Positions 1 through 64,000 of a stretch of 64,000 nucleotides of DNA are shown here, one piece after another. Source of the DNA: a virus (taxonomy: Duplodnaviria; Caudoviricetes); the IMG/VR virus record IMGVR_UViG_2519899680_000008, positions 1 through 64,000 of that record; one strand, written 5' to 3'. The notes under the pieces are model-generated. The model was not told the origin of the DNA. It was given only the letters and a program-made list of their open reading frames with translations, and made no database searches. The translations under genes were made by a program, and so were the position numbers. Within the stretch, counting starts at the first letter, position 1; every line of letters begins with the position of its first letter.

Positions 1-603
1 CTATTTCCCGGTAATCTGTATATATTCACTGTATTTGATATCCACGTAAGGGTTGTCGCTCGAAACGGTCTGGTGGATGGCCTTGACCCGTTTCCACAGC
101 CACCACCCCCTGTACTCCACCCATACGGCCTGGTTTAACGTGACAGGCACCCGGATTTCCCCTTTCAGCCGGTTATTCTCGATCAGCCCCGTCAGCCGGA
201 TATGCGGCGTTATCATCTCGACCTTCTGCCTTACCTGCGGCAGCGTGTCGCGGATGACGACCGTATCCTTCACTGCAGCGTCTATCGGTCCCGCCACCTC
301 GATTTCATGCCTTGCCGCCGCTTCCAGGTTCTTGACCTTTACGCCCAGCCGTTTGATGGTCTCGGCATCCTCCGCCCGGAAACGCCTGTACTCGGCGACC
401 GTCAGACGCAGCCCTTCCGCATCGGCTGCAAGGGTCGTCGAGTCGATCCGCATACGTTTCACGTCCGACAGCAGTGCCGTGTTGTTCGACCGGTAACGGT
501 CTCTCTCGTCCGTCAGCCGGAGGGTACGGCGGTGTTGTACATAGATGACGCCGCACAACAGAAGCACGGCGACAATCAGGTATTTGGATATTGCCTTACT
601 CAT
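1..603 (-). CDS. Membrane-anchored coiled-coil protein, putative spanin-like lysis protein
   Basis: N-terminal hydrophobic anchor (YLIVAVLLLCGVIYV), then a helical region and DTVVIRDT motif; lies downstream of small membrane ORFs. Confidence 0.5.
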   Translation of the reverse strand: MSKAISKYLIVAVLLLCGVIYVQHRRTLRLTDERDRYRSNNTALLSDVKRMRIDSTTLAADAEGLRLTVAEYRRFRAEDAETIKRLGVKVKNLEAAARHEIEVAGPIDAAVKDTVVIRDTLPQVRQKVEMITPHIRLTGLIENNRLKGEIRVPVTLNQAVWVEYRGWWLWKRVKAIHQTVSSDNPYVDIKYSEYIQITGK

Positions 604-802
604 ATATCACGGCCGTTTCGGGAATGAACCAGATGAATTCGTCCAGGTACGCCTCCTCAAGCAGTACCATGCCGCCTTTGGGGCTTTTTCCCATGAAAGA
701 GAGGTCTTCCACGACAATTCCCCTGCGTCCTGCAAGTTCGTCGAGCCTCAGTTCGGACAGCTCCGGCGAGGCCGTAATGGTTACGTATGCGTTCTTCTTC
801 AT
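596..802 (-). CDS. Hypothetical protein (68 aa)
   Basis: ATG start, stop overlaps next start, co-oriented. Confidence 0.6.
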   Translation of the reverse strand: MKKNAYVTITASPELSELRLDELAGRRGIVVEDLSFMGKSPKGGMVLLEEAYLDEFIWFIPETAVIYE

Positions 803-831
803 AATTTATTTCATTTCGGGTTTATGACGGC

Positions 832-1131
832 TTACCTGTGCTGGGATTGGCATTTCAGCAGCTCCCGGATGTCCGCCCGTATCTCGTGCAGGTCGTTCTG
901 CACGGTATTGAGTTGCTTCATGGTAGCCTCGAAGACGGACTTGTCCAGTTTCATGGCGTTGATGTTGTCGTACTGCTCCTTGAGTCTCAGTTCCAACGTG
1001 GTGCATTTGCTTTCCAGCTCGGCGATCTGCGCCGTGTTGTTCACGTGCTGGATGTACAGTGTCAGCACGAACGAAAGCAGCACGATGATTATCTTGAAGT
1101 ACTTGATTCCGAATTCTTTCAGTTGTTCCAT
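832..1131 (-). CDS. Single-TM coiled-coil protein, possible holin/lysis accessory
   Basis: TM segment IIIVLLSFVLTLYI followed by heptad-rich helix. Confidence 0.5.
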   Translation of the reverse strand: MEQLKEFGIKYFKIIIVLLSFVLTLYIQHVNNTAQIAELESKCTTLELRLKEQYDNINAMKLDKSVFEATMKQLNTVQNDLHEIRADIRELLKCQSQHR

Positions 1132-1141
1132 ATCAGGTGTA

Positions 1142-1297
1142 TTATTCGATTAAGATTGAAAATGCTTCTCCTATGATCCGGATTAGGCTTCCCGCCCCCT
1201 CGCTGTTCCACAACCCGAAGACGGTCAGCATGACCAGCAGGACAAGATAGACCCACCACGCTACATCTTTCTTCTCAAATTTCTTTTTCTTCTTCAT
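1142..1297 (-). CDS. Small membrane protein (51 aa, MKKKKKFEKKDVAWWVYLVLLVMLTVFGLW...), holin candidate; below ORF-track cutoff
   Basis: Manually translated; ATG lies within the 3' end of terS; basic N-terminus plus TM helix; fills the gap to the next gene. Confidence 0.6.
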   Translation of the reverse strand: MKKKKKFEKKDVAWWVYLVLLVMLTVFGLWNSEGAGSLIRIIGEAFSILIE

Positions 1298-1793
1298 TCC
1301 TTTCCTGTGTCTGCGGTACGATTACATTGAATATCACGTTCCCGTCGCTGCCCTCGATGCGCAGCCTGTTCTCCTCCTTGTGCCGGATGGGGAAAATCTC
1401 CATGAGCGCCTTGGCAGCATTGACCGACACGGCACGCAGCGGGGCCGGGGAAAGCGGGACGCCGAAGCGGTCGGTATAGTCGGACGTGGCGGTCTCGTCC
1501 ATGACGGCTTTTAGGGTTTCCGTGACCTGCAGTTTCACGGCCATGGTCTCCATTTCAAACCGCTCGGACGAGAGCAGCGCCTTGATATGGGCGGCCACAT
1601 GAGGTTTGCCCATCAGATAGTTGGCGGAGGAACCGGGATTCTTGACGGATTTTCCCTTGAATGCCTCTTCATAGCATTTCCCGGCACGCCCGGCAAACTC
1701 CAATCCCCCGTTCACGTACAGTTCGCAGAACTGCATTTCCTGTTCGGTAAGCTGCTTCTCCGATATGTTCTTTTCCTTTCCGGACACGTTCAT
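1275..1793 (-). CDS. Terminase small subunit
   Basis: LTEQEMQFCELYVNGG...SANYLMGKPHV N-terminal HTH pattern typical of TerS; phage promoter motif and AGGAGG upstream. Confidence 0.7.
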   Translation of the reverse strand: MNVSGKEKNISEKQLTEQEMQFCELYVNGGLEFAGRAGKCYEEAFKGKSVKNPGSSANYLMGKPHVAAHIKALLSSERFEMETMAVKLQVTETLKAVMDETATSDYTDRFGVPLSPAPLRAVSVNAAKALMEIFPIRHKEENRLRIEGSDGNVIFNVIVPQTQERNEEEKEI

Positions 1794-2089
1794 TCCTCCT
1801 TTTGTGAAAGAGTAGCCTGTTTTTCCCCCGGAGGTTTTATGAATTCCGATTTCTCCGCGATAAGCTGTTCGACGAGCGCTTCATAGAACACATCGGCAAG
1901 GGCGTTGGCACACGCCTCCGCATCCGCCAATGAATTGATAAGCCGCAGGTTGAACTTGATTTCGAGGTCATATCCCGATATGACCGCCATCAGCTCGTTC
2001 CCGTCATACCCCAAAGCCCCGTAGGTCATCCGGTCTGCCGTCTTGAAAGTGATGGTTTCCGGAATTTGTTTCTGTGTCTCCTGTGCCAT
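1790..2089 (-). CDS. Hypothetical protein (99 aa)
   Basis: Co-oriented, ATGA overlap with terS. Confidence 0.7.
   Translation of the reverse strand: MAQETQKQIPETITFKTADRMTYGALGYDGNELMAVISGYDLEIKFNLRLINSLADAEACANALADVFYEALVEQLIAEKSEFIKPPGEKQATLSQKEE
1808..1837 (-). promoter_or_regulatory. Putative phage-sigma promoter (AAACC-N17-CTACTCTT) for terS/lysis genes
   Basis: One of 12 copies of the bipartite motif. Confidence 0.7.
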
Positions 2090-2104
2090 TTTATTATCCC
2101 GTTG

Positions 2105-2869
2105 TCATATTTTGAAATGGTTGCGGGTCTTTTCTTTCTTCTGTATCATCCCGCTTTTCCCCTCCATGTTCCGCAGCCTGGACGTGTAGACGCCCAATAT
2201 GTCGAGCGTGGCGGTCACGTCCGCATCCGCGTCATGGGCATCGTCCAGTTCCACTCCCAACCGGGAGGCGACCAGTTCCAACTTGTAGGATGTCACTTCC
2301 GTATCGTCCGCAAAGGCAAGCCGTCCCAGGAAAAGCGTGTCGATATAGTGCGGCTGGAAATTCCCGTAATAGTCCCTTGTCCCGGCAAAGATCTTCTCGA
2401 ATTCCGTGACTAACCCGGCATGGTTCATCATCTGCTGCAGGAATCCGATATCGAAGGGGGCATTCTGCCCGATGAGCACCGGCTTGTACCGGCTGCCTTT
2501 CGACAGCGTGCTCCCCCTGGCAAACCCGATGACCTCTTCCGCCACTTTCCGTATATCCGCGCCCTTGGCATCCAGCAGTTCCATCGTGATGCCCGAATAG
2601 TCCAAGGCCGCCTGCTCGTATTTCATGGGTGCCTGTTCCATCCTTGCCTGTTCGTGCCGGGTACGGAGCACCTTGCGGTGCACGGTGTCGGCATTCTGCC
2701 TGCAGTACGGCGCTATATACGACTGGTAGCGGTCGAATACCTGCCACGTGTCGAAACGGACCGCCTGCAACGCGATCTGGGTGCAGGCACATTCCCGGCA
2801 GTCCAGCCCTCCGGTCTCGAAATCCATCCCGATACCCGTAAAAATCTTCTGTTCTGTGTTCGTTGCCAT
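2105..2869 (-). CDS. DEDDh 3'-5' exonuclease (DNA polymerase III epsilon-like)
   Basis: ExoI DFETGG, ExoII GQNAPFDIGFL, ExoIII AHDADADV; start reassigned to the ATG at 2869, just after the dnaE-C stop. Confidence 0.9.
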   Translation of the reverse strand: MATNTEQKIFTGIGMDFETGGLDCRECACTQIALQAVRFDTWQVFDRYQSYIAPYCRQNADTVHRKVLRTRHEQARMEQAPMKYEQAALDYSGITMELLDAKGADIRKVAEEVIGFARGSTLSKGSRYKPVLIGQNAPFDIGFLQQMMNHAGLVTEFEKIFAGTRDYYGNFQPHYIDTLFLGRLAFADDTEVTSYKLELVASRLGVELDDAHDADADVTATLDILGVYTSRLRNMEGKSGMIQKKEKTRNHFKI

Positions 2870-2873
2870 AATT

Positions 2874-5051
2874 TCAGGATTGAATGAATAAAAGGGAATT
2901 CTTGTAGGTCTGCAAAGTGTTGCAGCCGTTATAGTCGCTGTAACGTATGACTGCCGTGAGAATGACGACCTTGTCCTTGAGCGACTGTACCTCGGCGCGG
3001 TGCTCCATGTACCAGTCATTCCAGCAGACGCATTCCGCCAGCCGGTTGTTCTGGGAAAGCGACAGCTTCGCAAACCGTCTGCTGCCGCCGGTCTCCCGGT
3101 CCTTATAGGTATGTTCCGACACGTCCACGACCGTTGCGCATACGGTTACCCTGCGCCCGTCGTTCTCGTCCTTGGACACCTCCTCCAACGAAAGGTAGGA
3201 AGCCTTTCCCTTGACTTTCTGCCGCGCGTCCGAACTGTCGAAAATCCTCCGGTAGTCGATGGAACCGATACCGGACACGGCTATCTGCTGCTGTGCCCAG
3301 AAGTAATGCCTGCCGCGCATCTCCCCGGGAAAGTCCTTCTCGGAAAGCGTAAACCCGAGCTCCCGTGCGGCACGTTCCAGCAGGGCGTACCTCTGGGTGA
3401 TTGCCCCGACTTTCTCTATCCTGTCGAAACAGCCTGCCAGGATCATGTTCCTCACGTGGCGTGCATTCACCGGCACCTTCACCGCCTCGTCCGGGTTGTC
3501 CGGGTCGTCCCAGTAGCGGTATTTCTTCAGCTTGTACCGGAAGACCCGGTGGATGAAATTCTCGATGCTGTCATAATCTCCGCCCCTTGTCCGCTCCGCG
3601 ACGATATGCTCCACGGTCTTCACACCGACCTGCCTGATACGGGTCAGCGACCAGAATATTTCACCGGCGGCATAGTCGGTGAAGAACTCCGCTCCGGAGC
3701 GGTTGATGTCCGGCGGGACGATCCGGGCCGCGGAACAGCGCTCCATCTCCGACATCAGGGGCGGTATTTCCCTGTCGTCCGCCCATTGCAGCGCCACCGT
3801 ATAGAACGCCGACGGGAAATTCGCCTTGAGCCATGCCCCGCAATAGGCGGTCAGCGCATACGCGGCGGCATGGCTGCGGTTGAACGAGTACTTGCCTGCA
3901 ACCTCAATCTTGTGCCATATCTCCTCGGCTTCGTACTCCGGACACCCGTTCCCGACCGCCCCGGAAATGAAATCCGCTTTGAGCGTGGCCATCAGGTCCG
4001 CCTTTTTCTTGCCTATCGCCTTGCGCAGCAGGTCGGTCTTCCCGAGATCAAAGCCCCCGAGCGTGTGTGCCACGGACATGAACTGCTCCTGGTAGACCAT
4101 GATGCCGAAGGTATTCCTCGTCGCTTCATGGCACCCGTAGTTATAGACCGGGGCTATCTCGCCACGACGGAAGCGAATATAGTTATCCGTCGCCCCGATA
4201 TCCAGCGTGGCGGGGCGGTAAAGGGCGTTGACGGCTATCAGGTCCTCGATATTCTCCGGCTGCACGTCCTGTATGAAACGGGTAATGCCGGGAGACGAGA
4301 ACTGGAAAACGTTCTGCGTGTTGCCCTCGGAGAGCAGACGGTAGGTCTTTTCATCCTCCAGTTTATCCCGCGTGATACATTCGATGGAAAGCCTCTCCCC
4401 GAAATGCTCGTTGGCCAAGGAGATGACCGCGCTGAGTTTGGCGAGTTCCTTGGTCGCGAGCACGTCCTCCTTGAGCAGCCCGATCTCGTCCACTGAATAG
4501 CCGTCGAACTCCGAGACCAACGCGCCGTCCGTCTTGCGGATGGGCAGGTAGTCGAAACATTCCGTCGGCACGCCGTCCCGTGTCTCGGGAGTGACGATGA
4601 TGGCGGAGGCATGGACGGATGCCGACCTGGGCTGTCCCAAAAGCACCCGGACCTCCTCGATGACTTCGGGATACGCCTGTATGAAGTCCCGGAGTCTGCG
4701 GTTTGCCGATGCTGCCATGAAAAGCCCGGTCCAGTCCGTCCCGTCCTCTATCATGGCAGTGACATAGTTCACGGTGGAATGGGGTACGCGGTGTACGCGG
4801 GCGACATCCTTCAGCGCGGCTTTCAGCTTCATCGTGGTGAATGTCCCGGCGGAGAAGACCCGCTGTCGCCCGCCCACGTTGTAGCGTTCCTCCAGATAGT
4901 CCTTGATTTCCTGCCTCCGGTCCGAGGCGTAATCGACATCTATGTCCGGAAGCGATGCATGCCCGCCTTCCGCCAGCCCCCGGTCCACGAAGGAGTCCAT
5001 CACCTTCAGGGGCCGGTCCGTAGTCTTTATCTTTACATGTGTAACTTTCAT
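2874..5051 (-). CDS. dnaE: DNA polymerase III alpha, C-terminal fragment, preceded by a 32-aa intein-C-like leader
   Basis: PDIDVDY catalytic motif, HASAIIV, GLLKEDVL, VFQFSS, YQEQFM, YSFNRSHAAAY, HhH and OB-fold regions. Confidence 0.93.
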   Translation of the reverse strand: MKVTHVKIKTTDRPLKVMDSFVDRGLAEGGHASLPDIDVDYASDRRQEIKDYLEERYNVGGRQRVFSAGTFTTMKLKAALKDVARVHRVPHSTVNYVTAMIEDGTDWTGLFMAASANRRLRDFIQAYPEVIEEVRVLLGQPRSASVHASAIIVTPETRDGVPTECFDYLPIRKTDGALVSEFDGYSVDEIGLLKEDVLATKELAKLSAVISLANEHFGERLSIECITRDKLEDEKTYRLLSEGNTQNVFQFSSPGITRFIQDVQPENIEDLIAVNALYRPATLDIGATDNYIRFRRGEIAPVYNYGCHEATRNTFGIMVYQEQFMSVAHTLGGFDLGKTDLLRKAIGKKKADLMATLKADFISGAVGNGCPEYEAEEIWHKIEVAGKYSFNRSHAAAYALTAYCGAWLKANFPSAFYTVALQWADDREIPPLMSEMERCSAARIVPPDINRSGAEFFTDYAAGEIFWSLTRIRQVGVKTVEHIVAERTRGGDYDSIENFIHRVFRYKLKKYRYWDDPDNPDEAVKVPVNARHVRNMILAGCFDRIEKVGAITQRYALLERAARELGFTLSEKDFPGEMRGRHYFWAQQQIAVSGIGSIDYRRIFDSSDARQKVKGKASYLSLEEVSKDENDGRRVTVCATVVDVSEHTYKDRETGGSRRFAKLSLSQNNRLAECVCWNDWYMEHRAEVQSLKDKVVILTAVIRYSDYNGCNTLQTYKNSLLFIQS

Positions 5052-5590
5052 CTGATGTATTTTTTATGTCGTACAATGGAGCTTACCGTCTGCCGGCAGA
5101 CACCGTATCGCCGTGCAAGCGTCTCCTGGGAGACACCCCCGGCGGCATACCTGATACGTATTTCCTCCGCCTGCGCGTTGCTCAGTTTGGCATTCACGCT
5201 TTTCTCCCCGTAGTCGCGCTTGAGGTCGTTCGCGATGGCGTGTTCCATGTTCCGCTGGCGGGTACACATCTCCAGGTTGGCGGCTTCGTTGTTGCCCTTG
5301 TTCCCGTCGATGTGGTTTACCTCCAAAGCGGGGTCCCAGTCCGGCAGGAAATGGCTGGCGACAAGGCGGTGTACGGAGAATTTCGTCCCGACACCGTTGC
5401 GGTAGAGCCGTACCCGGTCGTAGCAGGAAGTGGTGCCGCACCAGGGCGACATGATGCGTTCGGGCTGCGTATAGGTGATGCCGTCATGCGACACCTTCCT
5501 TTCGAGGCTCTTGACACGCCCCTTGTCGCTGATTTTGTATTTCCCTTCATATCCTTTGATGTCCACCCATGTTTCCAGGGTGTCTGCCAT
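5048..5590 (-). CDS. NUMOD4-HNH homing endonuclease with C-terminal HTH
   Basis: ETWVDIKGYEGKYKISDKGRVKS (NUMOD4); VHRLVA...VNHIDGNKGNN..NLE (HNH); ATGA overlap with dnaE-C. Confidence 0.9.
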   Translation of the reverse strand: MADTLETWVDIKGYEGKYKISDKGRVKSLERKVSHDGITYTQPERIMSPWCGTTSCYDRVRLYRNGVGTKFSVHRLVASHFLPDWDPALEVNHIDGNKGNNEAANLEMCTRQRNMEHAIANDLKRDYGEKSVNAKLSNAQAEEIRIRYAAGGVSQETLARRYGVCRQTVSSIVRHKKYIR

Positions 5591-5593
5591 TGT

Positions 5594-6367
5594 CTATAAT
5601 ACATGGTTGGTTATCCTTTCTCCTGCCGTGCGGAAGATTTCGCGGTCTATCTCTATCCCTATGAAGCGCCGTCCCGTATTCCTGCACGCGATGGCGGTAC
5701 TCCCGCTGCCCATGGCGAAGTCGAGGACGAGGTCCCCTTCATCGGTGTATGTCCTTATCAGGTATTCCAGCAGGGCCACGGGTTTCTGCGTGGCGTGCAG
5801 GCAGGAAAGCTGCTTGTCCGTCTTGAATTTCAGCACGCTGCGCGGATAGCGTTCCGTGGAGATATAGTCCCGGTACTTGTCATGTTTCCGGTAGATTTCC
5901 CCCGCGTCGCATTTGTGCTGGTGTACGGCAAGGATGACCTTCCGCTTGTGCCCGTCGGTCTTGATCGGGTTGTATTTGGGAAGCCTGTCATAGAAGACGA
6001 GGATGTCCTCGTGCGCCTTCATCGGCATGCGTTTCGCGTTCAGGAATCCGGTCGCCTGCGTCTTCTCCCAGACCCAGGCGTAGCGCAGCCTGCCGAGGTT
6101 TGAGCCTCCCAGGACGCTGGTAAACGGCTGCTGGCAGAAAAGCAGCACGGGTGTCTTCTGTCCGGAAACCTCCCGGACGGCCTTCCACATGCGGGGGATA
6201 TCTATCACGGAATCCCACCGGCAGTGCGTCGTCCCGTAAGGCGGGTCGGACAGTACCATGTCGGCAATGATGCCGCTGGCGGCAAGCCGGGGCAGTACCT
6301 CCAGGGCATCTCCCCGGTAAAGGTCGCATCCCTCATAGGGACGCAGGTGTTCGCAGTTCTGATTCAT
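5594..6367 (-). CDS. DNA N6-adenine/N4-cytosine methyltransferase (beta class)
   Basis: DPPY catalytic motif precedes HATQKP and LDFAMGSGST SAM-binding motif; ATG 6367 preferred over TTG 6376. Confidence 0.92.
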   Translation of the reverse strand: MNQNCEHLRPYEGCDLYRGDALEVLPRLAASGIIADMVLSDPPYGTTHCRWDSVIDIPRMWKAVREVSGQKTPVLLFCQQPFTSVLGGSNLGRLRYAWVWEKTQATGFLNAKRMPMKAHEDILVFYDRLPKYNPIKTDGHKRKVILAVHQHKCDAGEIYRKHDKYRDYISTERYPRSVLKFKTDKQLSCLHATQKPVALLEYLIRTYTDEGDLVLDFAMGSGSTAIACRNTGRRFIGIEIDREIFRTAGERITNHVL

Positions 6368-8090
6368 CGGCTTCAAGTTCCTTTAAGTTCCACAGGCAAT
6401 CTCGGCGGTCGAAAAGGATTTCATCGCCACAAATCAATTCATCGGCATATATTGTCTTTTCCGCATCCTTGCGGATTATCCGCAGCCGGGCATCCGGACT
6501 GATGCGGTAGGTCTTGTCCCCGGACTTTATCTCTACATAGCGTTCCCCTTTTTCAAGCAGGAGATCCGGAGCCAGTACCGTCAGCTCGTCTTTCCAGCTC
6601 AGCCCGCAGCGTTCCGGCACAAGGAAACGCGAGAAGATAAGCCCGTATTTCAGCGGGTCGATGGAGGTGATACCGAGCAGGTATGACACCAGGGAGCCTC
6701 CCGCGGAGCCGCGCCCGATGCCGGTGGCAATGCCCCGGCGCCTTGCTTCCCGCACCATGTCCCACTGCACGAGGAAATAGTCCACGTTGTCCGTCGATTC
6801 GATGATATAGACCTCCTCGTCCAGCCGTTCCCCATAGCGTTCCCTTTCCTGTTCCGGGACTTTCTCACGCATTCCCTCATCGAGCAGGCGGAGGAACATC
6901 GTCCGTCGGTTCCCGTACCGTTCCCGTTCCCCGTCCCGCATCCTGTATTCGGGCATGAACATGCGTCCCGTCTCGAAGGCGGCTGTCGCTTTTTCCGCGA
7001 TCTCGACCGTCGGGCGGCACATGCGCCTGAACAGCCTGTCGAAATCCCACTTGTCGGAAAACAGGGGGCGTAACGTCTCGTAATGCTCGTCCACGCTCTT
7101 GTAGTACTGGTCATCGCTCTGCTCGTGCGCCGCCCCCGAAGCTATCTTGTTCAGGACGGTCTTCGAGAAGGCATCGTCCTTGTCCGGGTAATGGCAGTCC
7201 GCAATGAGAATGGGAGCCACGGGAAAAGAATCCGTCCGGTCGTCATGGCTTTCGAAATAGTACCGGAGGGCTTCGAGGTTTTCCCGGTCTATACGGTCGG
7301 CCTTGTACTCGCAGGCATCCACCTGGTAATAGACCGCCTCGAAACCCTGCCGCAGCCGTGCGACCTGCCGGGGATGGGAGAGCATCCAGTAGGAGGAACG
7401 GGTGGAGAAGATCAACACGCATCCGGCGGCATACGCCAGCAGCTGCTCATATCGGAGCGTCCTGTCCTCCGAGCCCACCATGACGGCACGCTGTATGCGG
7501 AGCAGGTTGCGGAGACCGTCATTGCCGAGGGCATAGACTTTCAACCCGACTTTCCCGTCCGGGTGTGCCATGTCGAGGGAATACCCGAACACGTGCTTCA
7601 GTCCCGCCTTGGCGCATTCCTTCTGGAAGTTGAGCGTGGCGGCCATCGTGTTGCGGTCGCAGATACCGATGGCCGTGTGTCCCAGCCACCGGGCCTTGCG
7701 GCACCACTCTTCCAGAGCCCCGGAAGCGTTCAGCAGCTCGTACGGGGTATGGATGCCGAGGTTTACGAAAGGGATGTCGTGCACGGGAGGTTTCGGACGT
7801 CCGATATGTTTCAGGATATTGAACCTGAAATCCTCCCGCAGGTCGTAGTAGTACCAGTTCTTTCCGAAGGGGAATGCCACATGGCGGATACCTTCTTCCA
7901 GCAGTACCTCCGGGGTTTCCATCAGGTTGAACACGGGCCTGCCGCCTTCATTCCTGAAAACGGAGTCCACGCCGGAGAGGTCGGCCAGGAACAGCCGTCC
8001 GAATTCCGGGATGTCCACTACCTCCGTGTCCACGGGCATATATGAAATGGACTGGCTGTCGAGCCAGGCCAGCAGTTCGTTCATCATCAT
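6333..8090 (-). CDS. dnaE: DNA polymerase III alpha, N-terminal fragment (PHP + part of palm), ending in a 91-aa intein-N-like tail
   Basis: PHP motifs, DYFLVQWD, GRGSAGGSLVSYLLGIT, IDPLKYGLIFSRFLVPER, then CGLSW... Confidence 0.92.
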   Translation of the reverse strand: MMMNELLAWLDSQSISYMPVDTEVVDIPEFGRLFLADLSGVDSVFRNEGGRPVFNLMETPEVLLEEGIRHVAFPFGKNWYYYDLREDFRFNILKHIGRPKPPVHDIPFVNLGIHTPYELLNASGALEEWCRKARWLGHTAIGICDRNTMAATLNFQKECAKAGLKHVFGYSLDMAHPDGKVGLKVYALGNDGLRNLLRIQRAVMVGSEDRTLRYEQLLAYAAGCVLIFSTRSSYWMLSHPRQVARLRQGFEAVYYQVDACEYKADRIDRENLEALRYYFESHDDRTDSFPVAPILIADCHYPDKDDAFSKTVLNKIASGAAHEQSDDQYYKSVDEHYETLRPLFSDKWDFDRLFRRMCRPTVEIAEKATAAFETGRMFMPEYRMRDGERERYGNRRTMFLRLLDEGMREKVPEQERERYGERLDEEVYIIESTDNVDYFLVQWDMVREARRRGIATGIGRGSAGGSLVSYLLGITSIDPLKYGLIFSRFLVPERCGLSWKDELTVLAPDLLLEKGERYVEIKSGDKTYRISPDARLRIIRKDAEKTIYADELICGDEILFDRRDCLWNLKELEADESELRTPASL

Positions 8091-9127
8091 TTTTCCTGTA
8101 CCTTGTTGAGTTTGTATTCGAGGACGGTCTGGAGCCTGCGGGAGAAAATTTCCTGAATTTCTTCCCCTGTCAGTTCATCCCAGTCCCTGCGCGCGTCCGC
8201 CATGTCCGCGACAAGCACGTCAAAATAGGGTTTCAGCCGTTCCGCTGTCTGTTTGACGGCTGTCACGGCATCCCCGTCGTAACCGACGACCACCGTCCCG
8301 ACGCCTTTGCACTGCAGCTTGTATATCTGGACGTCCGAAATCTTCTTTCCGAAAGTGGCTATGGCCGCCACATGCGGGTTGTCGTAGAGTTCCAGCTTGC
8401 GGGTCAGGGCGATGGTATCGAAAATGCCTTCTGTAAGGATAACCGTGCCGGTTTCTCCCATGTGGATGGCATCGTAGTTATAAAGCAGTTTGGAAAAGTC
8501 GTTGCCGGTCGAGTTCCTGTACCGGAGAATCTTGTACTCCCCGTTGTGCCTGGCTTTCCGGTTATAGGCGTCGATATCTTCCTTTGGCCACGTATGGCGA
8601 GCGACATAACCGACGGTTTCTCCTTCATCCATGACAGGAAACAGTACATAGTCGGCATAGCGTGGATTGAGCTTGCCGGTCGTCCCGACAGGAAAATACT
8701 CGTAGTCATCGAAGCAGAAACCTCTTTTTTGCAGGTACGGGTGCAGGAAAATCCGCTTATAGAAATCCGGCAGGGAAACGGCGGTCAGGGAGTCGTCCAG
8801 TTCCTCCGCTTCCTGCTGTCCAGTCAGATGCAGCTCCAAAGGGGCGGAGATATCTGCGGTCCGTGTGACCATCAGGTCCATCCGGCCGATGGCTTCCAGC
8901 AGCTGTTCGAGCGTGCGGGTGGAAGCCCCGCAGGAAAAGCAGTGTGACATGAAAGGAGTGCGGCGGGAGGTTCCCTTTCCGATGTAGATACCGAACTTGC
9001 CTCCCGTCTTGCCGCAGAACGGGCAGCGGGGCACAATCAGGTTTTTGCCCCCGCCGTCCTGTTTCGCTCCCGTTTCCCGGGCTATCTCCGAAACCAGATA
9101 CCTGTGTTCCTGTAATGACAGTTCCAT
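8087..9127 (-). CDS. DNA primase (Zn finger + TOPRIM)
   Basis: CPFC...HCFSC zinc finger; ILTEGIFD and VGYDGD TOPRIM motifs; start reassigned to ATG 9127. Confidence 0.85.
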   Translation of the reverse strand: MELSLQEHRYLVSEIARETGAKQDGGGKNLIVPRCPFCGKTGGKFGIYIGKGTSRRTPFMSHCFSCGASTRTLEQLLEAIGRMDLMVTRTADISAPLELHLTGQQEAEELDDSLTAVSLPDFYKRIFLHPYLQKRGFCFDDYEYFPVGTTGKLNPRYADYVLFPVMDEGETVGYVARHTWPKEDIDAYNRKARHNGEYKILRYRNSTGNDFSKLLYNYDAIHMGETGTVILTEGIFDTIALTRKLELYDNPHVAAIATFGKKISDVQIYKLQCKGVGTVVVGYDGDAVTAVKQTAERLKPYFDVLVADMADARRDWDELTGEEIQEIFSRRLQTVLEYKLNKVQEK

Positions 9128-9131
9128 ACTA

Positions 9132-9162
9132 AGGTATAGTGCCGGTTCCTGCAGCAAGGTTT
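9132..9162 (-). promoter_or_regulatory. Putative phage-sigma promoter (AAACC-N18-CTATACCT) for primase/dnaE
   Basis: Variant copy of the bipartite motif, 4 nt from the ATG. Confidence 0.55.
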
Positions 9163-9284
9163 GAGAAAGGTCCGAAAAAATGAGGGACTCCACGGAAGAC
9201 CGGTACGGGACTGGCAAAGGAGAGCCGGAAAAACGGGCTTTTTATTCAATTTAATTGTCGTAGTGAATAAAAGGTCGTGTTTTT

Positions 9285-9395
9285 ATGCAGTACAAGCTGA
9301 TTACTTGGGATACGGACGAGGTTACGGAATACAAGGGGCGCACGGTAAAGAACGTGCCGGTCCGGTATCTTTTCATCCCTGTTCAGACCCGATGA
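9285..9395 (+). pseudogene. Remnant resembling the C-terminus of AAA_14/DUF4143 ATP-binding proteins
   Basis: Translates to MQYKLITWDTDEVTEYKGRTVKNVPVRYLFIPVQTR; resemblance judged by eye. Confidence 0.35.
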
Positions 9396-9561
9396 CCGCC
9401 TCCTGCAAATGAAGATATCGGAATTTGCGGCGTGGTTACTGGTGAAACTGCGGACAGGATGATACAAAGGTTCCTGTATTTACAAGCAGGCAGCCTTTGT
9501 GTATTTTAGAAACATTTGTGCAGGAATGCTGAAAGCATCCGTTTTCAATATGCCTTCTTCT

Positions 9562-9672
9562 TTATTGTGTCACGAACACCCTCCAGCTTCCATTCTTCTC
9601 TCCGCGCTCTACATACCTCTTGGAAATCAGCTGAACCGATAAGTTTCTGTATAGCAGTCACGCTGATGCCCA
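9562..9672 (-). pseudogene. Frameshifted winged-HTH C-terminal remnant
   Basis: MGISVTAIQKLI / frameshift / QLISKRYVERGEKNGSWRVFVTQ* reads as an HTH recognition helix plus wing. Confidence 0.4.
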
Positions 9673-9812
9673 TTTCCTCTTTTTCAGAAAATAACGAAAA
9701 GGTTGTAGCGATACAACCTCTTATTCAAATAATCTGGTCTAAACCGATACCTACCTATGAAAATAATGCGAATAATAGCAAAGTAACTGTAAAGAATAAA
9801 GACACAGAATAT

Positions 9813-9842
9813 TTTGGTACTTAGAATCTTTTACTACCTTTG
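9813..9842 (+). promoter_or_regulatory. Bacteroidetes sigma-A type promoter (TTTG-N18-TACCTTTG)
   Basis: Matches the -33 TTTG / -7 TAnnTTTG consensus. Confidence 0.65.
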
Positions 9843-9848
9843 CAACAT

Positions 9849-9898
9849 TAGAACCTGCCAAGCCTCTTAACAATGCTCAAATCGGCGGGTCGTTTTTT
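9849..9898 (+). ncRNA. Small structured RNA, possibly abiF-like motif
   Basis: ACCTGCC/GGCGGGT stem enclosing AAGCCTCTTAACAATGCTCAAATC, then a U-tract, directly after a promoter; family call from recollection only. Confidence 0.35.
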
Positions 9899-9914
9899 AT
9901 AAATCATATACATA

Positions 9915-10244
9915 ATGTTCATGGTCAGTGAAGCCCATCCTTTTTATTTGAGGAACGGACGGCTCTCAAGAATAATGATGAATGCGGAACTTGTGAAAGC
10001 AGACCAGACAAGAATTATCGTCCCCACTGTTTTCAGGGAAGACTACATACTGTCATTGCGCAAGTTGACCCGTCAGAAAGACCCGTCTGCATATATTGTA
10101 ATGACCAAATTACAACATTTCAGTGACAACCTGTACGGAACCGATTTCAAGGAACTGATGGAATACCTTGCAGCCTGCAATGCCTATGATGAGCCTTCGC
10201 AGGCAAAACTGGAAATCATAGACAGGACTATTAATAAATTATAA
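9915..10244 (+). pseudogene. Truncated Fic-domain protein with degenerate motif
   Basis: HPFYLRNGRLSRIMMN versus Fic consensus HPFxDGNGRxxR; N-terminal part of the domain missing. Confidence 0.7.
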
Positions 10245-10331
10245 TCGCAGAAATTTGTCATTTCGACGAGATTAGTCGCAAAAATTTGTCATATCCCGCA
10301 AAAAAGGAAGATTTACCCGCAAAAATTTGCC
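10245..10331. repeat. Four imperfect direct repeats of YCGCARAAATTTGTCA
   Basis: Copies at 10245, 10276, 10295 (partial) and 10316. Confidence 0.75.
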
Positions 10332-10333
10332 GG

Positions 10334-11689
10334 TCATTCCCTGTTCAGTCCCAATGACCGCTTCCCGTCGTAGAAGACCTCGTTGTCATAGTCCGTGGCA
10401 ATCTTGATGGTGTCCCCCTTCTTGAAGAAACGGCTCTTGGCCACGTGCAGCCGCATCACGTTCTCTTTCCGTTCCGCCGATGACTGGTTGAGCGAAATCA
10501 GGTGGGTACACGGCCGTGCCAGCCCTTTCGCCTCCGAACAGTTGTACTCGGTCAGCACGTTCCTCTCGTCATTGAGCCACTCCCTGTCCTCGATGGTGGA
10601 CTGGTATGTAACCACGATCCATACTTTCTCGTCAGCGGCGAGGTCTTTCAGGTCATTGGCCACGGCAATACGTTTCGCCCGTTCATGGTCCGCTCCCCAT
10701 GAACGGCGGTTGGCATCCGTCAGCAGGTCCATCGAATCCACGATCACGATGTCCGGGTTATGCCCTTTGAGCTTGCGGTATTCCGAAATCCCGTTCTTGA
10801 TGTCGAGGGTGGACACCTGCGCGTTGAAACGCGGATAGCTACGCACGGTGATGCTTCCCGCGTAGGAGGCGACCAGCTTTTCAAGGTGCCGCATTTCCGT
10901 GTCCGAAATCTTTCCTCTCTCGAAATAGTAGGCGTTCCGGGAAATCAGCCCTCCCGAATAGGCGTTCAGCGCCTCGTCCTCCGAACCCTCCAACTGGAAA
11001 TGCAGCACATGCAGCCCGTCATCGATGTTCGCACGTACCCCTATCCATTTGGCGATATGGGATTTTCCCACTCCCGTGGAGGCCAGGAAGCAGGTCAGCT
11101 GTCCCCGCAGGTTCCTTCCCGCATTGAGTGCATCCAGGTACGGGATATAGAAACGGGACACTCGGGGCGAGGCGGAGCGTTCCTCTTCCTCCTCCCTGCG
11201 CCTGTTCCGTTCGAAGCGCTCCGTGAAGGTCTCTGCCACATCGATGAAAGACGAGCTTTTCAGCGTGAATCCCGACAGCCATTCGGCATACTCCCTGAGC
11301 GTCTTTTCCGCCTTGTCCTGCCGGTTCTCGTTATACAGCCTGCCGACCTCGGCATAGACCGCCTGCAGCCGGACTCTCTTGATGTAGGATTCCAGCATGT
11401 CGGTCATCACTTCGGCGCTCTGCCCCTCGTCGTATTCCCTGAACGTGTCGATCAGCTCGATGGCATCGTAATCCTCCTGGAAAGTCTGTGTAAGGACAGC
11501 GTATGACGGAGGGGACTTGTAGGTGCGGAAATGGACGGCGATAGCCTCCTGTACCCGCTGGAAGGAACGGTCCGGAAGGTACTCCTTGCGCATGTGGCGG
11601 GAGAGGACGGCACACAGAGGCTCCTGCCTGAGTGCCGTGGCGTAGAGCTCGTACAGGAACTCGGCGCTAAGCGGGTTGGTCGTGCTCAT
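10334..11689 (-). CDS. dnaB: Replicative DnaB-like helicase
   Basis: Walker A ASTGVGKS, HFQLEG, Walker B IVIVDSMDLL, VTYQS, VAKSR. Confidence 0.88.
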   Translation of the reverse strand: MSTTNPLSAEFLYELYATALRQEPLCAVLSRHMRKEYLPDRSFQRVQEAIAVHFRTYKSPPSYAVLTQTFQEDYDAIELIDTFREYDEGQSAEVMTDMLESYIKRVRLQAVYAEVGRLYNENRQDKAEKTLREYAEWLSGFTLKSSSFIDVAETFTERFERNRRREEEEERSASPRVSRFYIPYLDALNAGRNLRGQLTCFLASTGVGKSHIAKWIGVRANIDDGLHVLHFQLEGSEDEALNAYSGGLISRNAYYFERGKISDTEMRHLEKLVASYAGSITVRSYPRFNAQVSTLDIKNGISEYRKLKGHNPDIVIVDSMDLLTDANRRSWGADHERAKRIAVANDLKDLAADEKVWIVVTYQSTIEDREWLNDERNVLTEYNCSEAKGLARPCTHLISLNQSSAERKENVMRLHVAKSRFFKKGDTIKIATDYDNEVFYDGKRSLGLNRE

Positions 11690-12303
11690 GGCCGTGCCTC
11701 CTTTTTCAGCCAGGCTTCACACCGCAGGCGGAACAGTTCCGGGTAGATGGCCTCCGTCCGCCGGCGGCATTCTCCGGACCTCCGGCACTTGCCGCATGAG
11801 GGAGAAAAGGGTGTCCAGAGCAACGTGGAAAGGGCACAAACGACATAGCCTGCCTCGGTGGAGAGCAGGCGGCGCTTGGTCCTTTCCTCGTATTCGGGAT
11901 AGATGAAACGGTCGAGCGGATGACGGCTCCGGTCGATGACCATGCCCGCCAGGGCGGGCCTTGAAAGCCCGTGGCTTTCAAGCCAGCGGTCTTCATGGTA
12001 CCTGCGTCCCTTTCCGGAACACAGATAACGGCGGACAGCCTTTTCCCCGAAGGAATGCGAGACATTCCACCGCCGGCGGTAAGACGTCCCGTATCCGGAC
12101 AGGGTATATGCCTGGCAGATACAGAAATCCGCCAGGCGTTCCCCGCTGACGGACACGACCTCCCGGCACAGGAGGTCGAAGCATGTCCCCAACTGCCTCC
12201 CGCCCCGTCCCCCGGCGGGAAAAGTGAAATCCGCCCACACGGCAGCGCGGACAAGCCGGGCAAAGAGCCTGCGGCAACCGTCAATCCACTCTTTTCTCTC
12301 CAT
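11686..12303 (-). CDS. Hypothetical protein (205 aa, Cys-containing C-terminus)
   Basis: Overlaps the sigma stop and helicase start, co-oriented. Confidence 0.65.
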   Translation of the reverse strand: MERKEWIDGCRRLFARLVRAAVWADFTFPAGGRGGRQLGTCFDLLCREVVSVSGERLADFCICQAYTLSGYGTSYRRRWNVSHSFGEKAVRRYLCSGKGRRYHEDRWLESHGLSRPALAGMVIDRSRHPLDRFIYPEYEERTKRRLLSTEAGYVVCALSTLLWTPFSPSCGKCRRSGECRRRTEAIYPELFRLRCEAWLKKEARP

Positions 12304-12895
12304 CCTCTGTCAGAAGTTTACGCAGCTGCGCCTTGGCCAGGAACAGGCGGCTCTTGACCGTCTCGATGTTCAGTGTCCGGAGCGTGCCGTTACGGTACGT
12401 GATTTCCATGATTTCCCCGATCTTGTAGCCGGCCTGCTGGAGCAGGAAGGCTTCGCGGTAGATAGGTTTCAGACGGTCGAGCGCCCACAGGATAGCGTCG
12501 TTGTAGAACTCCCGGTAATTGTCCATCCCCATCCTGTTTCCCGAAGGTTCCGTCTCGTCGAGCAGCGAGGAGGACACCTCCCGTATGTCCACGTTCTCGT
12601 CTGCCGGCAGGCGGTTCCTGTTCCGGTTGTTCAGGTCGGCTATGAGCCGTTTCGTCACGGCATATATCCATGTCTTCACGGGACGCTCCGGGTTGTAGCT
12701 GTCCATGTACTTGAAAAAGTTCGCGAGAGCCTCTATATAGTTGTCCTCGATGTCCTCCCGGTTATAGGTGTACTTGATACAGATACTGTATATCAGGTTC
12801 CTGTGCGGCATCACATGTTTTTCCAGGAGTGCCGCCCTCCGCCTTACGGACTCCTCCGATGAGGAGTCCGCCCCTAAGATGTTTTTCTTTTCCAC
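12281..12895 (-). CDS. Phage-encoded ECF-type sigma-70 factor
   Basis: Region 2 (IYSICIKYTYNREDIEDNYIEA...KTWIYAVTKR) and region 4 (ALDRLKPIYREAFLL...ETVKSRLFLAKAQL). Confidence 0.9.
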   Translation of the reverse strand: MEKKNILGADSSSEESVRRRAALLEKHVMPHRNLIYSICIKYTYNREDIEDNYIEALANFFKYMDSYNPERPVKTWIYAVTKRLIADLNNRNRNRLPADENVDIREVSSSLLDETEPSGNRMGMDNYREFYNDAILWALDRLKPIYREAFLLQQAGYKIGEIMEITYRNGTLRTLNIETVKSRLFLAKAQLRKLLTEDGEKRVD

Positions 12896-13014
12896 ACTTT
12901 CACTGACTGAAAAGATTGATACTGAATCTGGTGTCCTAATCTGTCAGCTACGGTGAGCATCATTTTACAATCTTACGGTTTCATCATGTACGGCAGCGTT
13001 TTTCAGCCTGTCCC

Positions 13015-15339
13015 TCAGCTCTCTATCCTCGACTCTCCGTTCTCCTTCGTCACGACCAGCCTGTGCGGATAGCCCTCCGCCACGTTGCCGTGGGAGACGA
13101 CCATCACGGTACCGCCAAGGGCATTCAGGGCTTCGAACATCGAGGCCAGTCCCGCCTCGTCCACGGCTTCCAGAATCTCGTCCAGCACCAGCAGGTCGAG
13201 TCCCTTGCCCTCCTCGCAATTGGCGTTCACGAGTTTCTGCATGGCCAGGATGGTGGCCAGGTTCACACGGGCCGCCTCTCCGGCAGAGAACTTCCCGAAA
13301 GAGCCGCAGTCCATGCCGTCCCGCAGGAGCGAAATGGAGATCTTCTCCCGTACCTTCCCACTTTTGAGGACGGTATACCCGTCGAAACGGATACGGATAT
13401 CACTGCCTATGCCCGCCAGGAACTCGTTGGTAACCCGTCCCAGCGCTTCTATCTTCGTGTTGGCCAGGTAGGTCTTGAACTGCACGAAACGCTCCTTCTG
13501 TATTTCCAACGCCCGGATACGGGCATCTATGCCGAGCTTGCGTTCCGCTGCCGCGTTCGCTTTCACACGTGTCTCCCTGAGTGCCGCCTTCAAGGAAATG
13601 ACCATGTCGTTTCCCGATGATTCGTTCACTTCCCTGATTGTCGCCTGCAAGGTTTCTATGGCACATTCCGCGGCGCGTATATCTTCTTTTGCCGCGCGTA
13701 TCTCCCTGTCTATGGCGGCATGGCGGTCATCCACAAACCCGAACACCTCGTCGAACACCTTGCGGCGTATGCCCTCGATGTCGTTCCGGAGGGTGGCGAT
13801 TCCGGCCGCGATGCGTCCCCGATCATGCCCGGCATTCTCCACCCGCAGAGAGGTGTTGCGTACATCCCGCTCGTGTTCCGCCAGTTGCCGTTCCATGCGG
13901 TCCCGCTCACCGTCCAACATTCTGCGGTCATTGTTCAGTCGCGCCTGCCGGCGTTCCATCTCCTCGTTCTCCTTCTGACGGGTGTCGATACCGGCATTGA
14001 TTTCCCCCAGCTGCCGCTGCCGCAGCCCGAGCTCCTTCATCCCTTCCGCGATGTCGAACCCGGGATGCGCCACCAAAAACTCATGCCCGCAGGAAGGGCA
14101 TTTGATAGACCCGGCCAGCTTGTTGGACAACTCGTCGATACCGGCGGAAACGACGCGTCTTTTGTGCCGCAGTTCCTCTATGCGCGAGGCAAGGTCCCGC
14201 AACCGGTTATCCATTTCCTGCAAAGCCCCGGCGGTTGCCGCGGATTTCTCCCGGTAGTCCTCATGGAACGCGGCGAACCCGGCTTTGAACAGTTCCCAGG
14301 CTTTCCGCTTTCCTTCGAGTTCCTTTTCGAGAGAGCACAAGACGCGGTCATGCTCATCCAGCCGTGCCTCGGCCGCCCGAAGGCTTTCCTTTTTGGCGGC
14401 TACCGCCCCGTTCCAGTCCGTCTGTCCGGCCCCCGGGAAGAGCGGCATGAATTTTCCGATGCCTTTCAGGCACTCTTCCAGCGGGGCGTCGCCGCCCTCC
14501 AGTTCCTGCAAGGCTTCATCCGCCCGGCGTATCTCCTCGGCCTGCCGTTCACAGGCGGCAACAGTCCCGGTCCTGTCACGCATCAGGGCACGTTTTGACG
14601 CGATGGACGCTTCCAGCTCCCGGATGCGGTTCTCGCGGGTACGCCCGCGTTCGGCTCCTGCCTCTTCCTCCTTGCGGATCTGCTCCAGCAGCATCTCCAC
14701 CCGTCCGTCCATTCCGGCCAGTTCCAATGCCGCCTCCCGCTGTTCCCCGGACAACGGCTCCATGTCCGCTTCCACGCGGGCAATGGCTTCATCCACCAGG
14801 ATACCGTTGGAGAAACGGTTGATGATTTCCTTCTTCTCCTTGTCCGAGGAGGAAAGGAAATCCTCGTAGCGGTATTTGGAGAGGATGAAATTGTTCAGTA
14901 GCTCGTCCCTCGTGATGCCGAGTTTTTCCAGGATATACCTGTTGTACGCATCGACAGAGGGCTGTACGGCTTCATCCGTCGTTACTTCCTTTCCTCCACG
15001 GTACAGGATACAGGCGACGGACGATGCCCCCTTTCTCGGGATACGGCGCCGTATTTCCATCTCCTCCTCATCGGCATCATTGACGAAATGCAGCCTGATG
15101 CGGCATTCCTCCGCCGTGTCGTTGATAATTTCCTCCGAGCGGATTTTCCTTAGCGGGCTGCCCGTGATGCCCACGGCAATGCATTCCAGCAGGGCGGATT
15201 TCCCGGCCCCGTTCGACTGCTGGGAATCGTTGTCCCGATTATCCCCGAAAATCAGGGTGGTCACCCCCTGGTGCGGCGTGTATGCCAGCGAGCGGAAAGC
15301 GCACAGGTTTTCCGCTTCTATAAGTTTCAGTTTCCACAT
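13015..15339 (-). CDS. sbcC: SbcC/Rad50-like SMC ATPase
   Basis: Walker A NGAGKS, coiled coil with CPSCG Zn hook, FSAGE signature, LVLDE Walker B, VVSH; start reassigned to ATG 15339. Confidence 0.9.
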   Translation of the reverse strand: MWKLKLIEAENLCAFRSLAYTPHQGVTTLIFGDNRDNDSQQSNGAGKSALLECIAVGITGSPLRKIRSEEIINDTAEECRIRLHFVNDADEEEMEIRRRIPRKGASSVACILYRGGKEVTTDEAVQPSVDAYNRYILEKLGITRDELLNNFILSKYRYEDFLSSSDKEKKEIINRFSNGILVDEAIARVEADMEPLSGEQREAALELAGMDGRVEMLLEQIRKEEEAGAERGRTRENRIRELEASIASKRALMRDRTGTVAACERQAEEIRRADEALQELEGGDAPLEECLKGIGKFMPLFPGAGQTDWNGAVAAKKESLRAAEARLDEHDRVLCSLEKELEGKRKAWELFKAGFAAFHEDYREKSAATAGALQEMDNRLRDLASRIEELRHKRRVVSAGIDELSNKLAGSIKCPSCGHEFLVAHPGFDIAEGMKELGLRQRQLGEINAGIDTRQKENEEMERRQARLNNDRRMLDGERDRMERQLAEHERDVRNTSLRVENAGHDRGRIAAGIATLRNDIEGIRRKVFDEVFGFVDDRHAAIDREIRAAKEDIRAAECAIETLQATIREVNESSGNDMVISLKAALRETRVKANAAAERKLGIDARIRALEIQKERFVQFKTYLANTKIEALGRVTNEFLAGIGSDIRIRFDGYTVLKSGKVREKISISLLRDGMDCGSFGKFSAGEAARVNLATILAMQKLVNANCEEGKGLDLLVLDEILEAVDEAGLASMFEALNALGGTVMVVSHGNVAEGYPHRLVVTKENGESRIES

Positions 15340-16399
15340 GGTCTGTCCTCGATTTGATTTTAGATAAATATTCCAGTCCGGTCTCCACGTCCTCGATCCG
15401 CTTCTCCCGGCAGAATGTCTCGTAAGCCTCCCTGATACGGTGGCTGTCGAACTTCTCAAAGAGGGAAGAAGAGGCCGCTTCCACCGCCTGCTCGTCGTCC
15501 GCCACCAGCTCCACCTTGGCGGCACCCGCTTCCAGCAGGGCGTTCTTGTCCACGGTCTTCATCGCGGCAGCCGGGGCATGTACACGTACCTTGACCTTGT
15601 ACCTGCCGTCCGCCTCCATTTCCCTCAGCTCGTCCGCCAGATGCAGCCCGGCACACTCCACGGGCACATCCAGTACCCGGTAGCGGACATTCACCCTGTT
15701 CTTGATGAATTCATGCGAGCCGTCCGCGTGGAGAAGCGTGTAGCCTTTCTCCTCGTCCTCCCCGAAATTATGCTGGCGTGAAGAACCTATGTATTCGATA
15801 CGTGTGCGGGGGATGACCGTCCGGTTATGGTAATGGCCGACAAAGACCCGGTCGAACTCCCCGAATATCTTTACAGGCAGTTCCTTTTCCGAAGGCTGGG
15901 CAAGCGCCCCGTTGATGCCTTCGTGTACATAGAGAAAGTTCAGCCGTTCCTGATCGAGGGCCTCCTTTTTCAGCCGGGCGAGTTTTTCCGTGAAGGAGCC
16001 GTCTTCCGGAAAATATCCCATCAGGTGCATGACAAAAGACCATCCGGGATTTTCTATCCTGGAATACTCGTCCACCACGGACACGCCGGGGAAGCGGTCG
16101 AACACGTGGCAATAGCCCCGTACGGATTCCTGGTTTACCTTGTCATGGTTGCCTTCCGCCAGGGTGACATGCACCCCCTGGGCGGCGGCATCGAGCAGGA
16201 TGTCATGTACGGCAAGCAGCACGTCCAGTGTCTGTGCGGCACGGGAAAAGAAAAGGTCTCCGCCGACGGCGATTTCCTTCACCCCGTGTTCCCTGCAGAT
16301 GTCAAGCGCCTCCTGCCAGTTGGCGCGGAATGCGGGGATATTGTCCTTTGAGACATGGATGTCGTTCAATAGCAGCAGGCAGGGATTATTTCCTTTCAT
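15239..16399 (-). CDS. sbcD: SbcD/Mre11-like metallophosphoesterase nuclease
   Basis: DIH, GGDLF, GNHD, GHYH and YIGS motifs; adjacent to sbcC. Confidence 0.88.
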   Translation of the reverse strand: MKGNNPCLLLLNDIHVSKDNIPAFRANWQEALDICREHGVKEIAVGGDLFFSRAAQTLDVLLAVHDILLDAAAQGVHVTLAEGNHDKVNQESVRGYCHVFDRFPGVSVVDEYSRIENPGWSFVMHLMGYFPEDGSFTEKLARLKKEALDQERLNFLYVHEGINGALAQPSEKELPVKIFGEFDRVFVGHYHNRTVIPRTRIEYIGSSRQHNFGEDEEKGYTLLHADGSHEFIKNRVNVRYRVLDVPVECAGLHLADELREMEADGRYKVKVRVHAPAAAMKTVDKNALLEAGAAKVELVADDEQAVEAASSSLFEKFDSHRIREAYETFCREKRIEDVETGLEYLSKIKSRTDHVETETYRSGKPVRFPLAGIHAAPGGDHPDFRG

Positions 16400-16474
16400 A
16401 AGCGATTGTGTAAAAGGGCGGGAAACCTTGCGGCCTCCCGCCGTTCATACTGTTTTCTGTTCTCATGAAAGGTT

Positions 16475-17770
16475 TTATCTCCTGCGTCGCTGACGTTCCG
16501 GACGTTCTTCCGGCATATCCTCCGGGGCGTTCTCCGGGCCGCCCGTATCCTCTTGTCCGGTATCCCGGGTACGGTTCTCCTCTTCCCCGTATTCCTCGCC
16601 GCCGGCCGTATCCGGGGCATTCCCCAACGCTTCTTCTATCAGGTCGAGCAGGTCCTTGTTGGAAGTGGAACGGGTTACCCGTACCGGCAGCTTTTCCTGC
16701 TCGATGTAGGTGCGTATCAGGCCGCGCAGTTCCTGACCCTCCTCGGTTTTGTCCCCGATGCCCTGTTCCTGCAGCTCCTCGTAACGGTCGAAAAGGTCGT
16801 CCAGGGAGATGCCTCCCGTCCTGTTCCCGTTCTCCCGGCTGTCTTTCGTACGGCGGTCGAAGGAGAACTCGGAAGTATCCTCCTTGGGCAGTTCCCCGTT
16901 CAGCAGGTCGATGGCCTCCTGCATCTCGTCCGTGTCCATGATGTTCAGCCCGTACAGGCCGTCGCACTGCTTGAGGAACTCCACGGTAGCCCCGAGATGG
17001 TACCTGGAATAACGGCAGACGATTTCCGGAATACGGGCTGCCGCCATGAGCGCGGTCAGCTCCTCTTTTCCGAGCACCTCCACATCGGACTCGTTGTCGA
17101 TACTGATCACGTACTCCGTCTTGGCCCCGTTCTTCCGCTTCTCGATTTCCACCGGGTAGGCATTGTTAATGGAGGAGACGGGGCACGGATAGTCCGGATT
17201 TTTCTGCAGTTTCTTCTGCCACAGCTTGAATTTCTTTTCGTCCAGGTCCTTGAACTGGGCGTGGGAAAGGGTCAGCAGCTGGATACCCTTGGCCTTTTCG
17301 TTCATGTCGATGACATACATGGCGTGCCCGTAGCTGAAACGCAGCCCGCCGCCGAAAGAGCCCCCGTCGATTTTCTCCGCCAGCTTGTCGTCGCCCGCAT
17401 CCCTGGCGCAGGCTACCGCCAGCTTCCGGTAGGTGTCGATGATGTCCAGGCTGTAGCCCGCGTCCGTGGCCCGTGGGACAGTCACGTACATCTTGGCGGG
17501 CTTGTTGCCGCCTGAGGCGGGTTTCTCCAGTTCCAGCAGGAGCTGGTGGATGGGGAACTCATACCCGGGACGTGCCGCCGTGCCATCCGCGTTCGGGGCA
17601 AGCGGAAGGACGCGCAGCCGGTAGGTGCCCAGCTTGTCCATGCGGAAGAATTCCGTTTTGGCGAATGATTTGTTTTCCTCGATAGCCCGCTGCTGGGCTT
17701 CTGCGTAGGATTCCTGACTGGCAAGGAACAGGTCTTCGACCGACATGTTCCCCGTGTTTTCTTCTTGCAT
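16475..17770 (-). CDS. Putative ssDNA-binding protein (T4 gp32-like) with acidic tail
   Basis: FFRMDKLGTYRLRVLP N-terminal pattern, acidic C-terminus, first gene of the replication/recombination block. Confidence 0.5.
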   Translation of the reverse strand: MQEENTGNMSVEDLFLASQESYAEAQQRAIEENKSFAKTEFFRMDKLGTYRLRVLPLAPNADGTAARPGYEFPIHQLLLELEKPASGGNKPAKMYVTVPRATDAGYSLDIIDTYRKLAVACARDAGDDKLAEKIDGGSFGGGLRFSYGHAMYVIDMNEKAKGIQLLTLSHAQFKDLDEKKFKLWQKKLQKNPDYPCPVSSINNAYPVEIEKRKNGAKTEYVISIDNESDVEVLGKEELTALMAAARIPEIVCRYSRYHLGATVEFLKQCDGLYGLNIMDTDEMQEAIDLLNGELPKEDTSEFSFDRRTKDSRENGNRTGGISLDDLFDRYEELQEQGIGDKTEEGQELRGLIRTYIEQEKLPVRVTRSTSNKDLLDLIEEALGNAPDTAGGEEYGEEENRTRDTGQEDTGGPENAPEDMPEERPERQRRRR

Positions 17771-17945
17771 AACTGAAATGCTTTATGGGTTAAAGATGCC
17801 CGAAGAAACTGGAAGACATGGCAAACGGGTTCGGTTTCTCCGCTTGCTTCAACTGACAGGAATATTGCAAGACGTGTCTCGCTGACCGTACCCTGGAAAG
17901 GGTACTCATTTGACAATCTGGAAAAGGTCTTGAAGCGACTACCCG

Positions 17946-17953
17946 CAAAAATA
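17946..17953 (-). promoter_or_regulatory. Host-type -7 element (TATTTTTG) upstream of the replication block
   Basis: TAnnTTTG match about 175 nt upstream of the ATG; -33 element unclear. Confidence 0.4.
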
Positions 17954-18018
17954 GGGAATCGGGGGCACAAGACCATATATTCGTTTAGATTTTTCTCAAT
18001 ACGCTGTTTGCCAATTTA

Positions 18019-18507
18019 TTATATGATATTTTTAAGTATGCTTTTTAGTTCGTTCAGCCTTTTCTCGGGAGACTCCCCGCTTGTCCCGGACATTTGCAGC
18101 CGTTTCCTGTTCCGCCTGATGTATTCCTCCATTTTTACGCTGCGGATATGCTCGTAGTAGGCTTTCCTTTCGGGCGTGAGCAGTTTCCCGCGACGGCAAT
18201 AGACCCCGTCGCGTGCATACTCCTCGAGGTAACGCCGGAACTTGGGCTTGTCGCAGGATGTATCCGCTGCCGACCTTGCCACGGCCTCCACCACGCGCCA
18301 GTCCGGCTCGAACGGCTGCGCGGGGCAGAGCCTGTGGAGCAGGAAATAAACCACCGGCATCTCATACCTGAGCATGAACCCCAGCCGGGTCTGTTCAAAG
18401 GGAAACCGTTTCAGCGTCCCCCTTGGCCTTCCTTCTTCGCGTTTTCGCGGAGCCGGACGGGATACCGTCCTGGTCTGCCTCTTCCGTTCCTTTCTCTTCC
18501 GTTCCAT
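18019..18507 (-). CDS. Basic hypothetical protein (162 aa)
   Basis: ATG ORF, Lys/Arg-rich with a GRPRG AT-hook-like motif. Confidence 0.6.
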   Translation of the reverse strand: MERKRKERKRQTRTVSRPAPRKREEGRPRGTLKRFPFEQTRLGFMLRYEMPVVYFLLHRLCPAQPFEPDWRVVEAVARSAADTSCDKPKFRRYLEEYARDGVYCRRGKLLTPERKAYYEHIRSVKMEEYIRRNRKRLQMSGTSGESPEKRLNELKSILKNII

Positions 18508-18613
18508 GTCCGTGTTCCGCCTGTTGTACCGGTGCGGCGGGGACGGGAATGCCCCTTGCCGCGATCCTCCTGCGGCTTTCTATGTCGCCGCTGACGTTGA
18601 GTTTCCGTTTCAT
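18395..18613 (-). CDS. Hypothetical protein (72 aa)
   Basis: ATGA overlap with the upstream fibre gene; overlaps the next ORF by 113 nt. Confidence 0.4.
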   Translation of the reverse strand: MKRKLNVSGDIESRRRIAARGIPVPAAPVQQAEHGHGTEEKGTEEADQDGIPSGSAKTRRRKAKGDAETVSL

Positions 18614-21189
18614 ACGAAATAAGTGAAATTGAGTTCTACATTTACATTGTACATGCCCTGCTCGAAGAGCTGTACGTGCCGGGAACCGCCGTAGATGACG
18701 AAGGTGGTCCCCCGGTTGTACTTGTGGTTGCTGTTCCAGTTGGCCGCCGTGCAGCGCACGCTGTATTTCGGGGGCTGGATCTTGTTCGGTATCATGGCCA
18801 CGACACCTCCCTCGTTGCTCCCGTCCCTTTTTGCCGTGTTGACGTACCCCTGTATGGATACGATATTCCCTATCTGGCGCACGAAGAAACCGCTCGTGTC
18901 CGTGCCGAGGCCGCTGTTCGCCATCTGGAGCCATCCCGTGTCCTGCATCAGTGGCTGGTAGTCATCGGCAAAGGCGGCGCCGAGCGTGCGGCATGCCTGC
19001 CTTTTGGATTCCGTTGTCGCAAGGACGAGGTCGGAGAGCTTGCCGTCCTTGCGCAGGTAGTCCTTCACGATTTCTTCCTTGGAGAGCAGGTCCAGCTTGT
19101 CACGAAGGATTTTCTGTGCCTCTTCCGTCGTTTTCCCTTGCCTGGCCAGGTAGGAGATGTAGTCCTGGAACAGGCTTTCCAGCGTGGCAAAACGTCCGTC
19201 CGACTCGCTTCTGGTGTACAGCCCGAGGTTGGTGGCAATGGTGCTCTTTTCCGAAGTACCGTATCCCTCCATCAGCCTTTCGGCCTTCTTTTTCAGTTCC
19301 TTTTCCACCTGGGAGGTCTTCAGGTATCCCTCCACCTGGGCATGGGAGCCGGAGGCGTCGGTATAGGCGAAGCTGCCGTCCTTGATGGCCAGCAGCTTGT
19401 CCCTCATTTCCGGGGTAAATACGATGCCCGTGTAGGCGGAATCCGTCCCCAGCTTGCCCTCCAGCAGCCTGTCCACCTCGGCGATGGAATACACGCTGAT
19501 GTTCTGGCGGGCTTTGGCCTTGTCGGACACGTCGGAAAGGTTGGAGACTTTCGCCAGTTTCAGCTCTCCGGTACCGGCTTTCTCGGCCTTTATCGTGGCG
19601 CGTACAGCCGCTTCCTTTCTTTCCTTGAGGGCGGTTATCTCCTCCACGGGAAGCCCCTCGATTTCTTCCGCCGTCAGTTCCACCAGCTCGCCCAGCCCGG
19701 AGGATATTTTCAGAAAGACCCCGCCGGCTTCCTCCCTGGAATACACGTCCAGGTTGTCCCGTGCAGCACCCTTGTCCATGATGTCCCGTAGGTTTTCATT
19801 GGCGGAGAGTTTCATGCCGAGGGCGGTACGCATGACCGAGGCGGTCACATAGCCGTCTCCCCCGTCTTCCAGGCTGCCCGTCGATATGGCCTCCAGCTTA
19901 CGCTTGAGCTCCGTGGTGAAGTCCTCGGTGGAAAGCCCCTTGCCGTCAGTGGCATCCACCTTCTTTTTCATGGCGGCATTGAAATCGTCTATGGAGACAT
20001 AGATTTCGCCCGACGGTTTCCCGTTTATTTTCAAGGTTCCCTGGATATCCACCGCCCCTTTCGGGACAAGCACGATGTCGCCGAGAAGGTTTTTCAGGGC
20101 AAAGCGGAAGCCGTCGGCCGTATCGAAACCGGCATGTGCCAGCACGGCCCCGTTGCTGTCCTTCCAGGAGAGCAGGCCCACCAGCTTCGGGTTGTCTTTC
20201 GTGTAGGCCGTGTTCCACAGGTCCATGCCCGCGCCCGCGTTGCGGACGGAAAAGGCGGCATTGATGCGGACGAGATTCTCCTTTCCGATGACATGGAGCA
20301 GGGGCAGCGTTCCCTGCTTGCCGTCATACACGGCAAAGTCGCGGAACCTGCTCCCGCCGCCGTCCAGCCCGTAGCGGTTGACCGTTACGGAGCCCTCATC
20401 GCTGGCATCGTCCGCGTTGTACAGGTGGTTTCCATGCAGGATGACGGACCCGGCACGGACGCTCTTTCCGGAGACCGTGTCGCAGGACAGCCCCTGTTCG
20501 GTCATCCTCGCCATCTCCTTTCCCTGCTTCATGAAGCTGACGGAACCGTCGGTATGGAAGACAATCTCGTTGACGAGCAGCCCGTTCAGGTAGGCGCCCA
20601 CCGAGGCGTTCCCGTCCGTCCGTATGATTCCCTTGAGCTGGTAGCCATCCGCACCCGTGACCGATACCGCCGTCCGGGACGATATTTCCTTTTCCCCTGA
20701 AAACGAACCGGTCAGCACCAGGTCCTTCTTTATCGTCTGGCGGGTGAACGGCGTGTCGAGCAGCACGGCATAGCGTCCCATGAACTTGTCGATGAAACGC
20801 GGGGCATAGCCGGCTGTCATCTCGATGAAACGGGGAAGTTGTCCCGTCACGCCGTCTTCGGTGGACGGGACTTCCGCCCCTCCGGCACAAAGGTAGCAGG
20901 TGCGGCCGAGCTTGTCCACGTCCCCCGCGTAGACCACCGACTCGTGCCGGTTGACCTCGTAGATGTAGTAAGGATACACGGCATCCGCACATCCCTCGAA
21001 ATACCGGACCTTTCCACCCAGCCATACATAGCCGGGGGAGATGCGCGGCCCGTCCGGTTCGCAGCCGGAGATGATGAAGTCCGTGCAGCCTTCGAAAACG
21101 GATGACAGGCTGAGGGCCAGCTCCTGAAGGTTCAGTATGTCGTCGCTGTACGTGTAGCGTCCGCCTGTCTCGGCGATGTATTCTTTCAT
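18610..21189 (-). CDS. Tail fibre/baseplate-associated protein (859 aa)
   Basis: Follows baseplate wedge genes; KGLSTEDFT and NLSDV..KAKARQN fibre-type repeats; DTGW...RQIGNIVSIQG C-terminal fibre motif. Confidence 0.7.
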   Translation of the reverse strand: MKEYIAETGGRYTYSDDILNLQELALSLSSVFEGCTDFIISGCEPDGPRISPGYVWLGGKVRYFEGCADAVYPYYIYEVNRHESVVYAGDVDKLGRTCYLCAGGAEVPSTEDGVTGQLPRFIEMTAGYAPRFIDKFMGRYAVLLDTPFTRQTIKKDLVLTGSFSGEKEISSRTAVSVTGADGYQLKGIIRTDGNASVGAYLNGLLVNEIVFHTDGSVSFMKQGKEMARMTEQGLSCDTVSGKSVRAGSVILHGNHLYNADDASDEGSVTVNRYGLDGGGSRFRDFAVYDGKQGTLPLLHVIGKENLVRINAAFSVRNAGAGMDLWNTAYTKDNPKLVGLLSWKDSNGAVLAHAGFDTADGFRFALKNLLGDIVLVPKGAVDIQGTLKINGKPSGEIYVSIDDFNAAMKKKVDATDGKGLSTEDFTTELKRKLEAISTGSLEDGGDGYVTASVMRTALGMKLSANENLRDIMDKGAARDNLDVYSREEAGGVFLKISSGLGELVELTAEEIEGLPVEEITALKERKEAAVRATIKAEKAGTGELKLAKVSNLSDVSDKAKARQNISVYSIAEVDRLLEGKLGTDSAYTGIVFTPEMRDKLLAIKDGSFAYTDASGSHAQVEGYLKTSQVEKELKKKAERLMEGYGTSEKSTIATNLGLYTRSESDGRFATLESLFQDYISYLARQGKTTEEAQKILRDKLDLLSKEEIVKDYLRKDGKLSDLVLATTESKRQACRTLGAAFADDYQPLMQDTGWLQMANSGLGTDTSGFFVRQIGNIVSIQGYVNTAKRDGSNEGGVVAMIPNKIQPPKYSVRCTAANWNSNHKYNRGTTFVIYGGSRHVQLFEQGMYNVNVELNFTYFV

Positions 21190-21752
21190 TGCTTCGTGTT
21201 GGTATTGGGTATGTATTCTTCGCTGTCGACACGGATAAGGTAAGTCTTACCCGCGATCTTGTAGGTATTGACCACGTAGGAGAGCATATAGACGAACTCC
21301 CGCACGTCGATACGCACGGGCGGGACACAGACCATGAAGCTGACCTTGTTCACCATCTTCTCCTCGGAGAGATGGTAGAACGGCCGCGGCTGCTCCTCCT
21401 GGCGGGTGGCGGTGATTTCCTCGCCGTTGTACCATACGGTACACGGGCGGGCGTTCTCGGCTCCTTCGTGATACAGGTCCACGCCGAGGCTCTGGCTGTC
21501 CTTGATGAAGATGCGGTCCCGGCTGTCCCGCAGGTACTGTCCGAACCTGTAGTTCAGATACCACTCGAAATAGATTACCTGCGAGGTCATGCGGGCTTCT
21601 ATGTGTTTCTCCCGGGCAAAGAGGCGGAACTTGTCATTCAGGGACTGCAACGGGTAGAGGCAGCTCTGGATGAACAGGATGAACCCGCGTCCCGACAGGT
21701 AATGCGGCACCAGCCGGTTGACGGCCTTGTCGATGGAGAGCCTATACCTCAT
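21186..21752 (-). CDS. Putative baseplate wedge protein
   Basis: Position after the J-like gene; QVIYFEWYLN and VNTYKIAGKTY. Confidence 0.55.
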   Translation of the reverse strand: MRYRLSIDKAVNRLVPHYLSGRGFILFIQSCLYPLQSLNDKFRLFAREKHIEARMTSQVIYFEWYLNYRFGQYLRDSRDRIFIKDSQSLGVDLYHEGAENARPCTVWYNGEEITATRQEEQPRPFYHLSEEKMVNKVSFMVCVPPVRIDVREFVYMLSYVVNTYKIAGKTYLIRVDSEEYIPNTNTKQ

Positions 21753-22635
21753 GGTTTTCCACTTTTAGGATAATCGCTTCCCTGAAACCGGGCAGGCCGG
21801 CTTCCTCGCCCTCCCCGGAAGACTCCTTCAGGTAACCCGAGACGGTATAGGCCATGCGCCCGATGCGTTTTTCCGGCTGCAGCCTGCCGTCCCCGTCATA
21901 GCATGCCAGGAAAATGCCCTGTCCGGGCACGGCGTCCTCGTCGATATAAACATCCGTCACGTGCTCCGCTCCCCGCAGGGCATCCATGATCCGGGTGACA
22001 TAGACCGCCGCGTCGAAATCGATGTCCATCATATAGTTGTTCAGCCGTTCCTCGATGGCGTCGTACATGGCGGTCTCGGGAACAGCCCCGTCGTAATAGA
22101 CGGTCAGGCGCGGGATAAGCACATCCCCCTTGGCGGAGATGACCTCGAGCCTTGTCCCGGCGAATTTCATCTTGTTTATGTAGGCGTTGATGGGTATGAG
22201 GTCTTCCCGGGAAATGGCCGAGAGGTTTCCTTTCGTACCGGTCGCCACCTTGAGGACGAGCTTGCTGTCCAGGTTCACCTCATCGGTGCTCTCCGTGTAG
22301 GAGACCTGCGTGATGATACGCTTGGCCTCGTCCACGGCGGCGTACCCGAAAGCCAGCCCGTCTTCCCGGACGATGAGCTCATCGCCTTTCTGGTACTGGA
22401 GCAGGGCGTTGGCGTAATAGTCCGGCGTGCCGTTGATACGGTTGTTGATCGCGGCGGATACATCCACGGCAAACACGTCCAGCAGGGTCTCGAAGCTGTG
22501 TATGGCAGCTGCGACGACCCACAGGATGCCGTTCATCACGCTCAGTTTGGAGTCGCTGGCGAACTCCCGGAGCTCCATGCGCCTGTTCCGTTCCGCGACC
22601 GCTTCATTGTATATGTCCTTGATTGTACGGCTCAT
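21742..22635 (-). CDS. Baseplate J-like protein
   Basis: MSRTIKDIY start, KFAGT motif, gene order. Confidence 0.6.
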   Translation of the reverse strand: MSRTIKDIYNEAVAERNRRMELREFASDSKLSVMNGILWVVAAAIHSFETLLDVFAVDVSAAINNRINGTPDYYANALLQYQKGDELIVREDGLAFGYAAVDEAKRIITQVSYTESTDEVNLDSKLVLKVATGTKGNLSAISREDLIPINAYINKMKFAGTRLEVISAKGDVLIPRLTVYYDGAVPETAMYDAIEERLNNYMMDIDFDAAVYVTRIMDALRGAEHVTDVYIDEDAVPGQGIFLACYDGDGRLQPEKRIGRMAYTVSGYLKESSGEGEEAGLPGFREAIILKVENHEV

Positions 22636-23564
22636 TCCTCTACGGTATAGGTTTTATCTTCGATGATGAATTTCCACGCCCCGCCTTCGTTCCAGGCGGG
22701 CTCATGCAGGATAACCCAGACAGCCTCCATGCCGCAGACAATCCGGTATCTCCCATTCCCGTCCCGCTCCGGTTCACGGTATTCCCCCGTGGGCATGACG
22801 GGCAGGCGGACCTCGCAGCTGCGCCGGCTCCCGTATTTCTCCACGAGGAGTTTCAGGTAGAGGTCTTCCTGTTCCGGCTTGACGGATGCCCCGGACAAGT
22901 CCAGCAGCATCAGTGCGGGCAGCGATGCGAGCGGTACAAGGCTGCCCACGGCAGAGCCTTGCAGGTCGATACGGTATACGCCTTCCAGCAGGGGGAATGC
23001 CTCTATGCCGGACATGCACCCCCGCAATGTCAGTTCCTCGACAGGCAGAGGCCTGTACAGGAAAACCCGTTCCGGTTTCAGGCCGCTCCAGTCCGCTATC
23101 CGGAAAGAGGCATCGGAAAACCAGCGTATTCCCCGTACCCCCCTGATGTCGTTGTCGAAGAGGTGGCTGTATCTTTTTCCTGTCCCTGTCAGGAGAATCG
23201 TCTCCACCGGCGAGTTGTCTCCCCAGTCCACCTCCAGCGTACCGGTACCCGAGACGCTGAACGCCGCGGACGCTGCCTTCCCGGGGAGCTGGAAACGGGC
23301 GGCAAGGGGGAACGAGAAATATTTGGGATATACATTCCTTTCCCCGCCTGCCGGTACGATGTTATGCCGGGTGTTGTAGGCCAAGACATCGGCATTGATG
23401 ACGAAACCGTCCGTGTAGGCAAGCTCGTCTCCGGGTTGCAGGTCGTCATCTATGGAAAGCGAGGTATTGTTCATCAGCAAATCGACGATTCCTTCCACCG
23501 ACCCGTACAGGTGCAGGGCCACGTCGTATATGTTCTGCCCGGCTATGACTTTGTATCTACCCAT
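22632..23564 (-). CDS. LysM/gpX-like baseplate protein with extra C-terminal domain
   Basis: YKVIAGQNIYDVALHLYGSVEG..LLMNN LysM-like N-terminus; LRR-like segment. Confidence 0.55.
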   Translation of the reverse strand: MGRYKVIAGQNIYDVALHLYGSVEGIVDLLMNNTSLSIDDDLQPGDELAYTDGFVINADVLAYNTRHNIVPAGGERNVYPKYFSFPLAARFQLPGKAASAAFSVSGTGTLEVDWGDNSPVETILLTGTGKRYSHLFDNDIRGVRGIRWFSDASFRIADWSGLKPERVFLYRPLPVEELTLRGCMSGIEAFPLLEGVYRIDLQGSAVGSLVPLASLPALMLLDLSGASVKPEQEDLYLKLLVEKYGSRRSCEVRLPVMPTGEYREPERDGNGRYRIVCGMEAVWVILHEPAWNEGGAWKFIIEDKTYTVEE

Positions 23565-24255
23565 TCGTGGCCTCCTTTTCTTCTACCTCCAAAAGCAGTT
23601 CCCCCGTCGATGAATCCATGTAGGCGTTCTTCACGATCATACCGTCCGCCAAGAATTCCGACTGGAGACGGGCGGCAAGGCCGTTGTTCTCCAGGTTGGA
23701 ATGGAGAAAGTCGATCAGCCCCACGCCGGTGGTGGGATGCTGGTAAAGGTTGCCCGGTGCGGCTTTCAGGAGAAACACCTCGTTCTGGCTTTTGGATACG
23801 CCTATTCTAAGGTCCGTTTCGTCGGCGCTGTAAACCGACAGTATCCCGTCTTCCGGCACGAGGCGGAAGTTGCCCTTCACGTTGAGTGCAAGGAATTCGG
23901 ACAGGCGGATATCCGCTCTCCCCGAGTCCTTCCCGGCACGCACCGGAAACCATATCCCGTTGTCCTTGCGGTTGACTGTATACTCCTTGTTCCCGTTGCC
24001 CGTGTCCATGAGGAAACGGACGGACAGGGACTTGTACACGGGAGTATAGGGAATGGATACGTGGATGCCGGCGTTCCCGTCGAGTTTCTGCCCGAACCCT
24101 TCCGGTACGGAAATCTCCGCGTATAGGAAACGGTCATTGTCCATCCCTTCCATGTCCCCGAGGAAACGGAAGGCATAGAACGGCTTGGAGGCGAGGTTGT
24201 CCGTCGTCTCCATTTCCCCGTAGCGGGCATCCATCAGTATATCTTGTCTTCCCAT
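23557..24255 (-). CDS. Putative baseplate gp25/gp46-like protein
   Basis: LLKAAPGNLYQHPTTGVGL motif; position. Confidence 0.5.
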   Translation of the reverse strand: MGRQDILMDARYGEMETTDNLASKPFYAFRFLGDMEGMDNDRFLYAEISVPEGFGQKLDGNAGIHVSIPYTPVYKSLSVRFLMDTGNGNKEYTVNRKDNGIWFPVRAGKDSGRADIRLSEFLALNVKGNFRLVPEDGILSVYSADETDLRIGVSKSQNEVFLLKAAPGNLYQHPTTGVGLIDFLHSNLENNGLAARLQSEFLADGMIVKNAYMDSSTGELLLEVEEKEATNG

Positions 24256-24276
24256 ATAGTTTGCAGTATCCGTTAT

Positions 24277-24306
24277 AAGAGTAGCCGGATTTTCCTGTCC
24301 GGGTTT
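24277..24306 (-). promoter_or_regulatory. Putative phage-sigma promoter (AAACC-N17-CTACTCTT)
   Basis: Bipartite motif copy. Confidence 0.7.
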
Positions 24307-24376
24307 ATGGTAAGGACAACGGACAAACCAGGCAGGGACTTTCCGCGTGATTTGTCCGTTGGTAACCCGTATTGAT

Positions 24377-24416
24377 AAAAAAGGAATGCCCGGTTATCAA
24401 ACCGATGGGCATTCCT
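24377..24416 (-). terminator. Rho-independent terminator
   Basis: AGGAATGCCC/GGGCATTCCT stem followed by a U-tract on the minus strand. Confidence 0.75.
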
Positions 24417-24427
24417 CATTGTCAGAC

Positions 24428-24754
24428 CTACATCTCCTCGTTCAGGGCATCGTAAATCTTCGAAACCGTTCCCCACATGTCGTCCGGCAGTTCCTCGTCG
24501 GAGATTTTCTCGCATGCCTGCTGCAGGTATCTCATTTCCTCTTCGGAAAAAACGACCTGGAGCGGTTCCTCTTTCTCGACATCCCATTCGATACGCTGCG
24601 TATCCGCGTTCTCGTGCAGGTTGATCCGCTCCCTTTCCCCATCCGGGACGGCTATCTTGCGCAGGATTTCCTTTTTAAGGTTGAACTGGCTGAAATTACC
24701 CTTCTGGGGAAGGAACGACGGCAAGTAAAGGCGGTCTTTGATACTGAGTTCCAT
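24428..24754 (-). CDS. Hypothetical protein (108 aa), possible fibre chaperone
   Basis: Small acidic ORF downstream of the fibre gene. Confidence 0.6.
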   Translation of the reverse strand: MELSIKDRLYLPSFLPQKGNFSQFNLKKEILRKIAVPDGERERINLHENADTQRIEWDVEKEEPLQVVFSEEEMRYLQQACEKISDEELPDDMWGTVSKIYDALNEEM

Positions 24755-24775
24755 ATTCTTTATTTGATTGGTTGG

Positions 24776-25093
24776 TTATTCTGCTTCCGGGACGGGTTTG
24801 AGCGTGGCTTCCGCTATCTCACGATCCAGGCTGCCGAGGATATCCCTGACAATCCCGAGGAAGTCGGAGAGGTAAAGGGCGATTTTCTCGGAGAACGGCA
24901 TGCTCAGGGACACGCTGCCACGGTCATAGTAAATATCCCCGGCAATGGCTTCCGTGCTGTCACCTCCCGGAAGACAGACCGTAGCCTGCACCCGTTCCAG
25001 CTCGGCGTTCGTGATATTGTATTCAATGCGGTAGAAAGCGTTTTCCGTGCTGGTTTCCGCAATCTTGGTCAGGATCGTGTTGGTTACTTTCAT
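24776..25093 (-). CDS. Hypothetical protein (105 aa)
   Basis: ATG ORF with its own phage promoter motif. Confidence 0.65.
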   Translation of the reverse strand: MKVTNTILTKIAETSTENAFYRIEYNITNAELERVQATVCLPGGDSTEAIAGDIYYDRGSVSLSMPFSEKIALYLSDFLGIVRDILGSLDREIAEATLKPVPEAE

Positions 25094-25112
25094 GCTTTTT
25101 CCGTTTTATTAC

Positions 25113-25142
25113 AAGTATAGGCCGTCGAGGCGTGAATGGTTG
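25113..25142 (-). promoter_or_regulatory. Putative phage-sigma promoter (CAACC-N17-CTATACTT)
   Basis: Bipartite motif copy. Confidence 0.65.
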
Positions 25143-25171
25143 GCATTCCTTAAAAAAAACGGTTTCACACG

Positions 25172-28100
25172 TCAGGACGAATAGTTCAGGACCTGGTAGT
25201 GGAAACTCGGGTAATTGGTACAGAGCAGGGTCAGTGAGTCCCCCGATGCCATCCCGTATGACGCGGTGCTTCCGTTATGGTTGCGGACATTCTGGATGTA
25301 AATGGTATTCCCGTACCCGGAGCGGTACACCAAGGTGAACACGTAGGCGAAATCCGAAGGCAGGGAGGAATAGCCGAACATCGATGCTACCGACGAGGCG
25401 GTAGGCAGGTTGATATTGTATTTCTGGTTGGCATAGACCATGAAGATATTGGCCTGGGAGAAATCGATCGAATACCCGCTGCCCGAGAAATAGACGGTCT
25501 TCAGCTTGCAGCCGATGCAGGCACTGGCGACAACCGCTGCGTTCGACCAGATGCCGAAGTTCCTGTGGCCGTTGCGGACATCGATGTATATGCCGTAATT
25601 GTTCATGTACGAATTGCTTGCCGTGTTCACCACACGCCCGGCAGACCTCGTGCCTCCCGATGACGCTGGAAACGTATTCGCACCCCAAAGCACGTATGAA
25701 CTGGTATTGCCTACCCGGAAAAGGTCGTTGTAGATGGCAAGGCCGCCTCCCGACCCGCTGCCTGTAGCCGTGGAGCCGATACGCCCCTGGCCGATGCTGA
25801 AGCCTCCTATGGTTCCGGCATTGGCGTTGATTGTCCCGGTCATGGTCACGTTGCCGTTCACGTCCCACTTGATATTTTGGTTGGCGACATATCCCGAGCC
25901 GTCGGCGGCGAAACTGATCTTGCCTGTCCCGAAGGTAGTGGAACCGTCAGCGTTCAAGGCCCAGTACTTCTTTCCTGTGGAAGGGTTGTCATGGTACAGG
26001 TAGCCGTTATTAACCAGCACGATACGGTGTCCGGAGGAGGGGGCGGAAGCCATGATGGAACTCGTCCCGATTATCCAGCCCCCGATCTTGCCCGCCACGG
26101 CATTAATACCGTTACGGTCAAGGGTGACTTTCACGTTGTTGCCGGCATCCCTGACCGAGATACTGCCGTTGTAGGTGCTTCCACCCACGACCAGGGCGCT
26201 GTCCACGATAACCTGCCCGGCCTTGACGGTTCCCGTATAAATGCCGTTGGCATCGATGGTGGTCGTGTATTTCTCCGTCGAGGTCAGGTCGAATACGGTC
26301 GCGTAGGCCACGTACCACACGACAGGGTTGCTGCTTGTCCCTTGCGCCCCGTCCACGTAAAAGTAATGGGTAGTTGAGAAATTGGCTGTCCCGCAGCTTA
26401 CCTTGTACACGTATTCCTTCCAGTCTCCCGTCCCTTCATTGGTGGTCAGCCACCGGTGGCTTCCCCCGGTGCCGATGCTGTTGGTCGCCCAAAGCAGCTT
26501 GCGCCCCGCGGGTATCTTGGCAATGATACGGGCAACCAGCACCTTCCGCCTCTGGCACTGCGTACGGAAGCAGAAGCCTCCATTTCCGGGAGTTGCCGTT
26601 CCCGTGGTTTGGATTTTCAGCACGTACTTGCTGTCATTGGGGGCCGTCGAGTCCGAAACGCGGGTTAGCGTGACCATGCCGTTGCCGGAGTTATTGTACA
26701 CTCCCGCCGAATTCTTCCCGTTATAGAATGTAGGGTCGCGGTACAGCATCTTGCCGAAGGCCATCGCCGCGGCCAGTTCCTGGGCGGTATTGATTCCCGT
26801 CGTCCAGTTGACGGAAACACCGGATGAGAAAGTCAATGTCCCGGCGGAGTTCCAGGAGATACCGCCGCTGGCAATCTGCCCGCTACCGTCATTGTTCAGC
26901 TTCCACTTCGTACCATTAGTGATGGAGCCGTCCGAGCTGAGGGAGACGCTGTTCTTCCAGATATGGTTGTGGTCGAATGCCCAACCCGCTATGCGGTTAT
27001 AGACCTCCTTGCTGCCGGAACGGGTGTAGTTCGCCGAAAGGCAGAAATATTCCAGGTGATCCCAGGACATCATCTGTATCCCGATGAAGCCGCTTTTGAC
27101 GGTCGAGCCGGATGCCGCCACCTGCCCGATTACGAGGTGACCGGCATTGGAGTTCTGACGCCAGGTCATGCAGATACCGTAAGGCTTGTAGGCTCCCGTA
27201 TAATAGTATCCGCTCCCGCTTGAGGCGGAACGTATCTGTATGGGGCGGCCACCGCTTGCACCGATACTGCCGCCTGCCGTCATGGTGTCGGCACCGATGC
27301 TCCAGCCGCCGATTTTCCCCTTGGTAAACGTCAGTGAAAGACCGTTGATATAACTGGTATTGATGATGTCCGACTTGATGCTCGCCGCGTCCAGCTTGGA
27401 GGAATTGATGCTTCCCGAGGCGATGCGGTCAGCCGAGAGCGTGCCCGACTTGATGCTGGAAGCGCTGATATCGACGGCATTGACCTGGCTGGCGGTCAGC
27501 GTGCCCGTATAGATACCCGTACTGCCGATATAGGTCAGGGGATGTTCCTTCAAGGTCGTATCGTTTCCCTGTGCCAGCACGATAAAGCGGTGGCGGCGGA
27601 TTTCTTCTTCCACCGTGTCCGTTAAAGTACGCGGTGCCGGTGCGTAGGCTTTCGTACTGCCGCTTTGGAATATCAGGTCGGAGTTGTAGGCTATCTGCGG
27701 CGCCGCCGGTATGGGCGACGGGCTCATGGAGGAACTTTCTATCGGCTGGTCCGAATAGAGATGATACACGGCTCCCGTAGTGCCCCCGCCCCGGAGGAAC
27801 ACGGCGAACATACAGTTGTTTCCGCAATGGGCGGCTCCGGCAAACATGCGGCTGTACCGCTCGGACAACTCGTAGATGTCCCAGGAATAGGCAGCTCCGC
27901 CCCAGCCGCCGAAGTTCGTCTTGAGCAGCAGGATCAGCCCGCCCTTGTGGGTCGTGCTCTTGTAGTCCCAGTCCGACGGGGCCTGTTCGCTGTATGCCCG
28001 GCGTACCAGGATATCGCGCTTTACGGTCTGGTCGCCTCCCTTGAACACGACCGGGTAATACTTGCCGGATTCCCCGTTGATGATGATTTTCTTGTAGTAC

Positions 28101-29956
28101 CTGTAACCGTAATTGGTGCTCTTGGCCGCCTCTATGTCGTTTTTCCATTGCAATGACACGGCACTGGAAAAGGTGACTTTTCCTCCCGTGTCCCATGAGA
28201 TGTTGCCGCCCGCGATCTGTCCGCTGCCGTCATTGTTCAGCTTCCATTTCCCTCCGTTGGTGATGGAACCGTCCGGGCCTAACTGCACATTGCCTTTCCC
28301 GATGGCTGTGCCGGAGATGTTCCAGCCTGCTATCTGGTTTGAAGAGCCCAGCCGGGCGATACAGGTCCCGTTTTTATCCGTGGCGTAGAAACCGAAATCC
28401 GTATCGCTGCCGTAATAGAGCTGGACGCGCTGCCCGCTGGCCACGCCGGAGTTCGCCCCGTAGACAACGACCCTCCTGTTGGCATTGTCGAGCACGATAT
28501 GCGTGCCGGTCAGCGAACCGCTCCCGATAGTCCAGCCGCCGATCTTGCCTTTTGTGAAGGTGCAGGACAGCCCGTTGATATAGCCGGTATTGATGATGTC
28601 CGCCTTGATGCTCGCCGCGTCCAGTTTGGACGCCTTGATGCTGCCCGAGGCGATACGGTCTGCCGAGATCGTCCCGGCGGTGATTTGCGAGGCATTGACT
28701 GTTCCCGTGTAAATACCCTTCGCGTCGATTTTCGTCAGCCTGGTATAGCCGGAACCGCCGAGGGCGGTCGTAATGGAATCCAGGGGGTCCGTCCACATGA
28801 CGCTGACCGAAGCGGCGAACGTGACTTTCCCGGCTGCATCCCAGGAGATATTTCCTCCCGCGATGGCCCCGGCACCCGTGGCGTCCAGACGCCATTTGTA
28901 TCCGCGAATACCGTTACTGCCCATTGTAACGCCACCTGAAGCCGACGTGTAAGCACCCGCCGTGTTGTTTTTCGTCCCAAGGAAGATGGAATCGCTGTCT
29001 ACCTGCCAGCCGCCGATTTTGCCCTTGGTCACATTCAGTGTCAGCGCGTCGATATTATCCGCTGTGATGAGCGAGGCTTTCAGGGCGTTCACATCGATAC
29101 GGCCGGCAGAAAGCGTGCCGGTCGTTATCTGCGAGGCATCCAGCCTGACAGTCTTGACGACCGTGGCGGACAGTGTGCCGGTAAAGATGCCGTCCTTGTC
29201 GATATAGGTCGCCCCCTTCCATAACAGGCTGACATCCGCACCGAACTCTATCTTACCTGTCGCTGCATTATATTTGATGGACTGGCTGTCCCGTCCCAGC
29301 TGGACATTTCCGCCGTTGTCGATAAAAAAGGTCTTGTACCCGTTCCTGAAACCGTAAATGCCGTCCACAGTCTCGGTCGTGACGGTTCCTGCCGCGGTCT
29401 TCGTGCCGAGAGGGAAACGACCGATGGCAACGCCGGTCAGCGTGCCGTCAGCGTTCTTTGTCCCGGCGAACAGTTTCGGCGTGATGACGGCATTTCCGTC
29501 GATGACGGTCTTGCCCGTGTTCCAGTCTTCGACCCAGTCCAGCAGGTTGGCATCGACACCCGGTTTACCCGCCGCACCCGGATTGCCGGCCCTGGCTTTC
29601 GACCAGACAAAGGACAGATGGTAGGTAACCCCTGAAATGATGACGGGAATGTCCACCTTGCCGTGCTCGGCAAGAGTGGTCGTGTTCGCAGCTATACGGT
29701 AAGTGACGGTTTTCTTCGCGTTGTCCGCCGTGATGGACGAGAAACCTGCCGGTTTGCTGATCGTCCCGATAGTGAACCCTGTAAAATCCGTATCGCCACG
29801 GGTGACTTTCAGCGTGGAGACCAGCGTCACGGCGGAAACGATTTTCCCGTCCGGGGAGGCAGGGAACACGTATTCGCCCGGCGACTGGGTGAGCGTGTAC
29901 GCGTCCGTCTGGACATGGATGGTCGCCTGACCTCGAGCTATCAGTATCTTTTCCAT
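25172..29956 (-). CDS. Large repetitive tail fibre / receptor-binding protein
   Basis: Gly/Thr/Ser-rich repeats (GIYTGT, ITAGTISADRI, GKIGGW, KWKLNNDGSGQIA); start reassigned to ATG 29956 after the promoter motif. Confidence 0.8.
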   Translation of the reverse strand: MEKILIARGQATIHVQTDAYTLTQSPGEYVFPASPDGKIVSAVTLVSTLKVTRGDTDFTGFTIGTISKPAGFSSITADNAKKTVTYRIAANTTTLAEHGKVDIPVIISGVTYHLSFVWSKARAGNPGAAGKPGVDANLLDWVEDWNTGKTVIDGNAVITPKLFAGTKNADGTLTGVAIGRFPLGTKTAAGTVTTETVDGIYGFRNGYKTFFIDNGGNVQLGRDSQSIKYNAATGKIEFGADVSLLWKGATYIDKDGIFTGTLSATVVKTVRLDASQITTGTLSAGRIDVNALKASLITADNIDALTLNVTKGKIGGWQVDSDSIFLGTKNNTAGAYTSASGGVTMGSNGIRGYKWRLDATGAGAIAGGNISWDAAGKVTFAASVSVMWTDPLDSITTALGGSGYTRLTKIDAKGIYTGTVNASQITAGTISADRIASGSIKASKLDAASIKADIINTGYINGLSCTFTKGKIGGWTIGSGSLTGTHIVLDNANRRVVVYGANSGVASGQRVQLYYGSDTDFGFYATDKNGTCIARLGSSNQIAGWNISGTAIGKGNVQLGPDGSITNGGKWKLNNDGSGQIAGGNISWDTGGKVTFSSAVSLQWKNDIEAAKSTNYGYRYYKKIIINGESGKYYPVVFKGGDQTVKRDILVRRAYSEQAPSDWDYKSTTHKGGLILLLKTNFGGWGGAAYSWDIYELSERYSRMFAGAAHCGNNCMFAVFLRGGGTTGAVYHLYSDQPIESSSMSPSPIPAAPQIAYNSDLIFQSGSTKAYAPAPRTLTDTVEEEIRRHRFIVLAQGNDTTLKEHPLTYIGSTGIYTGTLTASQVNAVDISASSIKSGTLSADRIASGSINSSKLDAASIKSDIINTSYINGLSLTFTKGKIGGWSIGADTMTAGGSIGASGGRPIQIRSASSGSGYYYTGAYKPYGICMTWRQNSNAGHLVIGQVAASGSTVKSGFIGIQMMSWDHLEYFCLSANYTRSGSKEVYNRIAGWAFDHNHIWKNSVSLSSDGSITNGTKWKLNNDGSGQIASGGISWNSAGTLTFSSGVSVNWTTGINTAQELAAAMAFGKMLYRDPTFYNGKNSAGVYNNSGNGMVTLTRVSDSTAPNDSKYVLKIQTTGTATPGNGGFCFRTQCQRRKVLVARIIAKIPAGRKLLWATNSIGTGGSHRWLTTNEGTGDWKEYVYKVSCGTANFSTTHYFYVDGAQGTSSNPVVWYVAYATVFDLTSTEKYTTTIDANGIYTGTVKAGQVIVDSALVVGGSTYNGSISVRDAGNNVKVTLDRNGINAVAGKIGGWIIGTSSIMASAPSSGHRIVLVNNGYLYHDNPSTGKKYWALNADGSTTFGTGKISFAADGSGYVANQNIKWDVNGNVTMTGTINANAGTIGGFSIGQGRIGSTATGSGSGGGLAIYNDLFRVGNTSSYVLWGANTFPASSGGTRSAGRVVNTASNSYMNNYGIYIDVRNGHRNFGIWSNAAVVASACIGCKLKTVYFSGSGYSIDFSQANIFMVYANQKYNINLPTASSVASMFGYSSLPSDFAYVFTLVYRSGYGNTIYIQNVRNHNGSTASYGMASGDSLTLLCTNYPSFHYQVLNYSS
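27301..28676. repeat. Intragenic direct repeat, about 145 bp (27301-27446 vs 28531-28676)
   Basis: Near-identical DNA, e.g. GGTATTGATGATGTCCG(A/C)CTTGATGCTCGCCGCGTCCAG, offset 1230 bp. Confidence 0.85.
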
Positions 29957-29970
29957 ACGGTCTTTATCGG

Positions 29971-30000
29971 AAGAATAGGTGGAAAAAACGGCAGCCGTTT
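29971..30000 (-). promoter_or_regulatory. Putative phage-sigma promoter (AAACG-N17-CTATTCTT)
   Basis: Bipartite motif copy. Confidence 0.65.
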
Positions 30001-30037
30001 TAAGGACTGCCGTCAAAAGCATATAACCTGGTACTAC

Positions 30038-31348
30038 TCATTTGGAGACCTCGCACATCAGCACGCCTTTCCCCGTTACATCCGTCTTTGCCACCACGAT
30101 GGATTTTCCCGTGTAGGTCTTCACGACGGAAGTCCCGGCGGCATTCCAGAGTTTCCACGTGTAAGTATAGGCTGTTCCTGCCGCATCCAGTTCCGCACCG
30201 TTACGGTACAGGACAGCCTTCACGTCCACATCGTTTGCGTTATTCTTGATGGTAAAACCTTTCTGGCTGACCAGATCGACGGTAATCGGGTCGGACATGT
30301 CGGTAAAGGAGATGATGTCGCACACCACCTTGTTGGCGGAAGCGTTTCCCGATGATGTGTCCGTGTCCTTGATGGCGCATTTGAACGTCTCGAAGTTCAG
30401 CACGGCATCGGCGGTAATGGTGATTTCATTGGTCGTCCACCCGGCTGTCACACCTCGCGGATTGGAAGAAGTCAGACATGCCCAGCCGATACCCAGCATG
30501 GAATTGTAGTACGGGCAGGAAACAGTCGCTCCCGAAGCTGCCTTTGCACTCAAAGCGGAGGTCAGTGTCACGACTTTGGTCGAGGTGTTGACGGATGAAA
30601 TGGTGTACTGCGCGGAGCCGATGGTGATTTTTCCGCCCGCTTCCATGTTGGAAACGGAGGCCACTGTAACGGTATTCGCACCCTGTGCGGCCTCCGCTGT
30701 CAGTGTGGTGGGGGCAAACACGGACGAATCCCTGATACCCCAGGCATAGGAGACATTGGTCGTGTCGATGGCCGCCCCGCGCCAGAGGTCGCAATGCGCC
30801 TTGAGCGTGGCTACCTCATCGTTCTTGAACACGATGCCGTCCGGCGCGTAACACACGGCGGCAATCATGGCACCGGCATTCAGGTGCTGGGTAAACTGGA
30901 TTTCGGAACGAAAAGGGATTTCCAGCCCGTTGGAGTCGATATAGACCGCCTCGAAAGAATAACGTACCTGCGGGGCGGAAACCGTCATGTGGTTGGCCTT
31001 CACCGTCAAAGCGTATTTGGCGGAAGCCGCACCGATCGTGCAACTGTCTTGCCCGCTTGTAATGACCGTCCCGTTCTTGTACCACTTGGCAGTACCGGCT
31101 TTCACACCGGGTGTCAGGTTGGAAGCGTTACCTACGGAAGTAATCTGGTCGGTAGCCCCCTTGCCGCTGACAAACAGCGAAGGAGTAAGAACCAGGTAGG
31201 GAGAAGCCGTCCACGAGGGGGCATAGGCGTTGTTGTCCTTGTTGTACACCTGCGTCAGCGGCTGGTTGGAGCCGATAAACGCCTGAATGGATACTGCGTC
31301 GTTCTGGTCGATGATAGTGACCTGTCCGCGTGCTACTTTAATTGCCAT
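30038..31348 (-). CDS. Virion structural protein, Ig-like/beta-rich (436 aa)
   Basis: Beta-rich, Thr/Ser/Ala-rich, within the tail module. Confidence 0.6.
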   Translation of the reverse strand: MAIKVARGQVTIIDQNDAVSIQAFIGSNQPLTQVYNKDNNAYAPSWTASPYLVLTPSLFVSGKGATDQITSVGNASNLTPGVKAGTAKWYKNGTVITSGQDSCTIGAASAKYALTVKANHMTVSAPQVRYSFEAVYIDSNGLEIPFRSEIQFTQHLNAGAMIAAVCYAPDGIVFKNDEVATLKAHCDLWRGAAIDTTNVSYAWGIRDSSVFAPTTLTAEAAQGANTVTVASVSNMEAGGKITIGSAQYTISSVNTSTKVVTLTSALSAKAASGATVSCPYYNSMLGIGWACLTSSNPRGVTAGWTTNEITITADAVLNFETFKCAIKDTDTSSGNASANKVVCDIISFTDMSDPITVDLVSQKGFTIKNNANDVDVKAVLYRNGAELDAAGTAYTYTWKLWNAAGTSVVKTYTGKSIVVAKTDVTGKGVLMCEVSK

Positions 31349-31381
31349 AAATCTATCTTGTTTAAAATGTTAGTGAATTTG

Positions 31382-33646
31382 TCAATGTATCTCAACCTCG
31401 CAACTGAATACGGCCTTATGCCAGACATCATCTTCCGTAACCGTAAGTTCCTTCCCTTCATGCTTTTCCGCATTCCAAAGGGAATCACCCTCCGCATCCT
31501 TGCTGGTACGTTTCCAGTGGAAACAGTCTTCGGGTATGCGTCCGGTTATCTCCGTACCGCCTTTATACACCCTGGCACGAAGGACGGTACAGATTATGCC
31601 GTTACGGAAGACAGTACCGTTATCCGATTCAACATAGACAGCATAGGAAGCCTCGCCGTCATATAGTTTGAACAAAGTATGGGTTGCCGCGTAAGATTTG
31701 TCCCCGATAAAGGACGTGAAACGCAAGGTCAGCACATCCCGCTCTTCCCAGCCGTGAAAGTCTGCCCGCAGGGTAAACAGCGTGCCGTGTCCTCCGGCAT
31801 CTTTCCAGCTTCCGTCCGATGCAAGGTATTCCCATGCCCGTCTTTCACCGGTAAAGTTGTACTCGGTAGCCACTATATCTATCTGTCCGGGATCTCCTGC
31901 CGTGTCCCATTTGTCGGTAAAACGAAACGTAGTGCCTCCGGTCAGGGAAACGGAACGGGGCTTGAGCTGTTCTTTCGCTTCTTCATCGAAATCTTCCCAG
32001 CGGATAGTCACATCCCGGAGTTCAATCGTATCTTTCGTCCATTTGAACCGCCCGGATGCGAAATGTCCCGTACCATCGGGATTGATGACGAAAGAGCCGT
32101 TCCGTGAAGCGATGGAACCGTCCTCGTTCAAGCGTAGCAAAGGGTTCTGGATGGTCCCACCGATACCGCCCTTGTTAAACCATGCCCCGTAATCCTCCGT
32201 GTAGGAAAGTGTACTGTCCGTCGCCTGGTAGGGTGTTGCGTTCTTTCCTGCTTCCAACTGGGGAGCGGTCACTTCCATGCTGTTTGTCGTGGACAGTCCG
32301 ACCGTCATATCGGCTGCATCGGACGGCTTGACAAGGAAAGCGGTCTTGTACCTTTGCCAAACACCGGCTTCCGTGATTTCCCATGTGCCTACGAGGTACT
32401 CGTCCTGATAGACGGCGACGTTCCCCGCCGTTTCCGATTTTATCCAAAGGGAAAAGCAATGCGGCTTCCCGAAATGCTCCTTTCGCCATGCGGCACTCTG
32501 TACGGCCAGACGGCAATCTCCTTTAATCTCTTTCACCTCTCCGATACCCACAGGCGTGTTTCCTTCCACCGGCATACCGCCGGAGAAAAGGCAGGACAGG
32601 GAATCGGGTATCACGTTCTTGTGTATCTTGCCCACATAGAATGTGGAGGAAAAGCCGTTCTCGTCCCTGGCGGTCAGTGTTCCGGCAATGTTCACGTTCC
32701 GGGTGGCGTACAAATTCTGAAAATAGGCCCCGTAACCGTCCAGCAGACCGAACACCGGGTCTGTCACACCGCTTATCTTGCCCACACGTCCTTTGGTGGC
32801 GTTGGAAAAGGCTGCCACATCGGAAAGGCGGACGATATTCAGGTCGGCTATCTCTAACCAGTCGTTTTCCGCTCTCAGGCAATCCGTCAGGTCAAGCGTC
32901 AGGCTGCGGCTATACTTCTTCGGGTATTCCACGGTCAACACCCAGAGCCGGTACGACCATTCGGGCGTAGCAGACAAGGTGTCTTCCGCGTCTGTCTTTT
33001 CTCCATTGGTATAGCCGAAGGATATAGGAATCTTGGATAAAGTTTTGGAAGAACGTATCTTCAACGATACAAGTAATCTTTCAGGATGTTCAACCGGAGC
33101 TTCCAAAGTCTGTTTGATGCCCCATTTGCTCTTGACTTCAGCAGGAACACCGTTTCTGGCAACACGGAAGATACGTTCCGCTCCGTTATCCTTGTCCTTG
33201 TAGAAAGCGGTGACATGCCCGCCACCGAAACAGGCGTATTTCGTCTTGTCGGGAATGTCCGCCGACCCTTCTCCCATGACCGGGTAGCAGAGGGAACGCT
33301 CGAATCCCGCACCGTCGATTACGTCCATATAGGGGGCTTCGTCATCGGACGCGGTCAGATACAACGCCCCGCCGCGCCGGGTATCGAACAGGTGGGTGAT
33401 ACGGGCAAAGTCGAGCAGTTCGCCGTTCTGCGGTTCGTCACCGTCGAGCAGGGCGGCGGTGAAATAAGCGGAATCCTTGCCTTCTATCGAGTCCACGCCC
33501 GTTTCCAGCACGCACATCAGGGAATAAATCACCTTGTTACGGTCGAAATACTGCCGGCGGACAATATCTCCCGCCCGCAAACCCTGTGTCTTGTGCGAGT
33601 CGGGAGCAATGCGTATCTTATAAGTGGAATATCTATATACAGCCAT
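31382..33646 (-). CDS. Tail/baseplate-associated protein (754 aa)
   Basis: Long ORF in the tail module; PQLEAGKNATPYQ carbohydrate-binding-module-like motif. Confidence 0.6.
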   Translation of the reverse strand: MAVYRYSTYKIRIAPDSHKTQGLRAGDIVRRQYFDRNKVIYSLMCVLETGVDSIEGKDSAYFTAALLDGDEPQNGELLDFARITHLFDTRRGGALYLTASDDEAPYMDVIDGAGFERSLCYPVMGEGSADIPDKTKYACFGGGHVTAFYKDKDNGAERIFRVARNGVPAEVKSKWGIKQTLEAPVEHPERLLVSLKIRSSKTLSKIPISFGYTNGEKTDAEDTLSATPEWSYRLWVLTVEYPKKYSRSLTLDLTDCLRAENDWLEIADLNIVRLSDVAAFSNATKGRVGKISGVTDPVFGLLDGYGAYFQNLYATRNVNIAGTLTARDENGFSSTFYVGKIHKNVIPDSLSCLFSGGMPVEGNTPVGIGEVKEIKGDCRLAVQSAAWRKEHFGKPHCFSLWIKSETAGNVAVYQDEYLVGTWEITEAGVWQRYKTAFLVKPSDAADMTVGLSTTNSMEVTAPQLEAGKNATPYQATDSTLSYTEDYGAWFNKGGIGGTIQNPLLRLNEDGSIASRNGSFVINPDGTGHFASGRFKWTKDTIELRDVTIRWEDFDEEAKEQLKPRSVSLTGGTTFRFTDKWDTAGDPGQIDIVATEYNFTGERRAWEYLASDGSWKDAGGHGTLFTLRADFHGWEERDVLTLRFTSFIGDKSYAATHTLFKLYDGEASYAVYVESDNGTVFRNGIICTVLRARVYKGGTEITGRIPEDCFHWKRTSKDAEGDSLWNAEKHEGKELTVTEDDVWHKAVFSCEVEIH

Positions 33647-33650
33647 GCAA

Positions 33651-35336
33651 TCAAAGTTTTTCTACGGTATCGCCGGAGCAGGAATCGCTTACCCAAAGGG
33701 AACCGTTCGTTACCGACTGTTTCTGCACCTCCAGTTCATAGACGCGCATACGGCGGCGGACGGTCAGTTCATCGAAGGTGGCGGAAATGCTCCCCGTAGT
33801 CCTGTTCTGAAGAATGCCCCAGCCGGTTCCGGCCAGTCCCGAAGAGAAGTTCTCCGACGAGAGGCTGCCGCAGAAAACGCTGTTGCCGTAATGCTTGATG
33901 CCGTCCGTGACGGCTTGCAGGCGCAAATCTTCATTCAAGTATAGAACACCGTCCGCCAACCGGGTGGCGGAACCGTCGATTCCCACATGCCCCGAAGCCT
34001 CCAACGGCACGCCGAAAGCGATAAAATCCGCATCCGTATCCATACGGAACGTGTCCGAATAGCGGTTCTGCGGGGCATAATGGCTGGTGGAAGTCCGAAA
34101 ACCCAACCGCAGGGAATAGTTCAGGATGGTCTGCGTCCCGTCCTTGTCATACTGCACCTTGCCGGAAAAGGACACCGATTGCCTGTCGCCTGTAAGGAGA
34201 AAACCGTCTGCGCTTCCCATGCGGAGCCGCTTGTGGATAATGACACCCTCGTCCGAAGCGTCCACCCGATAGGAGGAAAGAAGCGTTTCCCCGTAATCGT
34301 GCCTTACCGACAAGGAGCCCGGAAACACGGCGTGCCCGTAAGGGGACAAAAGCAAATATTCCCCGTCCACATCGGCTATCCCGGAGAGCAGACGTATCTT
34401 GGGGGTGGCATCGCTTCCCAAAAGCAAATCGTCCCCGATACTTCCCAACTGTACCTGCTTGTCGTCGGCACGCAAAAGCACCGGTTTGCCGCCTATCTTG
34501 ATGCCGTATCCTTCACCGAACGACAGGAAACCGCTTAAAATCACTTCATCGCCGGAAAGCGAAAGCAGACATTCCCCCTTGTCCCCCAACAGCACGCCAT
34601 AAAGCGCGGAGAGTCTGCCGTGCAGAGAGGTTTCCCCCTGTACCGCAAGTGTCCCGGAGACATCGGCATCCTTCATCCTCCAGCCGACAGTGGAAAGGTT
34701 CGCGTTACCGGCGTGATAAGCCTCATGCCCGTGTACCAGCAGATGTGAAGGGGAGATAAGGATGCCTTTCTCCCTCTCGCTGCCGAACAGCAGTTCCCCT
34801 GAAGAACGCAGGGAAGTATCCTCGAAATTCAGCACCGAGGCATTCCATGAAACGGTATCGGACAGGCTGTCATAAGCCAATACCCGTTTCCCGCCCAAAT
34901 AGAAATTCCGTCCGCCGACTTCCAGATCACCGGTTACACGGATGCCGTACCGGACGGCGGTCACCACGCCTTCCTCATCCGTCATGTTTTCAGAGAAAGT
35001 TTCCAGCACACGGGTATTCCCCGTACCTGCTTCAAAGCCGTAGTTCGCCCGGAGCATACCGGCCATATTGCCGCCGGAAAGTTTCAGGTAATCCAGCAGG
35101 ATGCCGCCTTCGGTGCCTTCATCCCCGCCGACCGCCCCGGCAATGGCAGAGGCGAAACCGTAGGCCGTGTTCTTCAGGCGGATACTGGTATCGTCGCCTT
35201 CCTCAATACCATAGGGATTGTCCCCGCTCTTTTTCTCCTGGGCATTGAAGAAAGTGAGGTAAAGGTTGGAATAAATGGAATAGCAGAGGCTGTCCTTGTC
35301 CAGTTTCTCGATGTCGGGATGCAGTTGTATGCTCAT
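33651..35336 (-). CDS. Tail-associated protein (561 aa)
   Basis: ATGA-coupled to the spike gene; FSSGLAGTGW...FDELTVRRRMRVYEL motif. Confidence 0.6.
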   Translation of the reverse strand: MSIQLHPDIEKLDKDSLCYSIYSNLYLTFFNAQEKKSGDNPYGIEEGDDTSIRLKNTAYGFASAIAGAVGGDEGTEGGILLDYLKLSGGNMAGMLRANYGFEAGTGNTRVLETFSENMTDEEGVVTAVRYGIRVTGDLEVGGRNFYLGGKRVLAYDSLSDTVSWNASVLNFEDTSLRSSGELLFGSEREKGILISPSHLLVHGHEAYHAGNANLSTVGWRMKDADVSGTLAVQGETSLHGRLSALYGVLLGDKGECLLSLSGDEVILSGFLSFGEGYGIKIGGKPVLLRADDKQVQLGSIGDDLLLGSDATPKIRLLSGIADVDGEYLLLSPYGHAVFPGSLSVRHDYGETLLSSYRVDASDEGVIIHKRLRMGSADGFLLTGDRQSVSFSGKVQYDKDGTQTILNYSLRLGFRTSTSHYAPQNRYSDTFRMDTDADFIAFGVPLEASGHVGIDGSATRLADGVLYLNEDLRLQAVTDGIKHYGNSVFCGSLSSENFSSGLAGTGWGILQNRTTGSISATFDELTVRRRMRVYELEVQKQSVTNGSLWVSDSCSGDTVEKL

Positions 35337-36235
35337 TTCGTATAGGAGGTTTTAGACAGGAATTTCTGGATGCGTGAGCTGAGGGAAATGAAGTTCGGGA
35401 AGTTCAGGGGCTGCATGGTTCCCATCAGCGTGGGTGTCATAATCTTGGAGCATTCGGTCATAAAGTCCAGCATGAGCTGTGCCAGCTCGTTGCCGAGCAC
35501 CAGAGGCTCGGTGGCGTTCTCATCGCCCAGCGTCACTTTCTTGTCGGCAACGGTAACGCTCGTAGAGTTTACCTTTTGCCGGATTTTGTCTGCCGTCTGT
35601 GTGCTTTCCGACTTGTCCACTGTTTGCGTGATGCTTTCCGCATCTATCACGGCGGAGGCTTCCTTGCCGTCCTTGTTCCTGACCGTGGTGTTCACACCTT
35701 CTGCCGTATAGCGGGTAAAGGCTTCGTTCCCGGTCGCCTCCAGTTCATCGTAGTCCGGCGAGGAGTCACTTTCCGTATCAAGTTCTTCCGTTTCCCTCAC
35801 GCCGATGCTTGTTTCCTTGTGGGCGGAGAGTTGCAGGATACCCACATGGGAAAAGTTCACGACGTATGCGTGGCGGATTGCTGCGTCCATGAAAATGGTC
35901 ACATCGGAAAACAGGGTCGGGACAAGCAGGAAGCCGCCTTCGTTGCTGGCTGCCGCCGCAAGCAGCACGCCTTTGTGGACGACCGGCTCGGGCGATGCCG
36001 TTTCATCCGGGTATTCGCCCACGTCGATGGTGCCGCCGTATTCCCCGAACTCCTCGTCCGAGGGGTCATCGTGTATCTTCGCCACATAGCCATGTATCAT
36101 ACGTGCCGTTCCTATGCCGGACATACCGCCGGGAGCCATGTTGATGCGTTCCATGCTGCGTCCGAGGGCTATCTTGCGGATGGCTTCCCGGATCAGGTAA
36201 CGGCTGTTGTCTGCTGCCAGTTTCTTTGTTTCCAT
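35333..36235 (-). CDS. Putative baseplate spike (gpV/gp45-like)
   Basis: OB-like N-terminus (GFLLVPTLFSDV), beta-helix-like middle, EPLVLGNEL C-terminus. Confidence 0.55.
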   Translation of the reverse strand: METKKLAADNSRYLIREAIRKIALGRSMERINMAPGGMSGIGTARMIHGYVAKIHDDPSDEEFGEYGGTIDVGEYPDETASPEPVVHKGVLLAAAASNEGGFLLVPTLFSDVTIFMDAAIRHAYVVNFSHVGILQLSAHKETSIGVRETEELDTESDSSPDYDELEATGNEAFTRYTAEGVNTTVRNKDGKEASAVIDAESITQTVDKSESTQTADKIRQKVNSTSVTVADKKVTLGDENATEPLVLGNELAQLMLDFMTECSKIMTPTLMGTMQPLNFPNFISLSSRIQKFLSKTSYTK

Positions 36236-36240
36236 ATCCC

Positions 36241-36270
36241 AAGAATAGGCAATGCGGAAACGGATTGATT
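36241..36270 (-). promoter_or_regulatory. Putative phage-sigma promoter (AATCA-N17-CTATTCTT)
   Basis: Bipartite motif copy, 5 nt from the ATG. Confidence 0.6.
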
Positions 36271-36284
36271 AAAGAAGATATCGG

Positions 36285-36376
36285 TTTAAAAGTGCAGGCA
36301 ATATATGAATATGCAAATTTAAAAGTGCATTTTATGGGAAAAGTGCTGATTTTATTCGGCATTTTGCGTATCTTTG
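36285..36376 (+). promoter_or_regulatory. Host-type promoter (TATCTTTG 36369-36376) with three upstream AAAAGTGC direct repeats
   Basis: TTTAAAAGTGCA at 36285 and 36318, AAAAGTGC at 36339. Confidence 0.55.
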
Positions 36377-36406
36377 TCTTCAAAGAAACTTAATGTCAGA
36401 TAGAAT

Positions 36407-37576
36407 ATGGAACAACTTATAGAACTTTTCAGAAGACTGCTCAGGATCACCGACACGTCTTATGTCAGATACCTGCACGACCAGATAGACTGGTCTGCCC
36501 GGATGGTGGGGATAGTGGGGGCAAGAGGTGTGGGAAAGACCACGATGTTGCTGCAACACATCAAGCTGCATCACTCCACGGACGATACGCTTTTTGTCAA
36601 TGCCGACGACATTTATTTTGCGGAACACCGCCTGTTCGACCTTGCATCGGATTTCTACAAGAACGGGGGAAAGCACCTGTTTATCGACGAGGTTCATAAA
36701 TACCAGGACTGGTCGAAGGAGCTTAAAATGGTTTACGACTACTATCCCGACTTCCAGGTCGTCTTTACAGGCTCCTCCATTCTGGAAATCTATAAGGGCA
36801 ATGCGGACTTGAGCCGCCGGGTACTCAGCTATTTTCTTCCCGGATTGTCTTTCAGGGAATACCTTATTCTGGCAAAAGACATCCGATTGCCGGTTTACTC
36901 CTTGCAGGAGGTACTGGCCCATAAGGTGGAGATGCCGGGAACGGAACGTCCGCTGGTGCTGTTCAAGGAATATCTGACAAAAGGATATTACCCGTTCTTC
37001 AATGATCCCGGTTACGATATGAGGCTGCGCAACGTGGTCAACCTGACCGTGGAAAACGACATACCGATTTATGCCAACCTGAATGCGGCTTCCACCAAGA
37101 AGATGCGCCAGCTGCTGTACGTCATCGCACAAAGCGTACCGTTCAAGCCCAATTTCTCCAAAATCGGGCAGATGATCGACCTGCACCGCAACCAGGTGAC
37201 GGATTTTCTTTTCTATTTGGAGAAAGCCGGTATCGTGGCGCAACTCAGGGGAACGACCGAAGGCATCCGGCAGTTGGGGAAAGTGGAGAAAACATACCTG
37301 GACAACACCAACCTGGCATACGCGCTTTCGGACAACAGACCGGATATCGGGAATATCAGGGAAACATTCTTCCTCTCGCAGATGAAAGTGAACAACGAGG
37401 TCCTCTCTTCCGACAAATCGGATTTTCAGATAGACAAGTACACTTTCGAAATAGGAGGAAAGAACAAACAGCAGAAGCAGATACAGGGAATGAACGATGC
37501 CTATATCGTGAAAGACGACATAGAATACGGGTACCGGAACATCATCCCGCTCTGGCATTTCGGTTTCAACTATTAA
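36407..37576 (+). CDS. AAA_14/DUF4143-type ATP-binding protein (moron, opposite strand)
   Basis: Walker A GARGVGKTT, Walker B LFIDEVH, FTGSS, LSFREYL, KTYLDNTNL, FEIGGK. Confidence 0.85.
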   Translation: MEQLIELFRRLLRITDTSYVRYLHDQIDWSARMVGIVGARGVGKTTMLLQHIKLHHSTDDTLFVNADDIYFAEHRLFDLASDFYKNGGKHLFIDEVHKYQDWSKELKMVYDYYPDFQVVFTGSSILEIYKGNADLSRRVLSYFLPGLSFREYLILAKDIRLPVYSLQEVLAHKVEMPGTERPLVLFKEYLTKGYYPFFNDPGYDMRLRNVVNLTVENDIPIYANLNAASTKKMRQLLYVIAQSVPFKPNFSKIGQMIDLHRNQVTDFLFYLEKAGIVAQLRGTTEGIRQLGKVEKTYLDNTNLAYALSDNRPDIGNIRETFFLSQMKVNNEVLSSDKSDFQIDKYTFEIGGKNKQQKQIQGMNDAYIVKDDIEYGYRNIIPLWHFGFNY

Positions 37577-37589
37577 TCGTAAACCTTCC

Positions 37590-38906
37590 TTACCGTATCC
37601 TGTACGGAATAGACAGTTTCTGCCGGTAACCGTTCACCCCGAACGTCGTCGTCACCTCTTCCACGAGATAGACCCCGTTCTTGGACGGGTTCCGGTTGTC
37701 CGCCAGTTCCACCTGCACGGCCGGGAAAAGGCCGTAGTCCCCGAAAATGGTTACGGTCCCCGTGATGCCGTTCAGGTTATAGTTCCGGAAATACTCGGTC
37801 GTTTCCGCCACCAGGTCATCGGAGGAGATGCCGATGTGCGGCGACATGTAAGGCACGATGGTATAGGTACTCAAATCGACCTTTGTACGGGTATCGGCAC
37901 CTTTGGCGGTAGTATTGCCCGTCACCTTGTGGGTTTTCTTGGAAATCTGCGTGGCATTGACGGTCTGGAACTCCTTGCTTCCCGGTGTGGACGGGTCATA
38001 TTCCGGGTTCATGCGTACTGTCACCTCGAAAAATTTCTGGTCGATCCCCAATGCCTTGCCCGTTACCGCGAGGAACTTGGGGTCTGTCCGGACTACTTTC
38101 AGGTCGTTTCCGGCCACATGGTAATCGAACAGCAGCTTGTACGGTCCCGTCGAATCGTCTTCGGGGAAAACCGGCTGTCCCTTACTGGAAGAATACGGAC
38201 GTCCCACGGCAATGGACGGCATGGCCCCCTCGTCCTCCGCGTCATATTTCAGGAAGCAATAGACCTTGTAGCGGGACCACTCGGAAAGGATGTCGGCAAC
38301 GGTGAAATTGTCCGTTACCTTGACCTTTCCGATCTGTATGTCATACTTGCGCGTGTCGCTGTGGAGCTTGAACCCCGTGTCCTTCAATATATTGTACTTG
38401 CCTTCGAGTACATCCTTGACTGTCGTTCCCGTGACGGGAGTCTCGAACATGGGCGCCTGCACCAGTTTCAGCTTGTACGCCATGTTCTCGCACTGCAACT
38501 CCAGCAGGCCGTCCGAGTTGTACCCCGTGATATACCCGTCGAACATGTTCTTCAATACCCCGTTGTAGCCCAGTTTGGCATTGATGCGCTGACCGACCTT
38601 GAACGTGGTGGCGTCGAGGACATTCTGGCTCTGCCGCTTCTCGATGATGACGCCGTCCTGCATGACCTCCGCCGTGATGCGCGAGACATCCTTGCCTTCC
38701 GGAGTCCCGTTGCCGATAACGGTGCCGCGACAGACTGTCCCTTTCGGGAACCTGAAGCGTGCCGTTCCGACCAGTTTCTTGTAGCTCTCGTTGATTTCCA
38801 ACTCCTGCACCTCGTCGATTTCAATCCCGTTCATGATCCGCATCGGGTTTCCGGGGTCGGGGTCTCCGATAGTGATGCGGCAACAGAGCACGTCCATCGT
38901 TGTCAT
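37590..38906 (-). CDS. Baseplate hub / late-control D-like protein
   Basis: LGYNG...FDGYITG, LQCEN, GVYLVEEVTTTFGVNGYRQ; ATGA overlap start. Confidence 0.65.
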   Translation of the reverse strand: MTTMDVLCCRITIGDPDPGNPMRIMNGIEIDEVQELEINESYKKLVGTARFRFPKGTVCRGTVIGNGTPEGKDVSRITAEVMQDGVIIEKRQSQNVLDATTFKVGQRINAKLGYNGVLKNMFDGYITGYNSDGLLELQCENMAYKLKLVQAPMFETPVTGTTVKDVLEGKYNILKDTGFKLHSDTRKYDIQIGKVKVTDNFTVADILSEWSRYKVYCFLKYDAEDEGAMPSIAVGRPYSSSKGQPVFPEDDSTGPYKLLFDYHVAGNDLKVVRTDPKFLAVTGKALGIDQKFFEVTVRMNPEYDPSTPGSKEFQTVNATQISKKTHKVTGNTTAKGADTRTKVDLSTYTIVPYMSPHIGISSDDLVAETTEYFRNYNLNGITGTVTIFGDYGLFPAVQVELADNRNPSKNGVYLVEEVTTTFGVNGYRQKLSIPYRIR

Positions 38907-39880
38907 AACCACAGGCGGGTAATCTTGAGCAGGGAGGACGGGTCAACGACCTCCGTGCCGAATTTGACATACTTGATCCATTTGTTGGTGTGCTTGATTG
39001 CCTCGTCCACCTTCTCCTGCCCGGCAAGTTTCAGCTCCACGCTCTCCGAAGGCTCCACCGCCACGCAGGAAAGGCTGTAGGGCTGTATGTTCCGGCAGTC
39101 GGACGGCAGGAACGTATAGCCCAGCACGATCAGGCGGGTGATGTTGAACTGGCGGAGTATGGTGTTGTCACAGTCCAGGACACCCTTGAACTGCATCAGC
39201 TTCAGAAATTTCGACACCTCGGCTTCCGGATAGACATCCGGGTATTTGGAGGTGATCTTGCCTGACACGGAGATTTCCAGGTCGCCGCCGGAAACGTATT
39301 CCTTGCGGGTATAGTCCCGTCCCTGTACCGTGGTCAGCACGATATTGTTCCGGCTGGACACCTGCACATGGGGCTGCAAATCGACGAATGTCACCAGCCC
39401 GTAGGAACTGTTGGGGCACACCTTGCCTTCCTTGCTGTCGTAGTAGTTGCCTTCCGTGGAAATGGAGAGTTCCAGATAGTCGGGTACGGTACGCCCCACG
39501 ATGGTGTCCGTGTAGTTCTTCTGCCTGGCGACTGCCTGCTGCTCCCTGATGAGCTGGTAATACTGCCCGGTCTTGTTGGCAAGGCTCGACTGCGATTGTG
39601 TCTGCAGGTACTTGTCGCGCGTCCGCTGTTCCCAATACTGCAAATAGCGGGGATAGGAACGGAGCAACCCGTAAGCCGCCTGCGATACCGTCTGGATGGC
39701 GGCCCTTTTCAGAAGGTCGTGATGTTTGGAGAAATAATGTACCTGCCCGTCCTGAAACTCGGCAAGCCCCATGCCCAAGGCACGGCGGGTGGCGTCGCTG
39801 ATATACCCGCCCAGGGAGCCGCCGGAGAGAATGCCCCCGCTCAGCAGAGTGGAAGCGGCTATCTGTATCAATCTTCCCAT
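38903..39880 (-). CDS. Tail tube initiator-like protein (DUF6046-like)
   Basis: NIVLTTVQGRDYTRKEYVSGGD motif; directly after the tape measure gene. Confidence 0.55.
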   Translation of the reverse strand: MGRLIQIAASTLLSGGILSGGSLGGYISDATRRALGMGLAEFQDGQVHYFSKHHDLLKRAAIQTVSQAAYGLLRSYPRYLQYWEQRTRDKYLQTQSQSSLANKTGQYYQLIREQQAVARQKNYTDTIVGRTVPDYLELSISTEGNYYDSKEGKVCPNSSYGLVTFVDLQPHVQVSSRNNIVLTTVQGRDYTRKEYVSGGDLEISVSGKITSKYPDVYPEAEVSKFLKLMQFKGVLDCDNTILRQFNITRLIVLGYTFLPSDCRNIQPYSLSCVAVEPSESVELKLAGQEKVDEAIKHTNKWIKYVKFGTEVVDPSSLLKITRLWL

Positions 39881-39922
39881 ATTCCTGTCGTTTTTTTGAA
39901 TGTCATGCCATTGTTACGCCCC

Positions 39923-42900
39923 TTACCCGTTCCAGCTCGCGTCGAAGTCATGCACCACGTCTATCAATGCCCGCGCCAGCTCTTCCTTCAGGTTCCGGAT
40001 TTCCGCCTGCCGTCCTTCCTCGGTCTTCATAAGGTCAATGGTACCGATACTGAGCAGGCTGCTGATATTGACGATGACCTGCTTGGGTGCGGCCGACGAA
40101 AGTTTCCCTGTCCCCGAGTAATTACCTCCCGCACCCCCGTCGTCCAGGCCGTTGTTCGTTATCGGGTTGGAATCGAACGGGCGCGTGTCATTCGAGTCCG
40201 GTTCGTTGCTGAACAGCATGGGGGCGAAACCGGCCGAACGGAGGATGTTCTCCGCCGCCTCGGATGAACCGCCGAAGGTCTGGCGGAGCGATGCGGCGAA
40301 TTTCACGAGGGTGTCATGCGCCAGCTTGCGGTGCGCGATATAGTCTTCGCGTTCCTCGTCCGTAACATTTCCGGCCAGTGCTTTCTGTCCCCATTGCCCG
40401 TCTTTCCCCTGCACGTATCCCCACTTTTTCAGCTGCTCGAAATCGAAACCGCCCTTTCTCATCAGCTCCTGCGCCTTGTCCGCACCCGATATGGCATCCC
40501 TGTAAGCCGTCGCCGCACGGATGATTTCCGGAACGGTCTTCCCGTTCATGTATCTGGCATAGTCGTAGGTCTGCGCCGCTATGGCCTCGGGCTTGTCCCC
40601 CAGGTCGGAATTGTATACTATCTTTCCGTCCACCTCGCGCCACAGGGACTTTTCCAGGTCCTTCTCCTGCTGCCCGAAACGTTCCCTGACGGTCTTGATG
40701 AAGGCATTGACCTCCAAGGCGGTCGTCAGCTTGCCGAACTCGGCGTACGCGGAGTTGATGCGTTCCTGGCTGTCACGCTTGGCGAGGGTGATCAGGGCGT
40801 CCCTTATATCGTCCTGCCGGGCGTCATCCGTGTTGTACACGTCATCGACGGTGACCATTCCTTCCGAAGACGCGGCGGCAAACATCCCCAGGAAGCCGGC
40901 CCACCAGTTCCTGGTGAAAAAGCCTATCTTGTGCCCGGAGGCTTCCTCTATGCTCTTGCCCGCCACCACGTCATCCACCGCCCGTTTGGTTTTCAGCGCG
41001 ATCTGGTAGGTCTCGCTCAGGGAGGAATACAACGTCTCGATGGAAGGATAGCGGTACTTGCGGTTTTTCTCGATTTCCTCCAGCACGGCGTCCTTGGCCT
41101 TCTTCACCTGCCATGTCTTGTACGCCACCCAGCCTAACGCCCCGACCAGAGCCGACAAGCCTGCCGTAGCCGCCACGGCTCCCGTGCTGATGGCACTCAA
41201 AGAAGCCGCCGCACCCGTCAGGCTTCCTCCCGTGGCGACTTGCGTGGCGAACAGGGACTGGAGAGCCTGCCGTGTCCCCCAGACACCGCCCCTGGCTGCC
41301 AAAGCCTGCATCATGGCACCCTTCCCCGAAATGCCGGCCGACTGCATGGCTGACACGATGGCCCGTTTCCGGGCAAAACCGGCCTTGCCCAATCCTTTCA
41401 TGCCGGCCAGCCCCTGTATGAGTTCCACAGAGCCGGCAGCGGCCGACTGTTTCCCGATAAAACCCAGGGCGATACCTATATTGGTCAACGCTCCCGCTAT
41501 CTTGAACAGCTGGATGGAGGCATAGCCGGTAAACACGAGCGGTTCTATCCAGTGGAAATTACGGGTAACCCACGCCCCGATATTGCCGAGCAGGGTCATA
41601 ATGTCCAGCAATGCCCGTCCGATGGTGACCAGCCCCCGGGTAAATTCCGGGGCCTTGAACTTTTCCAGGAACGAGTGGAACACCGTACGGATTTCCGGCT
41701 CCAGGATCTCGTACGCCTGCATGAACCCTTCGGAAACCTGCGAGGTGACCTGGTCCCACAAGCCTTTGGTCGTGTTCTGTTTCACAAGTGCCAGCTCGGA
41801 GGCGATGCCGTGCGAGGTACGGTTATGGACAGCCAGTTCCCGCAACTGTCCGTAGTTGCGCACGAACATCATGGCGGCATTGCCCCCGATCTTGCCGAAT
41901 ATCGCCTGCATGTCCGCCATGGAAGCACCCTTCTTGTTCAGCTCCTCGAAAATGTCGGCGATGGGGCGCAGCTTCTCGACCTGCACGCCCGCGATATCAC
42001 GCATCTCCGTGAACCTGACGCCCAGGCGGTCCAGCACCTTCTGCGCTTCTTTGGTCGGCTTGGCGAAACGGGTGGACATGGCACGCAGGGAAGTACCCGC
42101 CAGCGTGCCTTTCAATCCCATGTTACCCAGCAGTCCGACTGCCGCCGCGCTCTCGGTGAAGTCCACGCCCGCCATTCTCAGGTAGCCGGCAGCCATCTTG
42201 TAGCTCTCGGCCATCTCCACGATATTCACGTTGGAGCGGGAAATCGTGGAGGCGATGACATCCGCCACACTGTCCATGCTCCCGTTGCGTATATCGTACC
42301 CCGCCATGATATTGGTAGCGAGGTCGGCGATGTATGCCACGTCGTTGTCCCCGATAAGGGCGAGGTTCGTGATCGGGCGGATGGACTGGTTTATCGTATC
42401 GATTCCCATACCGGCCATTGCCAGATACTTGACGGCCCCTGCCACTTCCACGGCGGTGTACTTCGTGTCGATACCGATTTTACGCACGTGACGGGCCATC
42501 TGGTCGAAACGGGACTCGAATGTCCCGAGGCTGTCGTCCGCCACCTTTAGAATGGAACGGGCGGATTCCATCAGGTTGGCGTATTCGACGGCTTCCGCCA
42601 GTTCCGACCTGAGCAGGCTGTAGCCCATGTAGGCATTCAGCATGGTAGCGAACGGGAGGTCCCTTAACGAGGGGGCACGGGAGTACTGGATACGGTTGAT
42701 GGCCGCACGCCGCTTGCTGCGGTGCAGCGTCCCCGCGGCACTTTGCTCCGCCTGCATCTGCCGTATTGCCTGGACGGCGTTTCGCTGCTTCTCCTCCCTT
42801 GCCTCCTTTTCCGCCTTTACGCGGGCTGCCTCCGCCTGTTTCCGTAACCGCTCGGCTGCTTTTGCCGCGTTGCGCCGTTCCTGTTCCTCCCGTCTTGCCT

Positions 42901-43744
42901 GTTCCTTCTGTCGCCGTTCTTCCGCTTCGGTCCCGGTCTGCCTGCCGCGCTGACGCTGCTGCATCTCGAAAAGCTCGTCGGCCTGGGCGAGTTTCTGGCG
43001 GTGCTTCTGCTGGGAGACGTACAACTGTTCCGCCAGCCTTTGCTGTGCCTTCTCAGGAAGGGCATACGCCGGCAAGGCATACGGGACAGCCACCGGGGCT
43101 CCCGCCTGTGCCGGTAGACCGCTCCCTTGCAGGGAAAACGGGATACGCGCGGCTCCCTTTATCCGTTCCAGCAGGGAGAGGATTTCCTGCAGCCTGCCTT
43201 TGGCGGCATCCGTCCGGATATCCACCTCCTTTCCTTTGCCGAGGGATACAAGCGCGGAATTGATTTTTCCGATAACCTTGGTAATCTGCTTCTGGGCATC
43301 CAGCACGCTACGCACGGACGAGGCGGCGGTGTTCTCGATTTCGGTTTTCCTGAGTTCCGCCGCCTTTTTCTCGTAAAGGCTTTTGGCTTTCGCCTTGATA
43401 CCTTTGCTGTCGAGGGGCTGTCCGGCGTTGATGACCAGGTTGATGCCTTTGGACAGGGTGCCGATTTCCGTCAACAGGTTCTTCACCCGGATCAGCTTCT
43501 CTTCCGTCATCCCGGTCTCGATGGTCAGGCGGTAGTCGAAGTTTCGCCTCTTGCCGTTCTTGGTGCGGAACACCCGGTCGATCTCGTCCATCATGGACTT
43601 GATGTTGTTGACTGCCGGGGTGAGGCTGGCCTTTGCCTGTACCAGCTTGCCGACCGCTTCACCGAAAGCGATGACCTGCTTGGTGCCGGCGGAGGCATCC
43701 ACGTTTATGCTGTAATTGACCTGGTAGTTCTGTTCCTGTGCCAT
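39923..43744 (-). CDS. Tail tape measure protein
   Basis: 1273 aa; TP901-type core (TKYTAVEVAGAVKYLAMAG, AGTSLRAM). Confidence 0.92.
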   Translation of the reverse strand: MAQEQNYQVNYSINVDASAGTKQVIAFGEAVGKLVQAKASLTPAVNNIKSMMDEIDRVFRTKNGKRRNFDYRLTIETGMTEEKLIRVKNLLTEIGTLSKGINLVINAGQPLDSKGIKAKAKSLYEKKAAELRKTEIENTAASSVRSVLDAQKQITKVIGKINSALVSLGKGKEVDIRTDAAKGRLQEILSLLERIKGAARIPFSLQGSGLPAQAGAPVAVPYALPAYALPEKAQQRLAEQLYVSQQKHRQKLAQADELFEMQQRQRGRQTGTEAEERRQKEQARREEQERRNAAKAAERLRKQAEAARVKAEKEAREEKQRNAVQAIRQMQAEQSAAGTLHRSKRRAAINRIQYSRAPSLRDLPFATMLNAYMGYSLLRSELAEAVEYANLMESARSILKVADDSLGTFESRFDQMARHVRKIGIDTKYTAVEVAGAVKYLAMAGMGIDTINQSIRPITNLALIGDNDVAYIADLATNIMAGYDIRNGSMDSVADVIASTISRSNVNIVEMAESYKMAAGYLRMAGVDFTESAAAVGLLGNMGLKGTLAGTSLRAMSTRFAKPTKEAQKVLDRLGVRFTEMRDIAGVQVEKLRPIADIFEELNKKGASMADMQAIFGKIGGNAAMMFVRNYGQLRELAVHNRTSHGIASELALVKQNTTKGLWDQVTSQVSEGFMQAYEILEPEIRTVFHSFLEKFKAPEFTRGLVTIGRALLDIMTLLGNIGAWVTRNFHWIEPLVFTGYASIQLFKIAGALTNIGIALGFIGKQSAAAGSVELIQGLAGMKGLGKAGFARKRAIVSAMQSAGISGKGAMMQALAARGGVWGTRQALQSLFATQVATGGSLTGAAASLSAISTGAVAATAGLSALVGALGWVAYKTWQVKKAKDAVLEEIEKNRKYRYPSIETLYSSLSETYQIALKTKRAVDDVVAGKSIEEASGHKIGFFTRNWWAGFLGMFAAASSEGMVTVDDVYNTDDARQDDIRDALITLAKRDSQERINSAYAEFGKLTTALEVNAFIKTVRERFGQQEKDLEKSLWREVDGKIVYNSDLGDKPEAIAAQTYDYARYMNGKTVPEIIRAATAYRDAISGADKAQELMRKGGFDFEQLKKWGYVQGKDGQWGQKALAGNVTDEEREDYIAHRKLAHDTLVKFAASLRQTFGGSSEAAENILRSAGFAPMLFSNEPDSNDTRPFDSNPITNNGLDDGGAGGNYSGTGKLSSAAPKQVIVNISSLLSIGTIDLMKTEEGRQAEIRNLKEELARALIDVVHDFDASWNG

Positions 43745-43764
43745 AAAGGTTTCCTGTATGCTAC

Positions 43765-43794
43765 AAGAATAGAAGGAATGGAAAGGAGGAGATT
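43765..43794 (-). promoter_or_regulatory. Putative phage-sigma promoter (AATCT-N17-CTATTCTT)
   Basis: Bipartite motif copy. Confidence 0.65.
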
Positions 43795-43908
43795 AAAAAG
43801 GCATCCCTACGTCAGAAGAAATGCCCCTTGAATATGTTCGGGGTTGTTTCAGTCCATTCAAAAATCAAGGGTGCCGCTTCATATTAAAATGAAACGACAC
43901 CCTTTTCT

Positions 43909-44115
43909 TCAGTCAGCGGCGGAAGGGGAAACGCCCGGAAGAACCATGCGGCTGGCCAGCATCTGCTCGTGCAGCCACAGGGCCTCCTCCGAAAGCATGG
44001 CGAACTCCTCGTCCGTCATCTCGTCGATATTCACGCCGGGAAAGTAGTGACGCAGGTAAATCATCCGTTGCCGGATGCGCTGATCATCACGTACCGCCCA
44101 GCGGTCTATAAATTT
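43909..44115 (-). CDS. -1 frameshift extension of the tail assembly chaperone (gpGT-like)
   Basis: Slippery A_AAT_TTA at 44115-44109; the -1 frame is open (IDRWAVRDDQRIRQRMIYLRHYFPGV...) to the TGA at 43909. Confidence 0.75.
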   Translation of the reverse strand, partial: KFIDRWAVRDDQRIRQRMIYLRHYFPGVNIDEMTDEEFAMLSEEALWLHEQMLASRMVLPGVSPSAAD

Positions 44116-44462
44116 ACCAGCATGCTCTGGCGGGTGGTGATGAGTTCGGACAACTGCCCCATAAGCCCGAAAAGGAACAACGAATCATCATCTACGAGTT
44201 CCTTGTCGCCCTCGATGAAACAGTCCCTGGCAAGAGTCCTCATGGCAAGCACCTCGTCTTTTTTGGAGGCGGCCATAAATTTGGAAAACTGCGGGAAAGT
44301 CGGCTCTGCCATGAAGGCCACGTAGGACGTTTTTTCTCCGGCCGCCGTATCCCCGAATACGACCATGGGATACACCTTGCGCAGTTTTTTTTCTTCTTTC
44401 AGCTTCAAGGCTCTTTCCTTGATTTTCGCTTCCTGTTCGAGTGTCAGCATTTTTTCTTCCAT
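44106..44462 (-). CDS. Tail assembly chaperone (gpG-like)
   Basis: Position between tube and tape measure; slippery site just before the stop. Confidence 0.8.
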   Translation of the reverse strand: MEEKMLTLEQEAKIKERALKLKEEKKLRKVYPMVVFGDTAAGEKTSYVAFMAEPTFPQFSKFMAASKKDEVLAMRTLARDCFIEGDKELVDDDSLFLFGLMGQLSELITTRQSMLVNL

Positions 44463-44486
44463 GTCGAAATGTTTTTAGTTCTCCTA

Positions 44487-44516
44487 AAGCATAGAGGAAA
44501 AACGGGAGAAAGGATT
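44487..44516 (-). promoter_or_regulatory. Putative phage-sigma promoter (AATCC-N17-CTATGCTT)
   Basis: Bipartite motif copy. Confidence 0.6.
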
Positions 44517-44756
44517 ATAAAACGAGCCAGATCCTGTTCCTGCAACAACGTTTTTGTGATTTCTGCCAAGGCGGCGGACACTGGTATGCCGGGCATTTCC
44601 GCAATCTTCAACAGATTGTTGGAGGACTGTGCAGTCTCCCTTGGGACACCGTATACACGTAATAGACGTGAAAAGTAATGACTTATAGCGACATGAAATT
44701 TTTGCCGCCTATCTTAGTGTTACGCAAACAGGCAAATAGTACCGGATAGTCTGTTT

Positions 44757-45242
44757 TTATCGAAGCTGGACCAGTTTCCCTTCAATGCCGCAACTCTTCA
44801 GCACCGCGGTATTTGCCTTGCCAAAGGCTATCAGGCAGGAAGGTGCGCCGGCGGTGCTTCCGCGCTCGCCGCTCACATGATGGAAGCTCAGCCGCCCCTT
44901 GATGAAAAGGACGGAATCCGCCCTGGGAAATATCCACTCGTGGAAAAGACGGGTGTCCGTCCTGGCGAAGGTCAGTGCGACGGCATTCCCGTGTTCGGAA
45001 CACCTGCGTATGAACTGCACGATAAGTGAGGTGTCATACGGTGGATTGCAGAATACCCGTCCGAACCACGGCTGTTTCAGCCCGTCATCCTCTATCGTGT
45101 AATGATGCGCGGCCGTAGCCCACGGACGGTTTACCGGTGCACAGGGGTCGAGGTCGAACGGCCCCAGGCGTTCCAGCAGGTCCGGAGGGGTGAGCCATTC
45201 GTTCTTTCCCGTGGACGAGCGTCCTTCAAACCTTACATCCAT
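44757..45242 (-). CDS. Phage-type DNA N6-adenine methyltransferase (Dam family)
   Basis: EWLTPP...FDLDPCA, DDGL..PW, VFCNPPY, ARTDT. Confidence 0.88.
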   Translation of the reverse strand: MDVRFEGRSSTGKNEWLTPPDLLERLGPFDLDPCAPVNRPWATAAHHYTIEDDGLKQPWFGRVFCNPPYDTSLIVQFIRRCSEHGNAVALTFARTDTRLFHEWIFPRADSVLFIKGRLSFHHVSGERGSTAGAPSCLIAFGKANTAVLKSCGIEGKLVQLR

Positions 45243-45245
45243 GCC

Positions 45246-45701
45246 TTATATGGTATCTCCGCTACCCACGACGATATCGAACGGGTTCAGGTCGAATTCG
45301 TGCGTGATATTCGTGTCATCCTGCTGCGACTCCATCCCGTCTTCCGAGAAGATGCATCCTTTCAGCGTGACGGTTGTTGTCGTCCAGTCGTCACTGGCCA
45401 TGGGATTGGCAAAGGAAATGATCAGGTCGAACTCCCCGATGTCCATCAGCGAGCCGTAAGTGGAACGCAGAAGCTGCTGGGTGGCGTAGTCCATGGTGAT
45501 GGAGGCGGTATAGGTAATGTTCCCGAACCCCCTCGATACCGGTTTCCCGCCCATGCCGTAGTTGGATTCCACCTTGCGTTTCTTGGACCACTTGATGCCG
45601 GACACCCCTTCCAACGTGGTGGAGCCTTCATCGATTCCGAGCGCGGTCGATGAAAGAGTTATCATCGACCACGAGTACGCGACATTGTTGATTACTGCCA
45701 T
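45246..45701 (-). CDS. Tail tube protein
   Basis: INNVAYSWSMI...SRGFGN; follows the sheath gene. Confidence 0.8.
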   Translation of the reverse strand: MAVINNVAYSWSMITLSSTALGIDEGSTTLEGVSGIKWSKKRKVESNYGMGGKPVSRGFGNITYTASITMDYATQQLLRSTYGSLMDIGEFDLIISFANPMASDDWTTTTVTLKGCIFSEDGMESQQDDTNITHEFDLNPFDIVVGSGDTI

Positions 45702-45704
45702 AGC

Positions 45705-47054
45705 TTAACTGTTTGCGGTGAGAGACAGTCCTTCTTCCACTTCGATGCGCGTAGCCACACCTACCGGGACAAGGACGTATGAAATCTTGAGCGTGTCGTT
45801 GACCAGCACGTTCTGGTTGGGGTCTATGGTGACGGCATACCCTGAAATCTCCTGTGCCGCCTGCATCTTCGCCAGGATATCGCCGACAAGGGTCTTGAAC
45901 GCCGTGATCTTGGACGTGGCGAGGTACCCCGTCGAGGGATTGACCAGCAGAGGGGAATTGACATACGGCAGCAGGGCCGCACGGACCGCCCTCCGGCTCT
46001 TGTTTATCGTGCGGTTACGGGCTATCGTCCTGAAATCGCCCGTGGAGCAGGTCTGGTCCTTCGATATGTAGATGCCGTTCTCCCTGCCCGCGTACTTGAT
46101 AGGGAAAATGTATCCCTTCTCGTCCAGCTCATCCAGCAGGGAGGGTGAAAGCGACTCGTACCGGTTCAGGCTCAGGAAATTTTCCTCCTCCTCGTCGAGG
46201 TTGATGTCCCCGAAACCGAGTTCGATTTCCTGAAAATCGTCCGTGAAGAGATTGAACTGCTTGACCCATGCAATGGACTCCTGTACATTCGCCTTGGCGA
46301 TAGCCCCCATGACCGCCCCCAGGAATCCCACGGGCGTATGGTTTGCATTGCACATCTGCATGGTGGAGACCTTTTCGCTGTGCGCCTGCCCGAAGATGCA
46401 GCTGATACGGCTGGACTCGCATATACAGGACGGTATCTTGTTCAAGTCTACCTGCCGCCCCTCCGTCGTGTCCGCCCCCGTGTGGGACGGATTGGCGGAC
46501 AGCACGAGCGAAAGCGGCTGGTTCTGCTCCGCGAGCCCCACGGCCACGTCATTGAGTCCCTTGACCAGGTTCAGGTTGTATTTGTCCGCCGGGCCGTTCG
46601 CTTTCCATATCGGCTGTTCCGTCCAGATACCTATCTGGCTGATCATGCCTCCCGCGGCACGCTGCATGATTTCCAGCGCGTCCCAGTTGGAGGAGCAGTC
46701 GGCAAACATCACGTACAGCTTGCCGGAGCCGTTCACGTTTCCGGACATGCGGAAAAACTCGCGGATATGGTATGCCGGGATGCCGTACATGAAATTGACA
46801 TTGGTTTCCTCGTCCTCCGTCGCCTCCACCCGTTCAATGATGCCGAAGTCGTTCACGGCGGACTTGAAGGACGTGATGTAGCACACGTCCCCGAGCCTGA
46901 CCTTCGTCTCGTTGGTCTTGCCGTAACCCTCGGTGAAGAGTTTCGGCTGCAGCGAGACATCGAACAGGAGTCCCGTGACCTTCTCGTTGGAGGAGCCGGT
47001 ATCATAGGGGATATTCCCGTCCACATCCTTTATAAAGACATTTCCAAGTGCCAT
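45705..47054 (-). CDS. Tail sheath protein (DUF2586-like)
   Basis: RNRTINKSRR, EISGYAVTIDPNQNVL...VPVGVA sheath C-terminal motifs. Confidence 0.8.
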   Translation of the reverse strand: MALGNVFIKDVDGNIPYDTGSSNEKVTGLLFDVSLQPKLFTEGYGKTNETKVRLGDVCYITSFKSAVNDFGIIERVEATEDEETNVNFMYGIPAYHIREFFRMSGNVNGSGKLYVMFADCSSNWDALEIMQRAAGGMISQIGIWTEQPIWKANGPADKYNLNLVKGLNDVAVGLAEQNQPLSLVLSANPSHTGADTTEGRQVDLNKIPSCICESSRISCIFGQAHSEKVSTMQMCNANHTPVGFLGAVMGAIAKANVQESIAWVKQFNLFTDDFQEIELGFGDINLDEEEENFLSLNRYESLSPSLLDELDEKGYIFPIKYAGRENGIYISKDQTCSTGDFRTIARNRTINKSRRAVRAALLPYVNSPLLVNPSTGYLATSKITAFKTLVGDILAKMQAAQEISGYAVTIDPNQNVLVNDTLKISYVLVPVGVATRIEVEEGLSLTANS

Positions 47055-47383
47055 TATGATTTTGTTTTAGACTTGTTGTAGTAAGGGTTTCTGTACAGTA
47101 CGGCATCGCCACGCAGGGCCTTTGCCGTGTCGGGGGTGAATGTTCCTCCCCGGCTGTCGATAAACAGGGAGGGATATGAGGGGTACAGCCTGAGCAGTCC
47201 CTGTATCCAGGGCGAGCCGGCTTCTGCGGTTTCCCCGTCCCGTAACGTGTCTTCCGTGTCCTTTTCCTCGTTTCCATTTTCGGGGGACTGCTGCTCGGAC
47301 TGTTCCTGTACCGTTTCCTTCTGCACTGCCGCAGGGACTTCCTGTTCCTGCCGGTTTTCTTCCGGATTGGTTTTCTTGGCCAT
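47054..47383 (-). CDS. Hypothetical protein (109 aa)
   Basis: Between capsid and sheath; stop overlaps the sheath start. Confidence 0.65.
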   Translation of the reverse strand: MAKKTNPEENRQEQEVPAAVQKETVQEQSEQQSPENGNEEKDTEDTLRDGETAEAGSPWIQGLLRLYPSYPSLFIDSRGGTFTPDTAKALRGDAVLYRNPYYNKSKTKS

Positions 47384-47392
47384 AGTTCAATG

Positions 47393-47425
47393 AAAATGGG
47401 GAACGGGGCAATACCTCCGTTCCCC
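47393..47425 (-). terminator. Terminator-like hairpin after the capsid gene
   Basis: GGGGAACGG/CCGTTCCCC stem followed by ATTTT. Confidence 0.55.
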
Positions 47426-47457
47426 GGGTGAGACAATCAAATCAGATGAAAGGTGTA

Positions 47458-48507
47458 TTATTCGCTTTTCTTGTATGCGGTATGGACCACTATCTCCGCC
47501 GGACGGACGATGTTCACGTCCATTTTCATTCTCATCTGGAAGAAGAAAAGTTCGGAGTTGGCCTGCAGGCGGTCGATTTTCAGGATATCCGTGTCATTGG
47601 CGTAATCGACCCCCATCCAGAGGTTGGAGTCCATCCCGGTCGAGAATTCTCCGAGCACCATCGTGTGTTCGGGGATACCGACGATAGGAATGACGCGCTT
47701 CCCCTTGAAACGGTAGCGGTTGACCTCGGTATTCTCGGAGTACTTGACCTGCTTGTCCGAGATGTACTGGTCGTACGCGTCCCAGGCATCCCAGCCGACG
47801 ATGAACGCCAGCGATGTCTTCTTGCGGATCTGCTTGGGACATTTTTTCCACATCGAGTAAAGGGCCGCTTCCACGGCAGCGCCGTCCGTGAGTTCGGTCG
47901 TGCCGGAAACGATGCACTGTCCGCCGGCCTTCACCTCGGCATCCTGCGAGTTCACGTTGTCGAGGATGCGCTTGATGACCCCGTCGAAATACTTTTCCTT
48001 GTTGGCGCCGATTTTCGTGCACCCTTCCGGTGCGGTAACTTTGGCTACCGTCTCTCCGCCGCGGGCGGAAGTCCAGATGGCGTTGCCGATGTACTCGTTC
48101 TTCTTGTCCATCAGCAGACGGAGCATCGTGGCCTGGATTTTGGGGTCCAGCTCACGGAACACGAGGTTGCCTTCCGGCTGGGCGAACTTCCAGTACTTCT
48201 CGTAGTCCCTCGGGTTGAACTCCAGGTAAATCATGAAGTCCGACGGTTCGAGATAGCGTTCGGTGAACTGGTACTCGTTGCTGCCGTCATCGCCTTTCGC
48301 CCCGTGTATGGGCTGCGGTGTCGGGACATTGTCCTGGATGATGTTTCCTAATTTGATGGCAGGGAGCGTGTAGCGGTGCTGGATGCCCGTCTTGATGTGG
48401 ATCAGCCCCTCGCGGACCGTGTCGTTGCCCTGCACGGTATAGGTCAGCAGGTCTTCAAGCACCTCGCCGCTATACCCGTTCTGAAGAAAGTTTACTGTAT
48501 CAGCCAT
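47458..48507 (-). CDS. Major capsid protein
   Basis: 349 aa, downstream of the protease/scaffold; start reassigned to MADTVNFLQ. Confidence 0.75.
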   Translation of the reverse strand: MADTVNFLQNGYSGEVLEDLLTYTVQGNDTVREGLIHIKTGIQHRYTLPAIKLGNIIQDNVPTPQPIHGAKGDDGSNEYQFTERYLEPSDFMIYLEFNPRDYEKYWKFAQPEGNLVFRELDPKIQATMLRLLMDKKNEYIGNAIWTSARGGETVAKVTAPEGCTKIGANKEKYFDGVIKRILDNVNSQDAEVKAGGQCIVSGTTELTDGAAVEAALYSMWKKCPKQIRKKTSLAFIVGWDAWDAYDQYISDKQVKYSENTEVNRYRFKGKRVIPIVGIPEHTMVLGEFSTGMDSNLWMGVDYANDTDILKIDRLQANSELFFFQMRMKMDVNIVRPAEIVVHTAYKKSE

Positions 48508-48627
48508 TGTCGATCTAAGTTGTCTGGTGAAAAATGAAACTTGGCCGACTGGCGGATACATTCCGCACGAGACCGTGGGGTCTCCGGCATGTCAATTGAA
48601 CAAGTGTATGCAGTCCCGGAAGTCCGG

Positions 48628-49173
48628 TCAGCGGAGCTTCTTGAACTTGAAGTCGCTGCCGACCACTTCCGCCACCTTTTCCGCCATCAGCTGCTCGGCA
48701 GTCTTGGCGGTATCTGTCGCGGACTGTATGTTGGCAGGGTCTTCCGCGATTTCCTTGGAAATCTTCTCCCTGGCAGGAATGGACGCCAGCGTGCTCTCTG
48801 CCAGCTCAAAATTGGAGCCGGCCATCTCCACCCACTGCGCCTTTGCCTCGCGGTCGATTTTTCCCTCGTTGATGGCGTTCTCCACCAGCGTCTCGATGCG
48901 TGCAGCCTGCTCGTCCTTCTCCTTCTGTTCATAGGCGGAAAGGCGGGACGTGGCGGTCGCCAGGTCCTTCTGCAGGTTTTGGATGGCGGCATCCTTTCCC
49001 GCGATCACGGTCTGCGCGTCGCTCAGGGACTTCTGCGCTTCCTTGTACTTGGTCTCTATGGCCGCAAGCTCCGATATGCGTGCCATCACGTCCTTGACCT
49101 CCTTGTCCTGCATGCCTAAAGAAGCGGCTATCGCTCCGTATTCGATACCTTGTGTCTTGTTCTCGTTTGCCAT
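48628..49173 (-). CDS. Nested in-frame scaffold protein (MANENKTQ..., 181 aa)
   Basis: Internal ATG preceded by a consensus phage promoter motif at 49192-49221. Confidence 0.6.
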   Translation of the reverse strand: MANENKTQGIEYGAIAASLGMQDKEVKDVMARISELAAIETKYKEAQKSLSDAQTVIAGKDAAIQNLQKDLATATSRLSAYEQKEKDEQAARIETLVENAINEGKIDREAKAQWVEMAGSNFELAESTLASIPAREKISKEIAEDPANIQSATDTAKTAEQLMAEKVAEVVGSDFKFKKLR

Positions 49174-49872
49174 ATTGTCTTCTGTTTCTCTAAGAGTAGG
49201 TGCAGGCGGGATAAAAAGTTTGTTCTCGTCGCAGACGCGGCTCATCAGCTCCTGGATAGCGGTGGTATCGGTCAAGGCGGAAACCTGGTCGTGTACTCTC
49301 TCGCACAACTGTTTCGAGGTACGGATGACATTCCCGGCAGGGATGATACCCGCCTTGACGGCTGCTGCCGCATCGAAATACGTTCCGTCCTTTCCGGCTT
49401 CCCCGTCCATGATGGACCTGACATGTTCCGCCTTCAGCCCGAAGCGTTTCCGGTATATGGTTTCAATCTGGCGGGTGAAAGCCCTGACCATGTCCGAGGC
49501 TTCCCCGTCGCCCTCACCGTCCGGCAACATGGGATTATGTATCATCAGGATGGCATAATCCCTCATGAGAGACCGTCTGCCTGCCGCCCAGATGATCGAT
49601 GCCATGGAAGCCGCCACTCCTTCGATGATACATTCCGTGTCGGTCTTGGAGTTGGCGATGGTGGAATAGGTGGACATTCCGTACAGCACGCTGCCCCCTT
49701 CCGAATTGATCAGTATCCTGATGCAGGACGGGCGTATCACGTTCTCCAGGAAATCGAACTCCTCGTTGAAACGCGAGGTGCTCTCTTCCGTTACCCTTCC
49801 GAAAAAGCGGATGACGGCCGGTTCTCCGGCCTTCACCTCGCCAACGACGTATTGAAGCGTGTTCACATCCAT
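48628..49872 (-). CDS. ClpP-like head maturation protease fused to a scaffold domain
   Basis: INSEGGSV, GVAASMASII, LMIHNP; coiled-coil C-terminal half. Confidence 0.88.
   Translation of the reverse strand: MDVNTLQYVVGEVKAGEPAVIRFFGRVTEESTSRFNEEFDFLENVIRPSCIRILINSEGGSVLYGMSTYSTIANSKTDTECIIEGVAASMASIIWAAGRRSLMRDYAILMIHNPMLPDGEGDGEASDMVRAFTRQIETIYRKRFGLKAEHVRSIMDGEAGKDGTYFDAAAAVKAGIIPAGNVIRTSKQLCERVHDQVSALTDTTAIQELMSRVCDENKLFIPPAPTLRETEDNMANENKTQGIEYGAIAASLGMQDKEVKDVMARISELAAIETKYKEAQKSLSDAQTVIAGKDAAIQNLQKDLATATSRLSAYEQKEKDEQAARIETLVENAINEGKIDREAKAQWVEMAGSNFELAESTLASIPAREKISKEIAEDPANIQSATDTAKTAEQLMAEKVAEVVGSDFKFKKLR
49192..49221 (-). promoter_or_regulatory. Intragenic putative phage-sigma promoter (AAACT-N17-CTACTCTT)
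   Basis: Bipartite motif copy inside the protease CDS. Confidence 0.65.
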
Positions 49873-49891
49873 ATAGAATTATCTTTTGTGC

Positions 49892-49921
49892 AAGAATAGG
49901 AACGTCGCGTGAAGAAAGTTG
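49892..49921 (-). promoter_or_regulatory. Putative phage-sigma promoter (CAACT-N17-CTATTCTT)
   Basis: Bipartite motif copy. Confidence 0.7.
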
Positions 49922-50052
49922 AACAGGGCTTGGAAGCGGTGCAGGACGTACAGTCTGTTTGTTGCGTTTATTGGATAGAACTAAAATATTATTTTAGAAA
50001 CTAGCAACAAACGCAACCGTCCGTTAAGGTATTCCTAAAGACAAATCCCGTT

Positions 50053-50799
50053 TTATGATTCTTTCTCTCCGCCCTCTTCCGGTCCTTCGGACGGTCCGTC
50101 CGTTTCCCCGGAGGTACAGAAACCGGAGACCTCCCCGTATCCCGGCTCCGGATGATGCCCGTGATTCTGCAAGTCATGCCCCGGCGCGTCGCCGTGTTGC
50201 GTAAACGGCGGCATGACCAGGTAGCGTTTCACCCAGTTCCTGTACCGCCATGCGGATGACTCCCTGAACCAGACCTCGTAGTCTATCCAGTACGCCTGCA
50301 GCATATTGGTCGTCAGCGGCATGTCGAAATAGGTCAGGTTGCACCGTTCGTTCAGCGCGGGTTCCCTTTCCTTGGCATCCTGGATTGCCATATTGAGCCG
50401 CTGGAAGACAAGGAACGCCTCGCACTCCCTGTCCTCGTCCATGTTGTTGAGCGTGTTGAGCACAAAACGTACACGCATGGTCGCACGCCCTTCACCGATA
50501 CGCTGCTGCTGTACAAGGTACCTCACATTGATAAAGTGGATGAAGACAGCGGGAAAAGCCGTCTCGTATTCCGTGTTCTCGCCACGCACGATCCGGGCGA
50601 ACTGCCCGTTGTCGATGGCCACCGTCTTGAAGAATGCGGGCGACGAGGGGTCATCCGGGTTTTCCCGGACCGTGAGGATGGCCCTTTTCACCGCCATGTA
50701 CATGTTCACGAACGGGTTATCAGGGACTTCTTCCGGGACATTTTCCACGGGAGAGGGCTGTACTGCGGCGGGCTGCCGGGTATGCTTATCTTTTATCAT
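50053..50799 (-). CDS. Hypothetical protein, possible neck/tail-terminator protein
   Basis: FPAVFIHF motif; position in the head module. Confidence 0.5.
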   Translation of the reverse strand: MIKDKHTRQPAAVQPSPVENVPEEVPDNPFVNMYMAVKRAILTVRENPDDPSSPAFFKTVAIDNGQFARIVRGENTEYETAFPAVFIHFINVRYLVQQQRIGEGRATMRVRFVLNTLNNMDEDRECEAFLVFQRLNMAIQDAKEREPALNERCNLTYFDMPLTTNMLQAYWIDYEVWFRESSAWRYRNWVKRYLVMPPFTQHGDAPGHDLQNHGHHPEPGYGEVSGFCTSGETDGPSEGPEEGGEKES

Positions 50800-51376
50800 C
50801 GTGCGGGAATCCTTTAAAAATCATATCCATAAAATGCGAGGCTATATATTCTTCCACTCCCGGGGAAAAACCGATGAACTGCCGGTGGACGGGACGACGG
50901 GATGAATACTGGTTGACAGTGTACAGCCCGAATTTCGGGTCGGTGTTGTGGACGGCTGCATAGTGCCCGTACCGTTCGCGGCTCTTGCCCCGCTTTCCTT
51001 TGGCCGGAACGCTTTTCTCCGTTGTCCAGATGGTGTAATAGGCCCCCTTGCGGAAAATGCGCGTGCGGTTGGTACGGCGTCCCTCGATATCCACCCGTGA
51101 AGCTTTCCCCTCTATGCTCCTGGCCAGCGTCCCGGTATCGTTCATCATCGGATGGGTGAACCTCTTTCCCCACCTGGATGTCCGGGGAGCCCATTTGCTT
51201 TCCCCGCAGAAGCCCCCGGAGGAGAACGAGGACTGGAACCGCCCCTTCGTGTATTCCCCCGCGGCGGTGACGAAATCGAATACATTGTGTTCCAGCCGGC
51301 TTGCCATCACCCGGGTCCATTTCCCCTGTACCCAATGGGAGCAGAATTCATCAAGCGTTATCTTGGGCATAGGCAA
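50786..51376 (-). CDS. Virion morphogenesis protein (Mu gpG / tail completion-like)
   Basis: KWAPR, NDTGTLARSI, YAAVHN, RQFIG motifs. Confidence 0.75.
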   Translation of the reverse strand: MPMPKITLDEFCSHWVQGKWTRVMASRLEHNVFDFVTAAGEYTKGRFQSSFSSGGFCGESKWAPRTSRWGKRFTHPMMNDTGTLARSIEGKASRVDIEGRRTNRTRIFRKGAYYTIWTTEKSVPAKGKRGKSRERYGHYAAVHNTDPKFGLYTVNQYSSRRPVHRQFIGFSPGVEEYIASHFMDMIFKGFPHDDKR

Positions 51377-52229
51377 ACCGGGATTTCAGGCGGGCGACCG
51401 TTTCCTTGACGTGTTCCGGCAGAGGTAGGGAGAAGTACCTGTGCGCGTCGGAGAATATCCGCCCCCCAGTTGCGAGACTCTCCCTGAATACGGGGTCTGT
51501 CATCCGGCGGACGCCCCTGTTCACAGCCGAAGCATGGACGGAAGCAAAACCGTTGGAGACCAGGAAGCAGCGGCATCCCCAGTCGATAGGCGGAATCAGC
51601 TCGGGAGGGAACTCGGACTTGCGGAAAGAGACCCCCTCGAGGGAAAGGTGCAGCGCGCGGACGCGCTCGTCGCCCTGTGTCATGTACGTGATGACGGAAT
51701 CACCATCCACCGTAATCCACCAGGCAGCCATCGCTGCGGCGAAAAACACCTGGCCGTTCTCCTGTTCCGCATAGGTGAGATTGTACCGCTCGCAGATATC
51801 TTCATACTCGGGCAGCCTGTCCCCGTCAGGTTCGTCCGGCAGTTCCCTGTACATGGAGTATTCTTCCGCGGCGGCAAAGTCTATCAGGTTCTCTACCGCA
51901 GCAACGAGGATCTCCCGCTGCTGCCGTTCCCGTTCTGTCATCGCCCCGTTATGGTTTCTGAGAATATCCAATGCCCGGTCGAAGTCCATCCTGAACCCGC
52001 TCAATGCCCTATCTATCAGAAAGGAGGCCCGCAGGGTGATGATGTCCTCCAGCAAGTCCCGCCTTTCCGCACTGTCTTCCCAGTGCCGGACGAGCCTGCG
52101 GAATGCCTTGAGGATGATACGGTATTCCTTTCCGGTGTCCGTTTCGTCTTTTTCCCTGTCCTTGCCTGTTTCCGTTCGGCCTTCCGGGAGCGGAAGCCGG
52201 GCCGTTATTCCGCTCCCGTGAGAAAATTT
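51351..52229 (-). CDS. Minor head protein (Mu gpF/SPP1 gp7-like); frame open back to the portal slippery site
   Basis: YMTQGDERVRALH, PPIDWGCRC; no ATG/GTG/TTG upstream of TTG 52055 although the frame is open to 52229. Confidence 0.75.
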   Translation of the reverse strand, partial: KFSHGSGITARLPLPEGRTETGKDREKDETDTGKEYRIILKAFRRLVRHWEDSAERRDLLEDIITLRASFLIDRALSGFRMDFDRALDILRNHNGAMTERERQQREILVAAVENLIDFAAAEEYSMYRELPDEPDGDRLPEYEDICERYNLTYAEQENGQVFFAAAMAAWWITVDGDSVITYMTQGDERVRALHLSLEGVSFRKSEFPPELIPPIDWGCRCFLVSNGFASVHASAVNRGVRRMTDPVFRESLATGGRIFSDAHRYFSLPLPEHVKETVARLKSRFAYAQDNA

Positions 52230-53518
52230 AGCACCCTGGTGCCGCGTGAACGCCCGTACCTGCGGAAATACTCCTCGTCCGACATGATATGCCTGTCACC
52301 GGAACTTCCGCCATGGGAAGCGCCACCATACCCTCCGGGAAGCACGTTCAGCTGTTTTCCCACGTTGATGCCGAATTCCTTTTCAATCTCGTCCGCCGCA
52401 ACCTCGTACTTGTCCGTGATAAGCGAATAGAGCTTGATACGGTCCTCGTTGCACATCTCGATGCGGTTGGAGTATTTGAATTCCAGCCCGTCCTCGATAT
52501 ACCCCATGGCCACCAGCCGGGGAACCACCTTCTCGTTCATCACGTTCTCGATATAGCGCCTGTACACCTCTATGCGGTCCCGGAAAATATCCTGGTGCGC
52601 CTTGGTGGAGCCCACGTACGACTGCATGCCGCCCGCCATGGATTCCGAGCCGAGAACCAGGTTTGACACCTCCTTGTTGACGAAGTCTATCAGGCCCGTG
52701 TAGATCTTTTCCGAATTGGACATCGTGAAAGTCTTGATATCCACTTCATCCTCGATACCCGTCACCACAACCTTGTTCTGCGCGGCATTGGCTATCTCGT
52801 TGGCCAGGCGCTTGCGGTCCGCGTTGCTCTCGCTGACCGTCTTCCCGTGGATGACAGGTTGCCCGTACGTGTGTGAAAAATTCACATAGTTGGCCACCGT
52901 GAACTTCTTGGCGAGGATAAGCGGTGTCGTCGCGGAAAAAAGCCCAAGGTCACCGGAATCGACCAGCACATAGTTCCTCCGGTAGGACGGGTTGCGCAAA
53001 TCCCAGTGCGGCATCCACATGCCCTGACGTTTCAGCACGACGAGCTGGTCGGGCAGCACGTTGCGCCGCTCTATGGTGTTCACTTCGGCCAGTTTTCCGG
53101 TTTTGGGGTCTGTCGCGGGCATGATTTCCAGCAGCGTGTACCCGTACAGCTTGGACTCCACGATGCCCTTGATGATTTTGTCGAACTGAGACCCCTGTAT
53201 TTTCTGGGTCTGGCGGATATCCTTGACATATTTCCCCTTCTCGTTGACGCGGGCCAGCATGTAGCGGTCCCCGAGTATCTGGCTTTCCAGCGTCTCGATG
53301 ACCGACCGTATGTGCGCGTCCTGCTGAAGACAGGCTTCATACAGGTCTATCAGCCTCGACCGGTCATCGAGTATGCAGCCGGCCTCCACATCGCTGCGGC
53401 AGGAACGGTAACGGTTGTTCCGCTCGATTTCACGGACGTACTCCTGGATGGTTTTCTTGGAAGTCCTGAAGATACTTTCCAGCAGTTCCCCGTTGAATGA
53501 ATGATCCGATGTCGCCAT
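52205..53518 (-). CDS. Portal protein (Mu gp29/DUF935-like)
   Basis: DAHIRSVIE, LYGYTLLEI, FSHTYGQP, NKEVSNLVLG. Confidence 0.82.
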   Translation of the reverse strand: MATSDHSFNGELLESIFRTSKKTIQEYVREIERNNRYRSCRSDVEAGCILDDRSRLIDLYEACLQQDAHIRSVIETLESQILGDRYMLARVNEKGKYVKDIRQTQKIQGSQFDKIIKGIVESKLYGYTLLEIMPATDPKTGKLAEVNTIERRNVLPDQLVVLKRQGMWMPHWDLRNPSYRRNYVLVDSGDLGLFSATTPLILAKKFTVANYVNFSHTYGQPVIHGKTVSESNADRKRLANEIANAAQNKVVVTGIEDEVDIKTFTMSNSEKIYTGLIDFVNKEVSNLVLGSESMAGGMQSYVGSTKAHQDIFRDRIEVYRRYIENVMNEKVVPRLVAMGYIEDGLEFKYSNRIEMCNEDRIKLYSLITDKYEVAADEIEKEFGINVGKQLNVLPGGYGGASHGGSSGDRHIMSDEEYFRRYGRSRGTRVLNFLTGAE

Positions 53519-53538
53519 TGCCTCCGATATTTTTTATA

Positions 53539-53568
53539 AAGAGTAGCCGTCCTACCGGAACATGGTTT
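53539..53568 (-). promoter_or_regulatory. Putative phage-sigma promoter (AAACC-N17-CTACTCTT) for the portal operon
   Basis: Bipartite motif copy. Confidence 0.7.
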
Positions 53569-53754
53569 ATACCCCGGCAAAGTATATGAAAAGAGGAATC
53601 CTCCGAGCTTATAAATCAAATCGTAATATCTTACTTTAATATACAGTTATTACTGTTTGAAAAACGATATAAATACCTTATTATCAATATAAAAACACGA
53701 TAATAAAATCGTAAAAAGTATGTTTTTAGTTATTATAATTACGGTAAAATCATA

Positions 53755-53762
53755 TATCTTTG
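53755..53762 (+). promoter_or_regulatory. Host-type -7 element TATCTTTG of the divergent regulatory operon
   Basis: TAnnTTTG in an AT-rich intergenic region. Confidence 0.55.
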
Positions 53763-53803
53763 CGCGGCAAATTCTCCATATACAAAATTATAATTATGAC
53801 AAA

Positions 53804-54247
53804 GTGAAAACGAAGACTCAAACATTCCCTTGCCGGGATATCCGGTACAGGGAGTTCCCCGACCTGTTGTTCGGGTCTCTGGCGGAAGAAGGACCGTTCT
53901 ATTTCGACGCCACGCGTTTCATCATTTCGCGGGGAGATGCCCGCAGGCACAGCGTGGACGGGTTCCGTGCCGCTTTCCGGCACTGGATTACGGTGCTGTG
54001 CGAAACCTACGGGACAGATGCGGGGGAACTTTTTATCCGGGACGGGACATCGGGGCACATGCTGGTTGACGAATGCCTGGCGCTGCTGTTTGTCGTCTAT
54101 GTCGAACCTGCATTCGGGGCGTACCTTTTGGAACGCATGGAAGAAATGATGTCCAGCGGCTTTACAGTTTCAGACACTTGGCTGGCAACGGTCTCCAGCC
54201 GTAGATTTACCAAAGAGGAATTAACGCAATTTTTTAGAGAATCATGA
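53804..54247 (+). CDS. Hypothetical protein, possibly divergent KilA-N-like
   Basis: YFDATRF...GHMLVDECLALLFVVYVEPAF pattern; GTG start chosen downstream of the promoter. Confidence 0.5.
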   Translation: MKTKTQTFPCRDIRYREFPDLLFGSLAEEGPFYFDATRFIISRGDARRHSVDGFRAAFRHWITVLCETYGTDAGELFIRDGTSGHMLVDECLALLFVVYVEPAFGAYLLERMEEMMSSGFTVSDTWLATVSSRRFTKEELTQFFRES

Positions 54248-54606
54248 GACGAAGTTCATTTAAACGACCAAAGATGGTGCTCATATTCAACGGGGCACAA
54301 GTTCTTGTTGCCGTTACACGTTCGCTTCATAGTGCGGCGGAACTGACCAAAGGCAACCTGCAAGCAATCTCTTTTTGCTGTACAGGCAAGTATGTCTGCA
54401 GCGGCGGGCTGTATTTCCGGCATCTTCATCCCGACGTGGAGATAGAGATGCCGGACCTTGGCACGCTTCAGCTGAAAGATTACGATGCCTTGTGCGGTGA
54501 AAGGCGTACCTACTATCCGGTCAAGAAGATGGCACGCAAGCGTGCGCTGATTGAAAATAGAAGGAAATCAAAAGAACAGGGAGGGGACGGCCATGAGGGA
54601 GAATAG
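54244..54606 (+). CDS. NUMOD1-like DNA-binding protein
   Basis: SLHSAAELTKGNLQAISFCCTGK...GGLYFR. Confidence 0.5.
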   Translation: MRRSSFKRPKMVLIFNGAQVLVAVTRSLHSAAELTKGNLQAISFCCTGKYVCSGGLYFRHLHPDVEIEMPDLGTLQLKDYDALCGERRTYYPVKKMARKRALIENRRKSKEQGGDGHEGE

Positions 54607-55720
54607 GAACATTCCGTTCAGGAACTGGAACATCCGTGTGTCCAAGGACCACAACGGGCAGGTAAATATATGTGCGGCCGACATCTGCCAGATACTCAAA
54701 CGCGGGGAGCTGCTGGAAGACGGCTCCATCGCCGACATCTGCCCCTCGTCCCTGCGCGTCCGGTTCCGCAGGAACGGGCACGAGCAGTGGAGCTTCCGCC
54801 CGGCGGACATGAGACGGCTTCTGCAGCATGTCCGCAAGGCGACTACTTTACCCCGTGACCTGCTCGATGATCTGGAAGCATGGGGAAACAAGCTCCTGGA
54901 ACTGGAGGCGGGCGAGATGCATTCCGTTCCGCAGAACGATACCGTCCTTTTCTTCACGGAGGACTTCCCGGTCACGTTCCGCAGGACAGGGGGCAGGCTG
55001 ATGGTCAACGCCACGCAGATTACCATGCGTTACGGCAAGATCCCGTCCGAATGGCTGCGCACCGCGTCAACGGACCGGCTGCGTCGGGAGATGGCCAGCA
55101 GCGGGCGTACCGGCAGGTATGAATCCCAGATTTTCACCACGAGGGGAAGAGGGCATGGAGCCACGTGGGTGGAGTCCCCGCTGGTTGTCCCGCTCGCGTG
55201 CTGGCTGACCCAGGACCGCAGCCTGGCGGAATGGTGCGAGCACGCCATCGTGGGACTCACGGAAAGGCCGGCGGCAAGACCCCGTAAAACCATCCGGAAA
55301 GCCGTTACCGGCATCCATTGCCTGGAATGTCCCATTCCGGAGGACATGCCCGGGGCCGTGAGGCTGATCCATGAGCTCAGGAGGGTGATAGAGGACTCCA
55401 TGCCCAAGATTGTCTTCTACGAGGAGTTCATCGAGAACAGGGACTGGTTCAAGAGCACACGCATCGCCGACGAGCTCGGAATCACGCCGTACCAGCTCCA
55501 CCGGTTCCTGAGCGAGGAAGGCATCTGCAAGTACGAGAAGAGGCAGTGGGTCGTGTTCCCCTCGTACAGGGCGTGGCAGTGCGATGTCCCGTACCTGTGG
55601 GAAAACTCCCGCGGCAAGGTCTACACGTTCGGCTCCACCAAGCGCTGGACACAGGCGGGAAGGGAGTGCATCATCGAGCTGTGGCAGAGGAAGAACCCGG
55701 AACTGCAGAAAGGGAGGTGA
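54593..55720 (+). CDS. Antirepressor-like protein (BRO-like + KilA-N + KilAC/ANT domains)
   Basis: MVNATQITMRYGK.PSEWLR, GHGATW; PKIVFYEEF...IADELGI...WTQAGREC. Confidence 0.8.
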   Translation: MRENRNIPFRNWNIRVSKDHNGQVNICAADICQILKRGELLEDGSIADICPSSLRVRFRRNGHEQWSFRPADMRRLLQHVRKATTLPRDLLDDLEAWGNKLLELEAGEMHSVPQNDTVLFFTEDFPVTFRRTGGRLMVNATQITMRYGKIPSEWLRTASTDRLRREMASSGRTGRYESQIFTTRGRGHGATWVESPLVVPLACWLTQDRSLAEWCEHAIVGLTERPAARPRKTIRKAVTGIHCLECPIPEDMPGAVRLIHELRRVIEDSMPKIVFYEEFIENRDWFKSTRIADELGITPYQLHRFLSEEGICKYEKRQWVVFPSYRAWQCDVPYLWENSRGKVYTFGSTKRWTQAGRECIIELWQRKNPELQKGR

Positions 55721-55722
55721 AC

Positions 55723-56160
55723 ATGGAGACGGCGTTACAGAGAATCATACGTCAGACAGGGCGTGAGCCCGTGGAATGCGGGTGCGCCTTGTGCCGGCAG
55801 CAGTGCCGCACGCCGTGTCTCGGCACACCGGAGAATATCCTCCGGCTCATACATGCCGGGTATAAAGAGCGGCTGGCGCCCACCTTGTGGTGCGTCGGCA
55901 TGATACTCGGACGTATCGCCTATCCCGTATACATGGTCCAGGCCAGAGGGGAGAAGGACGGGTGTGTGTTTTTTCACGATGGCCTCTGCGAACTGCACGG
56001 GACCGGCATGAAACCCACAGAGGGGCGGCTGTCCTACCACACCATTACCGGGGAGAACCTGGAATTCGGGCGGTCACTTTCCTGGAACGTGGCCAGAGAA
56101 TGGCTGGATGAAAGGAACCGGCCGGTCATACGGGAGATAGTCAGGCTGATGACGGGGTGA
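55723..56160 (+). CDS. Cys-rich (YkgJ-like cysteine cluster) protein
   Basis: CGCALCRQQCRTPC and GCVFFHDGLCELH...KP. Confidence 0.55.
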   Translation: METALQRIIRQTGREPVECGCALCRQQCRTPCLGTPENILRLIHAGYKERLAPTLWCVGMILGRIAYPVYMVQARGEKDGCVFFHDGLCELHGTGMKPTEGRLSYHTITGENLEFGRSLSWNVAREWLDERNRPVIREIVRLMTG

Positions 56161-56269
56161 TGGAGAGCGCGACCCGGTGAAACCGGAACACCGTTATAGC
56201 GTAATATTAACTGTTAATTCCTCTTCGGTACGGTTTCACGGGTCTGCCTCCATTAATTCATACCATTTC

Positions 56270-56300
56270 CAACCTGTTCATATCAATCGGCACTATACTT
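56270..56300 (+). promoter_or_regulatory. Putative phage-sigma promoter (CAACC-N18-CTATACTT)
   Basis: Only plus-strand copy of the motif noticed. Confidence 0.55.
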
Positions 56301-56332
56301 CAAGTGTATTGTTTAATTTAAAATGCCGATTT

Positions 56333-56566
56333 ATGGAACTTAAGAACAGAATGACCGTGGAGGAAATGTCGGAGCACCTGGTGGAGCATACCGGCAAGAT
56401 CGCCAACCGTGTAACCGTGGGACGCTATGCCCGGAAACTGGGATACAAGGTGTACAAACCGATGATAGAAGGCCGTATCCGGCACTTCTACCTGAAAGAC
56501 CCGATGGTACCCGCCCCGGCAGGGGAAAAGGAAGGCACGGGAAATCCTGGAAACGTGCAGTCTTAA
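56333..56566 (+). CDS. Small hypothetical, possibly DNA-binding protein (77 aa)
   Basis: ATG after an AT-rich leader; NRVTVGRYARKLGY. Confidence 0.6.
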   Translation: MELKNRMTVEEMSEHLVEHTGKIANRVTVGRYARKLGYKVYKPMIEGRIRHFYLKDPMVPAPAGEKEGTGNPGNVQS

Positions 56567-56578
56567 ATCCCGCGGGAC

Positions 56579-57019
56579 ATGACAGCGGGAAAAGGAAACA
56601 CCGGTTATGCCAAATGCTACCGGGGGCTGTACCGTGCCTTCGAGCCGCACGAGGTCATCTTCATGCTCTACATGAACGACCTGGCCTACCTGCGCCAGCA
56701 GGGATACGACACCCTCCGGAGCAAAAGGCTCCACCGGCTTCACACGAACATCGGTCCGCGGGCGTTCGACCATTGCGTGGAAAAGACGACCGCGATGGGA
56801 CTGCTCGTCCGGGTACCGGCAAACGGCATGTTCGACTATCTCTGGGACAGGAGGCAGTACGAACGCCTGGTGGAAATCGTCACATCGACAGCGAGCATCG
56901 TTGCCCTGCAGGAATTCTGCAACAGGGTATTCTCGGTGGAACGGCGTACCGTATCCTCCGTAACGGACAGGGAGATACAGCTCCTTGCCGGGAACCGTAA
57001 CGGCCGTGCTGAAAAGTGA
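56579..57019 (+). CDS. Hypothetical protein, possible winged helix (146 aa)
   Basis: ATG ORF co-oriented with the upstream gene. Confidence 0.55.
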   Translation: MTAGKGNTGYAKCYRGLYRAFEPHEVIFMLYMNDLAYLRQQGYDTLRSKRLHRLHTNIGPRAFDHCVEKTTAMGLLVRVPANGMFDYLWDRRQYERLVEIVTSTASIVALQEFCNRVFSVERRTVSSVTDREIQLLAGNRNGRAEK

Positions 57020-57173
57020 CGGATGCTGTAACATTTGCGGCAGCTCCTGTGACAGGGGTTGTCGCAAATGTATCAACAGTATAAGATATAGGGAATAAGA
57101 ATAAAGAATAAAAAGACATGTACTTTTTTCTTTGAAGCAAAGAAAAAAGATACCAAAAAAGAAACAAGGTTAG

Positions 57174-57201
57174 GCAGACGGCATCCGCCGTCTGTTTTTT
57201 T
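57174..57201 (+). terminator. Rho-independent terminator
   Basis: GCAGACGGC-ATCC-GCCGTCTGT followed by a T-tract. Confidence 0.8.
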
Positions 57202-57424
57202 ATTGGGGGAATCGTTCTGTATTTCAAGAAAATGGAAAAAACATCCATTTCCTCTTTCCCTTCCAGCTTTCAATTTTACAAAAACATAAAAACAATATAA
57301 AGCAGCGATTACTCATGTGCGCACTCTCTTTCGGGGGAGTGTTTCATGTCCGGATGGGATATTATAACAACCGTCCTGTCCCAGATGAGAGCAAGGCGGT
57401 TGCTAATCTGTAATTATCGGTCAT

Positions 57425-58219
57425 TTATTTCAGCAATTTGTCAATCAGCTTTTCCCTTACTACCCCGTAAGCCTCATGCGGGTCAAACGTGATATCCGGA
57501 CGCAGGAGCAGCTGGGAATCCGAAAGGAAATCCGGGTCCTGCATCTTTTCCTCCATGTTGAGGATGAACTGCTTATGGGTAGGAGGTTGCTGCACCACGA
57601 ACCCGATGTAACGTTTGTAGCAACGAATGACATCATCCGTATTCACCCCCGTTTTTGTCAGAGCCAGGTACAGGTCGAGAAGGTCACGACCTTTCTTTCG
57701 CTGGTACAATGCCCGCAGTTTCGTACCGAGCAGTTCGGCAAGATTGTAGGTGGTGATTTCACACGAGCCGGAAAACCACTGGTTTTCCAACGAAAACGGC
57801 ATTTTGACAAATCCCATCTCGGTAAAGTGTTCAAAACAGTTGATTTCAATCTTCAAACGCAGTTGTATCGGAGGAGTTCCTTCAGATTGGATACGGCAAA
57901 GCATCGTGTTGTTGTAACGTTTCTGTTTCGTCACCCTGTCCGGAATGAAATCCAGTACTTTACCAAGACGGAACATGATAGGCTTGATGGGACCTGCCGT
58001 AATCTGCACGAGGTCAATGTCCTCGCTGTATCTGACCTGCGGAAGCATGTGTAGCTTATGAAGGGCTGTTCCTCCCCGGAAAGCCAGTTGGGATGCAAGA
58101 AAATCGTCTCCGAAAATGGAGACCAGGGCACGGGATATTATCAGGTCCTGCTCAATGTATGACACATCAGTCCATGGGGCGTGTTCACGCCATTGTTGTA
58201 TTGCGGATTTTACTACCAT
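57425..58219 (-). CDS. abiEii: AbiEii-family nucleotidyltransferase toxin
   Basis: IEQDL, AFRGGTALHK, RYSEDIDL, KLRALYQRKKGRDLLD. Confidence 0.9.
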   Translation of the reverse strand: MVVKSAIQQWREHAPWTDVSYIEQDLIISRALVSIFGDDFLASQLAFRGGTALHKLHMLPQVRYSEDIDLVQITAGPIKPIMFRLGKVLDFIPDRVTKQKRYNNTMLCRIQSEGTPPIQLRLKIEINCFEHFTEMGFVKMPFSLENQWFSGSCEITTYNLAELLGTKLRALYQRKKGRDLLDLYLALTKTGVNTDDVIRCYKRYIGFVVQQPPTHKQFILNMEEKMQDPDFLSDSQLLLRPDITFDPHEAYGVVREKLIDKLLK

Positions 58220-59019
58220 AATTCGTCCGGTTCAATGTCTTGGTTTATTATAAGTTTCCATTTTGAATTCTTCCTTGCCCCGTCTTGAGGGCGGTCTGTT
58301 GACAAGGGGCGGTATTTCAGGTTTTTGTAATATGGTTCCAGCATCATGCTGATTTCATCGGCGGCAGACTGTTCTCCCAGTACGTTTTCCAATATGTAAC
58401 CCAACCGTTGAAGTGTGGAAAAGGTGGTAATATCTGTAAGTTCTTTCCCGGATTTCATAAAATCAGTGTTCTCAACCAGTTCGGCGATTACAGTCGCCGC
58501 GGCGGAAAGACCTCCGACCTGTTGGCTGTATTGCACAAGATCAACGGCAGTAAGTTCCGGACAAGAATACAGAAGCGTACCCGTATCAGTGTGGGTCTGG
58601 AGCAATAGGTTTTGAGGGATTTCTTTCCGGTAGCTCCAGAACAGATGCCTGTTGCTGTTTTTTGAAACAGGAATTCTTGGCAGAACTGTGGTGACTGAAA
58701 GCCTTTGCGGGCGCTGGTGCGCCGCTCCGTTGAGTACGCCGGCACTCAGAAGGCTGATGTAATAGGGTCTGCCCAAATGTGTCATCAGCTGGTCTACATA
58801 ATTATACGGAGGGACGATACCCCTGTCCCTGAACTGAATGGATACCGTTGTATAAAATCCCTTGTGTACAGCCTGGATACGCTTCTGCTTGCCTAACCGG
58901 TACAGTTCATTAGACACTACCTGTGCGGATAGTGCAGGCAGGGCTTTCCTGATATCATTGTATGAGAATGTCGGAAAACCTGTCATCTCTCGTTTGTCAA
59001 TCCAATCTGATATGGTCAT
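58213..59019 (-). CDS. abiEi: AbiEi-family antitoxin (type IV TA)
   Basis: YYISLLSAGVLNGAAHQRPQ, SCPELTAVDL, QRLGYILE; upstream of abiEii; ATG 59019 chosen because TATATTTG overlaps the TTG start. Confidence 0.85.
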   Translation of the reverse strand: MTISDWIDKREMTGFPTFSYNDIRKALPALSAQVVSNELYRLGKQKRIQAVHKGFYTTVSIQFRDRGIVPPYNYVDQLMTHLGRPYYISLLSAGVLNGAAHQRPQRLSVTTVLPRIPVSKNSNRHLFWSYRKEIPQNLLLQTHTDTGTLLYSCPELTAVDLVQYSQQVGGLSAAATVIAELVENTDFMKSGKELTDITTFSTLQRLGYILENVLGEQSAADEISMMLEPYYKNLKYRPLSTDRPQDGARKNSKWKLIINQDIEPDELW

Positions 59020-59086
59020 TTCTCGGATATTTTGTTGCAAATATAATCTTTTTTTTATTATGTCGATTATATTTTGTCCGAGGATA

Positions 59087-59878
59087 TTACTCCTTACCCC
59101 CGATTACCCCATGCTTCATTTTCAGGATGGCCATGAAGCATTCACGCACCTGCTGGATGTCGCGCAACGAGGTAAAATAATTACCGGCCTCCCTGCGTTT
59201 CCGGTCCCGCTTCTTGTAGGTGTCCTGTACCTGGCAGATATTGAAATGCTCGTCCAGGTAATAATAGTCCCGGCCTTTGGGCGCCCGCATTTCAAGTGTC
59301 TCCAGCTGCCGGAGCCGTCCGTTCCACACCAGCCCCTCCTTCTTGAGGGCGGCAGAGAAACAGTTCCTGTCACAGGAACCTATCGGGGCCACCTGGAAAT
59401 CATCGATATCCCCGGCCGTTTCATTCAGGGAATAGCGTGGCGGTTCATTTTCCCTCATCATGCAGTACATGATAATCTTTCCTTTCCTGATTTCGCGGAA
59501 CGCCCCCAGTATGACATTCTCCCCGAGGATACTGAGCTTCACCAGCTGTCCGTCGTGCGGGATATAGGATGCCTCCGTCAGCTCGCATTTGCGCCTGTTC
59601 CAGAAAAGGTCTTTACTGTTAAGAAGACGCTGGAAGGCTGTTTTTTCTTTCAGGGTGGCTGGTCTGCAGTCGGCGGCAGGCATGACAACCTCCTCCCGGT
59701 ACAGGTTGCCGTCGACAGTGCATCGGACCGTTATCGCCAGGCAGTCTTTTTCCGTATGATCTACAAGTCCCGTCTCCAATGTCACCATATTGAACACGGC
59801 CGTTCCTCTCTGTATTTCTGACCCCGTCAGACCCCTTCCGGAATCTGTATCGGCATCCGTTCCTTTACGCGTCTCCAT
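59087..59878 (-). CDS. Hypothetical protein (263 aa)
   Basis: ATG ORF with host-type TATATTTG at 59949-59942. Confidence 0.7.
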   Translation of the reverse strand: METRKGTDADTDSGRGLTGSEIQRGTAVFNMVTLETGLVDHTEKDCLAITVRCTVDGNLYREEVVMPAADCRPATLKEKTAFQRLLNSKDLFWNRRKCELTEASYIPHDGQLVKLSILGENVILGAFREIRKGKIIMYCMMRENEPPRYSLNETAGDIDDFQVAPIGSCDRNCFSAALKKEGLVWNGRLRQLETLEMRAPKGRDYYYLDEHFNICQVQDTYKKRDRKRREAGNYFTSLRDIQQVRECFMAILKMKHGVIGGKE

Positions 59879-60911
59879 TTTTTTCGTTCCTCTCTGTTAC
59901 CCATGGTGTTTCAATATTGCATATACGGGGATAACAATTGGCAAATATACAATTTATTCGGCACAGTCCGAGGCGGAAATCCGATAAAAACCCCCGCTTT
60001 GATATAAAAAGACAAAAACTGAACAAATAAGTCGTTTCCCGCGGGAATACCCTTGCCCTGTATATTCCTCGCGGGTTACGGAAGTCCTTGTACCGGCAAT
60101 CATATCTCTCCGCTCGCCCATATATATTATTGCCATGCAATGTATTGCAAAGGTAACGTGTGCCGATGCTCCTTCGTGCAGGGACAGAATATGCAAGTAT
60201 ATTTTTCATGCAAAACATCTGCCATGTACAACCCTGTTTTTACAAGGGCCTCCGGAAAGCCTTCTTCCCTGTATATACCGGGAGAATGTAAGCGTATCTT
60301 TTCATGGAACTGTCATACCGTAACGGCGCGGGTGAAACGACGACCGGTCTCCTGAACTTCAAGAGCTGGACCCGTCCCTTTCATGTATATTTCACGGCAT
60401 CCGCTTACAATCCGTAACCTAACCGGCATTTTCGCCGGTTTTCAAAAACCGGACTTGGGAAAAATGCCCGGGGAGAGATACCGAATCCGCACCTGGACAG
60501 ATACCCTCCCCAATCTTTTTATTTTTATTACTATATTGATATTCAATAATTTAATAGGTTTACTTTTGTATAAAGTAAGCCTAAAACGGTTTTTTCTCTC
60601 TTTGTTACTTACAATTTGAAAGCAAATAAATTATTTCCTTTGTTTTCACATGTTTTGTATTTAACTATATTGTTTATAATCAATCGTTTATGTGTAAAAA
60701 TCCCTTCCTTACACATTTGAAATCGGGTATTTTTCGATTTTTGCAAAGAAAAAATTTTTTCATGTTTTTATAAATAGTTGATATTCAATTATTTATAACT
60801 GTTTCTCGCGCATGTGCGTTCCATGTTTGGGAAAAGTGAATTTTTAAGGCAGTCTAAAATTTTTTTTTGCAAAAAGTTTTGGAAATTGGAAAAACGGTTT
60901 TATCATAGTCA

Positions 60912-61623
60912 TGTACTCGAAAGCCAAAACAAACGGCAAACAAGTACGGAAAAAACGAATAAAAAAAACAATAACTAAAAAACAGATTTAAGAAACAGAC
61001 AAACCAGTCCGCCGAGAGCGAGAAACAAAAAGCCTTTTTTGTGGGAAACCTATTTTTGAGGCTTGGAAAATCAAAAATTGCCTGTTCGCTTTGGAGCGAT
61101 TAAATAGGGTGTTAAATAACCACACCGAGCAGGACTACAAACCAATGTAGCAAGTTGGAACGGTCTAAAAACGTGTTTTTAGTCCGCATACGCAAAGCAC
61201 GCTAAATTTTGGGAGTGCGAGAGTCGTATGGAAAAAGGACGTGTAAAAATAATGCCATAATTGCGCCCATGTGCGCTCGGAATAAAATGCACGATAGCGG
61301 TAAAAACTATCCGCATAGAGGACGCTGGTAAATGTATATGCCAATGCTATACCCAATACCCAGCTCGGTGGTAACACCTAAATGCCTCACCTTACAGTTA
61401 GCTGCCGGATCGGAAAAGATCCGGGACGTGCCAGAGAAGCGTCTTGCCGAAATTGGAGTAAAGCAGCGCAGTGCCACGACACGAATGTTGCGTGAGTAAG
61501 CAAATACACGATATGCCGAAAGTGCGCTCATTTGGATAGCTCTGCTATGGGGTACGTTTAAGTAAGGTGCGACAAAGTTACGAAAAATTTTGCCGTGCAG
61601 GGTGAAATGCACGGCAATTTTTT
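60912..61623 (+). ncRNA. Candidate large structured non-coding RNA
   Basis: No credible ORF; more than 10 local hairpins nested in two long-range helices (61108-61130/61363-61378 and 61388-61395/61562-61569); ends approximate. Confidence 0.55.
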
Positions 61624-61696
61624 GGGCACTGCTGAAAAAACGGTTTCAGCCGTTCCGCCTTTGGCTGAACGTGGGGTTCGAGTCCCCGAGTGCCCG
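61624..61696 (+). ncRNA. tRNA-like element (non-canonical)
   Basis: 7-bp acceptor GGGCACT/AGTGCCC, T-arm TGGGG-TTCGAGT-CCCCG, aberrant D arm, 7-bp/11-nt anticodon arm, no encoded CCA. Confidence 0.65.
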
Positions 61697-61738
61697 CAAT
61701 GCGTGATTTTGCGCAGAGTTTCTAAAATTTATATCATT

Positions 61739-62332
61739 ATGGCAACATCTAAATTGAACAAGGAACAGTATGCAAACCTCTCTTCGTTTGCTGGTATCAT
61801 GTTGGTTTACAACTCGACAAACCGCGACGGTGAAACGGTGCAGACTGCCCAACACTTTTTCGGCAAGGACTTCGAGCCTGCCGACAAAACGGACGACGAA
61901 ATCTTCCGTGTGGTGAAAAACATGGTCGCAACGATGTGGCATACCATTGCAGAGGAAAAGAAACTGCGGCAAGATGCCGACGGTATCCGCTCGAAATTCC
62001 GTGCCACCACTCCGGCAGAAATCATCATCTGCGACAAGAACCGTAACCGCATCAAGCACTACGACCTGACGGACAGCGTGTGGGCACGTATCGGACTTGT
62101 GCCGACCAAAGTGGATCTCGAGAAGTCAAACCGGGACTTTGCCAAGACTATCCATGCGGCGGCAAAGGCTATCCGTAACGCCATGAATTTTGCCCCGAAC
62201 CTCTCCAGCCTTGAAAAAGCCGGAAAAGCTGACAAGAAAAACGGCGGCAAAGGAACAAAAAATGCAGAAGATGCGGCAACCGCGACCGCTGAAACGATAA
62301 CCGCAACCGAAACGGAAAAAGAAGCCGCATAA
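61739..62332 (+). CDS. Hypothetical protein (197 aa, MATSKLNKEQ...)
   Basis: ATG after an AT-rich Bacteroidetes-type leader; followed by terminators. Confidence 0.75.
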   Translation: MATSKLNKEQYANLSSFAGIMLVYNSTNRDGETVQTAQHFFGKDFEPADKTDDEIFRVVKNMVATMWHTIAEEKKLRQDADGIRSKFRATTPAEIIICDKNRNRIKHYDLTDSVWARIGLVPTKVDLEKSNRDFAKTIHAAAKAIRNAMNFAPNLSSLEKAGKADKKNGGKGTKNAEDAATATAETITATETEKEAA

Positions 62333-62374
62333 CGTAGCGGACAGGACGAACAATTTGCCGAAATAAGCGGATAC

Positions 62375-62417
62375 AGGCAGGCATAGTGCCGTGAAAACGG
62401 GGTGTGCCTGCCTTTTT
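62375..62417 (+). terminator. Rho-independent terminator
   Basis: AGGCAGGCA/TGCCTGCCT stem followed by T4. Confidence 0.65.
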
Positions 62418-62498
62418 CGTATCTGCCACCGCGAGGGCGTGTCTTCGGGTATCTGCCGCGAATACGCCCTTTTTGTTTCGGATAAAAGCAGTTGTAAC

Positions 62499-62762
62499 GT
62501 GAAAGGCGAAAAGAATTTCCCGGCGGGAAACGCTGCCGGGGGTGTGCCCACACAGGATGCGGAGTACACCGCTGATGACCTTAAAACCGCTCTGGAGGAG
62601 TCTGAGCAATCTCTGCACGAGGCTGTCTTCATTGCCCGCAGGGTGTGGGAACGGGATAGCGATGCCATCAAATTCGACATCGACGATTTGGTGGAAATCG
62701 AATCGGCATTGCAGGAAATATGCAATATCACCGCGGGGGTTGAGAGCAACGAGAACGAGTAA
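62499..62762 (+). CDS. Acidic hypothetical protein (start uncertain)
   Basis: Helical acidic ORF; GTG start inferred. Confidence 0.5.
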   Translation: MKGEKNFPAGNAAGGVPTQDAEYTADDLKTALEESEQSLHEAVFIARRVWERDSDAIKFDIDDLVEIESALQEICNITAGVESNENE

Positions 62763-63045
62763 AGAGTATCGTAATGCGCACACGATTTCCGGAAATTGCG
62801 GGATTCGTGTGCACTGTCTCAAAACGGGCATTGATATACACTATGCCGGGATTGTACCCCGGAATGCCCGCACTTTCCAAAATTCATTTCCCAACTTACT
62901 TCTTCACGCCGGGAGGCGTTGTGCCTACCTTGTACATAACACGGTTAAGTGCGGTCAGGTGTCCAGCGGGACAGCCTGCCGTACTTCCGCTGTTATCCCG
63001 TGAGGGGAAGCCGGGAAACGGACATGCCAATAAAATTAGAACGAT

Positions 63046-63438
63046 ATGATAGAAGTATTTGACACTAAACGTACCCGCAGTTACGGGTGCTTTACCAGCT
63101 TCAAGGCTGCCACGGATACGCTTGACAGTCTTGCCATGACGGGACAACTCGGAAGAGTGCCTGCTATCAGCGTATCGGCGTACCGAAACGGAGTGCTGCA
63201 AAGGGAATACGGCGCCATGCGTACCGGTGGAAAATGGCACGTGCCGAAAGTGTCGAAAAAACGGATGCCGGAGCCGAAGCCTGCCAAAGGAAAACGCCGT
63301 AGGAAATGGTGCATGGAGTACGCCTCGGCGGAGTTGATGTTCCGCGAGGGGTTTCCTGACCACCTGAACCGTAGCTACCCGCTGTCGGCGGATAGCCTAC
63401 GGCGATGCAATCGTAAGTGCAGGATATATATGCAATAA
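63046..63438 (+). CDS. Hypothetical protein (130 aa)
   Basis: ATG ORF with AT-rich leader. Confidence 0.65.
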   Translation: MIEVFDTKRTRSYGCFTSFKAATDTLDSLAMTGQLGRVPAISVSAYRNGVLQREYGAMRTGGKWHVPKVSKKRMPEPKPAKGKRRRKWCMEYASAELMFREGFPDHLNRSYPLSADSLRRCNRKCRIYMQ

Positions 63439-63454
63439 CAAAACTATAAAGAAA

Positions 63455-63712
63455 ATGAAAACATTAGCAGACGTGAAAAGAAAGATGACGCTCGGCTCGA
63501 AGTGGCAGTGCGTCCAACTGTTCGAGGGCGGACAAGACCTCGGAGTGCGTGAAATCGGCAAGGTGCAGAAAAATGCCGTGGCATTCCTTAGAGCCGACGG
63601 GAAACTCTCGTGGCTGTGGTGGCCCAAGGCAAAGGACGTGAAAGTGGAGGAAAACACCTTTACCCTGCTACAGAACGGGAAGCCGAAACTCAAATACACC
63701 CTCGTGGAGTAA
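63455..63712 (+). CDS. Hypothetical protein (85 aa)
   Basis: ATG ORF, A-rich leader. Confidence 0.7.
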   Translation: MKTLADVKRKMTLGSKWQCVQLFEGGQDLGVREIGKVQKNAVAFLRADGKLSWLWWPKAKDVKVEENTFTLLQNGKPKLKYTLVE

Positions 63713-63804
63713 GGAGAAAGGAAAATTCGAGCAAAATAATACGAACTAATATCAACTATGGGGGCTCAATGCCCCTATGCTTTTATAAACAAGGAGAAAG
63801 AAAC

Positions 63805-64000
63805 ATGGCGAAAATAACGAAGAAACAGGTGGATGCCATCGATGCCGCGTGCCGGAACGGGTTCAGTTTCGACCGGTACGGTTTCGCGGTGCTGGGCGAA
63901 AAGCGCCTTTCGAGAAGAGTCACGCTCGTGGAGGACGGCAAGGAGGTGAAACTCATCCTCGGGTGGCAGAATGAAATAGTGAAATACACGAACAAGCATG
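63805..64000 (+). CDS. Hypothetical protein, partial (MAKITKKQVDAIDAACRNG...)
   Basis: Open frame runs off the window end. Confidence 0.65.
   Translation, partial: MAKITKKQVDAIDAACRNGFSFDRYGFAVLGEKRLSRRVTLVEDGKEVKLILGWQNEIVKYTNKH

What the first reader, a model, noticed from the sequence alone, without database searches (positions are those of the whole stretch)
1808..56300. A phage-specific bipartite promoter (12 copies) matching a phage-encoded ECF sigma factor
Seen: MAWCN-N17(18)-CTAYDCYT lies just upstream of start codons at 1808-1837 (terS), 9132-9162 (primase), 24277-24306, 25113-25142, 29971-30000 (fibre), 36241-36270 (spike), 43765-43794 (tape measure), 44487-44516 (chaperone), 49192-49221 (internal), 49892-49921 (protease), 53539-53568 (portal) and 56270-56300 (+ strand). 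Ten of the twelve have a 17-nt spacer. The motif differs from the host TTTG/TAnnTTTG promoter, which is used by the morons and early genes. Known: ECF sigma factors often read an AAC-containing -35 element. Inference: the sigma factor at 12281-12895 drives a middle/late regulon. This would be an orthogonal sigma/promoter pair in Bacteroidales and potentially a useful synthetic-biology part.
Basis: partly seen in the sequence, partly recalled or inferred. Interest (0 to 1): 0.82.

Follow-up and report, generated by a model that had tools for sequence, protein, structure and literature searches.

The report
Phage sigma-factor promoters, Bacteroides prophage
A roughly 100-kb prophage of a gut Bacteroides carries its own two-box promoter in front of its virion, packaging, primase and integrase genes, most likely read by the single ECF-type sigma factor the phage encodes. 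This is a known kind of phage gene switch, shown here to be conserved across a large family of gut phages.

Summary
All 12 reported sites exist at the stated coordinates, and there is a 13th at 63753-63782. Shuffles give about 0.45 expected. Every site lies 4-32 nt upstream of a co-oriented ATG.

The motif recurs at orthologous positions in a second, about 75%-identical prophage of the same genome. It also recurs in more than 100 related phage contigs, including the cultured Bacteroides phage BS-TP1. Only the two boxes (AAC[C/T]TT and CTAYTCTT) and their spacing are conserved there; spacers and flanks have diverged.

In 4.7 Mb of host DNA the motif occurs at chance level. The only strong copies outside the prophage bodies precede the prophages' own integrase and DUF5675-terminase genes.

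The gene at 12281-12895 is the only sigma in the prophage. It is ECF-type and unlike the other 17 sigma-type genes in the genome. Every relative of 80% or higher estimated completeness that was checked has a homologue.

The kind is known (phiEco32 gp36, SPO1 sigma cascade). This scan had already reported the same arrangement on other DNA (e1-5326331, e1-5865589). I found no paper describing it for Bacteroidales phages.

The parts
1808..1837 (-). Promoter copy, 14 nt before the ATG of the small terminase (1275-1793)
   Evidence: orthologous copy at C1:162670 and in sigma-centred relatives
9132..9162 (-). Promoter copy with +1 spacing, 4 nt before the ATG of the primase (8087-9127); near-leaderless
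   Evidence: orthologous copy at C1:169987; conserved downstream of sigma in relatives
24277..24306 (-). Promoter copy, 21 nt before a 232-aa ORF (23557-24255)
25113..25142 (-). Promoter copy, 19 nt before a 105-aa ORF (24776-25093)
29971..30000 (-). Promoter copy, 14 nt before a 1594-aa tail/fibre protein (25172-29956)
36241..36270 (-). Promoter copy, 5 nt before a 300-aa ORF (35333-36235); near-leaderless
43765..43794 (-). Promoter copy, 20 nt before the tape measure gene (39923-43744)
   Evidence: conserved in distant clades
44487..44516 (-).
49192..49221 (-). Promoter copy inside the protease gene, 18 nt before an in-frame ATG at 49173 (C-terminal 181 aa, scaffold-like)
   Evidence: the internal copy is retained in clades with sigma 42-67% identical
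49892..49921 (-). Promoter copy, 19 nt before the head maturation protease (48628-49872)
   Evidence: footprint over 35 distinct orthologous upstream regions
53539..53568 (-). Promoter copy, 20 nt before the portal gene (52205-53518)
56270..56300 (+). Promoter copy with +1 spacing, 32 nt before a 77-aa ORF (56333-56566)
63753..63782 (+).
   Evidence: orthologous copy at C1:227339 with the same boxes and a changed spacer loop
12281..12895 (-). ECF-type sigma factor (204 aa, GTG start); the proposed reader of the motif
   Evidence: Pfam Sigma70_r2 plus r4_2, and TIGR02937 at 58.3 bits against a cut-off of 42.9; only sigma in the prophage; best PDB match is the ECF SigH; 80% identical paralogue in the second prophage
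11686..12303 (-). 205-aa ORF overlapping the sigma stop; conserved next to sigma in BS-TP1 (gp6); function unknown, not a recognisable anti-sigma
   Evidence: no Pfam or NCBIfam hit; only phage-specific unnamed clusters in the Atlas; synteny
12896..12975 (-). Unique conserved element upstream of sigma (TTGACGCTCAC..AGCTGACAGATTAGGACA), preceded by a terminator-like hairpin in relatives; probably the sigma operon's own, different promoter
   Evidence: alignment of 27 distinct upstream regions; single copy in the window; no significant RNA fold

Best explanation
The motif is a phage-specific promoter. Host core RNA polymerase carrying the phage's own ECF-type sigma factor (12281-12895) would bind the -35 box (A/C)AAC(C/T)TT through sigma region 4. 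It would bind the box CTAYTCTT, 17-18 nt downstream, through region 2.

Transcription would start at or just after the end of that box. The leaders are short and A-rich, and in two cases almost absent.

The sigma gene sits in the replication module behind its own, different upstream element. It would therefore be made first. It would then switch on about fifteen units per prophage:
- primase/DnaE
- small terminase
- DUF5675 plus large terminase
- integrase
- portal, protease and an internal scaffold transcript
- tail, tape measure and fibre genes
- a few plus-strand genes

Shown: the motif, its positions, its conservation, its restriction to the phage, and the nature and uniqueness of the sigma.

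Inferred: that this sigma reads this motif, the start sites and the timing.
For: Enrichment and position:
- 13 copies against about 0.45 expected, all 4-32 nt upstream of co-oriented ATGs.

Phylogenetic footprint:
- In 35 distinct protease-upstream sequences, only AAC(C)TT, CTAYTCTT, their spacing and an A-run are conserved.
- Related loci hold 305 gene-strand against 17 opposite-strand matches.
- The motif is kept at orthologous portal, protease, internal-scaffold and tape-measure positions in clades with sigma at 42-67% identity, and in BS-TP1.

Phage-restricted:
- Host DNA (4.71 Mb) has 12/4/1/0 PWM hits at thresholds of 16/18/20/22 bits. Markov simulations give 5-12, 2-5, 1-4 and 0-1.
- The four strong hits outside the prophage bodies precede the integrase and DUF5675-TerL genes of the phage's own module. 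They are conserved there in about 50 distinct relatives.

Sigma:
- r2 plus r4 domains at 204 aa, above the ECF model's cut-off.
- Only sigma-domain gene in each prophage.
- No tblastn similarity to host sigmas.
- Recognition helix NIETVKSRL invariant in the family.
- Homologue present in all 4 relatives of 80% or higher completeness that were tested.

An AAC -35 box with about 17 nt spacing is the hallmark of ECF promoters (established knowledge).

Precedent: phiEco32 sigma gp36 and its middle/late promoters (PMC4281155, PMC4331800).
Against: - There are no transcription start, binding or expression data.
- Sigma and motif are both family-wide, so their co-occurrence does not discriminate between candidate readers.
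- I found no relative with one but not the other.
- An 8-nt invariant -10 region is long for an ECF promoter. It partly resembles the Bacteroides primary-sigma -7 box (TAnnTTTG against TAYTCTT).
- No anti-sigma partner and no autoregulatory copy upstream of sigma were found, unlike most bacterial ECF systems.
- No clear sigma/-35 co-variation: the BS-TP1 clade uses TCACCC/TTCCCC variants at +2 spacing in some promoters, yet has nearly the same region-4.2 helix.
Confidence: 0.8

Rival explanations
1. The host's primary sigma reads the -10-like box, and a phage-encoded DNA-binding activator bound to the AAAC(C)TT box replaces -35 recognition. This would be sigma appropriation or activation, as at T4 middle promoters (MotA/AsiA) or Mu late promoters (protein C). 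The phage sigma would then serve some other purpose.
For: TAYTCTT differs from the Bacteroides -7 box TAnnTTTG at few positions, and the box-to-box distance is similar (own knowledge of the Bacteroides consensus; sequences). The phage has many unannotated small ORFs. An earlier scan note (e1-4050545) describes such an upstream-box plus host-box layout in other Bacteroidales phages.
Against: The C before TA and the C replacing the first T of TTTG are invariant in hundreds of copies, and the final G is absent. This is a distinct specificity rather than a weak host box. The upstream box is a short AAC element at sigma-like fixed spacing, with no dyad or repeat. The phage carries a family-wide ECF sigma that would otherwise have no detectable target: there is no host regulon.
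Confidence: 0.1
2. The motif is a promoter, but it is read by another factor. Candidates are one of the host's roughly 16 ECF sigmas induced on infection, or an unrecognised phage sigma-like protein.
For: The genome encodes 17 further sigma-type genes. The phage has many ORFs without any family match.
Against: A host ECF sigma would be expected to have at least its own autoregulated promoter with this motif, yet host DNA shows only chance-level hits. The motif is stable across phages of several host genera: Bacteroides, Parabacteroides, Phocaeicola and Dysgonomonas names appear among the sigma homologues. That fits a phage-borne reader better. No second r2 or r4 domain is present in the prophage.
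Confidence: 0.06
3. The motif is not a promoter. It could be an RNA-level signal (processing or translation) or a DNA site for packaging, recombination or replication.
For: The motif always lies close to start codons. Several spacers contain hairpins (24277, 29971, 63753).
Against: Two short boxes at fixed spacing with a freely diverging spacer are not what an RNA structure or a recombination site looks like. No Rfam family overlaps the sites. The upstream box lies 40-50 nt from the ATG, in intergenic DNA that often follows terminator-like hairpins. One strictly conserved copy lies inside a coding sequence, just before an internal start.
Confidence: 0.03

Closest known systems
Coliphage phiEco32 sigma gp36 (and Salmonella phage 7-11 / SU10) with its middle and late promoters
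   Same: A phage-encoded small sigma annotated as ECF-type redirects host core polymerase to a phage-only consensus placed before middle and late genes. The sigma gene itself lies in the early/middle region (PMC4281155, PMC4331800).
   Different: - No meaningful sequence similarity: the best pairwise segment is 40 aa at E = 0.004.
- The phiEco32 consensus is a single element (tAATGTATA) 6-8 nt upstream of the start. Here there are two boxes with a -35 AAC.
- The host phylum, phage type (a roughly 100-kb temperate tailed phage with tape-measure and baseplate genes, against a lytic podophage) and promoter number all differ.
- No gp79-like cofactor was identified here.
Bacillus phage SPO1 sigma cascade (gp28; gp33/gp34)
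   Same: Phage sigmas replace the host sigma to time middle and late transcription from bipartite phage-specific promoters (established knowledge; PMC13401047 abstract).
   Different: Here there is one sigma rather than a two-step cascade, the phage is temperate, and the promoter boxes are unrelated. Homology was not tested.
Bacterial ECF (group 4) sigma promoters, e.g. E. coli sigmaE and B. subtilis sigmaW
   Same: Two-domain sigma (r2 plus r4, no r3). The -35 box contains AAC followed by a T-rich stretch (compare GGAACTT). Spacing is rigid at about 16-18 nt. The best solved relative is the ECF SigH of M. tuberculosis.
   Different: The -10 region CTAYTCTT is longer than, and unlike, the usual CGT/TCTGA types. 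There is no recognisable anti-sigma and no autoregulation. The regulon consists of a virus's own genes.
Bacteroides primary-sigma promoters (-33 TTTG / -7 TAnnTTTG)
   Same: Similar box-to-box distance; TA at the start of the downstream box; short A-rich leaders without a Shine-Dalgarno sequence.
   Different: The upstream box is AAAC, not TTTG. The downstream box has an invariant C before TA and C in place of the first T, and lacks the final G. Only 2 full host-type matches occur in the prophage.

Membership tests
ECF (group 4) sigma-70 family sigma factor | Sigma region 2 domain | tested here: met
   PF04542 at residues 28-92, E = 8.3e-9, 35.6 bits against a cut-off of 24
ECF (group 4) sigma-70 family sigma factor | Sigma region 4 domain of the ECF type | tested here: met
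   PF08281 at residues 135-191 scores only 20.6 bits, below its 25.7 cut-off. However, the whole-protein ECF model TIGR02937 covers residues 24-194 at 58.3 bits against a cut-off of 42.9. The helix NIETVKSRLFLA matches the canonical ECF region 4.2 pattern and is invariant in the family.
ECF (group 4) sigma-70 family sigma factor | No region 1.1 and no region 3 (about 200 aa, short linker) | tested here: met
   204 aa. Only about 40 residues lie between the r2 and r4 matches, and there are no other domain hits.
ECF (group 4) sigma-70 family sigma factor | Cognate promoter with AAC in the -35 box and rigid spacing | tested here: met
   (A/C)AAC(C/T)TT lies 17-18 nt from the second box in 13 window copies and hundreds of family copies. 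That this sigma reads them is inferred.
ECF (group 4) sigma-70 family sigma factor | Co-encoded anti-sigma factor | tested here: inconclusive
   The overlapping downstream 205-aa ORF is conserved next to sigma but matches no family, and only unnamed phage clusters.
ECF (group 4) sigma-70 family sigma factor | Positive autoregulation from its own promoter type | tested here: not met
   There is no conserved motif copy upstream of sigma. A terminator and a different, unique conserved element lie there. The 7 matches at -141 in one sub-clade fall in the upstream coding sequence, before the terminator. This feature is common in ECF systems but does not define them.
Phage-encoded sigma switches (phiEco32 gp36 type) | Sigma gene carried by the phage, with a phage-only consensus before middle/late genes | tested here: met
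Phage-encoded sigma switches (phiEco32 gp36 type) | Sequence homology to gp36 | tested here: not met
   BLASTP against phiEco32 gp36 gives only a 40-aa segment at E = 0.004. The two are analogous rather than family members.
Phage-encoded sigma switches (phiEco32 gp36 type) | The sigma binds host core polymerase and initiates at the consensus | not testable with these tools
   Needs in vitro transcription or ChIP.
Bacteroides primary-sigma promoter | -7 box TAnnTTTG and -33 box TTTG | tested here: not met
   The invariant CTAYTCTT and AAAC boxes differ at conserved positions.

The most novel reading that the evidence does not exclude
One trans-acting, host-orthogonal phage sigma coordinates physically separated parts of a prophage. 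The same promoter drives the virion and primase operons in the roughly 96-kb body. It also drives the integrase and the DUF5675-large-terminase operon of an end module. In this genome, and in several related lysogens, that module lies tens of kb away from the body or on another contig. Excision, packaging and assembly would all be timed by one sigma. The pair would also be a ready-made orthogonal expression switch for Bacteroides, giving almost leaderless messages.
Probability: 0.3. Interest if true: 0.65.

Novelty: new member of a known kind. Interest (0 to 1): 0.45.

Why it matters
Transcription control in phages of gut Bacteroidales is almost unstudied, and Bacteroides has few orthogonal expression parts. 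This analysis provides several things:
- A sharply defined promoter consensus.
- Its probable sigma.
- A map of about fifteen transcription units per genome.
- A cultured relative, BS-TP1 on B. salyersiae BG8, in which the prediction can be tested directly.

It also improves the annotation of a widespread family of roughly 100-kb gut prophages. Operon starts, an internal scaffold transcript, and sigma-dependent integrase and terminase promoters can now be marked.

Tried and rejected
- **Unbiased hexamer enrichment.** I tested 113 crude upstream regions. The result was dominated by A/T-rich words and did not single out the motif. The gene map was too crude and the motif occupies too few of the regions.
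- **Host-type promoters.** Only 2 full TTTG-N-TAnnTTTG matches occur in 95.8 kb, and TAnnTTTG alone is not enriched. I cannot document which promoters serve the early genes.
- **Autoregulation of sigma.** None is conserved.
- **Element upstream of sigma as an RNA structure.** The fold z-score is 0.5, not significant, and the element is single-copy.
- **Anti-sigma identity of the downstream ORF.** No evidence.
- **Sigma/-35 co-variation between clades.** The BS-TP1 clade has TCACCC-type boxes at +2 spacing but an almost unchanged recognition helix. This is not informative.
- **Related phages with the motif but no sigma, or the reverse.** The next relatives in the phage collection have only about 23% portal identity and genomes of 24-40 kb, too distant to use.
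- **Homology to phiEco32 gp36.** None.
- **Literature.** I found no paper on this sigma or promoter in Bacteroidales phages. The BS-TP1 paper does not mention sigma or promoters.
- **Att cores.** Apart from a roughly 25-nt inverted similarity (TTGATTGATAAC..AGTTAGT), I could not define the att cores or explain the separation of the terminase module.


Full report
**1. The observation**

Shuffles give an expected 0.24, and none of 100 reaches 11. It occurs twice with one extra base, expected 0.21.

All 12 reported sites are at the stated coordinates. A thirteenth lies at 63753-63782 (+).

Eleven copies are on the minus strand within the minus-strand gene block (about 1.1-53.5 kb). Two are on the plus strand within the plus-strand block.

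Each copy is followed by an ATG opening a real ORF after 4-32 nt. The downstream genes are:
- the small terminase
- the primase
- a 1594-aa tail protein
- the tape measure
- the head protease
- an in-frame internal start in the protease gene
- the portal
- several unknown ORFs

CTAYNCYT copies that lack the upstream box lie in coding sequence without a nearby start. The unit is therefore truly bipartite.

**2. Replication outside the window**

The window is C12:18209-82208 of a 4.9-Mb genome with 47.7% G+C; the window itself has 55%. The host is probably Bacteroides uniformis or a close relative, because a flanking aldolase clusters at 90% identity or more with that species.

Genome-wide, the pattern gives 203 hits per Mb in the window and 12 per Mb elsewhere. 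There is one further cluster, on contig C1.

That cluster is a second, collinear prophage: C1:160881-262728 against C12:18222-113809, at 70-92% nucleotide identity. It has its own sigma, 80% identical. It carries 13 motif copies at orthologous positions: terS, primase, fibre, tape measure, chaperone, internal scaffold, protease, portal and the plus-strand gene. Their spacers differ.

In 80 protease-centred loci from IMG/VR (1.39 Mb), the pattern occurs 305 times on the gene strand and 17 times on the other strand.

I aligned the 35 distinct protease-upstream sequences on the start codon rather than on the motif. Only AAC(C)TT, CTAYTCTT, their spacing and a short A-run are conserved. The spacer and everything upstream are scrambled.

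Among 540 distinct CTAYNCYT seeds in the family, 40% have the -35 box at the right distance, against 3% by chance.

The same layout is kept in deeper clades with protease at 47-66% identity and sigma at 42-67%. It is also kept in the cultured temperate Bacteroides phage BS-TP1, whose sigma is 38% identical. The copy inside the protease gene, before the scaffold-like start, is kept there too.

In the BS-TP1 sub-clade, some promoters have TCACCC or TTCCCC in place of AAAC(C), set two bases further out.

**3. Restriction to the phage**

I built a weight matrix from the family copies and scanned the genome. It scores 15 sites at 20 bits or more inside the two prophage bodies and 6 outside.

Four of those six come as two paralogous pairs. 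They sit in front of a tyrosine integrase and in front of a DUF5675 gene followed by a large terminase and a gp122-like gene. The terminase is 58% identical to that of BS-TP1.

In relatives, this integrase-HU-DUF5675-TerL module abuts the terS end of the phage genome (L240, L242; the other orientation in L241). Complete DTR genomes of deeper clades contain it. These are therefore the prophages' own end modules.

The motif before DUF5675-TerL and before the integrase is conserved in about 50 and 15 distinct relatives respectively.

After removing all phage-related stretches, 4.71 Mb of host DNA has 12, 4, 1 and 0 hits at thresholds of 16, 18, 20 and 22 bits. Five third-order Markov simulations give 5-12, 2-5, 1-4 and 0-1. 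There is no host regulon.

**4. The sigma factor**

The ORF at 12281-12895 (GTG start) has a region-2 domain and an ECF-type region-4 domain. It passes the ECF superfamily model at 58.3 bits against a cut-off of 42.9.

Its only solved relative by sequence is the ECF SigH of M. tuberculosis.

It is the only gene with a sigma r2 or r4 domain in either prophage. The genome has 17 others. None of them is similar enough to be found by tblastn at 1e-3.

Homologues number in the hundreds. Where named, they come from Parabacteroides, Phocaeicola and Dysgonomonas assemblies.

All four distant relatives of 80% or higher estimated completeness that I checked have a homologue. The one without is only 65% complete.

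The region-4.2 helix NIETVKSRL is invariant across the family. This fits the conserved AAC box.

**5. How sigma itself is expressed**

No conserved motif copy lies upstream of sigma. In relatives there is a terminator-like hairpin followed by a unique conserved element of about 60 nt, TTGACGCTCAC..AGCTGACAGATTAGGACA. The element is single-copy and has no significant fold.

Sigma therefore appears to be expressed from a different signal. It then acts on the motif. This is a cascade rather than an autoregulatory ECF loop.

The overlapping downstream 205-aa ORF is conserved in synteny but has no recognisable function.

**6. Mechanism and start sites**

The best-supported reading is a sigma-70-family promoter read by the phage ECF sigma on host core polymerase.

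Two copies lie only 4 and 5 nt from their ATG (primase, and the ORF at 36235). The primase arrangement is kept in the second prophage. It gives leaders of roughly 0-30 nt that are A-rich, as is usual for Bacteroidetes translation starts (own knowledge).

The regulon is broader than 'late'. It includes the primase/DnaE operon, the integrase, both terminase subunits and a few plus-strand genes. One of these lies beyond the window, at C12:99824, before a methylase-helicase operon.

**7. Rivals**

- *Host primary sigma plus a phage activator on the AAAC box.* This is the main rival, because TAYTCTT resembles TAnnTTTG. Against it, the invariant C residues and the missing G argue for a separate specificity. 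The phage sigma would also be left without any target.
- *A host ECF sigma.* This is unlikely, given chance-level host hits and conservation of the motif across host genera.
- *RNA-level or recombination signals.* These do not fit two short boxes with a free spacer, and no Rfam family overlaps the sites.

**8. Comparison with what is known**

Phage-encoded sigmas with their own promoters are classical. SPO1 is one example. phiEco32 gp36, with the consensus tAATGTATA, is another (PMC4281155, PMC4331800).

The present sigma is not homologous to gp36 beyond superfamily level, and its promoter is bipartite and ECF-like.

I found no paper describing this for Bacteroidales phages. The BS-TP1 paper does not mention sigma or promoters.

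The scan itself has already reported the same arrangement on other DNA: e1-5326331, a roughly 107-kb Bacteroidales phage, and e1-5865589, CC-N18-CTATTCTT.

**Verdict**

- This is a new member of a known kind, of moderate interest.

Noticed in passing
G000 C1:107496-113335 and C3:46357-51113 plus C3:131914-133360 (outside the window): The integrase-HU-DUF5675-large terminase-gp122-like module of both prophages is not attached to the prophage bodies, and neither body has a TerL. In C1 it lies 47.5 kb from the terS end. The intervening DNA carries ankyrin-repeat, DUF5682/SWIM, integrase, Mutator transposase and fimbrillin-like genes. In C3 the module is itself split by an 80.8-kb insert that starts with another integrase. 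Four of five large related IMG/VR contigs (two provirus, two linear) also lack this TerL, whereas relatives L240 and L242 show it abutting terS. Whether this reflects nested mobile elements, a rearrangement or a split prophage is unresolved.
   Followed up: partly
L155:12222-12275 (C1:110221-110274) and about 50 relatives: Between the promoter and the DUF5675 start codon lies a short hairpin reaching almost to the ATG (TCGATAC..GTATCGA). Relatives keep it with different stem sequences (GATG..CATC, GGAT..ATCC). It may be a translational or stability element of the terminase operon leader.
   Followed up: no
L155:9570-9600 (C1:107571-107597) and relatives: Directly after the integrase promoter there are two direct repeats, CATGTAGGT-N4-TATGTAGGT, conserved as ATGTAG pairs in relatives. 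They are candidate integrase arm sites or an operator.
   Followed up: no
window 12896-12975 (-): A unique, strongly conserved element of about 60 nt lies upstream of the sigma gene. In relatives it is preceded by a GC-rich terminator hairpin. It is unlike both the phage motif and the host consensus.
   Followed up: partly
window 9813-9890 (+): One of only two full host-type promoters in the prophage (TTTG-N18-TACCTTTG) sits 11 nt upstream of an Rfam abiF RNA match (9854-9890, 60 bits). It lies in the low-coding gap between the helicase and the primase.
   Followed up: no
window 61023-61431 (-): A Bacteroidales-2 RNA (RF02943) matches at 428 bits over its full length.
   Followed up: no
window 2874-5051 and 6333-8090 (-): DNA polymerase III alpha is encoded in two ORFs. 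PHP plus the N-terminal part of the NTPase domain are in one. The remaining NTPase part, the finger and the HhH domains are in the other. About 1.3 kb holding two other ORFs lies between them.
   Followed up: no
window 24277-24306, 29971-30000, 63753-63782: Several promoter spacers contain hairpins (CCGGA..TCCGG; ACGGC..GCCGT followed by a T-run; GGGGC..GCCCC). In the second prophage the last keeps its stem with a changed loop. Terminators may overlap the next promoter.
   Followed up: no
C12:99266-99760 (window-equivalent 81058-81552, beyond the window) and C1:246197-246691: A small (about 200-aa) tyrosine-recombinase-like gene lies inside each prophage body, immediately upstream of a further motif copy. 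That copy precedes a 319-aa ORF and a 998-aa methylase-helicase gene.
   Followed up: no
BS-TP1 clade loci L164-L177: Some promoters of this sub-clade replace AAAC(C) with TCACCC or TTCCCC placed two bases further upstream, while CTATTCTT stays invariant.
   Followed up: partly

What the first reader, a model, noticed from the sequence alone, without database searches (positions are those of the whole stretch)
4953..6608. Fractured dnaE joined by a degenerate (probably non-splicing) split-intein-like pair
Seen: DnaE-N stops matching the family exactly at ...FSRFLVPER and continues with a 91-aa tail starting with Cys (CGLSW...YVEIKSGDKTYRISPDARLRIIR...IYADELICGDEIL). DnaE-C starts with a 32-aa leader (MKVTHVKIKTTDRPLKVMDSFVDRGLAEGGHA) before SLPDIDVDY. 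In intact DnaE these two motifs are adjacent (FLNPERxSxPDxDxD). Known: split inteins flanking a free-standing homing endonuclease form 'fractured gene' loci in phages, and canonical splicing needs the block B TxxH and a terminal Asn/Gln. Inference: both tails look HINT-like, but block B reads SPDA and the C-terminus reads GGH-A-S instead of H-N-S. This could be a catalytically dead split intein domesticated as a non-covalent zipper that assembles a two-chain polymerase next to its active site, or an intein with new chemistry.
Basis: partly seen in the sequence, partly recalled or inferred. Interest (0 to 1): 0.88.

Follow-up and report, generated by a model that had tools for sequence, protein, structure and literature searches.

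The report
Degenerate split intein in prophage dnaE
A gut-Bacteroidales prophage encodes its replicative DNA polymerase as two proteins, broken next to the active site, whose ends are the remains of a split intein that has lost the residues needed to splice and so probably only holds the halves together.

Summary
On the minus strand, DnaE-N (6333-8090) stops matching Pol III alpha at R494 and carries a 91-aa tail. DnaE-C (2874-5051) starts with a 31-32-aa leader. The Pfam model breaks exactly at positions 98/99.

The tail is intein-derived. Its profile hits intein block B in the PDB, and two AlphaFold models of it match almost only intein/Hedgehog (HINT) folds: 25 of 28 and 25 of 29 chains, Z up to 5.3.

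The splicing residues are missing. Block B reads S..A instead of T..H. No family member has a terminal Asn. The junction varies (AS, SA, AA), so there is no conserved +1 nucleophile. Cys1 is Ala or Gly in sister lineages. Canonical inteins elsewhere in relatives' dnaE keep every catalytic residue.

The split is fixed across hundreds of protein clusters and no fused form was found. Tail core and leader are under purifying selection (dN/dS about 0.22-0.24). The methyltransferase and HNH genes between the halves are optional cargo.

Best reading: a dead split intein kept as a non-covalent assembly module.

The scan has not noted this on other DNA.

Some relatives also carry a 7- or 9-nt stop-containing coding gap inside the catalytic PD codons.

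The parts
6609..8090 (-). DnaE-N polymerase part (residues 1-494): PHP domain plus the first third of the Pol III alpha palm, ending ...FSRFLVPER
   Evidence: Pfam PHP and DNA_pol3_alpha model positions 4-98. dN/dS of the last 95 codons is 0.07.
6378..6608 (-). Tail core (tail residues 1-77, DnaE-N 495-571): remnant of a split-intein N fragment, CGL.W ... DA.LR ... YADEL..GD.ILFDRRD.LW.L.E
   Evidence: Profile hits to intein block B. HINT-only fold matches. dN/dS 0.22. Conserved in at least 218 clusters. Net charge averages -5.5.
6489..6500 (-). Block B equivalent S37-P38-D39-A40 of the tail, where canonical inteins have T-x-x-H
   Evidence: HMMER alignments place intein TADH, TRSH and TSGH over this stretch. 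Ala40 is nearly invariant; position 37 is variable.
6333..6377 (-). Tail end (tail residues 78-91) plus stop codon: a variable, neutrally evolving extension that overlaps the methyltransferase start
   Evidence: dN/dS about 1.0. Absent from cargo-free relatives, whose tails are 76-82 aa. Methyltransferase ATG at 6367.
5594..6367 (-). N6/N4 DNA methyltransferase, optional cargo between the halves
   Evidence: Pfam N6_N4_Mtase, E 6e-27. Present in some related loci and absent in others.
5048..5590 (-). Free-standing NUMOD4 + HNH_3 + HTH homing-type endonuclease, optional cargo; its stop overlaps the DnaE-C start (ATGA)
   Evidence: Pfam. Presence/absence polymorphism in relatives. Sequence read directly.
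4959..5051 (-). Leader (DnaE-C residues 1-31, MKVTH...AEGGH): presumed remnant of a split-intein C fragment, with a block F-like V.D.FV and a penultimate-His-like GGH
   Evidence: Conserved across 29 loci. dN/dS 0.24. Residues 1-16 average +3.3 charge. HINT ancestry rests on pattern only (one search gave no hit).
4953..4958 (-). Junction residues Ala32-Ser33, where a canonical intein would have Asn | Cys/Ser/Thr
   Evidence: Family variants are AS, SA and AA, never Asn. The Pfam polymerase model resumes at Ala32.
2874..4952 (-). DnaE-C polymerase part: rest of the palm with the catalytic LPDIDVDY (P35-D40 at 4932-4949), fingers and HhH domain
   Evidence: Pfam DNA_pol3_alpha positions 99-260, DNA_pol3_finger and HHH_6. 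dN/dS 0.07.

Best explanation
This is a prophage replicative polymerase (Pol III alpha type) made as two polypeptides from one operon. The break lies between R494 and A32/S33, two to three residues before the catalytic PDIDVD motif.

Both broken ends carry what remains of a split intein. There is a roughly 77-aa acidic N fragment on DnaE-N and a 31-aa C fragment, basic in its first half, on DnaE-C. The pair has lost the block B Thr and His, the terminal Asn and a fixed +1 nucleophile. It is also about 30 aa shorter than a mini-intein, so it cannot carry out canonical protein splicing.

The most likely mechanism is that the two fragments still fold together as split-intein halves do. That would dock the two parts of the palm domain non-covalently, giving a two-chain polymerase with a small HINT-like knob beside the active site. 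The methyltransferase and the HNH endonuclease are mobile cargo that sits in the gap and comes and goes.

Shown: the anatomy, the HINT ancestry of the tail, the loss of catalytic residues, the selection on both pieces, and the variability of the cargo. Inferred: the physical pairing, the absence of splicing, and the requirement of the tails for activity.
For: - Exact break: the Pfam model is cut at positions 98/99.
- HINT ancestry of the tail: intein hits over block B (E 0.011-0.49; four of the top seven). VIA-align against 48,161 chains gives 25 of 28 hits (Z up to 4.5) and, with a deeper alignment, 25 of 29 hits (best: Pyrococcus horikoshii PolII mini-intein, Z 5.3, rmsd 2.1 A over 52 residues) as inteins, Hedgehog or BIL. 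Eight of the Foldseek top ten are inteins.
- Dead catalytic set: the tail has S..A where inteins have T..H. C-side junctions are GGHAS, GGYAS, GSHAS, GGHAA, GSHAA, GGHSA, GAGAA, TEAGS and GGRIS. Residue 1 is Cys in 123 clusters, Ala in 8 and Gly in 3.
- Internal control: canonical inteins in the same gene of relatives keep C1, T.DH and VHN|C/S (L048/49, L066, L035, L064).
- The pieces are functional: dN/dS is 0.22 for the tail core and 0.24 for the leader, against 0.07 for the polymerase and about 1 for the tail end.
- The split is fixed: it persists with no cargo (overlapping stop and start), with methyltransferase only, HNH only, both, two HNH genes, a PIF1-type helicase, or small ORFs. No fused form appears among 1.84 billion representatives.
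- Charge complementarity resembles natural split inteins (the comparison rests on general knowledge of split inteins).
- Precedent: tails created by a homing-endonuclease insertion are essential for the split NrdA of phage Aeh1 (PMC3045599).
Against: - Binding was not tested.
- Cys1 is invariant in the window's own clade (123 of 123 clusters) although the tail otherwise varies. That hints at a role beyond packing.
- The leader's homology to intein C fragments is not statistically supported.
- The GGH[AS][SA] end of the leader is encoded by a palindromic hairpin (GGNGGN-CAY-NCCNCC) with compensatory changes. Part of its conservation may therefore act at the nucleic-acid level.
- In the Aeh1 NrdA case the tails were not needed for heterodimer formation itself (section heading in PMC3045599), so 'zipper' may be too simple.
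- Fold-match Z scores are modest (5.3 or less) because only half a domain could be modelled.
- dS is near saturation (about 1.4), so the dN/dS values are approximate.
Confidence: 0.65

Rival explanations
1. The tails are evolutionary leftovers of a former intein. The two halves assemble through the polymerase's own palm-domain interface, and the tails contribute little or act only at a later step such as higher-order assembly.
For: One lineage has much reduced pieces (L068: 59-aa tail without Cys, roughly 17-aa leader), which suggests erosion. In Aeh1 NrdA the tails were not required for heterodimer formation (PMC3045599, section heading). Catalytic positions drift freely.
Against: Both pieces are under purifying selection (dN/dS 0.22-0.24, against about 1 for the tail end). 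They are retained in every lineage down to about 30-40% identity, including cargo-free ones. No lineage has lost them or re-fused the gene.
Confidence: 0.17
2. The pair is still an active trans-splicing intein, or does some other covalent chemistry such as a Cys1 thioester used for N-cleavage or an unconventional ligation.
For: Cys1 is invariant in 123 clusters of the window's clade. The block F-like Asp19 and His31 are at least 90% conserved. Ser33 could serve as a +1 nucleophile in the window itself.
Against: No family member has Asn, Gln or Asp at the last position. The AA junctions in L017, L037/42/43/52 and L058 leave no nucleophile. The block B His is Ala or Ser. Cys1 is Ala or Gly in sister lineages that keep the same split. 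Canonical inteins in the same gene family keep all of these residues.
Confidence: 0.07
3. The halves are joined at the RNA level (a group I or II intron carrying the endonuclease), or by ribosomal read-through into one chain.
For: An endonuclease gene inside a conserved gene is typical of introns.
Against: Tail and leader are conserved as protein. In cargo-free relatives the stop and the start overlap in different frames with no intervening RNA. No Rfam family matches 4800-6800 at E up to 1. The cargo varies while the ends stay the same.
Confidence: 0.01
4. The split dnaE is a decaying pseudogene and the prophage relies on the host polymerase.
For: The host has its own intact dnaE (contig C11).
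Against: Both polymerase parts are under strong purifying selection (dN/dS 0.07) and intact in hundreds of clusters. A second related prophage in the same genome keeps the same layout.
Confidence: 0.02

Closest known systems
Fractured genes: split inteins flanking a free-standing homing endonuclease gene (Dassa et al. 2009, PMC2677866; includes three DnaE loci)
   Same: The two halves of a replication gene lie adjacent on one strand. Intein-type fragments sit on the broken ends. A free-standing endonuclease gene lies between them, in a phage-like context.
   Different: The published split inteins keep all five catalytic residues (Cys1, Thr, His, Asn, Cys+1), according to that paper. Here the Thr, His and Asn are gone and the +1 residue is not fixed. 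The HINT domain is about 30 aa shorter. The endonuclease is optional and travels with a methyltransferase. Whether the insertion point matches any of the three published DnaE sites was not checked.
Cyanobacterial DnaE split intein (Ssp/Npu DnaE)
   Same: Pol III alpha is encoded as two genes whose ends are intein halves, an acidic N fragment and a basic C fragment. The split is fixed in a whole clade.
   Different: The cyanobacterial pair splices efficiently, sits at a different site (before the CFNKSH-type motif, roughly at residue 393 of this DnaE-C; recalled from memory, not tested here), and its genes lie at separate loci. Here the genes are adjacent and the pair lacks the splicing residues.
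Phage Aeh1 NrdA-a/NrdA-b split by mobE (Crona et al. 2011, PMC3045599)
   Same: An essential enzyme is fragmented by a homing endonuclease. [quoted passage not shown] This is the closest functional model for the present locus.
   Different: The Aeh1 tails are unique sequences that arose during the insertion. Here the tail is recognisably a HINT (intein) remnant, and the split predates and outlives the cargo.
T4 topoisomerase genes 39 and 60 split by the mobA element with a 50-nt bypassed coding gap (Manning and Atkins 2022, bioRxiv 10.1101/2022.08.31.505936)
   Same: In relatives of this locus (not in the window) the downstream half carries a short stop-initiated coding gap about 35 codons in. 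A hairpin sits at the take-off codon, next to a homing endonuclease gene.
   Different: The gap is 7 or 9 nt rather than 50 nt and sits inside the catalytic PD codons of a polymerase. Bypass is inferred, not shown.
Bacterial intein-like (BIL) and Hedgehog HINT domains
   Same: HINT fold with non-canonical termini. Both appear among the fold matches (1at0, 2lwy).
   Different: Those domains are contiguous and still carry out cleavage or transfer chemistry. They are not split and not inserted at an enzyme's active site.

Membership tests
Intein (protein-splicing HINT domain) | HINT fold | tested here: met
   N tail only. 25 of 28 and 25 of 29 chains with Z of at least 2, out of 48,161, are inteins, Hedgehog or BIL (best Z 5.3, rmsd 2.1 A, 52 residues). 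Profile hits to intein block B. Z values are modest because only half a domain is modelled. The leader could not be tested.
Intein (protein-splicing HINT domain) | Block A nucleophile (Cys/Ser/Thr at position 1) | tested here: met
   Cys495 in the window and in 123 clusters. Ala (8 clusters) or Gly (3 clusters) in sister lineages with the same split.
Intein (protein-splicing HINT domain) | Block B Thr-x-x-His | tested here: not met
   The window reads S-P-D-A. The His position is Ala (nearly invariant) or Ser, and the Thr position is variable.
Intein (protein-splicing HINT domain) | C-terminal Asn (rarely Gln or Asp) after a penultimate His | tested here: not met
   GGH is followed by Ala or Ser. 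Asn, Gln and Asp are absent from all loci examined. His is itself replaced by Tyr, Gly or Arg in some.
Intein (protein-splicing HINT domain) | Cys/Ser/Thr as the first C-extein residue | tested here: not met
   The window has Ser33 if the boundary is A32|S33. The family, however, shows AS, SA and AA; the AA lineages have no nucleophile. By the Pfam model the extein starts at Ala32.
Intein (protein-splicing HINT domain) | Excision with ligation of the flanks | not testable with these tools
   Needs co-expression and mass analysis.
Fractured gene (Dassa et al. 2009) | Adjacent gene halves on one strand with a free-standing homing endonuclease gene between them | tested here: met
   DnaE-N, methyltransferase, NUMOD4-HNH, DnaE-C, all on the minus strand.
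Fractured gene (Dassa et al. 2009) | Split-intein halves with the complete catalytic set | tested here: not met
   See the intein rows above. The paper states that its inteins keep Cys1, Thr, His, Asn and Cys+1.
Gene fragmented by a homing endonuclease and reassembled by tail interaction domains (Aeh1 NrdA type) | Tails on the fragments that are required for activity without splicing | not testable with these tools
   Supported indirectly by purifying selection on both tails. No binding or activity test was possible.

The most novel reading that the evidence does not exclude
In the window's clade the remnant is not entirely dead. The strictly conserved Cys495, together with the block F-like Asp19 and His31 of the leader, may still perform chemistry at the Arg494-Cys495 bond. 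One possibility is a thioester used for regulated self-cleavage. Another is a ligation that needs neither a terminal Asn nor a +1 nucleophile. Either would couple assembly of the polymerase active site to a covalent step.
Probability: 0.07. Interest if true: 0.9.

Novelty: new variant of a known kind. Interest (0 to 1): 0.66.

Why it matters
Split inteins are known as splicing machines. Tails created by mobile-element insertions are known to rescue one fragmented enzyme (Aeh1 NrdA). This locus joins the two ideas: a natural split intein that has lost its chemistry yet has been kept under selection as part of a two-chain replicative polymerase.

The family is very common in human-gut Bacteroidales prophages. 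One DnaE-C cluster, named from Phocaeicola vulgatus, was seen on 910 contigs.

If confirmed, it would be a natural example of intein exaptation. It would show what can happen to a split intein after catalytic decay. It would also offer a compact (77 + 31 aa), non-reactive heterodimerisation pair. The locus is directly testable by co-expression.

The related loci add a second open question: how a polymerase gene with a 7- or 9-nt stop-containing gap inside its catalytic codons is decoded.

Tried and rejected
- Single-sequence searches of tail and leader against Pfam: no family at E up to 10. The tail against PDB sequences gave only a chance ribosomal L21 match.
- Leader-only profile against the PDB: no hit at E up to 10, as the profile has only 31 positions.
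- hhalign of the tail profile against one canonical mini-intein from L048: not significant (probability 0.3). It did align the expected segment after block B.
- ESM Atlas feature search of the tail: only a weak intein lead (score 0.77, rank 6), treated as a lead only.
- Tail profile against 1.84 billion representatives: 42 hits. Nearly all are split DnaE-N proteins or fragments, plus a few repeat proteins and a PolB fragment. No fused dnaE and no canonical intein below E 1e-3, so no sequence bridge to active inteins was found that way.
- Group I/II intron or other RNA: Rfam found nothing. No minus-strand terminator-like site between the halves (the scan is sigma-70 based, so it is weak evidence for Bacteroidales).
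- Covariation between Cys1 and His31 across lineages: not consistent (L084 has Cys1 with Arg; L058 and L083 have Ala1 without His), so no conclusion.
- Papers: no report of this family, or of a naturally dead split intein, in the library searched.
Full report
**Anatomy**

All genes lie on the minus strand and are tightly packed.
- DnaE-N: 6333-8090, 585 aa.
- An N6/N4 DNA methyltransferase: ATG at 6367, ending at 5594.
- A NUMOD4-HNH-HTH endonuclease: 5048-5590.
- DnaE-C: 2874-5051, 725 aa.

The HNH stop overlaps the DnaE-C start (ATGA). The methyltransferase start overlaps the end of DnaE-N. No minus-strand terminator-like site lies between the halves.

Pfam DNA_pol3_alpha matches model positions 4-98 in DnaE-N, ending at R494. 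It matches positions 99-260 in DnaE-C, starting at A32. The polymerase is therefore cut at one precise point, two to three residues before the catalytic LPDIDVDY.

What is left over is a 91-aa tail starting with Cys495 (6336-6608) and a 31-aa leader ending in GGH (4959-5051). Intact distant phage DnaEs read straight through this point (L062-L079). The one refinement is that the polymerase sequence probably resumes at A32 rather than S33.

**Is it a family?**

Yes. At least 218 clusters at 90% identity carry the tail, all about 570-590 aa. The hosts named are Alistipes, Duncaniella and Dysgonomonas. Among the DnaE-C relatives found are clusters named from Phocaeicola vulgatus (seen on 910 contigs), Bacteroides and Parabacteroides.

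Sixty-two of the 79 viral loci fetched show the same split: the 57-78% identity group, plus L058 and L068. More distant lineages at 30-45% identity are also split at the same point. A profile search of 1.84 billion representatives found no fused version.

The window's own genome is a 4.9-Mb bacterium. It has an intact host dnaE and a second prophage with the same four-gene layout.

**What lies between the halves varies**

The gap holds, in different relatives:
- methyltransferase plus HNH, as in the window;
- methyltransferase only;
- HNH only;
- a second HNH in addition;
- a PIF1-type helicase;
- two small ORFs;
- nothing at all.

In the empty case the DnaE-N stop and the DnaE-C start overlap in different frames. 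The split and its two end pieces are therefore independent of the cargo. This excludes an intron and marks the methyltransferase and endonuclease as mobile passengers. Rfam finds no RNA family in the region.

**Is the tail intein-like?**

Single-sequence searches were blank. A profile of 25 tails searched against PDB sequences returned inteins as four of the top seven hits:
- Aes123 PolB1 split intein, E 0.011;
- TFIIB mini-intein, E 0.021;
- PI-PkoII, E 0.14;
- KlbA, E 0.49.

All are aligned over block B and the following hairpin. The intein TADH, TRSH and TSGH lie over the tail's S37-P38-D39-A40.

AlphaFold models of the tail alone have a moderately confident beta core and disordered ends (pLDDT 56, and 65 with a 110-sequence alignment). 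That is what one expects of half a domain. An exhaustive structural comparison with 48,161 PDB representatives gave 28 and 29 chains with Z of at least 2. In each run, 25 of them are inteins, Hedgehog or BIL HINT domains. The best match is the Pyrococcus horikoshii PolII mini-intein (Z 5.3, rmsd 2.1 A over 52 residues). Foldseek ranks inteins in eight of its top ten, without significant E-values.

Each score is modest, but the enrichment is overwhelming and comes from both sequence and fold. The leader is too short for such tests. Its V.D.FV pattern resembles block F and its GGH resembles the penultimate His. That resemblance is inference only.

**Can it splice?**

The comparative evidence says no.
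- The block B His is Ala in nearly all members and Ser in L058. The Thr position is free to vary.
- No member has Asn, Gln or Asp at the last position.
- The junction reads GGHAS, GGYAS, GSHAS, GGHAA, GSHAA, GGHSA, GAGAA, TEAGS or GGRIS. Several lineages therefore lack any +1 nucleophile.
- Residue 1 is Cys in 123 clusters but Ala in 8 and Gly in 3, all with the same split.
- Tail core plus leader total about 108 aa, roughly 30 aa fewer than the 139-aa mini-intein of L048.

That mini-intein is part of an internal control. Relatives carry canonical inteins at two other sites of DnaE-C (L048/49 and L066 at GIM|CYQEQ; L035 and L064 at LRK|C/S-IGKKK). These keep Cys1, T.DH and VHN followed by Cys or Ser. 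Active inteins in this gene family look canonical. The pair at the split does not.

**Are the pieces functional?**

Pairwise dN/dS over 34 distinct loci:
- polymerase flanks: 0.07;
- tail core: 0.22;
- leader: 0.24;
- last 14 tail residues: about 1.0.

Those last 14 residues overlap the methyltransferase start and are missing where there is no cargo. dS is near saturation, so the values are rough, but the contrast is clear.

The tail core is acidic (mean -5.5) and the first half of the leader is basic (mean +3.3). Natural split-intein halves show the same pattern (general knowledge).

**Mechanism proposed**

The two chains are translated from one operon. The HINT-derived fragments pair as split-intein halves do and dock the two parts of the palm. 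No peptide bond is formed.

The precedent for splicing-free rescue of a fragmented enzyme by terminal tails is the mobE-split NrdA of phage Aeh1 (PMC3045599). The precedent for the gene layout is the fractured genes with canonical split inteins (PMC2677866).

Weak points:
- Cys495 is strictly conserved in the window's clade.
- The GGH[AS][SA] end of the leader is encoded by a palindromic hairpin with compensatory changes, so part of its conservation may be at the nucleic-acid level.

I put the dead-intein assembly module at 0.65, vestigial tails at 0.17, residual or new chemistry at 0.07, and RNA-level joining or a pseudogene at 0.03 together.

**Novelty**

I found no report of this family or of a naturally dead split intein in the library searched. 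I rate it a new variant of a known kind.

**Side observation in relatives, not in the window**

Eighteen viral contigs carry a 7-nt insertion exactly between the Pro and Asp codons of LPDIDVDY.
- It starts with TAA or TGA.
- It shifts the frame.
- It ends in NCG, close to the preceding CCG.
- It follows a 10-bp hairpin with compensatory changes.

A distant lineage (L080) has a 9-nt in-frame insertion with two stop codons at the same spot. The genes are otherwise intact. L038 has no start codon in the body frame.

This looks like programmed bypass or frameshifting. It resembles the mobA/gene 60 arrangement of T4 (bioRxiv 10.1101/2022.08.31.505936). Every locus with a complete DnaE-C that has the second HNH gene also carries the gap.

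Noticed in passing
Related loci L009, L012, L015, L019, L021, L026, L028, L035, L038-L040, L054, L055, L059, L094, L099-L101 (e.g. L009:9630-9680). Not in the window.: A 7-nt insertion (TAAGGCG, TGAGCCG, TGAGACG, TAACTCG or TGAATCG) sits exactly between the Pro (CCG) and Asp codons of the catalytic LPDIDVDY of DnaE-C. It begins with a stop codon, shifts the frame, and ends in NCG. A 10-bp hairpin with compensatory changes precedes it. The gene is otherwise intact, and L038 has no start codon in the body frame. This is a candidate programmed 7-nt bypass or +1 frameshift. Eighteen IMG/VR contigs match the pattern.
   Followed up: partly
L080:2990-3040 (distant split-dnaE lineage, tail starting GGL): A 9-nt in-frame insertion, TAG TGA CTT (two stop codons), sits at the same Pro|Asp position (HGSLP**LDVDVDF). 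A 10-bp stem ends at the take-off codon. The gene caller started DnaE-C downstream of the catalytic motif. This looks like a second, independent case of a coding gap at this spot.
   Followed up: partly
Window 4953-4980 (weak) and related loci such as L048, L018 and L009 (strong): The leader end GGH+SA or GGH+AS is encoded by a palindrome, GGNGGN-CAY-NCCNCC. The SA and AS variants are translations of compensatory changes in a hairpin (folding energy down to -21 kcal/mol in relatives, about -10 in the window). Its role is unknown. It could be a recoding signal, a regulatory element or an endonuclease target.
   Followed up: partly
L048:8682-9098, L049:8682-9098, L066:9977-11080, L035:9336-10547, L064:8356-9543: Canonical inteins occur inside DnaE-C of relatives at two other sites. 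There is a 139-aa mini-intein, and there are 368-404-aa forms with LAGLIDADG-type motifs. All keep Cys1, T.DH and VHN followed by Cys or Ser. The window has none of them.
   Followed up: partly
Own genome, contig C1 (L102:1247-6446): A second, related prophage in the same bacterial genome carries the same DnaE-N | methyltransferase | HNH | DnaE-C layout, with a tail about 80% identical. The host's own intact dnaE is on contig C11.
   Followed up: partly
L083:5740-7035; L058:7760-8345; L009-type loci: Other cargo is found in the same gap: a PIF1-type helicase (L083), two small unrelated ORFs (L058), and a second HNH endonuclease about 50% identical to the first. Among loci with a complete DnaE-C, the second HNH occurs only together with the 7-nt gap. 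This suggests the gap protects the target site.
   Followed up: partly
P0284 (167-aa fragment from the representative search): A family B polymerase fragment ends its YIDTDS motif and continues with a Ser-initiated, intein-like N fragment (SLAGDSLI...). It matches the tail profile at E 9.5e-4 and also seems to lack a block B His. This may be a PolB counterpart.
   Followed up: no
L068:7249-7500: A DnaE lineage about 31% identical to the window's is split at the same point. Its tail is 59 aa with no Cys, and its leader is only about 17 aa. This may be a more eroded state of the same module.
   Followed up: no
Window 6333-6377: The last 14 residues of the DnaE-N tail evolve neutrally and overlap the methyltransferase start. 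They appear to be read-through into the inserted cassette rather than part of the functional tail.
   Followed up: yes

Follow-up and report, generated by a model that had tools for sequence, protein, structure and literature searches.

Programmed frameshifting in tailed phages is textbook knowledge where the tail chaperones are concerned, and a few capsid and tail genes are also known to use it. Elsewhere in bacteria, the IS3-family elements (IS911 and IS150, OrfA/OrfAB) and E. coli dnaX use −1 programmed ribosomal frameshifting (PRF), in which a heptamer is followed a few nucleotides downstream by a stem-loop. In the phage head, proteins of the MuF family are minor components that associate with the portal. 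The tail chaperone case is the lambda-type gpG/gpGT −1 frameshift (Levin et al, 1993; Xu, Hendrix and Duda, 2004, as cited in PMC7302621 and PMC8008677), and a −1 frameshift in a head gene is reported for the gp5A/gp5B major head protein of Lactobacillus phage A2 (Garcia et al, 2004, PMC355979; listed in PMC10885494). Portal and MuF also occur as fused genes, in Microbacterium phages of clusters EA3/EA5/EA8 and EB (PMC7302621). Here we describe a portal/MuF junction of a gut Bacteroidales prophage in the window (the whole stretch of 64,000 nucleotides analysed, positions 1 to 64,000 of IMG/VR virus record IMGVR_UViG_2519899680_000008), at which, as predicted from sequence, a real and conserved −1 PRF very probably joins the portal to MuF. 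The junction combines a phased heptamer, a covarying downstream hairpin and an open −1 frame leading into a startless ORF, the elements of a −1 PRF cassette, and this signal is kept beyond what the amino acids need and is lost where an ATG is present.

A profile search places the upstream ORF in the Portal_Mu family (PF06074; E 1.8e-46, 159.5 bits, cut-off 23.9). The best Foldseek matches of its AlphaFold model are the solved portal structures of JBD30, a Mu-like phage, and Mu (E 1e-9), for a model whose mean pLDDT is only 63.6 and whose C-terminal 60 residues are of low confidence; a PDB sequence search with portal and MuF as queries gave no matches. On the minus strand the 3' end of the gene reads GTG CTA AAT TTT CTC ACG GGA GCG GAA TAA, with five sense codons between the slippery heptamer and the portal stop codon. 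Beyond the heptamer, a spacer at the short end of the usual range (about 5–9 nt) leads to a predicted hairpin in which CGGGAGCGGAA pairs with TTCCGCTCCCG at 11 of 11 positions, and the portal stop codon forms the first three nucleotides of the loop (Table 1). The initial annotation had described this arrangement, namely a heptamer five codons before the portal stop, a 4–5-nt spacer, a perfect 11-bp stem with the stop codon in its loop, and a −1 frame open into a gpF-like ORF without ATG or GTG before a weak TTG. The sequence agrees with it on each of these points.

The window hairpin has a minimum free energy (MFE) of −25.3 kcal/mol. Its fold z-score is −1.81, with 7 of 200 shuffles as stable, and is not significant in the window alone; about 9 copies of AAATTTT would be expected in the window, and there are 15. 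As these window statistics are unconvincing, the case rests on position, phase and conservation in relatives. A search of Rfam over the stretch placed no RNA family at the slip site and returned only a chance match to HCV_SL8001 elsewhere (E 0.24). A scan of the portal-to-MuF interval for sigma-70 promoters and terminators gave nothing meaningful, Bacteroidales promoters lying outside that model. A Bacteroides −7 box (TAnnTTTG) overlapping TAAATTTT was considered and rejected because its leading T varies in relatives (GCAAATTTT, GGAAATTTT). Identification of the prophage as Hankyphage was unsupported, the phage collection giving only MT835494 (86%) and BS-TP1 (62%).

Table 1. Window coordinates of the portal/MuF junction, its predicted recoding elements and the downstream protease gene
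Feature	Position	Strand	Description
Portal gene, zero frame	52205..53518	-	437 aa; stop TAA 52207-52205
Slippery heptamer A_AAT_TTT	52229-52223	-	X_XXY_YYZ phase of the portal frame
Spacer CTCA	52219..52222	-	4 nt to first pair, 5 nt to conserved stem core
Stimulatory hairpin (predicted)	52185..52218	-	11 perfect bp, 12-nt loop
Hairpin 5' arm	52218-52208		pairs with 3' arm
Hairpin loop	52207-52196		12 nt
Hairpin 3' arm	52195-52185		pairs with 5' arm
Trans-frame (−1) ORF	51351..52223	-	re-read T52223 to stop 51353-51351; 290 aa, junction/linker then MuF-like protein
Junction peptide and variable linker (SHGSGITARLPLPEGRTETGKDREKDETDTGK)	52128..52222	-	between portal body and conserved MuF N-terminus (EYRIILKAFRRLV...); alignment
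TTG, first ATG/GTG/TTG of MuF frame	52053..52055	-	rejected as start
Phage_Mu_F domain PF04233	51561..51788	-	residues 170-245 of stop-to-stop ORF
ClpP-type prohead protease gene	48628-49872

The two domains do not share one uninterrupted ORF: the portal frame stops at 52207-52205 and MuF lies in the −1 frame. That frame is open from 52295 to 51351 and reads F-SHGSGITARLPLPEG... The ORF belongs to the PF04233 family at a score only just above threshold (E 3.9e-7, 31.2 bits, cut-off 29.6), and homologues with the same domain support the MuF assignment. Between the portal body and the MuF homology, the linker differs in length and sequence among lineages in the alignment. Conceptual translation across the junction gives a portal-MuF fusion of 722 aa, with VLNFSHGSGITAR as the predicted tryptic peptide spanning the window junction.

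For comparison we assembled relatives by scanning IMG/VR with the window portal, GTDB genomes, and IMG/VR a second time with a portal of 63% identity; with one phage record added, these three collection scans yielded about 190 loci. Motif-based location of MuF missed half of the loci, and portal and MuF were therefore placed by tblastn, with no use of the heptamer; collapsing identical junctions left 88 distinct ones. These come from Bacteroidales prophages, viral contigs and the cultured phage BS-TP1, and the named hosts are Bacteroidales (Alistipes, Bacteroides, Phocaeicola, Segatella, Muribaculaceae and others).

The junctions fall into two main types. In the frameshift type (71/88), MuF is in the −1 frame with no ATG within −25 to +10 of the portal stop, AAATTTT is present in phase, and the 47 nt around the portal stop fold with a mean MFE of −18.6 kcal/mol. 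In the ATG type (12/88), by contrast, an ATG abuts the portal stop, the heptamer is absent, and the same interval has a mean MFE of −3.2 kcal/mol and no hairpin. Three frame relations are represented among the ATG-type junctions (+1, 0, and −1 with an ATGA overlap), which mostly encode Asn-Phe as AAC TTC or AAT TTC. Counted the other way, 71 of the 74 distinct junctions with a −1-frame MuF and no nearby ATG carry A_AAT_TTT in phase. The five exceptions are L077, which has G_AAT_TTT and the hairpin; L099, with TCT TTT, the hairpin and an ATG at +23; L072, with the full cassette and an ATG at +2; L079, which is really of the ATG type; and L086, in which the portal is interrupted. The L059 group, L072 and L014 combine the full cassette with a GTG or ATG positioned at the portal stop or close by, and in these MuF may be initiated separately beside the frameshift. 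In BS-TP1 (PQ571274; host B. salyersiae BG8), A_AAT_TTT is followed by the hairpin GGAGAGGGG/CCCCTCTCC.

In-frame fusions of both domains exist, and on that ground the frame break might be put down to a sequencing or assembly indel in an in-frame gene, or to decay of a defective prophage. The frame relation and its signals recur, however, in about 150 independently assembled loci, including complete isolate genomes (e.g. NZ_AP031424) and the cultured phage. In addition, the zero-frame stop is held 5–6 codons past the heptamer while TAA, TAG and TGA are all in use, and portal and MuF are otherwise intact. Because so many independent assemblies share the junction, we regard artefact or decay as excluded for all practical purposes.

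The codon preceding AAT is GCA, GGA, GTA, GAA, TCA, CTA or ACA, specifying Ala, Gly, Val, Glu, Ser, Leu or Thr, and its third base is always A. Elsewhere in those portal genes A makes up 17% of third positions, AAT 37% of Asn codons and TTT 35% of Phe codons. This set of portal genes was picked by the heptamer itself, so the unbiased evidence is the contingency among the 88 junctions. Judged from these comparisons, selection at the slip site acts on nucleotides and not only on amino acids.

RNAfold predicts a hairpin in every frameshift-type junction, with a conserved core 5 nt past the heptamer and a mean of about 11–12 pairs. The arms diverge among lineages, each with its matching partner: GGGAGCGGAA, GGGAACGGAG, GGGAATGGAA, GGGGACGGAA, GGGAGCAGGAA, GGGAGAGAAAG, GGAAGAGGAA and GGAGAGGGG. 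Covariation was scored against the pairing of the window hairpin, with 51 distinct rows in a plain MAFFT alignment. In this alignment 81.6% of cells pair and 9 of the 11 stem pairs show double-sided changes. The covariation score of 0.35, against 0.22 for shuffled alignments, was reached in 0 of 500 shuffles and was maximal at slide 0, and the covariation persists despite one subfamily lying one column out of register. The initial annotation had predicted a −1 frameshift between portal and gpF and proposed heptamer conservation and stem covariation as checks. Both come out in its favour: the heptamer is in phase in 71 distinct junctions and absent from the 12 of the ATG type, the stem covaries, and the prediction is supported by the 71 of 88 junctions that have heptamer, hairpin and open −1 frame together.

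A shifted frame could also arise if RNA polymerase slipped on the A3T4 run, so that the change was already in the mRNA, and a longer A4T6 run does occur in some relatives (the L059 group). Known programmed cases of this kind need homopolymers of about 9 or more, however, and here there are 3 A and 4 T. Moreover, the X_XXY_YYZ phase and the covarying hairpin that follows 5 nt later are typical marks of slippage by the ribosome, whereas slippage by the polymerase needs no hairpin. We therefore consider a transcriptional origin of the shift highly improbable, and ribosomal frameshifting the preferred reading.

The linker from the portal stop to where MuF homology starts averages 94 nt. There are no −1-frame stops in any of 77 distinct linkers (77/77); read in the portal frame, the same 77 linkers contain 57 stops, and read in the +1 frame, 193. 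In some lineages a −1-frame stop lies immediately ahead of the heptamer, so that the frame opens exactly at the slip site. The −1 codon that overlaps the portal stop encodes Ile or Val (ATA, GTA, GTG, GTC or GTT), and its restriction to these residues is a prediction of a translated −1 frame. A codon-position test of the linker counted 70 variable sites at third positions versus 51 and 52 at the others. This weak third-position excess, together with the variability of the linker, fits a flexible tether.

We next consider where MuF could start if it were made separately. The TTG at 52055 was rejected as a start; it sits within a conserved block, ...SAERRDLLEDIITLR. Three homologues with an ordinary start (L075, L078 and L079) have an ATG a few bases past the portal stop, and their proteins begin MAERIETKQPDKSREEYQLILDAFRRMV..., aligning with ...KDETDTGKEYRIILKAFRRLV of the window, so that their N-termini fall about 24 residues upstream of the window TTG. 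An in-frame fusion protein, P0002, likewise aligns to residues upstream of it. Since both kinds of homologue align upstream, a TTG start is not credible, and the window encodes a conserved MuF N-terminus that is beyond the reach of canonical starts. Free-standing MuF proteins begin about 12 residues ahead of the EY motif. Among the relatives, the MuF frame meets its first canonical start anywhere between −1 and +227, in many lineages only within the conserved protein, a scatter that is expected if no start is under selection.

Separate production of MuF, whether from TTG 52055, from a non-canonical codon or by termination-reinitiation, with the hairpin serving mRNA stability or translational coupling, gains something from the biology of these hosts: Bacteroidota do not rely on Shine-Dalgarno (SD) pairing, and their starts are hard to predict. 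Some relatives, moreover, offer a start close to the portal stop (GTG at −1, or ATG between +2 and +56), and the MuF gene in the BS-TP1 record is annotated from an ATG lying 113 nt beyond the portal stop. Against this, no start codon is conserved, the codon at the stop overlap varying as described above, and the position of the first canonical start often falls within the conserved protein. Separate initiation also leaves unexplained the invariant in-phase heptamer with its forced third-position A, and the joint loss of heptamer and hairpin exactly where an ATG abuts the portal stop. We consider it unlikely. With no usable start in the MuF frame of the window, most or all of the MuF in this phage therefore probably comes from the frameshift fusion.

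The spread of the two states was examined on an unrooted FastTree tree of 100 distinct portal proteins from which the last 25 residues had been removed. The frameshift state occupies 83 of 100 tips and is found tree-wide, down to about 60% portal identity and 36–45% MuF identity. The tips without it fall into four separate clades that differ from one another in junction architecture, and at least four changes are required. On the simplest reading, an ordinary start would have replaced the cassette four times independently. Homologues with an ordinary start and neither slip site nor stem, which the initial annotation had named as evidence against its proposal, do exist, but only in these four nested minority clades, and they look like replacements for the frameshift and not like the normal state of the family.

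A second candidate slip site is present in the same prophage. The ORF immediately preceding the tape measure gene carries A_AAT_TTA at its stop, where the −1 frame is open; this is the position of the classical tail chaperone frameshift site, and the AAAUUU core is common to both slip sites. Its occurrence at the chaperone position suggests that this type of heptamer works in this host. AAAUUUU itself is the accepted ORF1a/1b slip site of roniviruses (PMC3169540). A point that counts against the heptamer is that the P-site shift from AAU to AAA creates a wobble mismatch for tRNA-Asn.

A covalent product of the kind proposed has natural counterparts. P0002 is a single 729-aa Portal_Mu + Phage_Mu_F protein whose MuF part is 40% identical to that of the window; at the protein level it reads ...EEYFRRYGHER, then a Lys-rich linker, then EYKAIYNIFKRY. 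Its gene order is syntenic with the window, the fusion being followed by two small genes and a ClpP-type protease. All of the longer matches tested (10/10) were Portal_Mu + Phage_Mu_F proteins, some with a C-terminal toxin domain. The existence of such in-frame fusions makes a covalent portal-MuF product plausible.

These observations suggest a model for expression of the two genes. Most ribosomes would read AAT TTT CTC ACG GGA GCG GAA and then TAA, giving the 437-aa portal; these non-shifted ribosomes would melt the 5' arm of the hairpin and terminate at the TAA in its loop. A fraction would pause at the hairpin 4–5 nt past the heptamer, and the P-site tRNA-Asn on AAU and the A-site tRNA-Phe on UUU would slip one base back onto AAA UUU. 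That slippage takes place at the heptamer is what we infer from the signals described. Translation would then continue as TCT CAC GGG... in the −1 frame, through a junction and linker of roughly 33 residues and into MuF, to give the 722-aa fusion. In solved portals the C-terminal crown faces the capsid interior, so that a C-terminal MuF would lie inside the head, and MuF/gp7-type proteins are found there. Fused subunits would presumably co-assemble into the dodecamer with their MuF part inside the capsid, and the downstream ClpP-type prohead protease may later cleave the fusion.

The initial annotation had further proposed that a minority of portal subunits carry MuF, which would fix its low stoichiometry; this is speculative, if reasonable. 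Low stoichiometry would not be obligatory, as natural in-frame fusions would put MuF on all twelve subunits. We tentatively suggest, as a reading that is possible rather than probable, that in a large Bacteroidales phage clade the frameshift is the only route to MuF, that its efficiency sets the number of subunits among the twelve that bear MuF inside the prohead, that the tether loads MuF and, in relatives, the toxin domains joined to it, and that the ClpP-type protease frees MuF to leave with the DNA.

If the proposed frameshift is correct, a cassette that adds a whole head protein to the portal would constitute a further class of phage recoding, with hundreds of prophages of gut Bacteroidales, and at least one cultured phage, expected to carry it. 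A covalent, ratio-controlled tether would be a simple answer to the question of how MuF/gp7-type proteins of low copy number, and the toxin cargo that they often bear, reach the portal vertex and are packaged into the capsid. A practical consequence would be that the MuF genes of this clade are called from arbitrary downstream starts, so that the database proteins are truncated. The junction would also offer a natural, covariation-supported −1 PRF element for the study of recoding in Bacteroidota, whose translation initiation is unusual.

Full-text searches of the published literature turned up no account of a recoded portal gene or of recoding where portal and MuF meet. PRFect includes MuF-like/VIP2 fusion genes among possible frameshift calls and does not mention portal-MuF (PMC10885494), and the paper on BS-TP1 does not mention frameshifting (PMC12694917). 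What is already known is −1 PRF itself and the in-frame portal-MuF fusion; what appears to be new, on these searches, is recoding at the portal/MuF junction.

The closest parallel in mechanism is with gpG/gpGT of lambda. In both, an upstream structural gene has an X_XXY_YYZ heptamer close to its end, on which a −1 slip yields, or here would yield, a minority fusion with a startless ORF, and in both the position is conserved across very diverse phages. The lambda heptamer G_GGA_AAG is not known to need a defined structure, whereas a strong covarying hairpin is present here. The genes also differ, being portal and MuF of the head module, and the product here would be a component of the virion or prohead, unlike the lambda chaperone, which is absent from the virion. 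In the IS3 elements, as here, the zero-frame stop lies just past the slip site and the shift fuses two ORFs. IS3 and dnaX use A_AAA_AAG and tRNA-Lys, often with an upstream SD-like stimulator, whereas the present signal is A_AAU_UUU in Bacteroidales hosts, and no conserved upstream SD-like element was seen.

Within the head module, phage A2 resembles the present case in that −1 PRF is reported to extend the C-terminus of a head gene to give a second, essential capsid component. In A2, however, a short unique tail is added to the major capsid protein, whereas here a whole Pfam-family protein would be added to the portal. In SPP1 (gp6/gp7) and Mu (gpH/gpF) the same two protein families are encoded side by side, but MuF is translated from a start of its own and attaches to the portal by binding, not through a peptide bond. 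Finally, the in-frame fusion genes (EA3/EA5/EA8 and EB; P0002 and P0070-P0148) share with the frameshift product the two domains, their order and their presence in one polypeptide. In those phages every portal subunit bears MuF, whereas at the junction described here a recoding signal would set the fraction that is fused.

The cassette, that is, an in-phase heptamer, a hairpin and an open -1 frame leading from the portal gene into MuF, was found in both of two related prophages (L087 and L107) that reside in a single complete genome, Alistipes sp. i18-0019-D1 (NZ_AP031424), with stems of unlike sequence (GGGGAGCGGAA versus GGGGAGCGCAG). All three elements are also there in the cultured Bacteroides phage BS-TP1 (locus L136) but are unannotated in its record, in which the MuF gene is called from an ATG 113 nt downstream of the portal stop. 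At L086, from the metagenome-assembled genome Alistipes sp. RGIG9564, a stop breaks the portal frame inside the conserved ...DIKTFTMSNSE block; either this copy has decayed or the assembly is faulty at this point.

Several relatives had variant junctions. That of the lineage comprising loci L059-L070, L072 and L089 reads AAAATTTTTTG, which creates a second, overlapping heptamer, T_TTT_TTG. Here the -1 frame begins to be open precisely at the heptamer, and GTG/ATG codons lie at -1/+2 relative to the portal stop; frameshifting and separate initiation may both be active in these loci. In two other loci the hairpin is retained and the -1 frame is still open, but the heptamer is degraded (G_AAT_TTT in L077; TCT TTT in L099, with an ATG at +23); these may represent intermediate stages between frameshift-type and separate-start junctions.

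The portal C-terminus carries a motif, SDEEY[FY][RK]RYG, preceded by a Gly/Ser-rich, low-confidence stretch. It is present alike in frameshift-type relatives, in those whose MuF has its own ATG abutting the portal stop, and in in-frame fusions, and could be a candidate docking or cleavage site. Five homologues (P0003-P0005, P0089 and P0117) are portal-MuF-toxin triple fusions: single natural ORFs of 820-880 aa that contain Portal_Mu and Phage_Mu_F and, at the C-terminus, a nuclease domain of toxin type (PBECR2 or CdiA_C).

Coordinates of features in the window and in BS-TP1
Feature	Location	Strand	Remarks
AbiEii-family nucleotidyltransferase toxin gene	window 57425-58219	minus	PF08843, E 2e-31
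SDEEY[FY][RK]RYG motif	portal residues ~411-426; window ~52288-52241	minus	common to relatives' portals
ORF pair with putative frameshift site	window 43909-44462	minus	A_AAT_TTA at stop and open -1 frame
Tape measure gene	window 39923-43744	minus	directly downstream of 118-aa ORF
BS-TP1 portal/MuF locus (L136)	PQ571274.1 54021-56245		heptamer, hairpin, open -1 frame

Elsewhere in the window, the AbiEii-family toxin gene lies a few kilobases upstream of the portal module.

A second putative slip site precedes the tape measure gene. The 118-aa ORF upstream of that gene ends in CTG GTA AAT TTA TAG, placing an in-phase A_AAT_TTA (44115-44109, minus strand) directly against its stop, and the -1 frame at this point runs for 91 codons without a stop (44184-43909, minus strand). 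This heptamer has the AAAUUU core in common with the portal slip site, and the arrangement of the 118-aa ORF and the -1 frame before the tape measure gene has the same layout as the classical tail chaperone G/GT frameshift.

Follow-up and report, generated by a model that had tools for sequence, protein, structure and literature searches.

The stretch examined here, positions 60912-61623 of a 64,000-nt piece of phage DNA (the window), contains a Bacteroidales-2 RNA gene on the minus strand, an assignment of identity and strand that we regard as almost certain. When the whole window is compared with Rfam 15 by cmscan, two matches rise above the curated thresholds, one of which is to the Bacteroidales-2 RNA family (RF02943) at 61023-61431 on the minus strand, with a score of 427.8 bits against a gathering score of 204.3 (E 7e-126). 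The match covers the whole model (positions 1-392 of 392) without truncation. Bacteroidales-2 is an already catalogued family of structured RNAs, and the copy in the window is a full-length member of it. The main result is thus a correction: an earlier, sequence-only reading had described an ornate plus-strand RNA, either of a new large phage class or a divergent GOLLD or ROOL, while the candidate belongs to a family present in Rfam since a 2017 survey of 224 motifs, that of Weinberg et al. 2017, of which RF02943 is probably one. The Rfam search that this reading had proposed as a check is what finds the known family. Its broader claim, a large, conserved and structured phage non-coding RNA beside a tRNA-like element, is borne out by the Rfam match, by covariation and by the surrounding phage genes. 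A permissive rescan of 60300-62000 (both strands, E<=1, permissive filters) adds only two further matches, both at chance level, and neither GOLLD (RF01998) nor ROOL (RF03087) matches this interval on either strand even at these settings, which leaves no support for a divergent form of either.

When compared to the RF02943 model, the window copy has the same helices, strand logic and host order, and it scores twice the gathering score. It differs in two respects: an insert follows the first hairpin, 13 nt long in the cmscan alignment or 16 nt in the MAFFT alignment and shared by 10 of 22 lineages including that of the window, and an extra covarying 5' hairpin (P0, with the short helix P0b) lies outside the model. 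The main text of that survey (PMC5737381) does not discuss Bacteroidales-2, and the literature searched yielded no relevant paper that names the family or gives its function.

The evidence that the fold is more than a chance arrangement comes from covariation rather than from folding energy. We compared 22 non-redundant homologues that differ by >3% and are 62-91% identical to the window, using an alignment from 61475 to 61005 (A1) onto which the Rfam structure was projected via the cmscan alignment, with two 5' helices added. Standard pairs occupy 93.8% of the cells. Changes on both sides are found at 47 of 78 pairs compared with 23.9 in shuffles, none of 500 shuffles being as high, and sliding the 3' partners by 1-3 columns lowers pairing to 33-46%. 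At least one pair with a double change occurs in 13 of the 15 Rfam helices. The folding of single sequences, by comparison, is only weakly better than that of shuffled controls (z = -1.44 on the minus strand over 61010-61475; z = -2.61 on the plus strand over 60912-61623), and folding energy alone was set aside as a discriminator, as it separates neither strands nor models. In the Rfam structure, Bacteroidales-2 consists largely of successive hairpins together with a single enclosing helix, and its annotation includes neither pseudoknots nor a network of multistem junctions. Loop-loop contacts between CCAAU and AUUGG are possible; the letters are invariant, and hence no covariation signal could arise from them. 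The folded RNA amounts to about 450 nt (61469-61023), running from P0 through the Rfam core to a 3' hairpin, and this replaces the extent of ~700 nt (712 nt) proposed earlier. Conservation of the core columns is 85-98%, whereas for the 197-aa protein encoded next to the RNA, identity drops to ~51% across this set of relatives; judged from these alignments, selection on the RNA is stronger than on the neighbouring protein genes.

The strand is set by four lines of evidence. Read on the minus strand, one G.U pair is conserved in 21 of 22 sequences, and the well-aligned helices contain 38 G.U cells compared with 12 A.C cells. The same strand carries an exact host-type promoter box in all 22 lineages and a conserved U-rich run after the 3' hairpin. 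The Rfam match, the G.U pairs and the promoter box thus all contradict the plus-strand orientation that had been assumed.

With regard to individual helices, five of the hairpins first seen by eye (in plus-strand letters, CTACA/TGTAG, CTAAAAAC/GTTTTTAG, CATACG/CGTATG, CCGGATC/GATCCGG and GACG/CGTC) coincide with covarying helices of the family. The homologue comparison is divided in its outcome: the family helices covary, and neither of the two helices thought to close large domains has any compensatory change. The first of these (61108-61130 with 61363-61378) relies on the 16-nt insertion found in 10 of 22 lineages; it has only one-sided, wobble-compatible changes and zero double changes, and it competes with two covarying Rfam helices. 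The second (61388-61395 with 61562-61569), together with ATAGC/GCTAT and CACG/CGTG, is paired in 68.7% of cells compared with 68.3% after shuffling, with a covariation score under the shuffled mean. Of the remaining hairpins, GATAG/CTATC loses to a competing, covarying GCGG/CCGC hairpin, while TGGTA/TGCCA and GCTGC/GCAGC have zero compensatory changes in the 22 homologues.

An addition to the public Rfam model is the P0 hairpin (61439-61469, minus strand), which lies upstream of the modelled part and consists of a covarying stem and an invariant 12-nt loop, UACUCCAAUUUC, at 61460-61449. The loop is identical to the letter in the 22 representative lineages with the exception of two, and it is exact in all 27 contigs that cover the site among the 31 of our second motif scan. 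In the stem, by contrast with the loop, we observe 25 distinct flank pairs in 104 loci, including at least 8 fully compensated versions; at least 5 contiguous pairs are retained in 56% versus 11.6% in a control in which each 5' flank is paired with the shuffled 3' flank of another lineage. P0b (61426-61442, minus strand), a short ACG/CGU helix that is extendable to 4 bp, joins P0 to the first Rfam positions. It is paired in 100% of cells in the 22 homologues, with double changes in 2 of 3 pairs, and it has G.U and U.G in independent lineages, a pattern compatible with the minus strand only. P0 and P0b extend the Rfam model, and our literature search gave no earlier account of P0. Searches for targets of the P0 loop reveal no excess of sites, either in the window (7 sites for the 12-nt complement at <=2 mismatches, against 4.2 expected) or in its own genome (17/12 sites at <=1 mismatch, against 14/10 in the control), and the only exact sites for the complement in the genome are the two RNA genes it carries. 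A partial second copy of the loop (60890-60882, minus strand) is unconserved in relatives and was taken as chance.

Upstream of the folded RNA lies an exact match to the Bacteroides -7 promoter box (TAACTTTG; 61573-61580, minus strand). The consensus of this box in Bacteroides promoters is TAnnTTTG, and an exact TAnnTTTG on the RNA strand is what all 22 lineages share. The box, too, is missing from the Rfam model, and our literature search gave no earlier account of it. Transcription would then begin near 61567-61563. Two arrangements occur: the distance from the box down to the P0 loop is 113-120 nt in the type to which the window belongs and 47-60 nt in the second type. A lineage-variable leader (61470-61567, minus strand), to which most of the supposed second domain corresponds, fills the interval from the predicted start to P0; in the other lineage group the leader sequence is unrelated and BLAST homology begins at 61461. 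If transcription starts just after the -7 box, the folded RNA would be preceded by ~100 nt of variable leader in the window's lineage.

At the other end, the 3' hairpin and a following U-rich run (61023-61064, minus strand; stem 61064-61060 with 61034-61030) have double changes at 5 of 5 stem pairs and 96.4% of cells paired. The two together are probably a terminator, although the stem of 5-6 bp and the loop of 26 nt are atypical for an intrinsic one. Conserved sequence extends 110 nt beyond the hairpin, into a tail (60912-61022) outside the fold, in which the minus strand is T-rich and the plus strand A/C-rich. We find islands of conserved sequence in this tail and no conserved fold (consensus folding energy -4.9 kcal/mol, with an unfavourable covariation term), so that the left 110 nt of the region first delimited are a conserved tail and not part of the structure. 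Just beyond, a sigma-70-type scan scores 9 of 12 for a promoter-like plus-strand site (TTTG, 19 nt, TATCATAG; 60878-60908). The site is conserved in most lineages, in which the second box is TATAATAG, and it mismatches the host -7 consensus at positions 5-7. Being promoter-like by sequence, it could give rise to a transcript antisense to the large RNA.

On the opposite side of the promoter box, we resolve a set of plus-strand elements. The first is a 10-bp hairpin with an invariant loop, GGGUGAAA, and flanking A and T runs (61590-61617). In the plus-strand alignment A2, it has double changes at 10 of 10 pairs and 16 G.U cells compared with 1 A.C cell, which argues that it folds as plus-strand RNA, and in a sequence scan it is terminator-like on both strands. 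This is the hairpin that had been named as the terminal one: it is real and covarying, but it cannot serve as the terminator of the large RNA, as it lies upstream of that RNA's promoter box and its wobbles are those of the plus strand. Six bases after it begins a tRNA-like element (61624-61695, plus strand), which combines a 7-bp acceptor stem and a canonical T arm with D and anticodon arms that are aberrant. Covariation is seen in the T stem, and the wobble pairs of the acceptor stem are compatible with the plus strand. ARAGORN calls no tRNA in the window; the orthologous element is called as tRNA-Cys(GCA) in two relatives (L016 and L019) and as an odd tRNA in two others (L017 and L056), always on the strand opposite the large RNA. 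A mascRNA-type match to the same interval on the plus strand in the permissive Rfam scan is weak (E 0.47). Across phages, the element ranges from a tRNA-Cys(GCA) that the tRNA finder recognises to variants whose anticodon loops are 11 nt long or aberrant in other ways. The acceptor and T arms are preserved in all of them, suggesting that a tRNA gene has been adapted to a non-decoding use. By its sequence, the window's element is a degenerate, tRNA-Cys-like relative; it is 155 nt from the P0 hairpin and 193 nt from the Rfam core. A 6-bp hairpin (61700-61715, plus strand) separates it from the first plus-strand gene and covaries as well, with double changes at two pairs and U.G and G.U pairs compatible with the plus strand. 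No conserved host -7 box occurs on the plus strand in the interval from the RNA to the hairpin at 61590-61617.

The gene that follows (61739-62332, plus strand) encodes 197 aa, adjoins the RNA and is transcribed away from it. By tblastn, it is found in 57 of the 65 first loci; of the 31 loci from the second scan, 27 have it and the remaining four end short of the site. Wherever a locus extends far enough, the gene is present along with the RNA, at 51-92% amino acid identity. The protein has no Pfam or PHROG family, its Atlas matches are unnamed phage clusters only, and its AlphaFold model (pLDDT 68) has no fold match in the PDB at E<=0.001.

The carrier is a large tailed phage or prophage of gut Bacteroidales, and the window contains genes for a tape measure, tail sheath, portal, SbcC-like nuclease and family A DNA polymerase. 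In IMG/VR, two motif scans recover ~91 contigs with Bacteroidales-2 (60, then 31 further), all of which were confirmed as homologous by BLAST, with 71-94% identity to the window over the aligned parts. A GenBank phage from human faeces (MT835494.1, 99.8 kb) matches the window at 91.8% identity over 60900-61720 and reaches a family score of 431.9 bits. A motif search of GTDB species genomes gave 63 hits, of which 16 are true, including those in a Bacteroides ovatus MAG, Butyricimonas muris, Rikenellaceae, Alistipes and Paludibacteraceae. Short contigs assigned to Firmicutes MAGs probably represent phage DNA that was binned wrongly. The RNA is present in 4 of 151 species genomes of the window's genus and in none of 150 other genomes in an order-wide sample, which has about one genome per genus and is too sparse for a phage-borne gene; this absence fits a patchy, mobile gene. 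The cultured Bacteroides phage BS-TP1, the portal of which is 62% identical, has no match to Bacteroidales-2, and thus, the RNA is dispensable for such phages. The genome from which the window derives has a second, divergent copy (L002; G000:C1:224615-225051, 346 bits, 437 nt) with extra insertions and the same gene order as at the window locus, indicating that the strain carries two related prophages. Bacteroidales-2 is carried by one lineage of large gut Bacteroidales phages and is present as prophages in isolates of cultivable gut genera.

Gene order is identical in all ~110 homologues with enough flanking DNA. This fixed order is absent from the Rfam model, and our literature search gave no earlier account of it. 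A single order in all carriers amounts to a single evolutionary observation, and context cannot on this basis tell whether the RNA acts in trans or in cis. Of the genes downstream on the RNA strand, the AbiE pair (57425-59040) and a 117-aa ORF are not common to other carriers, which argues against the RNA being the leader of a fixed gene, although a 263-aa gene (59087-59878), also downstream on the RNA strand, is found in 31 loci at 33-52% identity; its product has no Pfam or PHROG family, and its Atlas matches are again limited to unnamed phage clusters. The AbiE pair itself, on the minus strand, consists of an AbiEi antitoxin and an AbiEii nucleotidyltransferase toxin (Pfam E 3.5e-21 and 2e-31) and, being unshared by other carriers, looks like a cargo (moron) insertion.

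ROOL and GOLLD are large structured RNAs of phages and prophages that often lie beside tRNA genes (PMC5737381; bioRxiv 10.1101/2024.12.08.627333). The RNA described here likewise occurs in a phage next to a tRNA-derived element, but the likeness to ROOL (RF03087) and GOLLD (RF01998) is one of context only and not of sequence or proven mechanism. Unlike those two, which match neither its sequence nor its structure, it is ~450 nt long, compared with an average of 581 nt for ROOL and >800 nt for GOLLD. A further trait of ROOL and GOLLD is self-assembly into RNA-only multimers (cages). A second comparison can be made with the P4 CI RNA and the P1/P7 c4 RNAs, which are phage immunity RNAs of 70-80 nt that are processed by RNase P and act through short complementary boxes. 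These may offer an analogy in that a tRNA-like or hairpin element stands in an early-operon leader beside a regulatory RNA gene; the analogy would apply more to the plus-strand leader than to the large RNA, and no short complementary boxes were found here when the alignments were inspected by eye. The value of the present locus lies in an unmodelled 5' hairpin with an invariant loop, a strict phage module and a tRNA-derived neighbour, which together provide a third, smaller system besides ROOL and GOLLD for probing the roles of such phage RNAs.

The explanation that we find highly probable overall is a stand-alone minus-strand Bacteroidales-2 RNA gene in a large Bacteroidales phage or prophage. 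Host RNA polymerase would start the RNA at the -7 box (61580-61573), and the RNA would then act in trans as a folded particle and not as the leader of a neighbouring gene, with the invariant loops and A-rich internal loops as putative contact surfaces, either in a scaffold or with a protein or RNA partner. A separate plus-strand unit, made up of the tRNA-like element and the hairpins before and after it (61590-61617 and 61700-61715), would head a divergent operon that begins with the conserved 197-aa gene. That the large RNA forms its own transcription unit seems likely from the sequence signals, while for a trans-acting folded RNA we consider the case evenly balanced. Family membership, fold, strand, phage carriage and gene order are demonstrated by the analysis; the promoter, the ends of the RNA and its action in trans are predictions. 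The stand-alone, trans-acting reading is favoured because the core is better conserved than the protein gene, because there is a promoter box of its own and a terminal hairpin, because the fold is richer than a leader or antisense RNA needs, and because the AbiE pair and 117-aa ORF are unshared. A bolder version is tentative and, in our estimate, rather unlikely: the folded RNA with P0, the degenerate tRNA-Cys element with its leader hairpin, and the 197-aa protein might form a three-part phage module, a Bacteroidales counterpart of ROOL and GOLLD in the form of a large folded particle. Were this so, the RNA would work during early infection or lysogeny, possibly through self-assembly or with the 197-aa protein bound to it.

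The main rival to a stand-alone trans-acting RNA is a control module of the sense/antisense or cis-acting kind. Here the minus-strand RNA would overlap a plus-strand transcript or have a control region in common with it, and the two would jointly set expression of the divergent early operon, the RNA taking the place of the repressor gene in a lambda-type switch and the hairpin and tRNA-like leader providing processing or termination signals. The geometry is suggestive: the RNA promoter is within ~60 nt of the start of the plus-strand unit, the -7 box stands back-to-back with the plus-strand elements in one lineage group, and the RNA, tRNA-like element and 197-aa gene are never separated. The hairpin at 61590-61617 has an invariant loop and hence is more than a plain terminator, and with no conserved -7 box on the plus strand, the transcript may start far upstream and be antisense to the RNA. 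However, a fold of ~450 nt that comprises 17 helices and numerous invariant loops far exceeds what antisense or immunity RNAs need, complementarity between the RNA and the plus-strand leader is <=5 nt (from alignments judged by eye only), and there is no repressor-type evidence; we therefore regard this reading as possible but unlikely. A DNA-level element, such as a replication origin or a packaging or regulatory region in which the hairpins matter as DNA, is most improbable. The 3' end of the RNA does face a conserved AT-rich region with three 18-nt repeats (60536, 60673 and 60778) and a conserved GC-rich box (60805-60824), and in a variant of this idea transcription through the hairpins would serve only to open that region with its three palindromic sites, but compensatory changes and strand-specific G.U pairs point to an RNA fold as the target of selection, the RNA has its own promoter box and terminal hairpin, and Rfam curators have classed the family as an RNA gene.

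The original proposal, a single plus-strand RNA of ~700 nt (60912-61623) that starts from the site at 60878-60908, ends at the hairpin at 61590-61617 and folds into two closed domains, as a new class or a divergent GOLLD or ROOL, retains very little probability. It can draw on the energy of the plus-strand fold (MFE z = -2.61), which contains the long-range helices, on the conservation of the promoter-like site and on a terminal hairpin with a U-tract that does fold on the plus strand. Against it, the Rfam match is on the minus strand only, the conserved G.U pairs become C.A mismatches on the plus strand, the two closing helices and four more hairpins lack compensatory change, the left 110 nt have no conserved fold, and GOLLD and ROOL are unmatched. 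As a folded RNA, this reading is largely refuted, while a plus-strand antisense transcript may exist. A protein-coding gene on the minus strand, for which one could point to stop-free frames of 57-149 codons across homologues and to a relative (L042) that is open in one frame across the full 448 nt, is rejected with virtually no remaining doubt by the pattern of substitutions and indels. Variability by codon position is flat (0.134, 0.149 and 0.128) with no 3-base periodicity, indels among homologues are mostly not multiples of 3 (1, 2, 8 and 16 nt are common), the phase of the open frames varies between lineages, and RNA helices explain the covariation. The earlier description of the stretch as ORF-poor accordingly holds, as no conserved ORF is present.

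Several further features of the window merit description. The AT-rich gap downstream of the RNA contains three copies of an 18-nt repeat (60536-60553, 60673-60690 and 60778-60795) at spacings of 137 and 105 nt, with an 11-nt palindrome, TTGATATTCAA, as core. The copy at 60778 and the adjoining GC-rich box (60805-60824) are conserved in most lineages, and the repeats and box are candidates for operators or for an origin. Two minus-strand ORFs, 2874-5051 and 6333-8090, encode the family A DNA polymerase and correspond to the C-terminal (441-1018) and N-terminal (39-440) halves of one PHROG profile, respectively; ~1.3 kb with two smaller ORFs separates them, consistent with either a split gene or an inserted mobile element. 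Finally, the second Rfam match in the window is an abiF RNA motif (RF03085) at 9854-9890 on the plus strand, with a score of 60.2 bits against a cut-off of 37. It lies just upstream of a 109-aa ORF (9915-10244), and from this arrangement the phage seems to carry an AbiF-type abortive-infection module.
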